A stretch of 64,000 nucleotides of DNA, taken from assembly GCA_002269645.1 (NCBI GenBank), contig NIVC01002661.1, forward strand, positions 87,631-151,630, written 5' to 3'. Source of the stretch: Macrostomum lignano. Taxonomy: Eukaryota. The position numbers and the translations under genes are program-made. Shown in pieces: positions 1 through 64,000 of this stretch. The notes under the pieces are model-generated. The model worked only from the letters and a program-made list of their open reading frames with translations, was not told the origin of the DNA and ran no database searches. Within the stretch, counting starts at the first letter, position 1. Each line of letters begins with the position of its first letter.

Positions 1-252
1 TATACTGCAAATATTTTAAACCATATATTTCTCTTGAGCCGTAAATTTCTAAAATGCCGGAAAATTACAATTATTTTGTTAATTTAGTTCAATCATAATC
101 ATAATCTTGTTAAAGGATTCAGAAAAACTCAGTTTTTTTCGCCATCTTGGAACCTGAAAGCTCCTTAAAAATCATCAAGCTAATTGCGCTCCTGAAAAGA
201 TTTCGTAGTCATGGGATGCGCGATGCAATGAGTCACCCATCGGTCCATTCAG

Positions 253-544
253 GCGTTCAACCGATTCGAGCGAATTTGACGAGCCGTCGTTCGACCAGCG
301 GCGACAGTCGTGGGAGCGCATCGCAGCAACAAAGCCGCATTGTGCCGCCAGCGACCCGGAAGCGAGCAGCAGCGGAGCCAGGCGGTTCCTTGTCCGATTG
401 TCAGCCCTGGGCAGCCGGATCTACGAGACCATTCTCAGTCACTTCTGCTTCGTGTTTGCCGAATACGACGGGCATCGGCGGCCGAGCCACTACAGCAGCA
501 ACTATGGCGACGAGATCGATAGCGATTCGGTTGGAGAGAGTTGA
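253..544 (+). CDS. Possible terminal coding exon of an upstream gene (unknown product)
   Basis: GC-rich island after a ttcag acceptor (248-252). The frame not reported by the ORF track reads RSTDSSEFDEPSFDQRRQSWERIAA...RRFLVRL...IYETILSHFCFVFAEYD...GES* (TGA 542-544). No family recognised. Confidence 0.3.
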
Positions 545-1387
545 ATCAACCGCGGTTTCCTCAAGGACAACTTATTTAAGCCTTTGGGTAACTTCAAGTG
601 GTCCTTGCGACGGCTGTGCATAAGTCTCATAAGTTTTCTTGTAATCTATAGATTCGATCAGTAGAGAAATCTACATTTTGAGGTCAGATGCTTATAAATT
701 CCGCAGGCCCAATCGAACTGATCGCACATACTCGTATTCTGAAATTTTATTTGATTTTCACATCCGCATGTTACTAGTATAATTTATATTATATTGTATC
801 ATTCCACTCATCCTTACATAAATTTCAAAATTCAGTTTTTTTGCATGGCATATGTGACTCATGGTTCTTTTTAATGCATCGATTTCATATGCTCGTAGAT
901 TAAACGTATGTAAATAAACATGCAATTGATTTATACCTTGCATGCTCAAACCAAACAAGAATATGATAAAAAACGTCATGTCATCATCTTAAGCCAATAA
1001 AGATATGACAAAAATGGGGATATGACAGCTGAGGGGGGGCATGACCCCCTTTTGCCCCACCCCTGGATCCGCCATTATAGCATAGAACAACATGCTAGTT
1101 TGACAATGACACCTGCCGGATATTAATCTGAGTGTCCGTCAAAGAGAGAATCAGCTGTCAATGCGAGACAGTTTACTGCTGATCAATACCATTACAATCA
1201 GCAGTACACTGTAGATCGAGAAGAGCAGCAGAATTTTTGCTACTGCATTTTTTACAGAATTTCGCAGGTCCTACAGGCTACAGTGTAGTCCAGGCCAGAG
1301 AGTACATCCATGTATCAAGATCTGTATTATACTTTTACAACAAACGATGGATCTTTGACGACAGAGAGAATTCGCGGTAGTCAGATT

Positions 1388-1813
1388 GGGGTGCTTTCAG
1401 AAGGTCGAAATTTCACAACATCGAAACTTTAGCAAAGCTAGGACTTCATAAGGTCGAAATTTCACAAGGTCGAAATTTCACAACGTAGAAAACTCCAATA
1501 GCAGCCACTTTCACAAGGTCGGAATTTCACAAGATCGAAATTTCACAACACCGAAAACTCTAATCAGCTCGAAATTTCACAACGTCCAAAATTTAATATA
1601 ACAAGAACCATATACAGTAGTTTTCTACGTTGTGAAATTTCGACCTTGAAGTCTCTTGCTAAAGTTTTCGGTGTTGTGAAATTTCGATCTTGTGAAGTTT
1701 CGACCTTGTGAAAATTGCTGCAGCTGTTTAAGTTTTCTACGTTGTGAAATTTCGACCTTGTGAAAGAAGGTGCTTTCGACGTTGTGAAATTTCGAGTTTG
1801 TGAACCGGCCCCC
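1388..1813. mobile_element. Foldback/MITE-like element built from modular AAGGTCGAAATTTCAC(AAC) units in inverted arms
   Basis: Left arm 1388-1585 and right arm 1619-1813 are inverted. Termini are GGGG...CCCC. Flanks GTCAGATT (1380-1387) and GTCAGAAT (1814-1821) look like an 8-bp TSD with one mismatch. Confidence 0.65.
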
Positions 1814-3741
1814 GTCAGAATGGGCGAAAAGCAGATCTAAACGTCGCGATGCCAATTTATCATTGCGGTTTTCACAGCAGTATAAAATCTCAACTTTACT
1901 TCTTTACATCAGTGAAAAATTTGATTGTGTATAGTTTTTAGCCACCCTGGAGAAATTTATACTTTCAGAAACATTAAAATTGTGCTAATTCCACCTGCGG
2001 GACCTGATTCCAAACCCGAATAGACAGTATGGAGAAACTTCAAGGGAATTCTTGATTCACCTTTAAACTGTAGGCTGCGCTTATTTTTTTGTGGTACATT
2101 TACATATAAAGACTAAATGGGCTTATATGCAAACTGTGGTGCCTACTCAGAATTTCTGGATTCCGGTGTTAAATAGGTTGCAAATATTCCTTCATAGAAA
2201 TACAAAGAACTGAACAAGAAATTTTCATATTTTGGTGTAAAGCCGAAAAATACGCGCACTTCCCGGCTTGAAAACCAAAAGATACATGTATTAATATAGC
2301 TTTACCTGTAAAGTTGGCATTGAAAGCCCAACTAATATATTTTAATGCGCACTTATTTAACAAAAGTAAAAAGTAAGACTCATGAGAAACCAGCAAGAAT
2401 ATCTTAGACGTGTAACACATGTTTCAATGTGTTTTTACTTGAAAATTCGATCTAAAATCAATTCCCATCCATAAGGAAATGACTTCCCTATCCTAAAACC
2501 TTTGACTCCCTATATGGTGCCTTAGTGCCTAGTGGTTCTAAGTCATAGTTTGTTTGAAACAACCTAAAAATGAAACTTAAATTTGAAATTAGGCCTTTAA
2601 TACTATTAAAACCCCTATAAAACAAGATTATGATATTTTCAAACTATGACTATTTTATATCTATCTTAGACTTAAGTTCACAAAGTTCACAATAAGAATT
2701 CTTAGTCCTTATGGTCTATTTTTATATAGGAATTTTAAAATGTTAAGTATATAGTTTTATATACTAATTATAATTATAAAATAATTTTTGTAATATAGGC
2801 CTAATGCTATGTTAAAACCTAATGAACTGAAATTTAAAATAGAGGCCTAGCTAACCTTGTTATAGCTTAATAAAACTATAGTTAAATAACTAAAAAAATA
2901 GTTCTTTTTTATTTGTATGAAATAATCTATTGTTACAATCAACCCTCCTCTCTTAATAAAAAATCTTTAACCATAATTTAGTAACAAGAAAATAATAGAC
3001 TTTGGCATACAAATTTGGCATATCTTCTTTAATAAGAAATATAATATTTCATTATGATTAATTTATGTTTATAATATTTACATTATCATTATTTTGAAAT
3101 CTAGAATTAAAAATAGTAAATCATTCCTGTTATAAAATGACATCTGGCTTTAAATTTGAGTTATAGAGTAGAACAAATTCAAGTGAACAAAACAAACCCA
3201 AAGTTGCACTAGGAGCTGTTGGCACCCTGTCTGGTATATCAAGCATATGGATACTATATGTAGACATACACACAAGATTTATAGAGGCTTTGACTTTCTA
3301 ATTGTAGGCCTAATGTAGACACATATGCAACACAAGGGGCCCAGCCCAGCCAAGGTAAGTTGCAAAATGCTTCCCAAAAAACAGACATGGTACTAACTAG
3401 ATGACAAAGCATTTGGCATTAATAATATGGTCATAGTTAGGCCTACTCCAGCCATTTACCCAAAAGTACATTTATTTTGCCTGCATTTTTTTATAGGTAA
3501 GTCAAATTTTTTGTCAAAAAGTAAGTCACATGGCTGGTGTAAATCGGGGGGGGGGGTTGCACATGTATGCTCAGGCTATGCAGAGTCAAACCAGGGGGTC
3601 AATGGGTCGTGGTCTTAGAGTCAGATGCATTCACCATTGAGCTGCTCCAAACACTTGGCTCACCTTACAGCACAATCCACTGCGCTGGCATCCATTCTCT
3701 AATCTGCAAGAAATTAAAGCAAAATGGATCATTTAAAAAAC

Positions 3742-6700
3742 ATGCGGAGCCTCATCACCCGACCTCGCATTGCCATGCTGGCCAGTGCAGCTATCGCCTA
3801 CTTAGCAACAGCCTCCATCTGCCTGGCCCTCCTGCTGGCCCTGGCTGGCTACGCTGCTGCAGGCGGCTGGCGGTTCCTTCGCGTGGCTGCTCTGACCGCG
3901 CCACGTGATGCCCGCGGCCTCGTTGTACTACTCCGCACCCGCTGGATGCTGCGCCAAATGATAGCGCGCCGGCGTGGCATCGCCCAGCTGTTTGGCGCCA
4001 CTGCGGCTGCAAACAGCCATCGGGTTTGCTTCCTGTATGAGGATCAGAGCTGGACATTTCGGCAGGTGGACGAGTACTCGAATAGGGTGAGCTGCCTTAC
4101 CTGTCAATTGATTTGTATCAGTCAGTTTAAATATTGTTCCTACCGTGAGTGTAAGAATCCCATTTTAATCGCCTTAAAATTCGGCCGAAATTATTGCCTT
4201 AAAGTCCTTAAAATTTGGCTCAATCACCCCGATAATTGCTATCTACAATTGCCTCGGTAATTACCCTAGAGAGTCGCCCTGATAATCGCTTTAGAGATTC
4301 GCCCTGATAATCGCCCTAGAGAATCGCCCTGATAATCGTCATAAACAGTCGCTCTAGTTTTTCGCTCTGATAATCGCCCTGATAATCCTCATAAACAGTC
4401 GCTCTAGTTTTTCGCTCTGATAATCGCCCTGATAATCGTCATAAACAGTCGCTCTAGATTTTCGCTCTGATAATCGCCCTAGAGAGTCGCTTTGATAATC
4501 GCCTTAAAGAGTCGCTTTGATAATCGCCTTAAAGAGTCGCTCTGAGAATCGCCATAGAAAATCGCCCTGAGAATCGCCATAGAGATTCGCCATGAGAATC
4601 ACCACAGAGAATTGCCATAGAGAATCACCATAGAGAATCGCCATAGAGAATCACCATAGAGAATCGCCATAGAGAATCGCCATAGAGAATCACCATAGAG
4701 AATCGCCATAGAGAATCACCATAGAGAATCGCCATAGAGAATCGCCATAGAGAATCGCCATAGAGAATCACCATAGAAAATCGCCAAAGAGAATCGCCAT
4801 AGAGAATCACCATAGAGATTTGCCATAGAGAATCACCATAGAGAATCGCCATAGAGAATCGCCATAGAGATTCACCATAGAGAATCGCCATAGAAAATCG
4901 CCATAGAGATTCGCCCTTCGAATCACCATAGAGAATCGCCATAGAGAATCACCATAGAGAATCGCCATAGAGATTTGCCATAGAGAATCACCATAGAGAT
5001 TCACCATAGAGAATCGCCATAAAAAATCGCCCTGAGAATCGCCATAGAGATTCGCCATAGAGAATCACCATAGAGAATCGCCATAGAGATTTGCCATAGA
5101 GAATCACCATAGAGATTCACCATAGAGATTCACCATAGAGAATCACCATAGAGAATCACCATAGAGATTCGCCCTTCGAATCACCATAGAGAATCGCCAT
5201 AGAGAATCACCATAGAGAATCGCCATAGAGAATCACCATAGAGAATCGCGATAGAGAATCACCATAGAGATTCACCATAGAGAATCGCCATAGAAAATCG
5301 CCCTGAGAATCGCCATAGAGATTCGCCATAGAGAATCACCATAGAGAATCGCCATAGAGATTTGCCATAGAGATTTGCCATAGAGAATCACCATAGAGAA
5401 TCACCATAGAGATTCGCCCTTCGAATCACCATAGAGAATCGCCATAGAGAATCACCATAGAGATTCGCCATAGAGAATCGCCATAGAGATTGCCATAGAG
5501 AATCACCATAGAGAATCACCATAGAGAATCGCCATAGAGAATCACCATAGAGATTCACCATAGAGAATCGCCATAGAAAATCGCCCTGAGAATCGCCATA
5601 GGGATTCGCCATAGAGAATCACCATAGAGAATCGCCATAGAGATTTGCCATAGAGATTTGCCATAGAGAATCACCATAGAGATTCACCATAGAGAATCAC
5701 CATAGAGAATCACCATAGAGATTCGCCCTTCGAATCACCATAGAGAATCGCCATAGAAAATCGCCCTGAGAATCGCCATAGAGATTCGCCCTTCGAATCA
5801 CCATAGAGAATCACCATAGAGAATCGCCATAGAGAATCACCATAGAGATTCACCATAGAGAATCGCCATAGAAAATCGCCCTGAGAATCGCCATAGAGAA
5901 TCACCATAGAGAATCGCCATAGAGATTTGCCATAGAGATTTGCCATAGAGAATCACCATAGGGATTCACCATAGAGATTCACCATAGAGAATCACCATAG
6001 AGAATCGCCCTAAACAATTGCGCAGGTGGCCAACCTTCTAATGGAATCCGGCCACCGTCCCGGCCAAGTGGTGGCCATCCTGGCCGAGTCGCGGCCCCAG
6101 TTCGCCTGCCTGTGGCTGGGTGCAGCTAAAGCCGGGGTAGTCAGCGCCCTGATCAACTTCAATCTGCGCGCCCAGTCTCTGCTGCACTGCCTGCACGCTG
6201 CCGACGCGACCAGCCTGATATTCGGCGCTGAGCTGGCGTCCGCGGTGCTGGAGGTGGCGCCAAGCCTGCCAGCGGGCCTGAGGCTCTACTGCCTGGGCGG
6301 TGGCAACGGGGGCCTGTCCAATGCGGCCGATTTGGATGCCAACCTGCTGCGCGCGTCCACTCTGCAACCGGCCTATCCGGTTAAACAGGGGCCCAATGCT
6401 AAGGATCGACTGTTCTATATCTACACCTCGGGTTTGTGGCTTGGTGTTGCTGTCCTTGTTTACTTTGTTAATCATTTAGAACAGCTGTTTACCTGGGATC
6501 ACCGGTATTTTATGATTGAGAACAGCTGTTTACCTGGGATCGCCGGTATTTTATGATTAAGAACAGCTGTTTACCTGGGATCGCCGGTATTTTATGATTA
6601 AGAACAGCTGTTTACCTGGGATCTCCGATTGTTTATGATTGAGAACAGGTGTTTACCTGGGATCAGCGGTATTTTATGATTGAGAACAGCTGTTTACCTG

Positions 6701-9700
6701 GGATCTCCGATTGTTTATGATTGAGAACAGGTGTTTACCTGGAATCACCGGTATTTTATGATTGAGAACAGCTGTTTACCTGGGATCTCCGATTGTTTAT
6801 GATTAACAACAGCTGTTTACCTGGAATCACCGGTATTTTATGATTGAGAACAGCTGTTTACCTGGGATCGCCGGTATTTTATGATTGAGAACAGCTGTTT
6901 ACCTGGAATCACCGGTATTTTATGATTGAGAACAGCTGTTTACCTGGGATCTCCGATTGTTTATGATTGAGAACAGGTGTTTACCTAGAATCACCGGTAT
7001 TTTATGATTGAGAACAGCTGTTTACCTGGGATCACCGGTATTTTATGATTAGGAACAGCTGTTTACCTGGAATCACCGGTATTTTATGATTAAGAACAGG
7101 TGTTTACCTGAGATCACCGGTATTTTATGATTAAGTACAGCTGTTTACCTGGGATCACCGGTATTTTATGATTAAGAACAGCTGTTTACCTGGGATCTCC
7201 GATTGTTTATGATTGAGAACAGGTGTTTACCTGGAATCACCGGTATTTTATGATTGAGAACAGCTGTTTACCTGGGATCACCGGTATTTTATTATTAAGA
7301 ATAGCTGTTTACCTGGGATCACCGGTATTTTATGATTGAGAACAGGTATTTACCTTGGATGACCAGTTGTTTATAATTGAGAACAGGTGTTTATCTGGGA
7401 TCACCGGAATTTTATGATCGAGAACAGGTATTTACATTGGATGACCAGTTGTTTATGATTGAGAACAGCTGTTTACCTGGAATCACCGGTATTTTATGAT
7501 TAAGAACAGGTGTTTACCTGAGATCACCGGTATTTTATGATTGAGAACAGGTGTTTACCTGGGATCACCGGTATTTTATGATTGAGAACAGCTGTTTACC
7601 TGGGATCTCCGATTGTTTATGATTGAGAACAGGTGTTTACCTGGAATCACCGGTATTTTATGATTGAGAACAGCTGTTTACCTGGGATCACCGGTATTTT
7701 ATTATTAAGAATAGCTGTTTACCTGGGATCACCGGTATTTTATGATCGAGAACAGGTATTTACATTGGATGACCAGTTGTTTATGATTGAGAACAGATGT
7801 TTACCTGGGATCACCGGAATTTTATGTTTTAGAACAGGTGTTTACCTGGCATCACGAGTATTTTATGATTAACAACAGGTGTTTACCTTGAATCACCGGT
7901 AGTTTTTTATTTAGAACAGGTGTTTACCTGGGATCACCGGTATCGTATGATTGAGTACAGGTGTCTACCGCGTGGGAGCACCGGTATTTTATGATTGAGA
8001 ACAGGTACTTACCTGGGAGCACCGGTATACATGACTGATATCATATATTTGTAATTTTTGATGCTTTATATTTTCTTAAAAATTCTATTACTCTATATTT
8101 AGGCACCACCGGCATGCCAAAGGCGGCGGTGATATCGCACCTCAGATTCGCCATGATGTCCAACACAATCGGCTTGTTCTTCGGCTTGGGCCTGGGCGAC
8201 ATTCTGTACGACTGTCTGCCACTGTACCACACTGCTGGCGGCATTCTGGGCATCGGACAGGTGAGTCGCAGGGCTTTTTCATTACTCAGGTCCTGTCGCT
8301 ATTTCTGATCCCATTCCCTAAATTCTGATCCCATTCTGCGATTCCGATCCCATTCCCAAGTTCTGATCCCATTTCCGAATTCTGATCCCATTCCTAAATC
8401 CTGATCCCATTCCTTGAATTCTGATCCCATTCCTTGAATTCTGATCCCATTCCCTGAATTCTGACCCCATTCCCGAATTCTGATCCCATCCCGAATTCTG
8501 ACCCCATTCCCGAATTCTGACCCCATTCCCGAATTCTGATCCCACTCCCAAATCCCATCCTAAGTTGGAATCCCACCCGCCTCCCAGGCGTTCCTCCGCG
8601 GCGTGACGGTGGTGATCAAACGGAAATTCTCAGCCTCGGCCTTCTGGGACGACTGCGCCCGCTACCAGTGCACGGCGGCGCAGTACATCGGCGAGATCTG
8701 CCGCTACTTGCTGGCCCAGCCTGCCAAGCAGTCGGACAGGCGGCACCGGGTTCGCGTCATGTTCGGCAACGGGCTCCGGCCGCAAATCTGGCGCGAATTT
8801 CAGCAGCGATTCGGCGTCGATAAAATGGGCGAATTCTACGGCGCCACGGAGTCCAACTGCAACATGGTGAACATTGACAACACGGTTGGCGCTGTGGGAT
8901 TCCTCAGCCAGATCGCGCCCAGCGTCTACCCGCTCCGGCTGGTCCGGGTCGATCCCGACACTGGCGAGCCGCTCAGGAACCCGCGGATCAGCTGTGCGTG
9001 CCTGCTGGTCCCGGCGAGCCCGGCGAACTCATCGGCAGTGTCGTGCCCGGCGACGCAATCCGCGGCATCGATGGCTACGTGTGCAAGCAGGCCACGGAGA
9101 AGAAGATGCTGAGAAATGTGCTGCGCCACGGCGATTGCTATTTCTCTACTGGGGACGTGCTGGTCATGGACGAGCTGGGCTATATGTACTTTAGGGACAG
9201 GACTGGGGATACGTTCCGGTGGAAGGGCGAGAATGTGTCCACCTCTGAGGCGAGTTGCCGCTTTGCTTACTGCTTCAGTAGGGGGCGGATTGATACAGAC
9301 AGTCTAGAGTGAGATGAGATTAAGAGGCTAGAGTGAGATTAAGAGGCTGGAGTGAGATGAGATTAAGAGTCTAGAGTGAGATTAAGCGGCTAAAGTGAGA
9401 TTAAGAGGCTGGAGTGAGATTATGAAGCTAGAGTGGGATTAAGAGGCTGGAGTGAGGTAAGAGGCTGGAGTGAGATTATGATGATAGAGTGAAATGAAAA
9501 AAGAGGCTAGAGTGAGATTAAGAGGCTAGTGTGAGATTAAGAGGCTAGTGTGAGATGAGAATAAGTCTGGAGTGAGATAAGATTACGAGGCCAGATTGAA
9601 ATGAGAATAAGTCTGGAGTGAGATAAGATTAAGAGGCTAGATTGAGATGAGATTAAGAGGCTGGATTAAGGTAAGATTAGGAGGCTAGAGTGAGATGAGA

Positions 9701-10391
9701 TAAGGAGTCTAGAGTGAGATTGAGAGGCTAGAGTGAGATGAGATTAATAGGCTAGAGTGAGATGAAATTAAGAGGCTAGAGCGAGATGAGATTAAGAGGC
9801 TAGAGCGAGATGAGATTAAGAGGCTGGATTGAGATGAGATTAAGAGGCTGGATTGAGATGAGATTAAGAGGCTAGATTGAGATGAGATTAAGAGGCTAGA
9901 TTGAGATGAGATTAAGAGGCTAGAGTGAGATGAGACTAAGAGGCTGGAGTGAAGATCCTCACCATTTCTCCCTAATCCTGACCTCCTGTTCCCGCATGTG
10001 CCCCCCCCCCCAGGTGGAGGCCTGCCTGTCCAACGTACTCTCGCTGGCCGACTGCGCTGTCTATGGCGTCGAGGTGCCCGGCAACGAGGGCCGCGCCGGC
10101 ATGGCGGCTGTGGCCGATCCCGAGGGCCGCGGTGTTGAAGTGGCCCGGCTGGCCCAGCACCTGCCCCGTCTGCTGCCAGCCTACGCCAGGCCGCTGTTCC
10201 TTCGAATTGTCCGCCACATCGAGGCCACCGGCACCTTCAAGATGAAGAAGACCGAGCTGCGCAAGGACGGCTTCGATCCCGACAGGTGCTGCGGAGATCC
10301 CCTCTACTACCTGTGCTGCCGGTCTGGGCAGTACCTGGCCCTGGATGGGCCTGCATTTGCCGCCATCGCTAGGGGAGAAATCCGATTCTAG
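3742..10391 (+). CDS. SLC27A: Long-chain fatty acid transport protein / very-long-chain acyl-CoA synthetase (FATP, SLC27A1/4-like), 5 coding exons
   Basis: Exons 3742-4086, 6026-6431, 8103-8260, 8588-9249, 10014-10391. AMP-binding motif YIYTSG|TTGMPK is split by intron 2. Also present: [39 protein letters not shown]|[15 protein letters not shown]. An apparent 1-nt frameshift near 8990 and a GC-AG intron 4. Confidence 0.93.
4262..6010. repeat. 13-bp minisatellite (GAGAATCGCCATA and variants) filling FATP intron 1
   Basis: More than 100 tandem units. Grades from CTGATAATCGCCC-type units (4262-4560) to GAGAATC(G/A)CCATA, with recurrent rare variants suggesting higher-order repeats. Confidence 0.95.
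6478..8030. repeat. ~41-bp minisatellite (GAGAACAGCTGTTTACCTGGGATCACCGGTATTTTATGATT) in FATP intron 2
   Basis: About 37 tandem degenerate units visible directly. Confidence 0.95.
8303..8545. repeat. 19-bp minisatellite (TTCTGATCCCATTCCCGAA) in FATP intron 3
   Basis: About 12 tandem units. Confidence 0.9.
9303..9950. repeat. 21-26-bp purine-rich minisatellite (GAGATTAAGAGGCTAGAGTGA[GAT]) in FATP intron 4
   Basis: Tandem degenerate units visible directly. Confidence 0.9.
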
Positions 10392-10394
10392 GCG

Positions 10395-11170
10395 CCTGTC
10401 ACTCCGAGTGGGGACTGGTGGGCCTGTCACTCCGACTGGGGATGTTCTGTCACTCTGATTGAGGACTGTCTGTCACTCTGATTGAGGACTGTCTGTCACT
10501 CTGATTGAGGACTGTCTGTCACTCTGATTGAGGACTGTCTGTCACTCTGATTAAGGACTGTCTGTCACACTTTAATTGAGGACTGACTGTCACACTTACT
10601 GAGGATTGTCTGTCACACTTACTAAGGATTGTCTGTAACTCTTTGGGATTGCCTGTCGCTCTTGTTGGGGATTGCCTGTCACTATTGTTGGGGACTGTCT
10701 ATCACTCTTGTTGGGGACTGTCTGTCACTCTTATCGGGGATTGCCTGTCACTCTTGTTGGAGACTGTCTATAACTCTTGTTGGGGACTGTCTGTCACTCT
10801 TATCGGGGATTGTCTATCACTCTTGTTGGGGATTGCCTGTCACTCTTGTTAGGGATTGCCTGTCACTCTTGTTGGGGAATAGGGGATTGCCTGTCACTCT
10901 TGTTGGGGAATAGGGGATTGCCTGTCACTCTTGTTGGGGAATAGGGGATTGCCTGTCACTCTTGTTGGAGATTGCCTGTCACTATTGTTGGGGACTGTCT
11001 ATCACTCTTATCGGGGATTGCCTGTCACTCTTGTTGGAGATTGCCTGTCACTCTTGTTGGGGACTGTCTGTCACTCTTATCGGGGATTGTCTGTCACTCT
11101 TGTTGGAGATTGCCTGTCACTCTTGTTGGGGACTGTCTGTCACTCTTATCGGGGATTGTCTGTCACTCCT
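10395..11170. repeat. 23-bp minisatellite (CTGTCACTCTTGTTGGGGA(C/T)TG(T/C)) immediately 3' of the FATP stop
   Basis: About 33 tandem units beginning a few bases after TAG 10389-10391. Confidence 0.9.
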
Positions 11171-12019
11171 ACTGGTTAATCAAAGAGCTAATTGCAGGTG
11201 TCTGGCACTGAGCCAGCCGCCGTGACGATCACATAAGTTTTCCTGCACAGTCTGTGAACAAATTTGTCTCATTAATAGAAGTTTCTATTTAGTTCAGGCG
11301 TTTCGCCCTCACTCTGTATCCCAGTGTGTGTCCCTCTTAATTATTTACTATGACGCCAAGTAGTTCCAATTCTCTCTAATCCTCTTAAATGGTTTTATTA
11401 CTTGACTTATTTGCTTCATTTTTTATTTAAAATGCAGTTTAGTTTAAACTTTTTTCAGTTAGCCACTGTCTTTCATTGTGTTAGAATCCCTGTAGCTGAC
11501 CTACTATGTTCACTGAGTAATTCGATCATTAGTACAGGCAAATATGAGAATATTTATCAATTGACCATGTGCCTACAGTTTCCTTATGATTGGCCTTTTT
11601 TAATTTGTTATCATATTGTAGTAGCCTTTGATTTTTTTAATTTTCTGTTATTGGCGTCACTGTTTTTCTAGCTTTTTTGTTTGTTAATAACAAGATTACC
11701 TTGCGCAGCTGCAGACCATTCCTTCGCATTATTTAGCATGGAATATATAAATATAGCCGTGAGCTGTTGCGTCTGAACAACTGACTGACTTTATAATCAG
11801 TTTCATTTCTGCTTATTGTTTTGTGTAATTTCCTGTCAGTTAAAATATGTTTTCAAAATTATATTAACAAAACTGTTGGGTAGGAATACAAATTGCTTTG
11901 ACTGAAATTAATACTTCAACAATGGTTTGTCACGATTTCGCTTTGATAAACTGTTTGCTGGCAATTTGGCTTTCAAGTTCTTTTTTAGGACTGGCAACGG
12001 GGTCTATTTGATGTTTCCA

Positions 12020-12431
12020 TGTCTGTCTGTCTGTCTCTTTGTGTCTGTCTGTCTGTTTGTCTGTCTCTTGGTGTCTGTCTGTCTTTCTGTCTGTCTGTCT
12101 GTCTATCTGTCTGTCTGTCTCTTTGTGTCTGTCTGTCTGTCTGCCTGCCTGTCTGCCTATCTGTCTGTCTGTCTCTTTGTGTCTGCCTGCCTGTCTGCCT
12201 ATCTGTCTGTCTGTCTCTTTGTGTCTGCCTGCCTGCCTGCCTGTCTGTCTGTCTGTCTGTCTGTCTGCCTGCCTGTCTGCCTATCTGTCTGTCTGTCTCT
12301 TTGTGTCTGCCTGCCTGTCTGCCTATCTGTCTGTCTGTCTCTTTGTGTCTGCCTGCCTGCCTGCCTGTCTGTCTGTCTGTCTGCCTGTCTGTCTGTCTGT
12401 CTCTTTGTGTCTGTCTGTCTGTCTGCCTGCC

Positions 12432-12462
<31 letters not shown>

Positions 12463-12567
12463 TTGTGTCTACCTGTCTGTCTATCTGTCTCTTTGTGTCT
12501 GCCTGTCTGTCTGTCTGTCTCTTTGTGTCTGCCTGCCTGCCTGTCTGTCTGTCTGTCTGCCTGTCTA

Positions 12568-12604
<37 letters not shown>

Positions 12605-12682
12605 TTGTGTCTGCCTGTCTGTCTGTCTGTCTGTCTCTTTGTGTCTGTCTGTCTGCCTGTGTGTCTGTCTGTCTGTCTCTCT
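12020..12682. repeat. Compound (CTGT)n/(CTGC)n microsatellite
   Basis: Source of the spurious VCLS/TDRQ ORFs. Confidence 0.97.
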
Positions 12683-13017
12683 GTACTGTACTGCAGTTTA
12701 TTATCCGGTCCATATCGCTTTGAACTTCACTGCTTGGATGAGCCAGGCGTACCGCGGCCCAGCTCGCGAGCATTTAAATTACGAGCGTATTTCGAATCGA
12801 ATATTTAACTCAAATACTTCAGTTTTAAAGTTTCAGCATTTCAAGAAGTCAAGTAAGGAAGGTCTAATTATAAAAATTACAATAAAATTGCATACGGTAC
12901 GTGCATTCCAATTAGTATGTGCACTAGAAAAGTACATTTACAGTCTGGCTGTAAATGTACCGTCAGCCAGCAAGTACACGTGATGACAAATAAGCACCGG
13001 CCAAACCAGCTCTGAGC

Positions 13018-14850
13018 TCATTGCCCTCCACTCCACTCGGACAGCAGCTCCCGGAATCGCGCGATCTCGTTGGCGAACTTTTCCGGCTGTTCTTCCGCTT
13101 GCCGATAGAATGCCGCCGACGTTCGCAGCGCCTCGATGAGCGGCGTCGCCGGCAGCCAATCGCCGCAGGCCTCGGCCGCCTTCTCCACGCTGATTGGTCC
13201 GCTGGTCACGGTGGGGTAGAGCTGGCTGGCCGACTCGCTGAATTCGATTCTCGGCGCCTCGGGCAGCTCCATGGCTTCGGCCAGCCGGCCAACGAACGCC
13301 TCCGCTGTCCAGGTCTCCTGGTAGGCGAAGTTGAAGATTTCCTTGACTGAGCCGAGCGGTCTGGCCAGGCGTCTGTAGCGATCGACAAGGCCGACCAAGA
13401 AGTCGGCCACGTCGCCGACGTAGGCCAGCGACATTCGGGCGTCGCGGCTGAAGCTCGGCAGGCGCACGCGGCCTGCAGCCGCTCCGTGAACTAAGTACCA
13501 GAACCTGTAGCTGGTGTCCCTGGGCCCGAACGTGTCCGGGATGCGCACGATGGTGTAGTCGTAGAGAGCCCCATTGTGCTCTGCGGCCAGCAGGTCGACA
13601 ATGAACTCCGCTGTGAGCTTCAGCTCCGCGTAGCGACGTCCGGCGCGCAGACGGTTGCGTAGCGCCGCGTCGGACGGGAAGGCGCCGTCAGATTCGCGCG
13701 ACCTGCCGGCGTGTCGCTTGTCCGACACGTCGTAGACGGAGTCGGTGCTCAGGTACACGTAGTACTGGAACCGGCCGGTCAGCAGCTGGACGCTTTGCAT
13801 CACTGCTACGTCAGCGTAGCCGGAGAGGTCGATGACGGCCAGGAACGGCCGCGCCTCCAGCTGCGAGAGGCTGGCGCAGTCCGTGAGGTCAAAGTTGCGG
13901 TCGCAGGTCAGCACCCGGCTGTGGTGGCTGCTGTGCCACTGCCAGTAGGTGTTGTTCCTGTGCAGGGTAGTCACATTGTAGCCGCGCGAGGCCAGACGCT
14001 CCACAGTGTGGCTGCCGATAAAGCCGTTGCCTCCGAGCACGAGGATGTCTCTGGCGCGGCGGGAGGGCGGAGTTGGTGCGCAGATTGTGACTTTGAGCAC
14101 TGCAACGATTGAATCAAGGCAAAATTTGATCCGTCAAGGAAGGGACGCAATGATGCAGTCCAGCTCCCAGGAATAGGTACACAATGATGCGGTCCAGCTC
14201 TCAGGAATAGGGACACAATGATGCGGTCCAGCTCTCAGGAATAGGGACACAATGATGCGGTCCAGCTCTCAGGAATAGGGACACAATGATGCGGTCCAGC
14301 TCTCAGGAATAGGGACACAATGATGCGGTCCAGCTCTCAGGAATAGGGACACAATGATGCGGTCCAGCTCTCAGGAATAGGGACACAATGATGCGGTCCA
14401 GCTCTCAGGAACAGGGACACAATGATGCGGTCCAGCTCTCAGGAACAGGGACACAATGATGCGGTCCAGCTCTCAGGAACAGGGACACAATGATGCGGTC
14501 CAGCTCTCAGGAACAGGGACAAAATGATGCGGTACAGCTCTCAGGAATAGGGACACAATGATGCGGTCCAGCTGTCAGTAATAGGGACACAATGATGCGG
14601 TCCAGCTCTCAGGAACAGGGACACAATGATGCGGTCCAGCTGTCAGTAATACAGACACAATGGTGCAAACCAGCTCTACCTAGCCCGCAGACAAAATCCT
14701 CAACCCCTGAGTTTACCTGTTCCCCTCGGAGTGGTCCCTCGGTGCATCGGGATCCGCGTAGCGACTGTTCAGGTGGGCCAGGCTCGGGGAGGCGCAGCAG
14801 GCGGTGACCACCAGCAGCACAGTCAGCAGCAGCCATCGTTGATGCGGCAT
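13018..14850 (-). CDS. Signal-peptide-bearing NAD-dependent epimerase/dehydratase (extended SDR) family protein, 2 exons
   Basis: Exon 1 14850-14717 (MPHQRWLLLTVLLVVTACCA..., donor AG|GTAAAC). Exon 2 14050-13018, using the in-frame acceptor cgccag. Rossmann motif ILVLGGNGFIG, YLSTDSVY, YAELK (YxxxK), RIPDTFGP. Confidence 0.8.
14140..14660. repeat. 34-bp minisatellite (GGGACACAATGATGCGGTCCAGCTCTCAGGAATA) in the SDR intron
   Basis: About 15 near-identical tandem units. Confidence 0.95.
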
Positions 14851-15279
14851 CTGCGCGCCTGTTCTTCGTTTCTGCACTGCTTCCGATGCACGCGGAACCT
14901 TTTACCGTGGGGTGTTTTATCCTTCCTCTAGGCTGGGAGCATCGAATGCTTTTCTTCCCCTAATCGGTGCAGTGCACATTCTTTCTTCCCTGCTGATTCA
15001 TGCATAAATTTCTCCCTCAAGTTCGCACAGTTTCGCATCGGAAAAATCCCTATACACACTGTACATTCTCTGAGGCTGTACTCTGCGCTTGAGGGGAAGC
15101 TAACAGCACGTTGTTTCGAATTAAAAGCAACAGAATATTGCTACAGTTTTCCCTGCAAAGTAAAGGTTTGCATCAGGTTTGTTCAACAAATTTCAAGGCT
15201 TGATGCAGGGGTCCGCAAAATTCTTAACTTCTAAGGGCCAGATTAATATGAGCTAAGATCTAGCTCGTTGCCGCGGGCT

Positions 15280-15545
15280 AGATGAGAGAGGAAAATAGAG
15301 GGAATAGAGGAGGAGAGGAAAGTGGATAGGAAAAATGAAAGAGGAGAGAAATGACGAGAGGCAAGAGAGGTGATGTGATGAGATATGGGAGGAGAGAGAA
15401 GAGATGAGACGAGAGGAGAAGAAGGGAGAAGAGAGGAGCGAGAAGAGAGGGGAGAGAAGAGAGGAGAGAATAGAGAGAAGGGTTCATGAGATGAAAGAAG
15501 ATCAAAAGAGAGAAGCGGTGGGACAGTAGGGAAGAGAGCTGAGAT
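15280..15545. repeat. GA-rich polypurine low-complexity tract
   Basis: Almost exclusively A/G on the + strand. Confidence 0.85.
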
Positions 15546-16220
15546 GAGACATAAACCTGAAGAGGACCTGACTTCTATTGTGCTGTATCAAAGGACCTTT
15601 GATTCATGCTTACACCTGCAATCATTAAAAAATTGTCTCATTAAGAAGTAAAATCATAATGCATTTAGAATTTTTTCATCAAGTCCGCCCGCAGAGGTCA
15701 TCGCAGCAGCTCTTAGCGGACCTACAGAAGGGGCTTGTCAGCCGTCAAATCCAGTTTCTTTATAAATTTATTTGAAAGAAAAATAAACGAAATCGCAGAG
15801 AAAATTTAATCAAACAGGAAAAAAGCAAATTGTACACACAGGGACTGTAGGGCCAGTGGAGGGAGGGCAAGTCACCTAGGGCAGGCTCTGAACTTTGCTT
15901 TCAGCTCGGCCTTCAAATTTTGATTGGCTGGGTACGGGTCAGTCACGTGATGACTGGGATTTTGGTTTGCCTAAGAAGCTCCATTTTACAGCCGCAAAGT
16001 CCCTAATAAAAATATTTTAAATAAAATAATAAATAGTAATAATGTTAGCGGGACTTGAAGTTTGCCAACATTTATACCATTGAACGGTGCATCAGTAACT
16101 CAGAGAGTGATATCAGCATAAAGCAATAAAACAATTACATAAAGCAGTTCGCGCGAACCCAGCGGTGGCAACAGAGGGGTTTACCGCAATTGACTGCCAA
16201 TCAACAGGTTGCGTCATCCT

Positions 16221-18012
<1,792 letters not shown>

Positions 18013-18132
18013 GTCTACACGCTGTTTGTGTCTTCTAAAGCTCAGACAGGTAAAGTTTAGTTTACAAACTTAGCTAATGCAAAACGGAAAATTCGCAAAC
18101 AAAAACTATGTTAAAAATGAACGTCTAAGCAA

Positions 18133-18143
18133 GTCGTAGCAAC
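18133..18143. promoter_or_regulatory. Candidate RFX X-box-like site (GTCGTAGCAAC) in a bidirectional promoter
   Basis: Contains a TAGCAAC half-site within the 323 bp between the divergent start codons of two cilia-associated genes. Confidence 0.3.
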
Positions 18144-18335
18144 GAATCGGTATAACAAAAACGGCATAGTTACGAGAATAAAATCAGGCGCGGTTTCAAA
18201 TTTAATTCATCGCGATTTTTATACAGCTTCGTCTGCTCGGAGCCATAGCTTACTTTTTTAACTTCTTTATTCTGCCTTTACCGTCTGTCCTTCCTAAGTT
18301 TCTAGCGTAGGTTAAAATAAAGTATTGTTTTCAAT

Positions 18336-20343
18336 ATGCATCGGTACCACTACAACCTTTTTCCATGCCAAAATAGGCTTCTTCAAATGCAATATGACAA
18401 AGCTGCTTATCAACGTCATATGGATGGGGTATGTACTGCCCGATTCTCTTCGTAGGAGCTTATTTTGTAAAATGGTTTAAAAATTATTCCTTATTTTCCT
18501 GTCTTATTCATCTAATAAAGTTCAAAGTATATAGCCAGGCTTGTGTCATTTAAATGCTTTTTTGTTTAGAATTAGAGTCTGTTTAGAATAATTTCTAAAA
18601 ATTTTACATCATGTACTCTAATTAACAGCATAGCCCATTCTCTATTGGAAAAACCATAATTAGTCTTACTAAAGGCGACTTTTAAGTCACTACAAAGCGT
18701 TTAAACGTATTCACAAATATCCAGGTTCGAAAGGCTCGCCCAAAGGTGGACACCAGTTCACCGCAAACCTTCATTCATCTGCATCTCAAGCCGAAGAAGC
18801 TACAGCTAGAGGAAGAACGGTTGGCCATCATTGAGCGCGACAACCGCCTGCTGCTGGAGAAGATGTCCACCATCATGCGGAAGCAGAGCAGAGTGGACAA
18901 TGTTAACAACTACGAACCGAAGAGGTCAGTCAGTCAGTCAGTCAGTCAGTCAGTCAGTCAGTCAGTCAGTCAGTCAGTCAGTCAGTCAGTCAGTCAGTCA
19001 GTCAGTCAGTCAGTCAGTCAGTCAGTCAGTCAGTCAGTCAGTCAGTCAGTCAGTCAGTCAGTCAGTCAGTCAGTCAGTCAGTCAGTCAGTCAGTCAGTCA
19101 GTCAGTCAGTCAGTCAGTCAGTCAGTCAGTCAGTCAGTCAGTCAGTCAGTCAGTCAGTCAGTCAGTCAGTCAGTCAGTCAGTCAGTCAGTCAGTCAGTCA
19201 GTCAGTCAGTCAGTCAGTCAGTCAGTCAGTCAGTCAGTCAGTCAGTCAGTCAGTCAGTCAGTCAGTCAGTCAGTCAGTCAGTCAGTCAGTCAGTCAGTCA
19301 GTCAGTCAGTCAGTCAGTCAGTCAGTCAGGGCACAAATTGACAAAAAATCATTCAATAATTGCAGCCTGAACCGAGAGAAGCGACAGCGCGAACTACTGA
19401 AGGTCACGCGCGACAATAAGAGCATGATGGAGCGCATCATCAGCAGGTCAAGCATGCGACAGGAGCGGGAATGGGAGGCCGACTGGCAGCGGAATCTGGC
19501 TTATATGGACAGCATCAGCCGCTACCCCACTGGCTGGTGGGAGAAGGTGCGCGCTTGAATAAAGTCCTTGAGGATCTTCTTCTCCGCTCCCTCAGTCCTT
19601 GAGGATCTTCTTCTCCGCTCATTCAGTCCTTGGGAATTTGCCTCTCCGCTCATTCAGTCCTTGGGAATTTGCCTCTCCGCTCATTCAGTCCTTGGGAATT
19701 TGCCTCTCCGCTCATTCAGTCCTTGAAAATCTGCCTCTCCGCTCCCTCAGAACTTGAGAATCTGCCTCTCCGCTCCCTCAGAACTTGAGAATCTGCCTCT
19801 CCGCTCCCTCAGAACTTGAGAATCTGCCTCTCCGCTCCCTCAGAACTTGAGAATCTGCCTCTCCGCTCCCTCAGAACTTGAGAATCTGCCTCTCCGCTCC
19901 CTCAGAACTTGAGAATCTGCCTCTCCGCTCCCTCAGAACTTGAGAATCTGCCTCTCCGCTCCCTCAGAACTTGAGAATCTGCCTCTCCGCTCCTTCAGAA
20001 CTTGAAAATCTGCCTCTCCGCTCCCTCAGAACTTGAGAATCTGCTCCCCCCCAGTGCTTGGATCTCCTGTGATCCGGTCTGTCTCTCTAATATTCAACTG
20101 TATTTAATTTACAACCCCGTCGAACTTCAGGAGAAAACGTCCATGTCGCTTCAGTCGCAGAATCGCGGCGGCAGCAGTCGTGACGGAGGTCGCGAACGAA
20201 CTTCGAAACGCTCTGGCGGCGGTGGCAACAGCAGCAACAGAAGCCGCGGCTACGACAGCGGCAGCTTCGCCTCCACATCCAAGGGCGACGAGAGCGAGAA
20301 GAGCGGCGAGAACCGGTCGCAAGCAGACATGCAGCAGCAGTGA
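18336..20343 (+). CDS. CFAP97D: CFAP97 domain-containing protein (CFAP97D1/D2, KIAA1430/hemingway family), 4 exons
   Basis: Exons 18336-18428, 18725-18924, 19366-19546, 20131-20343. MHRYHYNLFPC..., VDTSSPQTFIHLHLKPKKLQLEEERLAIIERDNRLLLEKM, SLNREKRQREL, EWEADW...ISRYP match this family. Confidence 0.85.
18925..19329. repeat. Pure (GTCA)n microsatellite forming most of CFAP97D intron 2
   Basis: About 100 units starting exactly at the donor AG|GTCAGT. Confidence 0.97.
19562..20045. repeat. 31-bp minisatellite (CTCTCCGCTCCCTCAGAACTTGAGAATCTGC) in CFAP97D intron 3
   Basis: About 15 tandem units with a sequence gradient along the array. Confidence 0.95.
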
Positions 20344-22462
20344 TCGCCCCCCCCCCTCCAGACTTTCCAACTCCTTGCACACCTTGCCGGATAAGCATTG
20401 TTTCCCAATCCCAACTGAACTCCGCGTCACCTGGGGAAATTGAATAACTATTATTCCAAGGTGTCCTCCGGTTCAGGCAGCTTCTCGCTCACTCCAGTAG
20501 CATCATTAGTGCGAGAAGGAATCGATCGCTTGCGCTCCAGTTTTGATGGGGTCATGTAAAAAGCTAGCTAGAAGTTATTTCCTTCCCCTACCCGCCTCCC
20601 CTTGTAAAAACCGTCACTGAGAAATCCATCCCCGTCGCTCCCGGGCCCGGTAGCAACCAGCTCGCCCACCTCAGCAACCGCTGTCAAAGCTGTTAGGCTT
20701 TCTTTTACGACCTGCGACAGCGGCGGAGAGGCCCTTGGATGGAGAGCGCCGCTCTCTACATGGCCAGTTTTGCTGAGCGTTCGCTCTGCTTCTCTGCAGA
20801 TGAGAGAAAATTCTATTAATAAAATATATTGCCCAGGACCAAGCCAGAGCAACCCTCACTCCCCGCCCTGTTGAGAATGATTCCAGACAGATTTTTCCGC
20901 CCATTTGCCTTGCCGCTTCTGCAAAATTCTCGCGCCGTGACTTTTTTCTACCTGCGGGTGTCCAAGGTTTTTTGTCAAACTCTGCTGCCAATAATTTTTT
21001 ACACCTTTCTGTTGTCGAGGCAATTTTGGCACCCTTTTAATTCTCTTGTCCTCGCTTTTTTGCCGCATTCATCTTTTTTGACACCATTTTTTGTTTCAAT
21101 TTGCACCACTGTCTTTTTTAGTCTGCCGAAATTGGCATTGCAATAACTGCTGCGATACTGCTGTACCAACAAATCTAGTCTGCTTCATGCAAATTTAATC
21201 GATTTTTTAATTTTCACACAGCTTCCAAAGCTGCATACAGTGTCGGATTGCACACCTGAGAACGAGGTGTGCATCGAATCTAAATATACTAAAAATGAAA
21301 AGAAAAACGTTTTGCACTCGAATGAATAGAAAAGAACAAAACGGTGGTGCCCTTGAATAATGCATTTTTGTGTCAAACTAACACACATTTTGCCAAATAA
21401 GGCCAACTACCCTACTAGAAGTGCTGTATAGAGGAGTGTGGAGAGATAATAGAGTCTATTTGTTGGCTGATGGTTATCAATCAGGCCGCCAGATAAGAGC
21501 GATCCCGTTGAAAGCGTTGACATGACAAGAGTCGCTAAAGAGATGTTGCAAACAACTCTCTAGGGACTCTAGCGACTCTGGGACGACTCCTGTGACTTTT
21601 TAACGACTCAAACGCGTCTAATGCGACGGAGAGGTGACTGTTGCGTCACAAGCGCGTCACGTCAGTTGTAGAATCGTAAAAGAGTCGCAAGAGTCCTTTA
21701 AGACTCGTTGTGTAGGCGCATACCTTTGTGACTCGAATTCATCAAGCGACGCAAATGCGCTTCACACACAACTCAAGTGACTCTGGGACGCTTCTTGGCG
21801 TGGGCACCGCTTTCATCGGGGATGAGCGAGTTGTCAGCGCTAGATTCTACTGCCGAGAGAAACTTGTGTGTTGTGCCGTCGGCGACTTCAGCTGTCAGGC
21901 CAAATCGTCGAGGCTCCCGAGACGCGCCCTGAGAGACAACAGCAGGGACAAGAAGGACAGGTGCTAAGAAGGGTTTTTTGCTAGAGACTCTGACAGGGTT
22001 GCACTTGGGAGGTTTGAATTCCTAGTCTCAAATAAATCGTCAGCAATCATCAAAAATATCTCAGAAAACGATCAACACGCTTGCCTCGCAAGATTAGACA
22101 ATCGGATGTGTCTAATGGAACATCACATTTGGATTCAAATGGAGTGCGTTTTAATTCGCGTTTTAAAGTGATAAACTGAGTGCTTCTAGCGCGCAGTTCC
22201 TGAATCCTTTTAAGGGTTTCGACGAAAGCTTTTTATTAAACGCATCATTTCCTGCCTGTTAGCATTTTCATAGCTACGATTTGTTGACTGCTCATAGCTT
22301 TGAAATAACAAACAGATTTTTTCCACTTCCCGGCAAGTCACTACTCTCGGCTAACGCTTAACGCGTAAAAGCCTATTTAAATGGATTGATTCGTTTGGTA
22401 GCAGGTTTCCATTTTTGCTGAGACTATAGCTGCAATAACCGCTACAATCCAAGGCTGTAACG

Positions 22463-23479
22463 ATGAGCTCACCGAAGCTATGGAACGCTGTTCTCATCGT
22501 GTTCGGCCTGCTGACAGGTGTCCGGTGCGCGCAGCAGACCGCAGTATATCAGCAGGCCGATGCCCAGTGCGCACCGGAAGATTCACCGATAGTCCGAGCT
22601 CGAATCCTTGCAACGGTGACTACACCTTCGGCGACGAGTTGCGCGATTATGGCTTCGCAAACGGCGCAGACTGGCGCTCTGGTGGCGCAGTTCCGCCGGG
22701 GCAGCCGGCAGTGCACCATATTCCAGTTTCAATCCATCTGCCAGCACCTGATGCCTGGCAAAACCTCCGGCTGCTACGTTTACTTTCGCTTTCCGATTGA
22801 CCATGGGTTGCTGAACGCCAAGCTCAGCAATATGTGGGTGGGCGACCGCGCCGGCAAGCTGGAGAACCTGGTTTGCCAAGCCCATGAGGACACCAATCGG
22901 CTCTACCCGTTCAACATCCAGTGGAGCAGCGAGGGCGCCTATTTCGACGGCACAACGGCCTATGCGGTGCTGAACAAGTCGAGCCTGAACTTTGCCAGCG
23001 GACTCACCTGGCTGATGAAGCTAAAGAGGCAGCCTCAGGTTCAGCCAATCCTGGAATTCGCCGACTGCAACGATATAAACGGCGTCACCGGTTACGGCAT
23101 TCACCTGTGGGAATATGCCGCCCCTGGTCAGCTGTACATCAGGGCCAACCGAATCACGGGAAGCCTGCTGCCGTTTGTCTACTCAGCAACTGATGCTCTG
23201 CCGCTGGGCCAAAACGACTGGCTGAACATCGCCTTCACGGCCAACGGGAGCAACTTTGATGTCTTCGTGGCTGATTCCTTCCTGCCAAGGCACACCCTCT
23301 CTCTTTATAGCGACAACAACCCCAATCCCATAACCAACTCGAACGCCTGCCTATACCTCGGAATGCGAGTGGAGCCAGCCAACAATCCCAGGTTCAAAGG
23401 CACCATGAAGGCGCTGGCCTTCGCTGGGACGAGCATGTCGGAGGCGGAGATACGCGAGTTCTTCTCCATCTTTGAATGA
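22463..23479 (+). CDS. Secreted protein: signal peptide + PAN/apple-like Cys region + LamG/concanavalin-A-like domain (single exon)
   Basis: 338-aa ORF with hydrophobic N-terminus MSSPKLWNAVLIVFGLLTGVRC. AYFDGTTAYA, WLNIAFTANGSNFDVFV, LYLG and FKGTMKAL are typical of LamG-like/pentraxin jelly-roll domains. Confidence 0.75.
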   Translation: MSSPKLWNAVLIVFGLLTGVRCAQQTAVYQQADAQCAPEDSPIVRARILATVTTPSATSCAIMASQTAQTGALVAQFRRGSRQCTIFQFQSICQHLMPGKTSGCYVYFRFPIDHGLLNAKLSNMWVGDRAGKLENLVCQAHEDTNRLYPFNIQWSSEGAYFDGTTAYAVLNKSSLNFASGLTWLMKLKRQPQVQPILEFADCNDINGVTGYGIHLWEYAAPGQLYIRANRITGSLLPFVYSATDALPLGQNDWLNIAFTANGSNFDVFVADSFLPRHTLSLYSDNNPNPITNSNACLYLGMRVEPANNPRFKGTMKALAFAGTSMSEAEIREFFSIFE

Positions 23480-25043
23480 AGAGCAAAAATTGGCAACAAT
23501 AATGAGCATATTGATTGCCGCACTCTCAATAACAAGGACTGAACTATCCGAACACATTTCCAATGTATGGATTGAAAATATGATTAAATAAAATTAAGAT
23601 GGCGCATCAAATGTCTTAATCAGTCGTGAATTTTATTTTACAGCCCCCCCCCTAAGTTGACTTGACATCCTTTGAGCCTTCAAGACGCATGGTCAACTAA
23701 ATTCTAACAGTGACGCATCCAGGATTTTCTTAGGGGTGGGCAGAGTCAATGTTAGTACAGCATGTGTCGAGTCAACGAGCAGCTCCAAATGAAGCAAGTT
23801 TTCAGCGGGTTTAATTTCGTTCCTTTTTATCTGAGAGGATCAATTTCAGATCTTGAAAGGCAGCTCTACAAGTTAGCCAAAATACTTGCAGCAATGAACC
23901 CCGCTCAGAACTGGGCAGACTGTGTATATAAAGTTCAGCCTGCCACAGTTTAAATTAGCACACCATACGCTGCGAAATGGACTGCGAAACAATGAGGACT
24001 GCGGGACCACTCACTATTCGCTGGCATTTGCATGTAGTTTTTTCTTTCATTGCATTCATTAGCTCGCTTCATATGTATTATTAAAATATAATATAATGAT
24101 GTAACCGCCCTTGTCGCCTGTCCGCTCCGTAGAGAGACGAACGCATGACTAGAGGGGGCAATGACTGCAGGCTGCCTATGACCGGGCAATGACCTGACGG
24201 ACCTCCAGCACCAGACTGTCCCGCCCACATGATTGATAGCTTTGGTAGCGCTTTGTGACCAGAGGGCCAAGGACCCACATGGACCCCACCTGTAGCCAAG
24301 GTGCAATAGTTGGTCACTCGGTCATAGTATGACCGAGTGGCTGCCACCACTCTATGTGACCTGGCGCACCTAGATCTTACTACCAGACCTCTCGAAGCTA
24401 GAGCCCCGCCTGGGATGGTTACCAGGAGATTTAGGCTAGCAGGGGAGACACATGCAGCCGAGTACAGGGACTCTGCTTGGGGCATGATCGGGAACTCTGG
24501 GCTCAATCTGGAGGATTTCTCAGCAGGAAATCCTTTGTGGCTGTGAGCGAGGCTGACTTGCGACTTTGATTACTAAGAGTAGTATGAGACGAACATGTGC
24601 TGTCTAGAGTTTAGATTGCTCAGGGCAAAGGGACGCGTCAGCATGGGGTTGCAACCTTCCTACTGCCATTCCGTGCCAAGACTCGCTAATCCCTCTACCG
24701 CACGCACACACGGCCCCGCAGCACGCACTCACAGGCGGGCTTTGCACGGGGAGAGGCCATTAGCTTACCCAAACTTCCTTATGCTTCGCCACCCCGGAAG
24801 AAAGGCTTAGCAAGCCATGAGTGAAATGATGGTGAAAGAGTGAATAATGATGAGGTTAGTCAATAGTTAATAATGAGGCCCTTAGGCAAATAATCAGGCA
24901 AATAGGCGGCTTCACTATTGAGTAAAATACAGCAAAAGATACGGTATCACGATTGGCTCAGCTCTCTAATCAAGTAATGGCAAAATAGGCAAACCCCGGA
25001 TAAGCAGAGGCGATTAGAGCACAAATTAGTAACAGGAACTTAC

Positions 25044-25925
25044 CGGCAGCTGCACAGAGAGCGAGAGAGACGGAGTGACCGAGGGCGGCTGTAGGCTGCA
25101 GGCAGACAGTGAAGCGGCGATGCGCTGAAGCGACGAGGCGCAGGTGTAGATCAGGCGATGCTGATGATGCTGGGCGGTATCAGACCGCTGGCCGATAGGC
25201 GAGCTCACTTGGGAGCTAAGGTAACTGGGCGGTATCAGACCGCGGACCGGCAGAGGTTCGTCCTACAGACGAATAGGTCAGAGCTACGTCTGACGGCAAG
25301 TCCAAAGAAGGACGAGGAGCCCGAAGGTCGAACCGGGTCGGAACCGGGCGTCCCAAGGTCGAGCCGGGTCGGAACCGGGTGTCCCAAGGTTGAGGATTCT
25401 CATGCCGAAAACCGCCTCGTTATATAGACATCCCAGCCGCCGCTCCAAGGTCGTTTCCATGACTCCCTCTCTCTGATTGGCTGCCGGCAGAATGACGTCA
25501 GAAGTATGAGAACGGCATAGCAACATGAGAAATGGGAGAATTGCGCAATCCGGAGGTGGGGTGGGGTGGGGGGATAATTGGCGCAGCGGGAGGTCGCGAA
25601 AGTGTTGCGCAAGCAAACATTGAGAACAATGGGGCGGGGGTCGAGAACAAAGGAATTGGAAATCGGGGATAATTGGGGAGAACCGAGAACAATAGAAAAG
25701 CAAACATTGGGGAAAAGGTGATAATTAGGTGCGAAAATGAGAACAATAGAAAGTGAAAATCGGAGAAAATGTGATAATTGGTGGGGATAAAGAGAACAAA
25801 AGAATCAAAAACGAGAACAATAGAAGCGGAGGTGAGGTGGGTGTCGCATGAGAAATTTGGGGAGGAGAACAATAGCATGAGAAAATGTTGCGCAAGAGAG
25901 GGGGATGAGTCATCGATGAGTCATC
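25044..25925 (-). promoter_or_regulatory. Compact Pol II promoter/LTR-U3-like cluster: AP-1 x2, C/EBP, CRE, CCAAT and TATA, with a putative first exon ending at a GTAAGT donor
   Basis: ATGAGTCAT at 25905 and 25916, ATTGCGCAAT 25540-25549, TGACGTCA 25493-25500, CCAAT (- strand) 25480-25476, TATATAA (- strand) 25426-25420, donor CCG|GTAAGT at 25044/25043. Confidence 0.45.
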
Positions 25926-27246
25926 GAGGGGAAGGAGGGGTCACACGACTTGCGTCACCGTTTGGGAGTTTGAGAAGGGAAGGGGTGACGGTGAGCGCAC
26001 AAAATACTGTAAGTAGACACAGAGAAAGGGGGGCAGCGCAGGAAACTAGTGCAGAAAGAGACAAAACGAGGAGAGAGAGGGAAAGTACACGAAGAATAGG
26101 GCGGAAAGCAGAAGATATAGGGTAGAGGGGGAGGTACAGAGAGGGAGGGGGGAGCTCCGGAAAGGCAAGTGTGGCGGCAGGGGAGACGGAGCCAAGGCAG
26201 CAGGGGGTGCAGCAGAGCGGGAGTCTCCAGGCCTGGTCGAAGACCTGGCCGAGTCTCAACAGCTCTGTGCAGGGGGTGCACGGCGATAGGAGGCACTTTC
26301 GAAAAAAAGTTCCCCTGCCCTATCCCGCGACCAGAGCGTGGTTACACCAATAATAATGATAATAATATGATACAGCTGCTTCGTTTGAGAAATCTCGGAA
26401 ACGTAACCTTATTTTGTGTCTTAAGATCTCGTTTGCAATTCTTAGAAGTACAGAAGCTGATGTACAAGGATGAACCAAACATTTGCACATTTTTATGACA
26501 TTCTGGCACTTGCCGACTCTGCTTGCTGACCTTTCCCAGCTGGTGCAGATGGAGTACAACGCTTATTTGCGACATTCACAGCTGGCGGATAGATTGATGG
26601 TGGACGGACTTGCTTCAGCAGCCTCTCGCAGGGCGTCCGAGTCCACGGTTGACGGTCAGCCTCTCAGTCTTTTGCACAAATAAATGCCGGAACCCGATGA
26701 TTTCGATGTAGTGAAGATTTCTTGAGCAAAGTTCCGGTAAAACGTCAGATGCACACCTCGTGGCTGAGGTTTAAGGCGCAAGGGCAGGGGTTTAAAAAAC
26801 CAAAATGCGAAGCTTCTCACCCTCCTGCGCATTCCGGCTCGGCCTCAAGCAGCACTTGTCAAACTGCTCGGACTGGCTTTCCTCGCCGGTCAACCGCACC
26901 GCCAAAGCTCGTCATTTCGCATTTGCCTTCTATCTGGAATGTATGATGGATGCTTATAGTCCTGTTCCACTGTCGGCCTTCTTTTTTATTCATTCGTTTT
27001 ATCTATTCTTCTTGCGCCCCTACAAAAATAGGCAAGCACGGGTAGAAGGCTGCGACAACTGAGCTCTGAGAGCAAGGTTCGTTGATTCAGTCACTAGTTC
27101 AAAGATGAGGTATTTTTAATAAGTATATTAGATAGAAGAAAGCGACAAAGAAATAGGTATTAAAATCTTATTAGTAAGTTAAATGAATTTTTAGTTAAGA
27201 TCTTCGTTAGTTAAAAGACAACTGACGGCCTTTTTAATCTTCTGCG

Positions 27247-30200
27247 ATGGAAGCGCATTCTTCAACGGAGTCTGCAACGGCTGCTCGGCAGCAGCAAAAG
27301 CAGGTGAGCAGGAAGTGCGACTGCCTTTTCGAAACAAACGAGTTACTTTACTAACTGACTTAGTGAATCGGTGAACGGTAAAAATTAATATAAGCGACAA
27401 CAGGCATTTACTCTCTTATATTTACAGGTTTATAATGATATTTCAAAGTAAAGAAACAAAGCACCAATCTTCTATGACACAAAGACTTCTCAGAACTTTT
27501 CACTTTGGTTCGTTTCCTTACCGTGAAAAAAACGAAATTACGGGTTTCGAACTCCAGAAAAGCTACCTGGACGAGCTACCGTACTACTCAAACTACCAAC
27601 TGGCCGATGACGAGGTGCCCCTGGCCAAGTACCTGCTGCCCGCCGACTCTGCTGAAGTGCAGCGAGGCGTCGAGTCCGGCCGCTTCCCGACGCTGGCCGG
27701 CTTGGCGCGGCTGCAGCGGCAGCGAGGCCAGCCGCCCAATCCGTTGGGCGACGCAGCGAACGAGTCGCCGCCGGCTCCGTTTCCACCGCGACGCACCAAA
27801 ACGGAGCTGCTCGAATCGAAGGACTTTACAGAGACGGACAAGTTCGCCGAGTCGGTGACGCCGTTGCCAAGCGACGACTGGGAGCAGCTGGCGGAGCGGC
27901 TGTTCGAGCAGAGCCGCAGCAACCTGGAGAAGGTGAGGGTCGCGTTCTGCTTCGCCTGCGCGCACCGGCAGCTGGCAGAGGTTGCAGAAGAAACTCCGGC
28001 ATACAAAGCTATCCGGGAAAATGAGGCGACGGATGTATTTGAGAAGCTGCTTGGGTAAGTTCCACGTTCTGGTCGATGTTTTTGTTTTGTGATCGATTGG
28101 ACGGAGTCTTTACGTCGAAGCTCTTGGTGTGAAGATTTTAGTAGTGGAAAATTTCTGATCGAACAGTTCAAGTTCAAATAAAATCGGTTGAGCCGTTTTT
28201 GCTAAAATCGATCGCACACACACACACACACACACACAGACAGACCATTTTTAGTATATGGAAGAGCCAAAAATGTAGGACTGTGTAAGTCCAAGTTACG
28301 AGCGTGGTCGACAAAGAGAAGAAAGAGAACGGAATGTTTAGCAGTCAATGATGTTTATTAAAAGAATATTTATTAAGACACGCGGGTGTAAACGTCTTCC
28401 TGATAATAAAAACAATCGTCGTTGTCTTTTGCATTGACTTTAGCATTTCGATTCGTTTCCAAAGATTCAAAACTAAATTTTTCAGCTGTGGAAAAGTGCC
28501 AAACAAGAAGCTTTACGGCTACAAAAAGGGTGCGAACTCCGACTCTGGCGTAAAGGCCGAACTCGGTGGCTGTTGGTTCGCGTGCTACGTTGAGGGCGAA
28601 TGGCGATTCGTGGACCCGCACTGGGGTGCCACGGCTGTGATGAATCACGATTCCGGCAGATATGGCTCCATTGACGATAAGGGCCGAGTCAGAAGTGCCA
28701 GAGAACAGAAGGGACAGAGCGTATTTCACCGTAATGAGTTCTACTTCCTGACTGATCCAGAAAGGCTGATCACAAACCATTGTCCACAGCAGCATGATCT
28801 GGAGTGGCAGCTGCTAGCGAGGCCACTCAGTATTGAAGAATTTGAACTGCTTCCTCACTACTTTGGAGGTTTTGCCAAAGAAATGGAATTCTACGATCTG
28901 GAGCCGATAAACTATCCTTATAACGTCATCGTAGCAAAGCCGGGACCCGTTGAGATTCTGTTGAAGGAGCGAGCGGGAGAACAGTATGAGTACAGCGGGC
29001 AGCTAAAGATACACACGAAGCACATCAGCAGTGAATCGAAGACAGCCATTTTGAGTGCCTATCAGGAGAAGGCTTGCGTCAGCAAGGGGATCCGTGTGTC
29101 AAAGGATACCGTCAAGTTCATCTTTGAGCCACCATATCCAGGACAGTACGCTCTGGAAATCATGCTCTGGCGTCAGGTCAGTGAGGTTACGCTAACTGGA
29201 TGTAAGTTCCTTACGTATACGATCCACTGCCCTCAAAACTGGGAATCGGTCGATGTCATCCCGGAGGGCCAGGAAGATCTTCGCGAGTTCGGACCAGGAC
29301 AAGACCTTCAACGAGCTGGACTAACCTCAGAAGCGCCCGGAGAGCTGAAAGCTGGCGACGGAGAGGCATCGCTGGAAATTGCACCGCTTGAAGAGGACGA
29401 AAAATCTAGCAGGTGAGTATAAGAACTACATTTTATGATGTGAAGTATGATCATCTCATTAAAAAAGCAAGCAACCAGGGAATGTCTAACATACAATTCG
29501 CAGCCATCAAAACTTTCAAAAGCAAGCAGATAATTTTTTTAAAATTCTAAAAATCTAAACAATTATTTTCCGACAATATTTACATCGCAGAAATCTGACG
29601 TGCCAAGCGCTGGGTCCGGACAACAAGCCCCTGCCGACGGGCAGCGTGCTCGTGTGGCGCGACGATCGCCGCAACGCCTTCCTGTTCCTGGCGCCCGATT
29701 CCGGCTACTACGCTCTGGTGCTCTACGAGAACGGTCGGCCCGTCGGCCAGTTCCTGGTGGACGCCAGCAGCGAAGCCAAGGACGGCGCGAGCTTCCCGCT
29801 GCCCGACTGGAGCCGCGTCGGAGGTCTCGGACTCGCCGCTGTAAACAAGGCGGACGGCGGAGGCTGTCGGCTTGTGCCACTGAGCCACCAAACGCCGTAC
29901 GTTCGAACCGAAGAGTCTGAGCTGGCGTTTCGCTTTGGCGTTGATGGCGGAGGCGAAGAAGGCGACGCAGGCATCGAACTGAAGTCGGAGATGTTGGGTG
30001 TCGTAGCGGACGGAGGGACCGAGTCGGTCGGCGACTACTCGTTAGTGAGCGGTGTCGATGGCGGCGGCTTCGAGGTGCGGTGCCGGTTCCCGAGAGCGGG
30101 CCACTACCTGCTACGCCTGTCGTTCCGAGAGAGCGGCGGAGACTGGCGCCCGTACTTCACGTACTTCGTGCGAGCGGTGGGCCAGCTGGACGGATCGGCA

Positions 30201-33200
30201 TCCGCGTTTCCGAGCCTCGGAGCGGACTGGCCGGTCGGCGGAGCGCTCATCGAGCCGCTGGACCGCACGCTGTCCGTTGGACAGCCGACGCCGATCCGCC
30301 TCCGTCTCGTGGATTCCGCAGCTATCGGCGCTGTGGAGGTGGTCGACGAGCGAAGCGGCAGTCGGGAGCCGTTGAGTCGCGACCCGCAGGACCCGCGGTT
30401 GTGGTTCGGGTCCGTGACGGCATCTGCGGGTAACACCGATGGAGCGAACGCTGCCGGGAGCAGCGGCGTGACGGTGGTGGCCCGTGTCAACGACGGCGTT
30501 GAGACACAGCTTGTAAAGTTCGACGTCGAGTCGGGAAGCAGCTCAGGAGCTGAATGAGCGACGTCGGGTGGCCGAGGAGAATCGGCAGAGGAAGCGGGAG
30601 AACCGGCGCCGCCACGAAGAGGGACTGGAGCCGCTGCCTACCCAGGTGCATTTTTTAATCCTACTTGCACATGTATCTCAGATTTTTGCGATTGATTAGT
30701 AAATAATGGCACCGATTGATCGCTTATTTCACAAGTTACGCTTTTACTTTTATCTTTATGTAGGATTCGCTTAAGAAATTGGCTGAAGCAGAAGCTGCTG
30801 CAAAAGCGGCGGCAGAGTCAGAAGCCGCAGCCAAAGCCAATGCGGCGTCCAACAAGACGTTTGAAAGGGTGGAAGTGGCTTCAAAAAAATCGACTGACTC
30901 GAAGGCAGCTTCCAATGAAGCTGTGAAAGCGGCATCCAGGGCGGAATCTGCCGGTCAGGCGGTGACAACGGCGGGTGCCGCAGTAGAGGCGGCTGTTCAG
31001 TCAGCGGCCGAAGCTGCCAGGACTGCGGCTGAAGCTGCGAAGTCAGGTGAAGTTAAAAAAGCTGCCAAGGCGGCGAAATTAGCGGAGACAGCCGCTCTTG
31101 AAGCGAAATCTGCCGCTCAGGCTGCAGTGAGTGCCGCGACCGATGCGCGTACGGCCGCCAAAGCGTCTGCCGAGGCGGAACAAAAAGCCAAGACGGCGGC
31201 CGAGGCGGCGAGAAACGAAGCGGACCAAGCAGCAGTGGAAGCTGAGAAATCAGGAAATGACCAAACCAAAAAGGCCGCTCAAAATGCCGCAACACTGGTC
31301 GATGAGGCGGAAGCTAAATTGAAGACGTCAAAGGAGGCTTCAGAAAAGGCTGCCGCGGAAGCTGACGCCGCAAGTAAGAAGGCCGCGAAGGCCTCCTCAG
31401 ATTTTGAAGCTGCAGCCGAATCGTCAGGTGAAGCGACAGCAGCAGCTAAAGCAGCAGCCGCGGCAAAGGCAGCCGAGGCAGAAGCTGCGGCGGCAGTGAA
31501 GGAAGAGGTCAAACTTCTCATTTCTCAGCTAGACGAGGCGCGGCTTCGTAGAAAAGTTGTTCAGTTGCTCAAGGCGATCAAGGCTTTGGAACCGCACGAA
31601 TTTGATATGCACGGTTTAGACAAGAAGAAACTGCAAGAGGCCCGGCTGACACTGACTGCCCTGCAGAATAGGAAGGGTGCGTTGAAACAGTGAGGTTTTA
31701 GATTCCGATTTTGCAATTATCATTTGTAGATTGACCGGATGAAGCGAATATAGTTACGTGGCTTACATCCGTTTTACATTCAGTTGAAATTGTTTTCAAA
31801 GCAGTTGAAAGCAAACCAGACAAGCCGTATTAAGACCTGAACCAGATTGGAACTTGATGATTCAGAATTTAGTTTGCCTGATGCATCATTTTTGAGCACT
31901 TGTAGGTGTATGTGCGTGACAAATTAGTGTTCCCACAATCCCTTCAAAGCACCCAACCGGAAAATTTACCGGCCCACCCCCATCCCCGCAGACCTCCGTG
32001 ACGCCATGGCGGACGCTCAGCGAGCCCGCAGCACCGACCGCCTGCGCGCGTTGGTGCACCGTCTGGAGGCTGAAGCTGAGTCGCAACCGCTGAAGGAGGC
32101 GCAGCTGGCGCTGTTCCGCGAGGACCTGCGGCTCGCCAGAGAGGCCATCCAGCGAGATGACAAGCTGAAGCGAATTCCCTCACACCGGCTGGAGATGAGT
32201 CCGAAGAGTCTGTCCGAGCTGAGGCAGTACAGCCGGCCAGTGGAAACGGTGCACCGGACGGTGCAGGCGCTGCTGCTGCTGTTCGGGCACTACGAAAAGC
32301 GCACACGGGTAGGCGATCCGCGCTTCATCATTTGCCGCTTCTATGGATTCATTCTGAGTCTGGGACAAACCATTGAAATGCTTGGCTGTGAATAAGTATT
32401 TTATTTAATAAATCATATTATATTCTCGAAACGTAGTTAATAAGGTGCTTAGCAATTTCTTACCAATGTCCCTTTTGGCGCGAATTTGAATTGGATTTAG
32501 TTAAATGAACATTTTTTGAAGATAACCAAATATGGCTTCTAAAGAAATTAACAATTACGCTACAACAACCATGAAAGCATGAAAGAGTGGGTTATAATAT
32601 TATAATTTGTTGTTTTGCCACCTGACAGAAATGGCCTCGCTGCCAGCCGCTGTTGAAGAGTATCAACAAGTCTGTCGCGGAGTTTCAGCCGCGCTTCGTT
32701 GATCCGCGCATCGCTGCCCGAAGCTGGCAGATTCTTGACGGCATCGACAAGCGCGAGATCGCCCTGCATAGCTCTGCCGCCTTCGCCTTCTATGAATGGG
32801 TTCGTTTAAATTCGAATAACTCGTTTTTGAAAACTCGAGCTGACGCAAGCGTGATTCGTTAGCATATAAAAATAGGCTTGTGCTTTTCTCACTAAAAGAT
32901 TCTCGCGGTTGACCCTAAAACCCTAGTAACTGCTTCCTAAAAGCTTTGAGACACCCTTCAAATCTCTGCTCTGCTATCTTTTGCCGCCTAAAGAGACTTG
33001 AGCCTTGACCACACACGTAGACTTGACACAAGCCGTAGACTTGACACAAGCCGTAGACTTGACACAAGCCGTAGACTTGACACAAGCCGTAGACTTGACA
33101 CCAGCCGTAGACTTGACACAAGCCGTAGACTTGACACAAGCCGTAGACTTGACACAAGCCGTAGACTTGACACAAGCCGTAGACTTGACACAAGCCGTAG

Positions 33201-34172
33201 ACTTGACACAAGCCGTAGACTTGACATAAGCCGTAGACTTGACACAAGCCGTAGACTTGACACAAGCCGTAGACTTGACACCAGCCGTAGACTTGACACA
33301 AGCCGTAGACTTGACACAAGCCGTAGACTTGACACAAGCCGTAGACTTGACACAAGCCGTAGACTTGACATAAGCCGTAGACTTGACACAAGCCGTAGAC
33401 TTGACACAAGCCGTAGACTTGACACAAGCCGTAGACTTGACACAAGCCGTAGACTTGACACAAGCCGTAGACTTGACATAAGCCGTAGACTTGACACAAG
33501 CCGTAGACTTGACACAAGCCGTAGACTTGACACCAGCCGTAGACTTGACACAAGCCGTAGACTTGACACAAGCCGTAGACTCACTATCCGGAAGTTATTA
33601 GTGAAAATCGTGAATTCGACTCAGTTGTTAATTGAGTAAGTTGTTTACAGGTTTTGTTTCATTAGGCCGATAAAGCAGAAATAGTGGCTCTGAGATTGTT
33701 ACATATTGGCCCATTTTAAAGTAAAATTTTGCTCAAATTTGATGAACAGATGCAGAGATGAGAAGGGTGTCATAAAGCGTATTGACTGCGCCAAGCTAAA
33801 AAACCTAGAAACCCTGGGGCACAAGAAACATACCTCGATTGGATGTCTCAGTGTGTCTAGTCGAACTGTTCCTACAAGTTATCGATAGCAGTCGATACTT
33901 CGGGCTCCATTCCGTCGCTTACAGTAAGTTGGCATCCCATTTGGCTTCCGGTTCCGACATCTCAGAATGAACCCCCTGTCTCAAAGTGGTTCAATTTCAT
34001 TTTTCCAATGTCCTTGCAGGCGTTCAAAACAGCGAACTCGATCAAGGAAGCGTCAACACCGGAGACCTTCGTCCCGGCCAGCATGAAGCAACAGATATAT
34101 ATCATTGGCATCACCGATGAAGAGGACGCGATTTGGGACTTCGAAGACGAAGGCATCCGCAGGAGGTCGTAA
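27247..34172 (+). pseudogene. KY/hillarin-like transglutaminase-fold + Ala-rich rod + dynein-MTBD-like gene, copy A (disrupted)
   Basis: Exons 27247-27303, 27428-28054, 28486-29412, 29591-30645, 30764-31676, 31992-32308, 32629-32799, 34020-34172. Relative to copy B it has an 8-nt deletion near 27449 (stop 27449-27451) and a 32-nt deletion near 30540 (stop 30555-30557). Confidence 0.7.
33016..33582. repeat. 18-bp minisatellite (GTAGACTTGACACAAGCC) in the last intron of copy A
   Basis: About 31 near-perfect units. Absent from the paralogous intron of copy B. Confidence 0.97.
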
Positions 34173-34599
34173 TGGTGCATAAGTAGACTTCGGTCTATCT
34201 AAAGACAGAGAACAACTGTGCTTTTCCTAGATGTATCACAATATGGTTATCCATGGACGTAACTCACATTCCACAATCGTGGCTTCCTAAGATCATCTTA
34301 ATGACCAGCTTAATGATTGTTAAGCTCATTGTGGAGGGAAGAAGGGTTATAACTTTTTCAATGTTTGTGGATTAAAGTCTTATCAGAAATTATTTATACT
34401 CGTATTTACACGTATTTTTTACGTTCTTCATTTTGCGCAATTACCGGTACAAGCTACGAGTACCGGTATATGCAGTACAAAATGCACTTTTAATATCTTT
34501 TTTTCCACACTACTGAAGAGAAGTACCAGCTAAGTATTACCTGACAGGATTATACCATTTTATAATCCTGTTCAGATCGCGACTATCTTTTACAAGCGT

Positions 34600-35150
34600 A
34601 TTAACAGTAGGAATACCAAGCCATTTTTCCGCCCGTCGAACTACCAAGAGGGGGGAATCCCCCCTGACAATTTTTTTGCTGCGCCGGAACGGAGCAACGC
34701 AGGCAAACGAAATTCAAGAAAACGGGCTAACTTTTTGTTGCGCACCTTCTCAAACAAGAATCAAGTCGCCAGCCCTCCGGACCGTCGAGATATTTGACGA
34801 TTCTGCCAGAAGGTCGGATTTTTCCCATAGGCACAAGTGTATTCAGTACACCCCTGTGCGCCAATTAGCACTGTGCCTCAGTGCAGCCTTGCCAAGTCTC
34901 CAAATTTCATCAGCACGTCGACCACATGTACCTGCATCAGTTCTGACTTCGTTGGTCACTGGCCTTCACCCAGGTGGAGCTTCTGGACCCTCAACAGGTG
35001 GCATTAGGTGACTATGGACACCCTGATGCGGATTTCTCTAGTTTCGCCGATCAAGCCTCGACAGTGGGCAAGAATCAACCGCCAGACATTCTCAGCTAGT
35101 CTCTCAAGCATTCCGTCATCATCCCGACGCCGTCGGCTCCTTCAACAGAT
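34600..35150 (+). mobile_element. Dispersed repeat (probable non-autonomous DNA transposon arm); further copies at 49610-49779 + 50827-50950 and inverted at 51020-51430
   Basis: Shared sequence AAGCCATTTTTCCGCCCGTCGA...CAAATTTCATCAGC...GGACACCCTG...CCTTCAACAGAT in three places, in both orientations. No convincing ORF. Confidence 0.65.
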
Positions 35151-35417
35151 TTGATGTTTTGATGTACCCTTTCCCATTGAGGCGCCATTTCTTCATTCTC
35201 TTCTTTTGGATTTAACAAAATCAGTTTGTTTTTTACCCAGATAGTTCTTTACAGTTCTTGCTTTAATATGTGACAAAAGCCAACAAGTTGTCTTAAAATT
35301 TTTGTGACATTACACTCCTAATATTTTATAATCGGTGGCGAAAATTGTCAGATTTTAACAAATATTGTATTATGTTTGATTGTCCCTATGGTTCTCTTTA
35401 CTTTAAAATTACTAAAT

Positions 35418-36112
35418 TTCGCTTTCCGATTGACCATAAGTTGCTGAACGCCAAGCTCAGCAATGTGTGGGTGGGCGACCGCGCCGGCAAGCTGGAGAAC
35501 CTGGTTTGCCAAGCCCATGAGGACACCAATCGGCTCTACCCGTTCAACATCCAGTGGAGCAGCGAGGGCGCCTATTTCGACGGCACAACGGCCTATGCGG
35601 TGCTGAACAAGTCGAGCCTGAACTTTGCCAGCGGACTCACCTGGCTGATGAAGCTAAATAGGCAGCCTCAGGTTCAGCCAATCCTGGAATTCGCCGACTG
35701 CAACAATATAAACGGCGTCACCGGTTACGGCATTCACCTGTGGGAGAATGGCGCCCCTGGTCAGCTGTACATCAGGGCCAACCGAATCACGGGAAGCCTG
35801 CTGCCGTTTGTCTACTCAGCAACTGATGCGCTGCCGCTGGGCCAAAACGACTGGCTGAACATCGCCTTCACGGCCAATGGGAGCAACTTTGATGTCTTCG
35901 TGGCTGATTCCTTCCTGCCAAGGCACACCCTCACTCTTTATAGCGACAACAACCCCAATCCCATAACCAACTCGAACGCCTGCCTATACCTCGGAATGCG
36001 AGTGGAGCCAGCCAACAATCCCAGGTTTAAAGGCACCATGAAGGCGCTGGCCTTTGCTGGGACGAGCATGTCGGAGGCGGAGATACGCGAGTTCTTCTCC
36101 ATCTTTGAATGA
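35418..36112 (+). pseudogene. 5'-truncated duplicate of the secreted LamG-like gene at 22463-23479
   Basis: Near-identical to 22783-23479 plus 3' flank from TTCGCTTTCCGATTGACC onward. Lacks ATG, signal peptide and PAN-like part. Upstream sequence is unrelated and AT-rich. Confidence 0.7.
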
Positions 36113-37354
36113 AGAGCAAAAATTGCCAAGAGTTTGTGCCTGGCCACAGTAATGAGCATCTGATTGCTGCACACTCGATATCTGCGGTTTGAACACTTGA
36201 AGAGGCTTATAACTTTCCGAACACATTTCCAATGTACGGACTGAAAGTACGATTAAATAAAGATAAGATGCCGCATCAACTTTCTTAGGCTTAAGCAGTC
36301 TTAAATTTAATTTTACATGCCGGCCTTGAGTCGTAAGAAGAGTGATGGCACGTTAGAAGACCGCGTGATGCGTCGTAAAAAATGATAGTAATAAAAAACT
36401 AAATTAAATAATTAATATAAGTTAATAGCTAGTGGTTATTGGTCCAGTAGTTCTCCCATTAGCCTAATTCAATGGTAGATTGTATTGTATGCAACTGAGC
36501 TGAATAATGGCCAAAACAGGAGTGCGCGTAGGAGACTCCATTATCTCCTCAAGAATCCAGTCTGGGACCCAGTTTACAGTGAGGTTGGCATAGCAGCTAA
36601 AACGAACAGCGAAATGATATGAAACTGTCCCTATTACTGCTTAAAATGGTACTCAACCGAAAAGTAAATCTCGAAATCTCGAATGAAGCTTTGTGTTGAA
36701 CTCTGACTCGACTGACTTCGATCATTTACGGACTGTGGATTCTGGGTTCAGTGCTCGGGGTGGGTTATTTGTCTGGTGAGGGTCTGCGCACTTTGTGTAC
36801 ATCGTTGCTCATTCTCCCCCTCGTGCAAGCCTTATCTCTGTCACCCACCCCAATGCAATGCTGCGATGCTTGTTAAATTTATGTTCTTACCTAAGACTGA
36901 CTTTAATAACCTTGTGTCAATGCTGAGAGTTAAAGCTATTGATTTTCCCTTCGAATTTTAAATACCTTACTGCAGAGGATGAAGTATTTTACCTAATGAC
37001 TCAAGAAGATAGGGATACGAGCGTACAATGTAAATTCTAGAAAAAATCATCAAAGACATGACGCAAGCCAGAATGCAGCCTAATTGTGTATTAAGGTCTC
37101 GTTTGCAATTCTGAGGTACAGTACAAGGATGAACCAAACGTTCGTACGTTCTGGCACAAGCCGACATTGCGTGCTGACCTTCCCCAGCTGGTGCAGGAGG
37201 TGCAAAACGCTTCGTTGCGACATTCACAGCTGGCCAGATAGAGTGCAAGTGCTGCATCTTGGACCCTCTGTTGATGGTCGGCCAGCCCGTGGCCGAACTT
37301 CAAGACCCGTGTCGCCGCTTAAAAACCGATGGTTGCTGCTTCCGTGCTGCTGTG

Positions 37355-37499
37355 TTCTGAAGGGCGTCCTGACCCTCAGTTTCTTCTGAAGGGCGTCCTG
37401 ACCCTCAGTTTCTTCTGAAGGGCGTCCTGACCATCAGTTTCTTCTGAAGGGCGTCCTGACCCTCAGTTTCTTCTGAAGGGCGTCCTGACCCTCAGTTTC
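37355..37499. repeat. 29-bp tandem repeat (TTCTGAAGGGCGTCCTGACCCTCAGTTTC) x5
   Basis: Units start at 37355, 37384, 37413, 37442, 37471. Confidence 0.9.
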
Positions 37500-38957
37500 T
37501 GCAATTAGCTGGTGTTGGTCCTGTGGCGCAGGAAAACTAGATAAAAATTCATCTACAACGGCACCCTACCCATTGAAGCTTCCATTGGACTCAAGATCGG
37601 TGCAAGAGTGTACTTTGTCTAGCCGTTACGTTGGAAGTCTTACAAACTAGATCGCCGTTAGTTGTATTCAAATCTCTTCTAAATATTACTCTGGAAAAAC
37701 CTCAATGTTCAAATTCGTGTCGTTTTTCGCACTGAAAAGATTGCTGAATTTATCAGTGGTAACAAAACTCTGCCATGCCAAATGAACATTTGCTCACTTG
37801 CAAACGCTGTGAACCGCATGAAAATGATTGTTTGAGAATTCTGTAGGAACGATGGCAAAATTAGTTTATTAGTACGTCATGTTCATCATGGCCTAACAAC
37901 ATACTCTTAACAACCGTCTCGCCACGAGGAGTGCTAGTCGCCAACTTTACATTTTTAACCCGCTTAAATAACCGGTTGGAACTCATTTTTTGTATACTTC
38001 TTCCTTATCCACCCAAACTCTTGTACCCACCTCTGTGCTCTTGTACTTTTTTCAATTGCTAACAATAAATTGGTCTCAAGCCAATATATATATTCCTTTG
38101 TTTCTTTCAAACAAGATGCTCATTGTTGGACGAAATGCACTGGCCAATGAAATGTAATAAAATAATCGAATTTAACACAATTGAACTAATTAAATATGCT
38201 GATTATTTCTTTCGTGTATCTACTTTTCATTAAGCGAGCTTTAATTTAGTGGGCTTTTCCACAACTTTAGATTTCTTAGGCGAAGCTCCGGTAAAATGTC
38301 AGACACGCCGGGGCTGAGGCCTCAGTCGCTTGAATTCTCCGCCCTCTGCCGCCGAGTTGCCGCGAGTTGCCGCGTGGCAGGGGTTCAAGCAACCAAAACG
38401 TGAAGCTCATTTTCATTCCTATCACAGGCGAAAACGTTAAAATACGCAGGCGAAAGCAGATTAGTTGGGCTTGGCCGTTTTCTTTTGGTTGAGTTAGAGG
38501 TCAGTCTTTGAGTCCTTTCGCCGCTCTTTCTCGCGCACTTGGCTTCTCACCCACCGGCCCGGCCCGCTAGTTAAACTTCTCAGACTGACTAACCTCGTCT
38601 GTCAACCGCATCGCCTTCGCTCGCCGCCTCACCTTTGCCTTCTACTCGTATCTGCTGGCTGTTACAGTTTTGACACGTTTGCATGGTTGCTTTCCACTGT
38701 TGGCCTCCATTATTCTATTCATTCGCCAAAGGTAGAAGGCTGTGAAAACTGAGCTCTGAAAGCAGTGTTCGTTGATTCAGCTGGCAAATAACTGTCAACT
38801 GTGTAGAGATAAGATATTCTAATCTATGCATTAGACTGAAAAAGCGACAGAGTAAGGGTGATAAATATCTAAATAGCGAGTTGAATTAATTTATTTTTGC
38901 AAGTTAACTGGCCCTCGCCATTTTGAAGACAACTGACAGCCTTTTTCATCTTCTGCG

Positions 38958-41900
38958 ATGGAAGCTCATTCTGCAACGGAGTCTGCAACAGCTGCTCAGC
39001 AGGAGCAAAAACCGGTGAGCAAGTGCAGGAAGTGCAGCAGCCACCTTTTCGAATCAAGCGAAGCAAATTGTGAATTTTTGAGAAGAGACATTTGTAACCT
39101 TTTGAATTAGGGAAAAATTGAGCTTACAAAAAATCTCTCGAATTATGCAAATCAAAGCAGACGTCAACTTTATATGCTCTGGATTAAACCGACTGCAGTC
39201 GATAATTTGTAGAACGAATCGACTAGAATGTTTGCCCCACTGTTTGGGTAGCGTAAAATATACATACGTTGAAGCGTATATTTCTGCCAATTGTACTTTT
39301 TGATGGGATGCAATACGAACGCGAAAATCATACCGGAAGAGTGGAAAAAGGGGGAAGGACCTTTCGCGCACACTGCCAAACAATCAATTCTCAATTTGCT
39401 GATTTCAAAACCGATAGACTGTGACTGGCAATCAACAGCTTAACTATATGTTTTTTTGTTTTAAATAGTCAATACAACGACAGAAGAGCAGAATTCGAGG
39501 GCATGGGCATTTCTAAGGAAAGCAAAATCATAGAGAAGTTTAAATTGGCACCATTTTTATGAGTGTACAAAGACTAGTAGGTAAAGTAGAGTCTACAAGT
39601 CTTTAGCTTATTTCCTCCCCTTCTTCTTTCCGAAAAAGGAACACAATGGCTCTCTCGACGATACTTCGCTTGGCCTTTCAACTACTACTTTACTAAAGGA
39701 CATTGTGATGGTCGAAAATTGATATTAACTACAAGAATTTATGTTTTCAGGTTTGTAGTGATATTTTAAAGTACGAGCGTAAAGAAACAAAGCACCGACC
39801 TTCTATAATACAGAAACTTCTCAGAACTTTTGATATGGGTTCGTTTTCTTACCGTAAAAAAACGTAATTACGGGTTGCAAACTTCAGAAGAGCTACCTGG
39901 ACGAGCTGCCGTACTACTCCAACTACCAACTGGCCGATGATGAGGTGCCCTTGGCCAAGTACCTGCTTCCCGCCGACTCTGCCGAAGTGCAGCGAGGCGT
40001 CGAGTCCGGCCGCTTCCCGACGCTCTCCGGCTTGGCGCGGCTGCAGCGGCAGCGAGGCCAGCCGCCCAATTCGTTGGGCGACGCAACGAACGAGTCGCCG
40101 CCGGCTCCGTTTCCACCGCGACGCACCAAAACGGAGCTGCTCGAATCGAAGGACTTTACAGAGACGGACAAGTTCGCCGAGTCGGTGACGCCGTTGCCAA
40201 GCGACGACTGGGAGCAGCTGGCGGAGCGGCTGTTCGAGCAGAGCCGCAGCAACCTGGAGAAGGTGAGGGTCGCGTTCTGCTTCGCCTGCGCGCACCGGCA
40301 GCTGGCAGAGGTTGCAGAAGAATCTCTGGCATACAAAGCTATCCGGGAAAATGAGGCGACGGATGTATTTGAGAAGCTGCTTGGGTAAGTTCCACGTTCT
40401 GGTCGATGTTTTGGTCTTTTGAATCTTTACATAGAAACTTTTGACGTGAATATTTTAGTAGTGGAAAAGCAAAAAATGTTATACTGTATAAGACCAGGTT
40501 ACAAGTAGATTGTCGAATGAGTTCATCATATCCTCATAGGTGACCCTTAGACCCATAGACAAATAGGAAGCCCTCTAAGAGCGTAGTACAGAGGCAAACC
40601 CAAAGGAATCCTCACAGTCGACGTTTCAAAATCAATGTTCCATGCTGTACGCTCATTATTCAACGCTTCGGAATCATTATTTAAGGCTACTAAAATTTTT
40701 CGCCACTCGTGAAAAACTAATCATTGTCTACCTCCAAAACCGAATACACAACTAACCATTATTCAAGGCTACTAAAATGCTTTCATGGTACAATGGTTAG
40801 TGGTGTATATGGTTTTTGAGGTAGACAATGATTCGTTTTTCACGAGTGGCTACGCGCACTCGTCACATTGGCCATTAATTTAAATTCTCGCTTCATAATA
40901 GCTGTACGAGTATTGATTGAATTGTCTATAGTCGAAACAGGACTTTCAGTTAATGACCAGCCATTAAGCAAAGGTCATTACCGTGAAGTGACATTTCGAT
41001 CAATAAAGTTTATTCAGCGAATATTAACCAAGACTATCTGATGATAAAAACATTAGTCAGTGTCTTTTACATTGACTTTAGCATTTCGATTCGTTTCCAA
41101 GGATTCGAAACTAATTTTTTCAGCTGTGGAAAAGTGCCAAACAAGAAGCTTTACGGCTACAAAAAGGGTGCGGACTCCGACTCTGGCGTAAAGGCCGAAC
41201 TCGGTGGCTGTTGGTTCGCGTGCTACGTTGAGGGCGAATGGCGATTCGTTGACCCGCACTGGGGTGCTACGGCTGTGATGAACCAAGATTCCGGCAGATA
41301 TGGCTCCATTGACGATAAGGGCCGAGTCAGCAGTGCCAGAGAACAGAAGGGACAGAGCGTATTTTACCGTGATGAGTTTCACTTCCTGACTGATCCAGAA
41401 AGGCTGATCACAAACCATTGTCCACAACAGCATGATCTGGAGTGGCAGCTGCTAGCGAGGCCACTCAGTATTGAAGAATTTGAACTTTTTCCTCGCTACT
41501 TTGGAGGTTCTGCCATAGAAATGGAATTCTACGATCTGGAGCCGATAAACTATCCTTATAACGTCATCGTAGCAAAGCCGGGACCCGTTGAGATTCTGTT
41601 GAAGGAGCGATCGGGAGAACAGTATAGGTACAGCGGGCAGCTAAAGATACACAAGAAGCACATCAACAGTGAATCAAAGACAGCCATTTTGAGTGCCCAT
41701 CAGGAGAAGGCCTGCATCAGCAAGGGGATCCGTGTGTCAAAGGATACCGTCAAGTTCATCTTTGAGCCACCATATCCAGGACAATACGCTCTGGAAATCA
41801 TTCTCTGGCGTCAGGTCAGTGAGGTTACGCTAACTGGATGTAAGTTCCTTACGTATACGATCCACTGCCCTCAAAACTGGGAATCGGTCGATGTCATCCC

Positions 41901-44900
41901 GGAGGGCCAGGAAAATCTTCGCGAGTTCGGACCAGGACAAGACCTTCAACGAGCTGGACTAACCTCAGAAGCGCCCGGAGAGCTGAAGGCTGCCGACGGA
42001 GAGGCATCGCTGGAAATTGCACCGCTTGATGAGGACGAAAAACCTAGTAGTGACCATCTGAGGTGAGAGACTATGAGAGCCACATTCTATACTGAGAAAT
42101 CAGAAAACAAACAGTTAGGGCATGGCTACTATTCAATACGATTCCCTGCAGACAACAAATCACCACAGCAAACAGACAATAATCAGTTAGAATCTTCATA
42201 CGCTCGTAAAAACATCATTTTCTGTGGCATAAGACCAGCAAGACATCATTCAAATATTGATTTTGTGGTTATACTAACCAACAGAAAAAAATGAATCAAT
42301 AACCAGCCAATTAAAAAATCTGATTCCGACAATATTTACATTGCAGAAGTCTGACGTGCCAAGCGCTGGGTCCGGACAACAAGCCCCTGCCGACGGGCAG
42401 CGTGCTCGTGTGGCGCGACGATCGCCGCAACGCCTTCCTGTTCCTGGCGCCCGATTCCGGCTACTACGCTCTGGTGCTCTACGAGAACGGTCGGCCCGTC
42501 GGCCAGTTCCTGGTGGACGCCAGCAGCGAAGCCAAGGACGGCGCGAGCTTCCCGCTGCCCGACTGGAGCCGTGTCGGAGGTCTCGGACTCGCCGCTGTAA
42601 ACAAGGCGGACGGCGGAGGCTGTCGGCTGGTGCCACTGAGCCACCAAACGCCGTACGTTCGAACCGAAGAGTTCGAGTTGGCGATGCGCTTCGGTGTTGA
42701 TGGCGCAGGCGAAGAAGGCGACGCAGGTATCGAATTGAAGTCGGAGATGCTGGGTGTCGGAGCGGACGGAGGGACCGAGTCGGTCGGCGACTACTCGTTA
42801 GTGAGCGGCGTCGAGGGCGGCGGCTTCGAGGTGCGGTGCCGGTTCCCGAGAGCGGGCCACTACCTGCTCCGCCTGTCGTTCCGAGAGAGCGGCGGAGACT
42901 GGCGCCCGTACTTCACGTACTTCGTGCGAGCTGTGGGCCAGCTGGACGGATCGGCATCCGCGTTTCCGAGCCTCGGTGCGGACTGGCCGGTCGGCGGAGC
43001 GCTCATCGAGCCGCTGGACCGCACGCTGTCCGTTGGACAGCCGACGCCGATATGCCTCCGTCTCGTGGATTCCGCAGCTATCGGCGCTGTGGAGGTGGTC
43101 GACGAGCGAAGCGGCAGTCGGGAGCCGTTGAGTCGCGACCCGCAGGACCCGCGGTTGTGGTTCGGGTCCGTGACGGCATCTGCGGGTAACACCGATGGAG
43201 CGAACGCTGCCGGGAGCGGCGGCGTGACGGTGGTGGCCCGTGTCAACGACGGCGTTGAGACACAGCTTGTAAAGTTCGACGTCGAGTCGGGAAGCAGCGC
43301 GGAGGCCAAGGCGGCGGCACTGCGCGAAGCTCGGGAGCTAAACGAGCGACGTCGGGTGGCCGAGGAGAATCGGCAGCGGAAGCGGGAGAACCGGCGCCGC
43401 CACGAAGAGGGACTGGAGCCGCTGCCTACCCAGGTGCATTTTTTAATCCTACTTGCACATGTATCTCAGATTTTTGCGATTGATTAGTAAATAATGGCAC
43501 CGATTGATCGCTTATTTCACAAGTTACGCTTTTACTTTTATCTTTATGTAGGATTCGCTTAAGAAATTGGCTGAAGCAGAAGCTGCTGCAAAAGCGGCGG
43601 CAGAGGCAGAAGCCGCAGCCAAAGCCAATGCGGCGTCCAACAAGACGTTTGAAAGGGTGGAAGTGGCTTCAAAAAAATCGACTGACTCGAAGGCAGCTTC
43701 CAATGAAGCTGTGAAAGCGGCATCCAGGGCGGAATCTGCCGGTCAGGCGGTGACAACGGCGGGTGCCGCAGTAGAGGCGGCTGTTCAGTCAGCGGCCGAA
43801 GCTGCCAGGACTGCGGCTGAAGCTGCGAAGTCAGGTGAAGTTAAAAAAGCTGCCAAGGCGGCGAAATTAGCGGAGACAGCCGCTCTTGAAGCGAAATCTG
43901 CCGCTCAGGCTGCAGTGAGTGCCGCGACCGATGCGCGTACGGCCGCCAAAGCGTCTGCCGAGGCGGAACAAAAAGCCAAGACGGCGGCCGAGGCGGCGAG
44001 AAACGAAGCGGACCAAGCAGCAGTGGAAGCTGAGAAATCAGGAAATGACCAAACCAAAAAGGCCGCTCAAAATGCCGCAACACTGGTCGATGAGGCGGAA
44101 GCTAAATTGAAGACGTCAAAGGAGGCTTCAGAAAAGGCTGCCGCGGAAGCTGACGCCGCAAGTAAGAAGGCCGCGAAGGCCTCCTCAGATTCTGAGGCTG
44201 CAAGCAAATCGTTAGCTGAAGCGAATGCGGCAGCGACAACAGCTGCTGAAGCAGCAGCAGCGGCAAAGGCAGCCGAGGCAGAAGCTGCGGCGGCAGCGAA
44301 GGAAGAGGTCAAACTTCTCATTTCTCAGCTAGACGAGGCGCTGCTTAGTAGAAAAGTTGTTCAGTTGCGCAAGGCGATCAAGGCTTTGGAACCGCACGAG
44401 TTTGGATTGCACCGCTATCACGAAAGGAAACTGCGGGAAGCTCGGCTGACACTGACTGCGCTGCAGAATAGGAAGGGTGCGTGAGGAACGACGAGGTTGT
44501 ACAGTCCGATTTCAATGAGGAGTTCATAGTTTTGTGGTTTACATCCAGGTCAACATTCAGTTGAAATTCTCAATGAAGTCATACGAAAGCCTGATACAGG
44601 TATAGAGGATTAGAGACAAACCAGATTGGAACCTGATGATTTTGAATTCAGCTTTTGTTTATCTGATGCATCATTCTTGAGTTACCCGACCAGCTCACCT
44701 CCCACCCCTGCAGACATACGGGACGCCATGGCGGACGCTCAGCGAGCCCGCAGCACCGACCGCCTGCGCGCGTTGGTGCACCGTCTGGAGGCTGAAGCCG
44801 AGTCGCAGCCGCTGACGGAGGCGCAGCTGGCGCTGTTCAGCGAGGACCTGCGGCTCGCCAGAGAGGCCATCCAGCGAGATGACAAGCTGAAGCGAATTCC

Positions 44901-46391
44901 CTCACACCGGCTGGAGATGAGTCCGAAGAGTCTGTCCGAGCTGAGGCAGTACAGCCGGCCAGTGGAAACGGTGCACCGAACGGTGCAGGCGCTGCTGCTG
45001 CTGCTCGGGTACTACGAAAAGCGCACACGGGTGAGCGATCCGCGCTTCATCATTTGCCGCTTCTATGGATTCATTCTGAGTCTGGGACAAACTATTGAAA
45101 TGCCTTCATGTAAATAAGTACTTTCCTGATTTAATCAACCACATTAGGGTGTCGAAAGGAAGTTTACAAGGTGTTTAGCAATTGCTTAACAATGTCCCTT
45201 TGGCGCAAATTTGAATTCCATTTAGTTTAATGAACGTTTCTTGATTATTTATTAATTATATGGCCCTCTAAAACAGTGATCGAATTACACTACTGCAAGT
45301 AGTGGATATTGGTGGAGTGGATTATCATACATTTTTTCTCCACCTGACAGAAATGGCCTCGCTGCCAACCGCTGTTGAAGAGCATCAACAAGTCTGTCGC
45401 GGACTTTCAGCCACGCTTCGTTGATCCGCGCATCGCTGCCCGAAGTTCGGAGATTCTGAGCAGTATCGACAAGCGCGAGATCGCCCTGCAGAGCGCTGCC
45501 GCCTTCGCTTTCTATGAATGGGTTCGTTCGAGTTCGAATAAGCAACGTTTTTGAAATTTCGTTCGTAAGCGGAATCGAAAATACGATCTTATCGCCCGAA
45601 TATACGGGTACTTGGGCCTTGACCGCACAGCGTTCATGTGACAGTCGTTTCCTACAAATGAATTAAGCCGAAAATCATGATCTCACATGTTATCTTTACG
45701 TTAGACACCATGCATTAGCTACACCCATATCATGCATCCCAAGGTTGGGAGTTTTGGCCTGATCTGACTAATCACGCACAAGTCGCAGACTCACCATCCG
45801 GAAGTTATTAGCGAAAATCGTAATTTCGATTCCGTGGTTAATTGAGTAAATTATTTACAGGTCTTGCTTCATTGGGCCGATAAATAAGAAATTCTAGCTC
45901 TGAGTTTACTACATATTGGCCTATTAGTGTGTGAATTTTTGCTTAAATCTGAATTGAATTGAAGGGTCTCTAAAAATGTTTGAATGCGCTGGGGTAGAAC
46001 CTAGAAACCCTGGGGCTACAGGGAACATACTTGGATGGGATCTTCCCTGTGTGCCTGGTCGAACTGCTCTGACAGGATTTCGATAGCAGTCGGCAATTCG
46101 GGCTGCATTTTGTCGCTTACAGTAAGTTGACATCCCACTTGGCTTCCGGTTCCGACTTCTCCGACTGAACCCCCTGTCTCAAAGAGTTTTGACTTTAATT
46201 TTCTAATATTCGAATCCTTGCAGGCAGTCAAAACAGCGAACTCGATCAAGGAGGCGTCAACACCGGAGACCTTCGTTCCGGCCAGCATGAAGCAGCAGAT
46301 ACTAATCCTTGGCGTCACCGAAGAAGAGGACGCCACGTGGGACTTCGACGACGAAGGCATCCGCAGGAGGTCGTCCGTGGTGCCTAAGTAG
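38958..46391 (+). CDS. KY/hillarin-like transglutaminase-fold + Ala-rich rod + dynein-MTBD-like protein, copy B
   Basis: Exons 38958-39014, 39751-40384, 41124-42062, 42347-43433, 43552-44476, 44714-45030, 45351-45521, 46224-46391, all GT-AG with compatible phases. KY-like motifs LEKVRVAFCFAC, GYKKG, WFACYVEGEWRFVDPHWG, EFHFLTDPE, WQLLARPLSIEEFE. One apparent 1-nt deletion in an A7 run (39856-39862), possibly an assembly error. Confidence 0.75.
40703..40849. mobile_element. Small inverted-repeat element (MITE-like) in copy B intron 2
   Basis: About 58-bp imperfect arms CCACTCGTGAAAAAC...AACCATT / AATGGTT...TTTTTCACGAGTGG. Lies in sequence absent from the paralogous copy A intron. Confidence 0.55.
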
Positions 46392-47820
46392 ACTCCAGTC
46401 TATCTAAAGACGACGAAAGGCCCCCCCAGAAAAACGACTGTGATTTTCCTAGACGCAGCACAATAGTTATCCAAGGACCGCTGGTAGCTAGTAAGAGGAC
46501 GTGACACACAATCCTGGCTTTCTAAGATTTAAGGATCTTATAATGATTTTAATATTCATCAAGCTCATTAAAGAGGCAAGAAGGGTTTACATTTTCTTTC
46601 TTGTGACCAGTAATTGTTCTTATTATTTATATTGAAACATGTATCTTTATATACGAGTAGGTTCTTCTTTTTGTGAGCTAAAGTGCCACATGTACTTTTA
46701 ATATATTTTTTTTCCACTTGACCGAAGAGAAGTATATACGAACTAAGTAATAATTGCCTAGATTATATCATTGCAAAGAACTTTTACCCAGACAAAATGA
46801 CAAGTCAAAACGGCCATTATTACACTATTCAGCAGCAGATTTTTCAAACTGATAAGAGCAGGCATACTGCTATGATTTTATTAAGCTAATTAAAAGTTTA
46901 TGACTAGCGAATTCAACTGGCCCTCGCCACGCGTAATCAATGTACACCATACTCTCTGTCTAAGTGACCAATCAGTTCACCCACCCCATCTCTCGTTCAA
47001 TTTAAGTGTAAAAAACGACGTTCTAACTCGTCCTTGTGTTCTGTCTGCTGGATAAAAGTTCTTTATAATGTGCTTGTATAGTATGCTGCATCGTTGAATA
47101 ATGGCCAGAAACACACGTGCTACGCGCACTCGTGTTTTTCGCCATTATAAAACTCCGCAACATACTATACAATCTACCGTGCTGTTCGATTCTTTTAGAA
47201 CAGATCGCGTTCCTAGATTTTTAAGAGAGTTGATTTCACATCTAGCTACTTAAACAAAAGTGAAAAGTCGCCACCCTTTGCCCCAGTGAGCAGTGTCTTT
47301 CGACCAGCGTCTATCACCTGGCCAACCATTTTGATAGTAAAAAAAGCTTGAAAAAACAATGAAAACCGGGCGGAAGCTTCAAATCCATCCGATCTTTGCC
47401 TCCACGAGTCCACTCCTCCCAATCCCTCCTCACCCAGCCCAACTCTGCGTCCCGTGGCGCAAGTTGCGTCACTCAAAAATCAATATAACTGTGCTCGAAT
47501 TTACTGCGCACTCTCAAATGGTGACGACTTTTTAATTTTGTTGAGTATAGATGTGCCTGCTCCATTGCCAACCTTCTCCTCTTATTTATGATTCAATTAT
47601 TACCAAGTTTTTCGATAGAATTCTCGCATTAATTTGTGACGGAAGTCAACAAGCGGTCTTAATAAACTTTTGCCTGATTTCACCTAAAGAGATATGGTGT
47701 GAGATTCTTCTTTTCTGAAGTTCTCTTCAAGGTAAAATTACTAAATTAGATTCAAAATTTGATGAGCTGGGCAAGAGATAAGAACTCTTCAAAAGCTGAT
47801 ACAGTATCTGAGAAACACTC

Positions 47821-50800
47821 TGTGATAGCACAGCGGGATCGGTTAAACACTTCTTGAGAATATTTAAGCATTGGCAACTTGAGCGAGCAGAGAAAATCCA
47901 GGCAAGAGAAAAGGCTTCAGTGATTAGACAGTATCCGCTCCCGACCATGGAAACTGCTGAGTCTGGCATGGTAAGTACTGGCACACTTAAATTTCAATTA
48001 GCATTGAGTCGTGTTTACAATCCGATTGTTGGTTTCTTTTCATTCAAATAATAATTCATTCATTGAACTTGAATGCATTCTTCGCTCGTTCCAAAACAAG
48101 ATTTTGCCTCAAATTTTTTGTAAGTACCGGGTACGACTCTCAGACCCACCAGCTCGTCTTTGACTCCTCTTCTCCTTCATATTCATCCTCCATCCAACCC
48201 CCATGATACCTATCATGTCGTCTCCAAACCTATCATATCGTCTCCATACCCTCTCGTCTCCATCTAGTCTCCATACCCTCCATCTAGTCTCCATACCCTC
48301 CATCTAGTCTCCATACCCTCCATTTAGTCTCCATACCCTCCATCTAGTCTCCATACCCTCCATCTAGTCTCCATACCCTTCATCTAGTCTCCATACCCTC
48401 CATCTAGTCTCCATACCCTCCATCTAGTCTCCATACCCTTCATCTAGTCTCCATACCCTTCATCTAGTCTCCATACCCTCCATTTAGTCTCCATACCCTC
48501 CATCTAGTCTCCATACCCTCCATCTAGTCTCCATACCCTCCATCTAGTCTCCATACCCTCCATCTAGTCTCCATACCCTCCATCTAGTCTCCATACCCTT
48601 CATCTAGTCTCCATACCCTCCATCTAGTCTCCATACCCTTCATCTAGTCTCCATACCATCCATATAGTCTTCAAACCCCTGAGTAGTCCCTGAGTTGGTC
48701 CTATAATATTTGGTTAGCAGACCTGTAATTGAGCGCAAGGTTGCTTGCTGCTTTCAGTTAAGATGCGCTGAACAGAAATTTACAATTTAGAAATTTAGCA
48801 GTTTTGTCTGAGACAGTGAGAGAATGCTTTTTGTATCAATTGACTTAGGCGAGCTACCTGGACGACCTGCCGTACTACTCCAACTACCAACTGGCCGATG
48901 ATGAGGTGCCCCTGCCAAGTACCTGCTTCCCGCCGACTCTGCCGAAGTGCAGCGAGGCGTCGAGTCCGGCCGCTTCCCGACGCTCTCCGGCTTGGCGCGG
49001 CTGCAGCGGCAGCGAGGCCAGCCGCCCAATCCGTTGGGCGACGCGGCGAACGAGTCGCCGCCGGCTCCGTTTCCACCGCGACGCACCAAAACGGAGCTGC
49101 TCGAATCGAAGGACTTTACAGAGACGGACAAGTTCGCCGAGTCGGTGACGCCGTTGCCAAGCGACGACTGGGAGCAGCTGGCGGAGCGGCTGTTCGAGCA
49201 GAGCCGCAGCAACCTGGAGAAGGTGAGGGTCGCGTTCTGCTTCGCCTGCGCGCACCGGCAGCTGGCAGAGGCTGCTGAAGAGAAGCAACCGTATGAAAAT
49301 ATTCGACTTGGAAACTGCAGCGAAGTTTTTGCCGCGCTACTTATGTAAGATTGCCAAGCCATACTAGAAATCGTTCACTCGCACCAATGTTTCAGGTTCC
49401 AGAATAAATAAAAATGCAATATTTGACGCGCTTTCAGCAATTATCTACGAGTGTGTCACTAAATTTGGTAACCCACAGTAAGACAGGCCTGCATGACATT
49501 CGAGTTGTGCATGCCAACTATTGTTAAGTGGGCTGAGGACCCAACTGCAAGGCCATGAATGATACACGTATTTCACCAACTCTCTTTGATCATACATGCG
49601 CACAATCGGCACAATCAGCACTGAGCCTCAGTGCGGCCTTGCCAAGCCTCCAAATTTCATCAGCGCGTCGACCGCATGTGCCTGCATCAGCTGTGACTTC
49701 GTTGGTCACTGGCCTTCACCGAGGCGAAGCTTCTGAACATTCAACAGGTGACACCAGGTAACTATGGACACCCTGTTGCAACAACAACAACAAAGTACTT
49801 CACCCGCCAGCCACGCAGTGGCTAGAAAGAGGGGAAAAGTCAGAGAGCGCGTCTCTGGGCATAGCCCTCAGAAAGTCACAACCCCCAGCTTGGTCCAGGG
49901 CGCCAGCATCGGTCAAAAGCCTATCAGGGTATCTCGCCGTTCGCCCTTGGCTTCGCCTGCGCGGTCCCTGCAGCTTGAGCAGCAGCACCTCGTGCAGCGG
50001 CTCAGGGCAGCGAGCCTCCGACCGGATGACGTGGCCAGCCAGTCGAAGTCGCCGCAGGTCAGAAGGCCGCATCATGCCCTCGTGTAGAAAGCGGCGTTGG
50101 TCTCGCTGCCTGAACCGCTGCGCACTCCGAAAGCCGCACGCAGCATGGCCGCATGCGCAGCGTCTAGCTGCCTCTCCAAAGCGTCCGTCAGGGTCCAGAT
50201 CTCGGCGTTGTACAACAAGACAGTCTCAACGACTGCCTGAAACAGCCGAGCTTTGAGCCCGTCATCCAGGGCCTCAGAATGGAGCGCGGAGCGCACAGAA
50301 CGAAACGCGGCCCATGCCAGGCCTTGTCTTCTCACCAGGTTGTCGGCAACGTCCGGCACGAGGCCGCCGAGGTACAGGAACCGCTGGCAACGGGTAATCA
50401 TGATTGCCTCTCGGGCAGCGTCTCGGTAGTTGATCTCGACAGGCAGGTTGGAGGACACCGTGAAGACTACCGTCTTCCGTGCGTTCAGCATGAGGCCGAC
50501 TCGCGATGCTGCTGCCGTCAGGCCATCCAGCAGCCGCTGAGCGCCTTCAGCCGACGATGACAGCAGCGCGAGGTCGTCCGCGCAGCCGAGAATGGAGAGC
50601 CGCTTCTCAGGGTGCCACCGACTCATGCGTCTTCGCAGCAGGAAGCCGTTGGGTAGGCCGGTCCTCAGTACCCAATCCAGACCAAGCACAAACAGGAAAG
50701 GCGCCAGAGTGTCACCCTGCAGCACGCCTGACGACGTGCTAAATTGGTCCGACAGTCCATCTGGCGTCATCACCGAAGCGGTCGTATCCTGGTACATCAA

Positions 50801-53800
50801 CATGATGGCGGAAATCAGTTGCTCCGGTTGCGGATTTCTCTAGTTTCGCTGATCAAGCCTCAGTGGGCGAACCTCAACTGCTCGACATCTTCAGCTAGTC
50901 TCTCAAGCATTCCGTCATCATCCCGATGCCGTCGACACCTTCAACAGATAGCCCAGATGACTATGCATTTTTCTTCTCTAGATACGAGCTACATTTCTGA
51001 AACATAAAATTTTTTACCAGTACCTGTTGAAGGACAGAAGCTCTGCCTGGGTGAAGGCCAGTGACCAAAGAAGTCACAGCTGATGCAAACACGTGTAGTC
51101 GATGCGCTGATGAAATTTGGATGCTTGGCAAGGCTGCACTGAGGTGGAGTGCTGCTTGGCGCACAGGGGTGTACTGAATGCACTAGGGAAACTTGGGAAT
51201 ACTCGGGGAAAGAGTCGACCTTCTGGTAGAATCGTTGAATATCTCGACAGTCCAAAAAGCTTGATTTTGTTTGTGAAGGTGCGCAACAAAAGTTTAGCCC
51301 GTTTTCTTGAATTTCGTGTGCCTGCGTTGCTCCGTTCTGGCGCAGCAAAAAAGTTGTCAGGGAGGGGGGGTAATTATACCTTGATAGGTCGACGGGCGGA
51401 AAAATGGCTTCGGATTCTTACTGTTAAATAGTCTATGCAAAAAATCCTCTATTAAATTGGGCACTCCTTTCCTGTGTACTATTTAACTTGAATAATTTGA
51501 AACATTTGCTGATATCATGCGGGAATTATTGAAAAGATCACTTTGAAAATTGCTTGAAAATTTCACCTGACCCTATCGGACACAATTTAGCATAGCCGGT
51601 GTGCCGATGCAAGTAATTACCGGCTACAAGAAGGGCATCGGTTATGAGTCTGGGCTCAGGGCACCACTTGGCGGCGTCTGGTTTGCCTGCTACGTCGAGG
51701 GCGAATGGCGATTCATAGATCCGCACTGGTCCGCGCAATCCGTCAGCGGTTTCGAGGCAGGCAACTACAGACAGGTGGATGAGCGCGGCCTTGTGAATGA
51801 TGTAACAGAAGTCGGCGGCACCACAGTCTACGATCTCAACGAGTTCTGGTTCCTGACTGACCCGCACCAGTTCGTTGTCAGTCACTTCCCCAGCGAAGAC
51901 CAGCTCGAGTGGCAGCTGCTGGCCAGGCCGCTGCAATTTGAAGAGTTCGAAGAAATGATCGACTACTTTGACGGCACGGAAACGGAGATGAACGTCTACC
52001 AGCTAGAAACAGTCAGTCATCCAAAAAACGTCATCATTTCAAAGCCCGGATCCGTAGAAATCCTGCTCCGAGAACTTACTAATGAGCAGTACATGTACGA
52101 AATGCTGCTGAAAATACACAAGAAGCACATTGCTGACGGATCGAACTTGGCGCATTTGACTGCCTACCAACAGAAGGCCTGTGTCAGCAAGGCTATTCGG
52201 GTGTCCAAGAGCACCGTAAAGTTCATATTCGAGCCGCCGCATGCGGGACAGTACGCCCTGGCCATCAGGCTCTGGCGTTACGTGTCAGATGAAAGATTAA
52301 AAGGCAGCACGTTTGTCACTTACGCTGTTCACAGTCCACAGAGCTGGGTCTCAGCCAATTTTATCCCGGATGGCCATGAAGATCTGAACGAATTCGGCTC
52401 CGGTCAAGAAATGCGTGAAGAGGGGCTCAGCTCAGATGAGTCAGGCGAACTGAGGGCAGCCAATGGAGAAGCAACTTTCGAGATTACTGCACTAGAAGAC
52501 AGGTTTGGCATAAGGTGAACACTATTGTTAAATTTCGTACGCTTCTACTAAAATTGAAGGTTAGAATACTTCGAATACAGGTTTCTATTAGCAGGAAATT
52601 GGCAGCATAGTAGGCAATTATGAGAAGAGACACTAAAATAGAGACTGTAGCATTATTTCTTACTTTTGAAATACAGGCGTAGCTACTGAACTATTACCAA
52701 TTGCAGAAATCTGATGTGCCAAGCGCTGGGTCCGGACAACAAGCCCCTGCCGACGAGCAGCGTGCTCGTGTGGCGCGACAATCACCGCAACGCCTTCCTG
52801 TTCCTGGCGCCCGATTCCGGCTACTACGCTCTGGTGCTCTACGAGAACGGTCGGCCCGTCGGCCAGTTCCTGGTGGACGCCAGCAGCGAAGCCAAGGACG
52901 GCGCGAGCTTCCCGCTGCCCGACTGGAGCCGCGTCGGAGGTCTCGGACTCGCCGCTGCAAGCAAGGCGAACGGCGGAGGCTGTCGGCTGGTGCCACTGAG
53001 CCACCAAACGCCGTACGTTCGAACCGAAGAGTTCGAGCTGGCGATGCGCTTCGGTGTTGATGGCGCAGGCGAAGAAGGCGACGCAGGCATCGATCTGAAG
53101 TCGGAGATGCTGGGTATCGGAGCGGACGGAGGGACCGAGTCGGTCGGCGACTACTCGTTAGTGAGCGGCGTCGAGGGCGGCGGCTTCGAGGTGCGGTGCC
53201 GGTTCCCGAGAGCGGGCCACTACCTGCTACGCCTGTCGTTCCGAGAGAGCGGCGGAGACTGGCGCCCGTACTTCACGTACTTCGTGCGAGCGGTGGGCCA
53301 GCTGGACGGATCGGCATCCGCGTTTCCGAGCCTCGGTGCGGACTGGCCGGTCGGCGGAGCGCTCATCGAGCCGCTGGACCGCACGCTGTCCGTTGGACAG
53401 CCGACGCCGATCCGCCTCCGTTTCGAGGACGCCACAGCTGTCGGCGCTGTGGAGGTGGTCGATGAGCGAAGCGGCAGTCGGGAGCCGTTGAGTCGCGACC
53501 CGCAGGACCCGCGGTTGTGGTTCGGGTCCGTGACGGCATCTGCGGGTAACACCGATGGAGCGAACACTGCGGGGAGCGGCGGCGTGACGATGGTGGCCCG
53601 TGTCAACGACGGCGTTGAGACACAGCTTGTAAAGTTCGACGTTGAGTCGGAGAGCAGCGCAGAGGCCAAGGCGGCGGCACTGCGCGAAGCTCGGGAGCTA
53701 AACGAGCGACGTCGGGTGGCCGAGGAGAATCGGCAGCGGAAACAGGAGAACCGACACCGCCGCGATAAGGGACTGGAGTCGCTGCCTGTTTGGGTACTTA

Positions 53801-56150
53801 ATAAAGTTGTTCTGCCATCGGTTTTATCTCGAAATGCATTTGTTCGAAATATTTTTGGTATTTTTTATCCTTTTCCTGACAGAGTCACGCTGAGGTGAGA
53901 GCTGCTGCCGATTTGGCTGCAAAAAGGCTGGCCTTGGCGTACGAGAAAGAAGAAAAAAGAGCAAAAGCTTTTGCAAAATCAGCTGCGGCAGAAAGAGCTC
54001 AAGCTCAGAGCCTAGCAGCAGCAAAAGCAGCGGCTGAAGCCAAAGCGGCTTTGAAAGCGGCAGCAATGGAGGCATCAAAGTTGGCGGCTTTAGCATTCGC
54101 GGTGTCGAGGGCGGTGGCCGAGTCCCAATCGGCAGTATTGGCGGCTGCTGATGAGGAACTGGAAACAAAGACCGCGGCTGATGCGAAGGATATCTCGGCG
54201 GCATCGTATCGATCGGAAATGACTGAGAAGGCGGCTGTCAAAGCCAAATTAGCGGCTGAGTCAGCGAACGACGTGGCAGCCGAATTGCAGGCGCTTGCAG
54301 CTGCAGCAGCAGAAGAAAAAGTGACTGCCAGTTCGGCAGCTGATGCGGCTTCAAAAGCGGCTGAGGCTGCAGCCTTCGATGCGGAGATCGCCGGTTCTCC
54401 GCTACCCGACGAGGCTGCAAAGTTTGCATCATCAGCGTCGCACGAAGCCGAAGCTGCTGCCAGGGCAGTCACCGAGATCGCTGCAAAGTCAGCCACCGAG
54501 GCCTCCATCGCGAAGAGGGGAGCCCGCATGGCGGCTGCTTCGGCGGAGACGGCAGCAAAGTCAGCTGCGGTTGCGGCTGCTGCAGCGCAGGAGGCCACAG
54601 AAGCGATTGCGGCGGAAAAAGCTGAGCTGAATTATTTGATTGCTGAGCTGGACGTGGCCTTGTTGGACCGAAAGTTAACTCGGGTGCGCAAGGCCGTTGA
54701 GTCGTTGGAGGCTCGCGAAAAGGAGCTGCGCGGCAGTCAGTCGAGAAAGCTGAAGGAGGCACAACAGACTTTAACGGCGCTACAGAATAGAAAAGGTTCT
54801 GTTTTTCTTTGACCAAAAAAGTAGCAGTTGTGCTTGAATTCTGATATGTAACTCAAAGTAGCTTGTACATGTATAGTAAATCCTTTACATTCAGTTGGCA
54901 GTGACAATTTCGACCCTGCTCTATCCAACCTCCTCAGATCTTCGGGACGCCATGGCGGACGCTCAGCGAGCCCGCAGCACCGACCGCCTGCGCGCGTTGG
55001 TGCACCGTCTGGAGGCTGAAGCCGAGTCGCAGCCGCTGACGGAGGCGCAGCTGGCGCTGTTCAGCGAGGACCTGCGGCTCGCCAGAGAGGCCATCCAGCG
55101 AGATGACAAGCTGAAGCGAATTCCCTCACACCGGCTGGAGATGAGTCCGAAGAGTCTGTCCGAGCTGAAGCAGTACAGCCGGCCAGTGGAAACGGTGCAC
55201 CGGACGGTGCAGGCGCTGCTGCTGCTGCTCGGGTACTACGAAAAGCGCACACGGGTGAGTCAAGGACTACCCAAGTAGAAGGGCGGGAAACTACATTTTC
55301 GGGGAACTTTTGAGAGGCTTGTTTTATTGAAGAAATACATTACGGAGAATGGAGGTTTTCATTTTTTCAGCGTAAAATTTGTAATGATCCATTTGATGGC
55401 GGACAAACCCAATGATCATCTTTTGATACGACTTGATTTTCTGTTAGTTCTATAGATATTCGTAGAGCTTTTTTGTTCAGAAAGTTTGTATTTTGTGTTA
55501 ATTTTATGAGCGCAATCCTAATTACATGTCCAAACATCGTAAAAATGACACAACTTAATTCATTCGCAATTTCGCATTGAGGGCGGAGAAGCTTTTTAAA
55601 TGCTAGGTCGGTGTGTAGTGTACAGAGTGCAGAGCTTGTGTTCTATAGATTGTACTGTGCAGTCATTTTGCTGCCCCTCACTGGGTCTGTTTACTCGTGA
55701 ACTTCTCCACGTTACCAACAGAAGTGGCACCGCTGCCAGCCGCTGTTGAAGAGCATCAACAAGTTTGTCGCGGAGTTTCAGCCGCGCTTCGTTGATCCGC
55801 GCATCGCCGCCCGAAGTTCGGAGATTCTGGGCAGCATCGACAAGCGCGAGATCGCCCTGCAGAGCGCTGCCGCCTTCGCCTTCTACCAATGGGTTCGTTT
55901 GAGGAATTTTTCTTGACAATGAGAGTGCAGCATGGCAGCCTGACTCCTTCATCAATCAATTTTACTCCAGGCGGTCAGGACCACGCAGTCCATCAAGGAT
56001 GCGACCTCAGTGGACAGTTTTGTTCCAGCCAGCATGGTTCAGCAAAGGTGGATCCTTCGGGTCACGATGGAGGAGGACTCTGCGTTGGACTTTCAAGACA
56101 AGGGCATTCGCAAGAAGAGTGCACGTCGTCCTCGGACTTCAAAAATTTGA
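47821..56150 (+). CDS. KY/hillarin-like transglutaminase-fold + Ala-rich rod + dynein-MTBD-like protein, copy C (divergent paralogue; 5' end uncertain)
   Basis: Exons ?-47970, 48849-49344, 51591-52502, 52707-53793, 53883-54795, 54938-55254, 55722-55892, 55971-56150 with compatible phases. One apparent 1-nt deletion near 48914 (CTGCC vs CTGGCC in copy A). Confidence 0.72.
48260..48662. repeat. 20-bp minisatellite (CATCTAGTCTCCATACCCTC) in a copy C intron
   Basis: About 20 tandem units. Confidence 0.95.
49780..50826 (-). mobile_element. 5'-truncated non-LTR retrotransposon (RTE-like), degenerate reverse transcriptase
   Basis: RT motifs GVLQGDTLAPFLF, [Y>C]ADDLALL, FLYLG, RRLRLAGHVIR. (TTG)n 3' tail. 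GTTGC target duplication at 49775-49779 and 50827-50831. Frameshift near 50075. Confidence 0.88.
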
Positions 56151-56751
56151 ACTTTAAACTCACTCTTCTTTGCTAAAAGTAGGGCAAAGAGTATTTTAAA
56201 ACTGAATTTTCAAACGCATTGAAATAATGGGAAATCATCTCAAGTGAAATTTTGCAGTCAAGTTTATCAATCAATTGAGACTACCAGATTCAAACCTGTC
56301 GAATTCCATATGATTTTGTAAACATTACAGAAGATTTTGACTTTTTCATCGTTTTAGCAACATTCGTGTACTGTACGTGCTTTAAATACCTGCCGAAGTT
56401 TTTTCTGTGCAAGCGAAAGTCCAAGACTGCCACAGACAACTTTTGGGCTTTCGACCACAGACGAAATTTTGTCGGGTATTATAGAATTTAACCAGCACGA
56501 GTGAACGTGAAGGAATCCCATTGACATATGGCCAAGCATTCTTAAATGGAATTTACTGCACGGCTTGGGATTTACTGCACAGTCGCGTTATCTATCTATG
56601 TCTATGGCTAAAACCAGAAGAATGCTTTGCCCATAAATCAATGAATCTATCACTAGGTTTCGAGTGCGTAAATAGTCTTAGCACGAGTGCCATAGACTAT
56701 TTACGCACTCGAAACCTAGAGATAAATCTACCATTGTTAGATGAGTCATCG

Positions 56752-58832
56752 CAGGGACAACTAAAACCCTCGGGACGCAAAACGAGCCAATTCATGGCAA
56801 AAAATCTGAGGGGCTCGCTTAAAAGTATTGTTCTATGGCTTTTTCAAGTCTTCTCTGCTATCAGGCAAATTAAAATTGCTTTAGCTGCGGCCAGCAGTGA
56901 AGCTAAGCTGAACTATATCAAGTGAATCATTTTTTATTCACTTGATGAAATGCCAAGAAAGTGCAGCGTATTTCCGTGCTCGTCAAATTACAACTCTGAA
57001 GCCGTTCGAACACGGACATTTGCGTTTCCCAGAGATCCACAGGAGCGAGAGCGATGGAGAAAGGCGCTGCCAAATATTCTCCAGGTAAGAAACCAGATCA
57101 TTTGCTGTCATTACTGCTGCATAATTCCGCTTCAATTCTGCATGCCAGTCTCGTCCAAACAACTTGAAACCCAAAATTTATTATTTTAGAGAGTGACTGA
57201 CCATATGGGCGTGTGCGTAAAGCATTGGCCAAGCGATGCTCCAATGGTCAAGAAAAACTCTACCGAAAGGCCAATTAATCCTCCTTCTGTTTTTAATGGA
57301 GTTCCTAGCTCGTGTTTTGTTCAGAACCAAGGTACGTAACTTAAAGATTGCTCAACACTTAGCGTCTATATCGATTTTGCCGCTCACAATTATCTTACTT
57401 TTATTTTTACTCTTATTTTAGACCAGGACCGACAGGCCGAAAAGCGCGGTGTTCTTTCTGATGCGAGGTGCGGCGACATCGATGAGATGGACGCTTTTCA
57501 GCTGCTTGATTTTTTGCCGGCATGGGAAAGTTTTCGAGCTGAGGTGAAAAATTCGGATGTCGTATCTCGACATGCACTGAACACAGCTATTCTGAACGAA
57601 GACGTTTACTTGTTTACGTTAGATAAAGATGGAGACCTGTCTGTTCGAATTTTTTGTCTCACCCAACTTTCTGATTCGTGCATTCAAACTGCATACACCG
57701 ATTTCGGTTCGAGACTTGTTGGGATTTCAACCGACACTCAAGCGCTGGATGCTGTTGTCGTGCAGTGCAAAAATTCCGACGCCAATCCCCAACGTGAAGT
57801 CGAAGCGTTTGTTAGTAGAATCAGTGATGATATAGATTCTGACTCTGATTTGGATCCGTCGCTTCAGTTTTTTATTCGACAACTTAGCCTTACATTAGTA
57901 AATCGGAACAATCGCCGCTATGACATTTCACTACACCTTTTCACGTTCAATTTTGAACAAAGTCCAGTTCTAAAAAAACTAGCGCGAAATTCAATTCAGA
58001 CAATTCAGACTGGGGACAATTTTGTCTATGGCTAAACCTCGCTTCCGTAGCAGAATGTTTTGAACTGGGGTTTGTTGCCCCAGTCTGAATTGTCTGAATT
58101 GAATTTCCGCTAGTTTTTTTAGAACTGGCCTTTGTTCAAAATTGAACGTGAAAAGGTGTAGTGCGACAGTCAGCATTGCTCTACTTGATCAGTAGTTCGG
58201 CTTACTCTTACCTACGGAAGCTATTGCCATTGCCTCATCCCCGAACGCTGCAGCTGCAACTAGCAGGTACAGGAGAAGTTAACACAGAAACCGACGCAGC
58301 CGATGTGATCCAGTCAGTTTTTGCTAGTCTATCAGGAGCTCAGCGAAACTGGCTAATATGTTTGACGAAATGTACATACAACCGTCGTTCGATATCGATG
58401 CCGTCACCTTCTGGGTCGAGCCGTCGACGATCCGGACCAGGTTCCTTTATGTACGAGCTACTGACTGTTTGTGTCGTTTGTCCTTGGAGTTCCGTATTTG
58501 CTTCTATCTTCTTGCCGTTGGAGTTTCATCTTCGCTTTCATCCTTTATCTTCTTGCCGTTGGAGTTATATCTTTGCTTTCATCTTTTATCTTCTTGCCGT
58601 TGGAGTTTTTGTTGGTATGGCGGTTACTTTATTGTAAATAATTATTATCACTGGTTCCTATTCTTTAAATTAAATACTCGACATTGCCTCGCTTTACTAT
58701 TTAATCTAACCGTTAATGCCTGATAGCAGAGAAGACTTGAAAAAGCCATAGAACAATACTTTTAAGCGAGCCCCTCAGATTTTTTTGCCATGAATTGGCT
58801 CGTTTCGCGTCCCGAGGTTTTAGTTGTCCCTG
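56752..58832 (+). mobile_element. Defective P-element-superfamily (THAP9-like) DNA transposon with ~120-bp TIRs
   Basis: TIRs CAGGGACAACTAAAAC...TATCAGGCA (56752-56868) and its inverse (58717-58832). GAGTCATCG direct repeat on both flanks. Spliced transposase: THAP C2CH exons 56950-57084 and 57190-57331 (CSVFPC...W...CVKHW...P), exon from 57422, and AYSYLRKLLPLPHPRTL...MFDEMYI. Truncated after the first catalytic Asp. Confidence 0.85.
57934..58158. mobile_element. Tc1/mariner-type MITE nested in the transposase ORF
   Basis: About 85-bp inverted arms CACCTTTTCACGTTC... / ...GAACGTGAAAAGGTG, TA duplicated at 57932-57933 and 58159-58160. Removing it restores RRYDISL|VRQSALLYLISSSAY. Confidence 0.85.
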
Positions 58833-59390
58833 GAGTCATCGTGAAGCAATGCCACAAAACCGTGCAGGAATGCATTCTTCGCCTAATGCTTTTTCAGTGA
58901 AATTTTACCATACTCGTTGACATCCACTCCTGCACGCAAAAGCGTGCAAGAATGCCATTCCTGCATGGAGAATCAGCCGACAATGAGACATGGACGCCAT
59001 AGATATTTTTGAGCTTATCGAGGCTGATATAGCCTGGCTAAAAACACATAGCCGCAAATAATGAGACCAGTTTGATGGGTGCTGCACTCCAATGCTCTAG
59101 ATTTGCGACCTTCAACAAAGATCAGATTGCTGAAAAGATCGACGCCGCAGTGCCTGCCAATGCGAAGAGGAAGAAGAAATGGGCCGTCAAGCCAAATGAG
59201 CCGTCAAGTCCAGACATGAGGCCATCCTGAACGGCGGACACACTGGATTGCTGGTGCTCAAGCCAATTAAAGAGTGAAGCAACGCCGAATGGGCCTACTA
59301 GCTGCGCTGCGGATGATTTGAGGCAGGACTTAATTTGAGACCAGTTACATGAAATCTGACCATAGACTACGCGAAAGTAAGGCATCCTAC

Positions 59391-59432
59391 CATGGACTTC
59401 TATACTTAGCATGCTAAGTATAGAAGTCCATG
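59391..59432. mobile_element. 42-bp perfect palindrome with CA..TG ends and 8-bp TSD (TIR-only transposon footprint)
   Basis: CATGGACTTCTATACTTAGCA|TGCTAAGTATAGAAGTCCATG flanked by CATCCTAC at 59383-59390 and 59433-59440. Confidence 0.8.
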
Positions 59433-59749
59433 CATCCTACGAAGAAGAAAGGCCAAGTTAAATAAGCCATTAGTCGGTTTTAAACGGTTTCAACGGATTG
59501 GGCATTTCAGCCAAAAGTTGGGTAATTGAAATAATGATGTGACAGAATATATTTGAATGAGAATTCTCGGTGTAAAATGTGCGCGATGATTCATCAGTCT
59601 ACACTAATGCGTTGCGTCACTGCACGGGAATATCGTGAGTCAGTCTGTGGAGTGTGGAATATAGTTAATACAATGGCTGCAAATTTCATCGGCATTGCAA
59701 GCAGAAGCAATAGCAGTTTAGAATGATGAGCGGCACGCTTAAGCAATCT

Positions 59750-60795
59750 TTATACATCAGGCGTCTTCCAGCACATGACGATATGGCGACCAATCTTGAA
59801 GAAAAATGACAGCCCAGGCTCGTGGCTATAGCTGGCCCAGTACTGTCCCGTAACCATGACAACGTGCCAAAGCTTGCCGAACTGGCCGTCCAGCTGCTGC
59901 TTCAGCCGGCCAGCGACATCTTTCTCATCTTTGCCGCGTCTCTGGGCGTCGCGAAATATTTCAGTCAGGTCCACCTGCATCTCTAGGCCCATGCTGGAGG
60001 CGATGACGGTGACGTCCTCCGGCAGCCGGTTATTCCTCAGACACTCGGCCTTGAGCTGGTTGAGTCGGTAGATTCGCCTATTTTAGGAAAATGCGATGGG
60101 TTGCTTTCGTGCGTTACCACGAGTTCATTCGACGCATTGCACGAAGTTGGGTTTTGCGAGCTAATGATGACGCAGCAATATGTGCTCTAAAGAATAAAAA
60201 GTTCAATTGAATCATGAAAAACAGTATACAGTCTTACGCTTGCTTCGGATTGAGCCCCAGAACGTTGCAGTATTCGTCCAGTGTAATCGCGCCGTCATCG
60301 TTCTCATCAAATAGCTTCATCCATTTCTGAAAAAGCGAATTCGGTAAATGCCATGACTTGGATGTTTGTGTGTAACTATTACTCAATACTATCTGCGAGT
60401 CTGATGAATGCAGCTAAATAACATTTCAGCGACCATTTTACCTACCTTGATACCAACATAAGATCTGTTAGATCAGTTTAAACCCTTAAATACCGGAGTC
60501 CGGATCACCGTGTGAATAAGTACACAAAGCATTGGAAACACTGGAAGCTACAAACCTCGCCAAAATTGGCCTCAAACTGGCTGCTGCTGGTCATGTAGGC
60601 CGCTAATTCATCCGGTGTGATGGACTCGCTCCGATCCTTGTCGACCGCAAAGAACGCATCAAGGAAGGGATTCTGTGCAGCTGCCTCCTCTGCTGCGACG
60701 CGTCCCGGTGACAACGGCGGTGGAGCAGGCGATGTTGAGCCCGAAGCGGAGGCAGTGGAGTGCGCTGGCGACACAGAGAGCGACATGCTTCGCAT
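59750..60795 (-). CDS. Tegumental-allergen-like (TAL) protein: two EF-hands + C-terminal dynein light chain (LC8)-like domain, 3 exons
   Basis: Exons 60795-60556, 60326-60238, 60077-59750. EF loops DKDRSESITPDE and DENDDGAITLDE. LC8-like end VAGRLKQQLDGQFGKLWHVVMVTGQYWASYSHEPGLSFFFKIGRHIVMCWKTP. Confidence 0.85.
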
Positions 60796-61336
60796 ATAGA
60801 AATATAGCTAGTAGCCTTATTCCCAGCGGGTGCACTGCGTTTTCCACTACTGCTTTGTATTAAACCCTGGCTCTCCATGAGCAATGACTAAGCGCAGTCT
60901 AAAAATAAGCTGCAGAGCAGCGCTGTGTTCTCTGCATCGTCGCGATAATAAAAATGCCACTCCTGCAGAAGAACCCAGATTTAATTTGTGATGCGAGATT
61001 AAGGCTGAGTCCGATCAAGAACGGATCAAGGGTAGCTGGGGCCAGGACAGTTCAGGACTTCGCGTAAATAAAACATGCAAGTTTTTCTATACTAGCCCAC
61101 TTTTAACCACAATGCTTGGTTGCTCCAGCTTCTCTGAGCAGTTCTTAAGCTGATCATCCCTCATCCGCAATCTGTCTGCTGGCAACTAGAGTCTCCACTG
61201 TTAAATTAATTATTTAAATGTTTCTTAAGTTACCCCTACCACCCGTTTCGCCTGATGACACTCCTAACCAATTTAGTAAATGGACGTTAGCGACTGCCTA
61301 GAAAACAAAGGAAAACAAACTTTGAAATGATTGACT

Positions 61337-61383
61337 CAAGGACCACTAGAAGTTACGTTGTAGGTAACTTCTAGTGGTCCTTG
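61337..61383. mobile_element. 47-bp TIR-only transposon footprint with 8-bp TSD
   Basis: CAAGGACCACTAGAAGTTAC-gttgtag-GTAACTTCTAGTGGTCCTTG flanked by GATTGACT at 61329-61336 and 61384-61391. Confidence 0.8.
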
Positions 61384-62798
61384 GATTGACTCATCCCGTG
61401 AATCGACAAATCCAATATAAGATTGTTTAAAAGTAAATTTATGTCCATGTAGTGATAGAAAGCTTAGATATTACTACAAATATTCTGCACGTTGCCTTTA
61501 AATCCTTTGACTGCCTGGGATCTTAAGTTTGGATATCCAGTTGTAAATTAGTTGCTGTTATGTTTTTTTTTTCTTTTCTCTAGGAATTTCTGCTGCTATA
61601 TAGTGAGCTAAGTCGTTTTTATATACAGCAAGTTTTAGCCAAAGCATTTGAATTAGCGCATGTTTAGATGCATTTATTTTTAATCAAAAACTATTGAATT
61701 GAAAGTAAATATTTTAATTAAGATTCCGTTTCCTTCTGTCTAATATTCGAATGTGTAGAGCAGTGCCAAAGACTCCAATCAATATTTCAAAAGAATCTAA
61801 AAGATTTTCGCTATTTAGTAGTTTAAATATTTTTGCTAGAGCGACAATCTACAAAAAGTTCAACAACGTTGAAATTTTTTGTTTGTCTTTTTGCAACTAA
61901 GGTTATCCGCGGCAAATTGACGTAGGAGCACATTAACAGGCAAGTCAGTGTTATTAACACTTTGAAATGGTACCGCATGTCGTGAAACAGGTCACTGATT
62001 CACTGTTATTAATTTTATACCTACTTCCCGTTCTCACCCAGAGTAGTTTTTACTATAATATCTAAATATACTAAATCTCTAATATTTGTATGCTTGTCCA
62101 TAACGCTCTAGTAAGATATACTATTACTATGTTTCAAAGCACCGCACCACTTAGCTGATATTAGCAAAAATAAAACTTAAGCAATTCACGTTGTCGTTTT
62201 GTTGATTATATTTTAGAATTTACATTTGCTACTTGCTACAAGTAAATATAGTATATGCATTTATAATTTCGAAATGCTGTTTTTAAGGCTGATTATTAGA
62301 GTTCTTAGGGGTGAATATGTGTTGCAAACTAGTCACGTGCAATCAGATACAATTAGATTGTACTCTTTCCAATTTTTGGGTTGGCTTGTTTTGCCTCTTT
62401 TTATTTCAAATTTTGTATTGCATTTTCATCCTCTTATTGTATTACTTATTTTAAGACCTAAAGCATAGTCCTAAAAATTAAGGACTTTAGCTTATTGTTT
62501 TCTTAACTTAAAAATTTTAAATAGGCTTTTAAAATAGATTTTCTAATTCAAAGAGCTAAAATATTTAAACGGAGTTAGAATATCATTTTCATCTTTTAAT
62601 AATTTTTAACCAACATATATAAAAACAATACCGTTATAATATTAATAACTTTGTTGTAACTGGAGCTATGAGTATTTTCCTATACTAAAACTGAAATACG
62701 TTAAATTACCATGTATAACAAAAACGCTTGCTTTCCATGTTATGCCTTAGTTTCGCATTTTTATAGTGAATGATGATACACGTGTGTTTTCATTTCAG

Positions 62799-63275
62799 TT
62801 CCAAAGAATATGCCAGAAGGAAACATTTTACAAGTACTAGACTACTACAAAAATTATGCGCTAGAAGGAGATGAAATTCCATTAAATAACTATCTTTTGA
62901 GTTCCCCAAAAGGATTTCCAAACTTTGCGCAGCCTGGTTGACAGTCAGCTGCAAGCTGCCAAACCGAGTGCGGCGAGGGCCAACCAGCCACAGCCAACTC
63001 CGTGTAGCAGACGAAAAGAAGAGCTGTTTCAGATTCAGAAATTCACCGATATTGATCAGGCAGCAGAGGTCGGTGCAACTGAACTGGCAGGACGACTGGG
63101 AGACGCTTTCTCAGAAATTGTTTCGGAATTCGACCGGCGATCTCGAAAAAGTGCGCTCTGCTTTTGTGTTTACCTGCAGAGACTGGAACAACGGACTGCC
63201 AGCTCGCACAAAGAGAGCTCAGCGTACACGCTTATTCGAGAGAAAACTATGCAGAGATTTTTGGAACTTGGTCAG
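62799..63275 (+). CDS. Fourth, more divergent paralogue (copy D) of the KY/hillarin-like gene: one exon, gene continues beyond the window
   Basis: Stitched frames give LDYYKNYALEGDEIPLNNYLL, FPTLRSLV, RRKEELFQIQKFTDID, DDWETLSQKLF..DLEKVRSAFVFTC, AYTLIREK, colinear with exon 2 of A/B/C. Several frameshifts. Donor CAG|GTAGGA at 63275. Confidence 0.65.
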
Positions 63276-63489
63276 GTAGGACTGCTCATTCTGAAGAGTT
63301 CAGGTTCAGTCATTCAGTTTGTTTAAGGAAATTAATTTTTGTTAGCAAATTGTGTGTAAAGATTGTTGAAGAAGAGCACGTGAAGCCTGTATGTACGATT
63401 TGATGCGAGAGTGCCTTGAAAGTGCTAAATTTTTATTTTAGAAAAGAGACTATCGCATTGGGAGTGAAACCTAGTAGATTAGCCTCTTA

Positions 63490-64000
63490 GCAGACCAGTG
63501 TCTTAGTTGATCAGTGTCTTAGTAGACCAGTGTCTTAGTAAACCAGTGTCTTAGTAGACCAGTGTCTTAGTAAACCAGTGTCTTAGTAGACCAGTGTCTT
63601 AGTAGACCAGTGTCTTAGTAAACCAGTGTCTTAGTAGACCAGTGTCTTAGTAAACCAGTGTCTTAGTAAACAGTGTCTTAGTAGACCTGTGTCTTAGTAA
63701 ACCAGTGTCTTAGTAGACCAGTGTCTTAGTAAACCAGTGTCTTAGTAGACCAGTGTCTTAGTAGACCAGTGTCTTAGTAAACCAGATGTGCTTAGTAGAC
63801 CCAGTGTCTTAGTAGACCAAGCGTCTTAGTAAACCAGTGTCTCGTAGACCAGCGTCTTAGTAAACCAGTGTCTTAGTGACCAGTGTCTTAGTAGACCAGT
63901 GTCTTAGTAGACCAGTGTCTTAGTAGACCAGTGTCTTAGTAAACCAGTGTCTTAGTAAACCAGTGTCTTAGTAGACCAGTGTCTTAGTAACCAGTGTCTT
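63490..64000. repeat. 16-bp minisatellite (AGTAGACCAGTGTCTT) in the copy D intron
   Basis: More than 30 tandem units running to the window end. Confidence 0.95.

Follow-up and report, generated by a model that had tools for sequence, protein, structure and literature searches.

Organisation of the tandem gene cluster

The window, a stretch of 64,000 nucleotides from Macrostomum lignano (contig NIVC01002661.1, positions 87,631 to 151,630 of the forward strand), contains three related genes on the same strand, which were named as copies A, B and C, and the diverged first exon of a fourth one, copy D. Their positions in the window and the exons of the splice models are given below.

27428..34172, + strand: copy A, seven exons (27435-28054, 28486-29412, 29591-30645, 30764-31676, 31992-32308, 32629-32799, 34020-34172)
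39751..46391, + strand: copy B, seven exons, 1377 aa open from 39858 (39858-40384, 41124-42062, 42347-43433, 43552-44476, 44714-45030, 45351-45521, 46224-46391; the stop codon ends at 46391)
48849..56150, + strand: copy C, seven exons, 1343 aa open (48905-49344, 51591-52514, 52707-53793, 53883-54795, 54938-55254, 55722-55892, 55971-56150)
62828..63278, + strand: copy D, diverged homologue of exon 1 only, up to a GT donor at 63279

Copies A, B and C were found to share one layout of seven exons separated by GT-AG introns (n = 3), and the complete copies encode proteins of about 1,380 aa. Splicing of B and C, as suggested in a preliminary description of this DNA, produced open products of 1377 and 1343 aa, respectively. 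The splice phases are compatible, and the E2/E3, E5/E6 and E6/E7 junctions agree with those of the database proteins P0001, P0002 and P0003. Copy A starts at its own ATG (27435) with an AG acceptor 8 nt before it, copy B has an AG acceptor at 39750 that is in frame with the upstream ORF, and the homology of copy C to A and B begins immediately 3' of the AG acceptor at 48848. A 0.7-kb microsatellite was noticed in intron 6 of copy A; intron 1 of copy C contains a reverse-transcriptase fragment, and a THAP/P-element relic is located downstream.

The nucleotide identity between A and B ranges from 81 to 97% over blocks and is 95–97% in exons 1–4, and the synonymous sites in exon 4 of copy C are saturated relative to B. 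The cluster is a young tandem array with partial gene conversion, and the local expansion proposed earlier was seen in A, B and C on one strand. The earlier count of four same-strand paralogues with one architecture was correct for these three copies and not for D, which showed 30–58% amino acid identity to copy A and needed three frame changes. As any further exons of D would fall outside the window, its architecture is not visible; most probably, it represents a pseudogene, or else a paralogue of greater age with its other exons past the window edge.

Frame disruptions and comparison with the sister contig

None of the copies has a clean ORF in this assembly, and each carries at least one frame disruption. 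Copy A has a 32-nt deletion in exon 3 (30542/30543), and the resulting frameshift leads to a stop at 30555-30557, which leaves the rod and the C-terminal domain of this copy out of frame. Exon 1 of copy B has a 1-nt difference in the A7 run at 39856-39862, and one extra A in this run would join the copy to Met 39835 (MGSFSYRKKNVITG..., 1385 aa). In copy C, 1 nt is deleted at about 48913. The sister contig does not have this deletion, yet it carries six homopolymer 1-nt deletions of its own in exons, and therefore the single-base frameshifts of B and C seem to be noise from the assembly or between alleles. The classification of B and C as pseudogenes from 1-nt indels alone was dropped after this comparison. 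In the NCBI annotation of the sister contig, a 1386-aa product is given for the equivalent of copy B, and the C-terminal exons of the copy C equivalent are presented as a separate partial gene. The public models of the latter are fragments of 172 aa (P0001) and 799 aa (P0003).

The possibility of the whole cluster being decaying duplicates without function, the working members lying elsewhere in the genome (for example Mlig001984), was considered. The deletion in A, the 1-nt breaks in exon 1 of B and C and the three frame changes in D would fit such decay, but dN/dS was 0.2–0.8 in every segment, which indicates coding constraint, and 1343–1377 codons are open in C and B. The fragmentary models of the copy C equivalent, the reverse-transcriptase fragment and the THAP/P-element relic would also fit decay; the 1386-aa product annotated for the equivalent of B, the deletion of C that is missing from the sister contig and the common occurrence of transposon fragments in introns speak against it. 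We consider this decay improbable. B and C are probably functional, copy A appears truncated by its 32-nt deletion and D would be a relic.

The transglutaminase-like core and the loss of its catalytic residues

The core was delimited in copy B, and the columns of the catalytic triad are located inside it.

40200..41420 (approximate), + strand: transglutaminase (TG)-like core of copy B, running from the 3' part of exon 1 across intron 1 into the 5' part of exon 2

The search for Transglut_core (PF01841) proposed in the preliminary description had a mixed outcome. The Pfam model gave 14.2 bits on copy C (cutoff 23) and no match on copy B; a TG-core family profile built on 40 rows of relatives that include neither the window copies nor P0003 matched copy C at 4.6e-47 and copy B at 9.9e-40. 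Overall, profiles free of Macrostomum sequences for the TG core and the C-terminal domain matched B and C at E values of 1e-30 to 5e-47, which by the profile statistics is far beyond chance. From these matches and the Ig-like_KY score of copy B (see below), the N-terminal part of the proteins is recognised as a KY/hillarin-type transglutaminase-like module.

The broken triad described earlier was confirmed in the alignment. The Cys column reads GNCSEVF in copy C, the only window copy with Cys at the catalytic position, and NEATDVF with Ala in A and B. The His column is occupied by Gly in all three copies (GGCWFA, as in copy B, or GGVWFA), and the Asp is retained (VDPHW). The triad of active enzymes of the transglutaminase/cysteine-protease fold is thus incomplete in each of them. 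Among the relatives, the Cys column contains Tyr, His or Phe in 34 of the 43 alignment rows, and the single His in the His column of these rows belongs to P0005, which is KY-like and was retrieved by the N-terminal query. As read from this alignment, the catalytic Cys and His are lost throughout the subfamily.

The beta-rich region and the Ala-rich rod

The core is followed by a beta-rich region and a helical rod, which were mapped as below.

41420..43300, + strand: beta-rich region with Ig-like_KY domains in copy B, from the remainder of exon 2 through most of exon 3
43552..44476, + strand: exon 4 of copy B, Ala/Lys/Glu-rich helical rod and then the first helical repeat
30764-31676, + strand: rod exon equivalent of copy A
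53883-54795, + strand: rod exon equivalent of copy C

Ig-like_KY (PF23265) was detected in two stretches of copy B with 30.9 bits (cutoff 27) and in copy C with 23–25 bits, slightly under the cutoff. The Ala/Glu/Lys-rich helical segment expected from the preliminary description is present, its length being 250 aa instead of about 300 aa. It contains 42% Ala, 12% Lys and 12% Glu, with no Pro in copy B. A canonical coiled coil was ruled out for the rod by its LIVMF content of less than 10% and the lack of heptad signal. The rod is an addition of the window genes that is absent from P0009, the one paralogue compared in the region preceding the C-terminal domain, and it may be a lineage-specific spacer.

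Homology of the C-terminal domain to the dynein microtubule-binding domain

The last three exons of each copy encode a domain that was compared to the dynein heavy chain's microtubule-binding domain (MTBD).

32195..34172 (32195-32308, 32629-32799, 34020-34172), + strand: MTBD-homologous domain exons of copy A, intact themselves and located 3' of the exon-3 frameshift
44917..46391 (44917-45030, 45351-45521, 46224-46391), + strand: MTBD-homologous domain of copy B, aa 1228-1377 of the model
55141..56150 (55141-55254, 55722-55892, 55971-56150), + strand: MTBD-homologous domain of copy C

Over its whole span, the translation of the copy C domain is identical to the NCBI protein BOX15_Mlig000549g1 (P0001); this protein has its start in exon 5, 18 residues further upstream. 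The motif reported earlier was recovered in A, B and C as MSPKSLSEL(R/K)QYSRPVETVHRTVQALLLL(L/F)G...KW(P/H)RCQPLLKSINK...FQPRFVDPRIAARS...IAL(Q/H)S(A/S)AAFAFY(E/Q)W. In the 40 aligned sequences of the family, the Pro after helix 1 is present in all 40, and Glu, Tyr, Gly and two Trp are kept in at least 90%.

The window sequence alone did not reveal the relationship. The Pfam MT model (PF12777), which the preliminary description had put forward for this search, gave no match at E<=10 on the spliced C-terminal 163 or 276 aa, and Pfam searches of the raw ORFs and the spliced C-terminal domain returned only sub-threshold noise such as PhoU and no MT. Against PDB, phmmer found nothing for the C-terminal 276 aa except a spurious match to TTK. 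Even among the relatives, PF12777 matched 3 of 45, weakly (best E 0.002). The homology is therefore visible only through the family profile. When the family (A3) profile was searched against PDB sequences, dynein was the only protein among the 60 matches listed of 80, with a best E of 2.2e-13 and the alignment falling on the MTBD, and hhalign against the yeast Dyn1 MTBD gave 97.8% probability (E 8.9e-13). The profile and profile-profile alignments are collinear over 105–124 columns with negligible bias and share the Pro/Trp/Trp landmarks.

The structure prediction suggested together with Foldseek agreed with the profiles. An AF2 model from a 4-sequence alignment reached a pLDDT of 48 and was discarded; the AF2 model retained for the window's own C-terminal domain has a pLDDT of 93.4 and a pTM of 0.86. 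With this model, Foldseek ranks 1–24 were all dynein stalk/MTBD structures, with TM of 0.54–0.66 on isolated MTBDs (by target, 6rzb_C 0.62 and 6kio_M 0.66) and an rmsd of 4.6 Å over 123 columns for the 6rzb_C superposition. The Foldseek E-values were weak (8e-3 to 1), though the matches were unanimous. Profile statistics and the predicted fold identify the C-terminal domain as a homologue of the dynein heavy-chain MTBD, as had been supposed.

A convergent or compositional likeness, or the TG-like and C-terminal exons belonging to separate genes, would be in line with the negative single-sequence Pfam MT and PDB searches, the Foldseek E-values above 1e-3 and the sister-contig annotation that splits off the C-terminal exons of the copy C equivalent as a partial gene. 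The profile E-values of about 1e-12 to 1e-13 over collinear columns with shared landmarks, the uniformly dynein Foldseek ranks, the compatible splice phases and the dozens of full-length proteins elsewhere that combine both parts in one chain speak against this explanation, which is largely refuted already and very improbable.

The domain differs from that of dynein in its surroundings. Dynein MTBDs (PDB 6kjo, 6rzb and 3err; DNAH6 in 9d2f) have a homologous globular helical domain with the Pro and two-Trp landmarks in common and are combined with an antiparallel CC1/CC2 stalk, an AAA+ ring and a linker, whereas the window proteins are without all three. Pfam detected no AAA or dynein motor domains in the window proteins, and the relatives, of which the longest listed carrier has 2303 aa, gave one AAA-related match, a weak AAA_lid_4 (E 0.0017). 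No CC1/CC2 flanks were found, and the domain is located at the extreme C-terminus in most matches and in the window copies. In place of CC2, the last MTBD helix is followed by a tail of about 55 residues, which forms two short helices in the model and has a conserved PA(S/N)..Q..(I/L)(L/F)G motif. As there is no returning coiled coil, the term “stalk mimic” used for these proteins earlier is wrong and the domain is a bare MTBD instead.

Distribution of the family

An exhaustive HMMER search found the C-terminal domain in more than 150 proteins, most of which come from molluscs, annelids and flatworms and are “hillarin-like” or KY-like. A word-indexed protein search had returned only 2–3 relatives per query and never the 1386-aa sister-contig product. 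The architecture is, on these database matches, not unique to this locus and is widespread in the three groups, so that the similar C-termini anticipated for lophotrochozoan KY-like proteins do exist. Among 45 long carriers of the domain, Ig-like_KY was detected in 31 and Transglut_core (PF01841) in 23, which indicates that the TG-like and C-terminal parts are fused in one polypeptide in many species. Carriers of both parts include “hillarin-like” RefSeq models and an intact 1217-aa M. lignano paralogue, PAA59878.1.

The spiralian proteins of this type, such as XP_069137733.1 (Argopecten irradians, “hillarin-like”), XP_009018530.1 (Helobdella robusta, KY-like Ig-like domain protein) and PAA59878.1, have the same architecture as the window genes, with a TG-like core lacking Cys and His, Ig-like_KY, a helical linker and the extreme C-terminal domain in common. 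The window genes differ from them in forming a young tandem array with gene conversion. Leech Hillarin is an axon hillock protein. Vertebrate KY (kyphoscoliosis peptidase), which is found in a muscle Z-disc context and considered to be a scaffold of the cytoskeleton and not an enzyme, shares the TG-like core and Ig-like_KY with the window proteins. It was found neither among 30 sampled clusters nor among the listed domain carriers and thus appears to be without the rod and the MTBD-like domain.

Outside these proteins, the profile made of Macrostomum sequences only also found chytrid proteins annotated as EFCAB5, amphioxus CLCA-like proteins and a Cyanophora protein, and Pfam detected Dpy-30, EF-hand and GAF domains in the non-KY members of the family. 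EFCAB5 is likewise a non-dynein protein with an MTBD-like domain near its C-terminus, and it is the sole other non-motor context with a solved structure. Its N-terminal context is wholly unlike that of the window proteins, in which Pfam found no DPY30, EF-hand or GAF, leaving only the C-terminal domain type in common, and the Macrostomum profile reaches it only at E about 1e-5, a distant relation. The chytrid EFCAB5 matched the bovine sperm axoneme chain 9fqr_Xl at E 1.7e-12, a part of this match (i-E 0.005) lying over the C-terminal domain. Bovine EFCAB5 has a DPY30 motif and was modelled in the stalk of radial spoke 3 (RS3), with RGS22, LRRD1 and STKLD1 given as its contacts and the bridging of RS2 and RS3 as its role (PMC11779644). 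Literature searches on hillarin, KY or EFCAB5 with a dynein-type MTBD, and on “MTBD-like” domains, yielded no paper that describes this motor-less use.

A possible non-motor microtubule anchor

The proteins have the architecture, the triad loss and the C-terminal homology and fold demonstrated above, and the locus may be seen as a tandem, partly gene-converted cluster from a spiralian subfamily of KY/hillarin-like cytoplasmic scaffolds. The order of parts is the TG-fold core, Ig-like_KY beta-sandwich domains, the Ala-rich helical spacer, two short helical repeats and the MTBD homologue, the last one being a predicted globular domain of six helices homologous to the dynein stalk tip. Since the catalytic Cys and His are lost, the TG-fold core would be a binding module and not an enzyme. 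Because there is neither a returning coiled coil nor an AAA+ ring, switching by helix sliding would not take place, and the MTBD homologue could be a constitutive anchor by which the KY-type scaffold, at the other end of a long flexible spacer, is held on microtubules of the cytoplasm or the axoneme. We therefore favour, with a probability of roughly 0.55, a KY/hillarin-like scaffold with a dead TG core and a bare MTBD working as a constitutive non-motor microtubule anchor.

Microtubule binding by the C-terminal domain is suggested indirectly by its basic core (net +8, pI 10.1) and by the conserved interface helices. One residue counts against the anchor: at the Arg of dynein helix 6 (NRAS), which we take to be a microtubule contact, the window copies read LQS. 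In dynein, K3299 has been named in connection with tubulin contact (Lacey et al.).

The domain could instead be a true MTBD homologue that no longer binds tubulin. It would then dock onto other proteins within some larger complex of the cytoskeleton or axoneme, a role that the EFCAB5-type domain may have in RS3, and would bring the KY-like part to this complex and not to the microtubule lattice. The reach of the Macrostomum-only profile to the chytrid, amphioxus and Cyanophora proteins and the match of chytrid EFCAB5 to 9fqr_Xl are consistent with such docking. The partners of EFCAB5 in the RS3 stalk are RGS22, LRRD1 and STKLD1 rather than tubulin (PMC11779644), but these contacts are not assigned to particular domains, and the RS3 stalk stands on the A-tubule, which leaves room for a tubulin contact. 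The absence of the stalk implies no regulated release, which is unusual in a lattice binder; on the other hand, the window domain is strongly basic, as expected of a binder of acidic tubulin, and the helices of the dynein–tubulin interface are the best conserved stretches of the family alignment. We consider docking without tubulin binding rather unlikely.

The dynein MTBD is usually treated as unique to dynein, and its affinity is determined by how the stalk helices slide. A broader and more tentative proposal is that it might be an ancient portable module used outside motors, in chytrids, a glaucophyte, amphioxus and massively in Spiralia, and employed here as a constitutive registry-free anchor, in which case these proteins could represent an unrecognised class of non-motor MAPs. 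A natural stand-alone MTBD on non-motor scaffolds would offer a stalk-free system for the MTBD's own function. If the microtubule anchor is true, it could, by analogy with the hillarin-like relatives, explain the concentration of leech Hillarin at the microtubule-rich axon hillock. It would also give the poorly understood hillarin/KY-like pseudo-transglutaminases of molluscs, annelids and flatworms a testable cytoskeletal function and draw attention to EFCAB5, a radial-spoke protein of sperm in which this domain has gone unannotated. RNAi and transgenesis are established in M. lignano, which makes localisation and loss-of-function work practical. In current annotations, the hillarin/KY-like pseudo-transglutaminases are named only as “hillarin-like”, “kyphoscoliosis peptidase” or “uncharacterized”.

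Tandem copies and their gene structure

A repeated gene was visible in the self-BLAST of the window, and its copies were mapped as follows:

27428-34172 (+), copy A
39751-46391 (+), copy B
48849-56150 (+), copy C
62828-63278 (+), copy D, a diverged exon-1 homologue only, which required three frame changes

Thus, the single architecture that the preliminary description had assigned to four copies was verified for A, B and C. When three-frame maps were drawn and each boundary was inspected, A, B and C each resolved into seven exons with GT-AG introns and compatible phases, and the spliced models of B and C remained open for 1377 and 1343 codons, respectively. The E2/E3, E5/E6 and E6/E7 junctions were consistent with the database proteins P0001, P0002 and P0003, and M. 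lignano entries were the top protein matches of the window. Judged by its composition, the Ala-rich exon (250 aa; 42% Ala, 12% Lys and 12% Glu) would code for a helical spacer; a classical coiled coil was rejected as bulky hydrophobic residues are below 10% and no heptad signal was found in this exon. Intron 1 is ~2.2 kb in copy C versus 0.4-0.7 kb in A and B, and a reverse-transcriptase (RVT_1) fragment lies within it in copy C at 50072-50803 (-).

The C-terminal domain is a homologue of the dynein microtubule-binding domain

The main point of this locus is an unannotated dynein-type microtubule-binding domain (MTBD) in non-motor proteins. The C-terminal motif quoted in the preliminary description was found in A, B and C. 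The window sequence searched alone matched neither PDB chains nor Pfam MT (PF12777), where a direct match had been sought. An alignment of 40 sequences with window copy B as the first row was then used for the PDB sequence search, and every one of the 60 matches listed (the best 60 of 80) was a dynein heavy chain with the alignment falling on its MTBD, the strongest listed being DNAH6 (2.2e-13), the yeast Dyn1 MTBD (2.4e-13) and mouse 3err (2e-9). The comparison with the yeast MTBD by hhalign gave a probability of 97.8% (E 8.9e-13, 105 columns). The AF2 model of the window domain, built from the same alignment, had a pLDDT of 93.4, and Foldseek placed dynein stalk/MTBD structures at all of ranks 1-24, with TM of 0.62-0.66 on isolated MTBDs and modest E-values. 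Furthermore, the domain profile still matched B and C at ~1e-31 when the five Macrostomum rows were removed from the alignment. The transitive profile evidence and the predicted fold together establish homology to the dynein MTBD, and the earlier homology call was correct.

The proposal of a "dynein-stalk mimic" was inaccurate. In contrast to the dynein stalk, the window domain has no second coiled-coil arm, the last MTBD helix being followed only by ~55 residues, which contain a PA(S/N)..Q..(I/L)(L/F)G motif specific to the family, and the AAA+ module of the dynein motor is absent from these proteins. The window domain is an MTBD alone, carried on a helical spacer that runs in one direction only. 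Its core is basic (net +8, pI 10.1) and helices 1, 3 and 6 are conserved, which fits a constitutive microtubule anchor, the reading we rank as most likely (probability about 0.55). Such an anchor would attach the dead transglutaminase (TG)/Ig-like scaffold to microtubules, either cytoplasmic or axonemal. The main rival, that the domain docks within a complex, is suggested by analogy with EFCAB5, a radial-spoke-3 stalk protein with reported contacts to RGS22, LRRD1 and STKLD1 (PMC11779644); we consider it less likely. Neither of two papers on EFCAB5 mentions an MTBD-like domain, and a literature search found no publication linking hillarin or KY to such a domain.

The TG-like core is catalytically broken across the subfamily

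Pfam detected Ig-like_KY above threshold in copy B and Transglut_core below threshold in copy C only. A TG-core profile of relatives, which excluded the window copies and P0003 (a near-identical UniProt model), matched both C (5e-47) and B (1e-39). The Cys-His-Asp triad is broken as had been described: the aligned catalytic His column has Gly in A, B and C, the Cys column has Cys in C and Ala in A and B, and the Asp is retained. In most of the 43 alignment rows the Cys position is taken by Tyr, His or Phe, and the His column has a His in a single row, that of P0005, which is KY-like and was retrieved with the N-terminal query. These replacements argue that the pseudo-enzyme state is a property of the whole subfamily and not the outcome of local decay.

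Distribution of the domain

A profile of four Macrostomum copies, searched exhaustively with HMMER, matched 156 proteins at E<=1e-3, of which 23 reached E<=1e-10, and the domain lay almost always at the extreme C-terminus. Among 45 long carriers, Ig-like_KY was present in 31 and Transglut_core in 23, and three had a weak Pfam MT match. The names sampled include "hillarin-like", "KY-like immunoglobulin-like domain-containing protein" and "kyphoscoliosis peptidase", and the sampled KY-type carriers come from scallops, limpets, other gastropods, bivalves, leech, other annelids and M. lignano, so that similar C-termini do occur in lophotrochozoan KY-like proteins as anticipated. Because these proteins are already in databases, the locus is a variant of a known but undescribed architecture, and the Ala-rich rod and tandem array are what is new.

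Carriers without the KY part include amphioxus CLCA-like and mucin-like proteins, a Cyanophora protein and chytrid EFCAB5. In the chytrid proteins P0104 and P0131, annotated EFCAB5, an unannotated domain resembling the dynein MTBD lies close to the C-terminus. The bovine homologue in radial spoke 3 of sperm, chain 9fqr_Xl, aligns weakly with it over its own C-terminal region (i-E 0.005); this chain is labelled "A-kinase anchoring protein 14" in the PDB table, which looks like a mislabelling of EFCAB5 (1509 aa).

Integrity and evolution of the copies

Window positions 45382-57503 share 97-98.5% identity with contig NIVC01002652.1 from the same assembly (GCA_002269645.1), which marks the window as a sister copy of that locus, whether allelic, homeologous or differently assembled. 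PMC10468722 describes M. lignano as a hidden polyploid. The sister segment (140533-152942) differs from window 48547-57503 by 33 indels over 8.9 kb and has six 1-nt homopolymer deletions within exons, which explain why the public gene models are fragmentary (P0001 with 172 aa; P0003 with 799 aa, one stretch of it locally shifted) and make single-base frameshifts here weak evidence of decay. Copy C has a 1-nt deletion at ~48913 that is absent from the sister contig. In an A7 run, copies B and A differ by a single base, and with A8 copy B would give the MGSFSYRKKNVITG... reading of 1385 aa; the sister-contig equivalent of B has an annotated 1386-aa product and shares the stop of B. Copy A has its own ATG, and a 32-nt deletion in exon 3 leads to a stop at 30555. 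AG acceptors lie directly 5' of exon 1 in B (39750/39751) and C (48848/48849), in frame with the ORFs, and since the spliced leader of M. lignano terminates with ATG (PMC8629364), it could possibly donate the start codon of both.

The dN/dS was 0.2-0.8 across all segments (Nei-Gojobori). A and B are a young pair (dS 0.03-0.12). Between B and C, exon 3 is nearly identical (dS 0.056), exon 1 (dS 0.17) and exons 5-7 (dS 0.24) are similar, and exons 2 and 4 are saturated; this mosaic points to gene conversion. The ORF at 22463-23479 (+) is intact, codes for 338 aa with a hydrophobic N-terminal end and gave a Laminin_G_3/ConA-like match below threshold (23.4 bits against a cutoff of 27.6), and its 5'-truncated, near-identical paralogue between A and B at 35345-36112 (+) indicates that the A/B duplication took this gene along.

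Other features of the window

Multi-exon ORFs, microsatellites and transposon relics mark the window as eukaryotic. Its other features are:

~3700-10400 (+), multi-exon AMP-binding gene (fatty-acid transport/acyl-CoA synthetase-like)
4625-4942, 11927-12983 and 32915-33640 (the last within intron 6 of copy A), micro-/minisatellite arrays with spurious long ORFs on both strands
13018-14100 (-), single-exon NAD-dependent epimerase/dehydratase gene, 360 aa
18746-19558 (+), Hemingway/CFAP97-domain exon (ciliary protein family) broken by a long (SVSQ)n repeat, which is in frame and microsatellite-coded
56950-57189 and 58161-58637 (+), just 3' of copy C, THAP-domain match (22.2 bits, just sub-cutoff) and P-element transposase HTH remnant (THAP9-like)
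59750-59992 (-), exon with a Dynein_light type 1 (LC8-like) domain, 56 bits
60505-60795 (-), weakly EF-hand-like ORF (18.6 bits, sub-cutoff), ~500 nt upstream of the LC8-like exon on the same strand

The last two may form an EF-hand/LC8 fusion gene between copies C and D.
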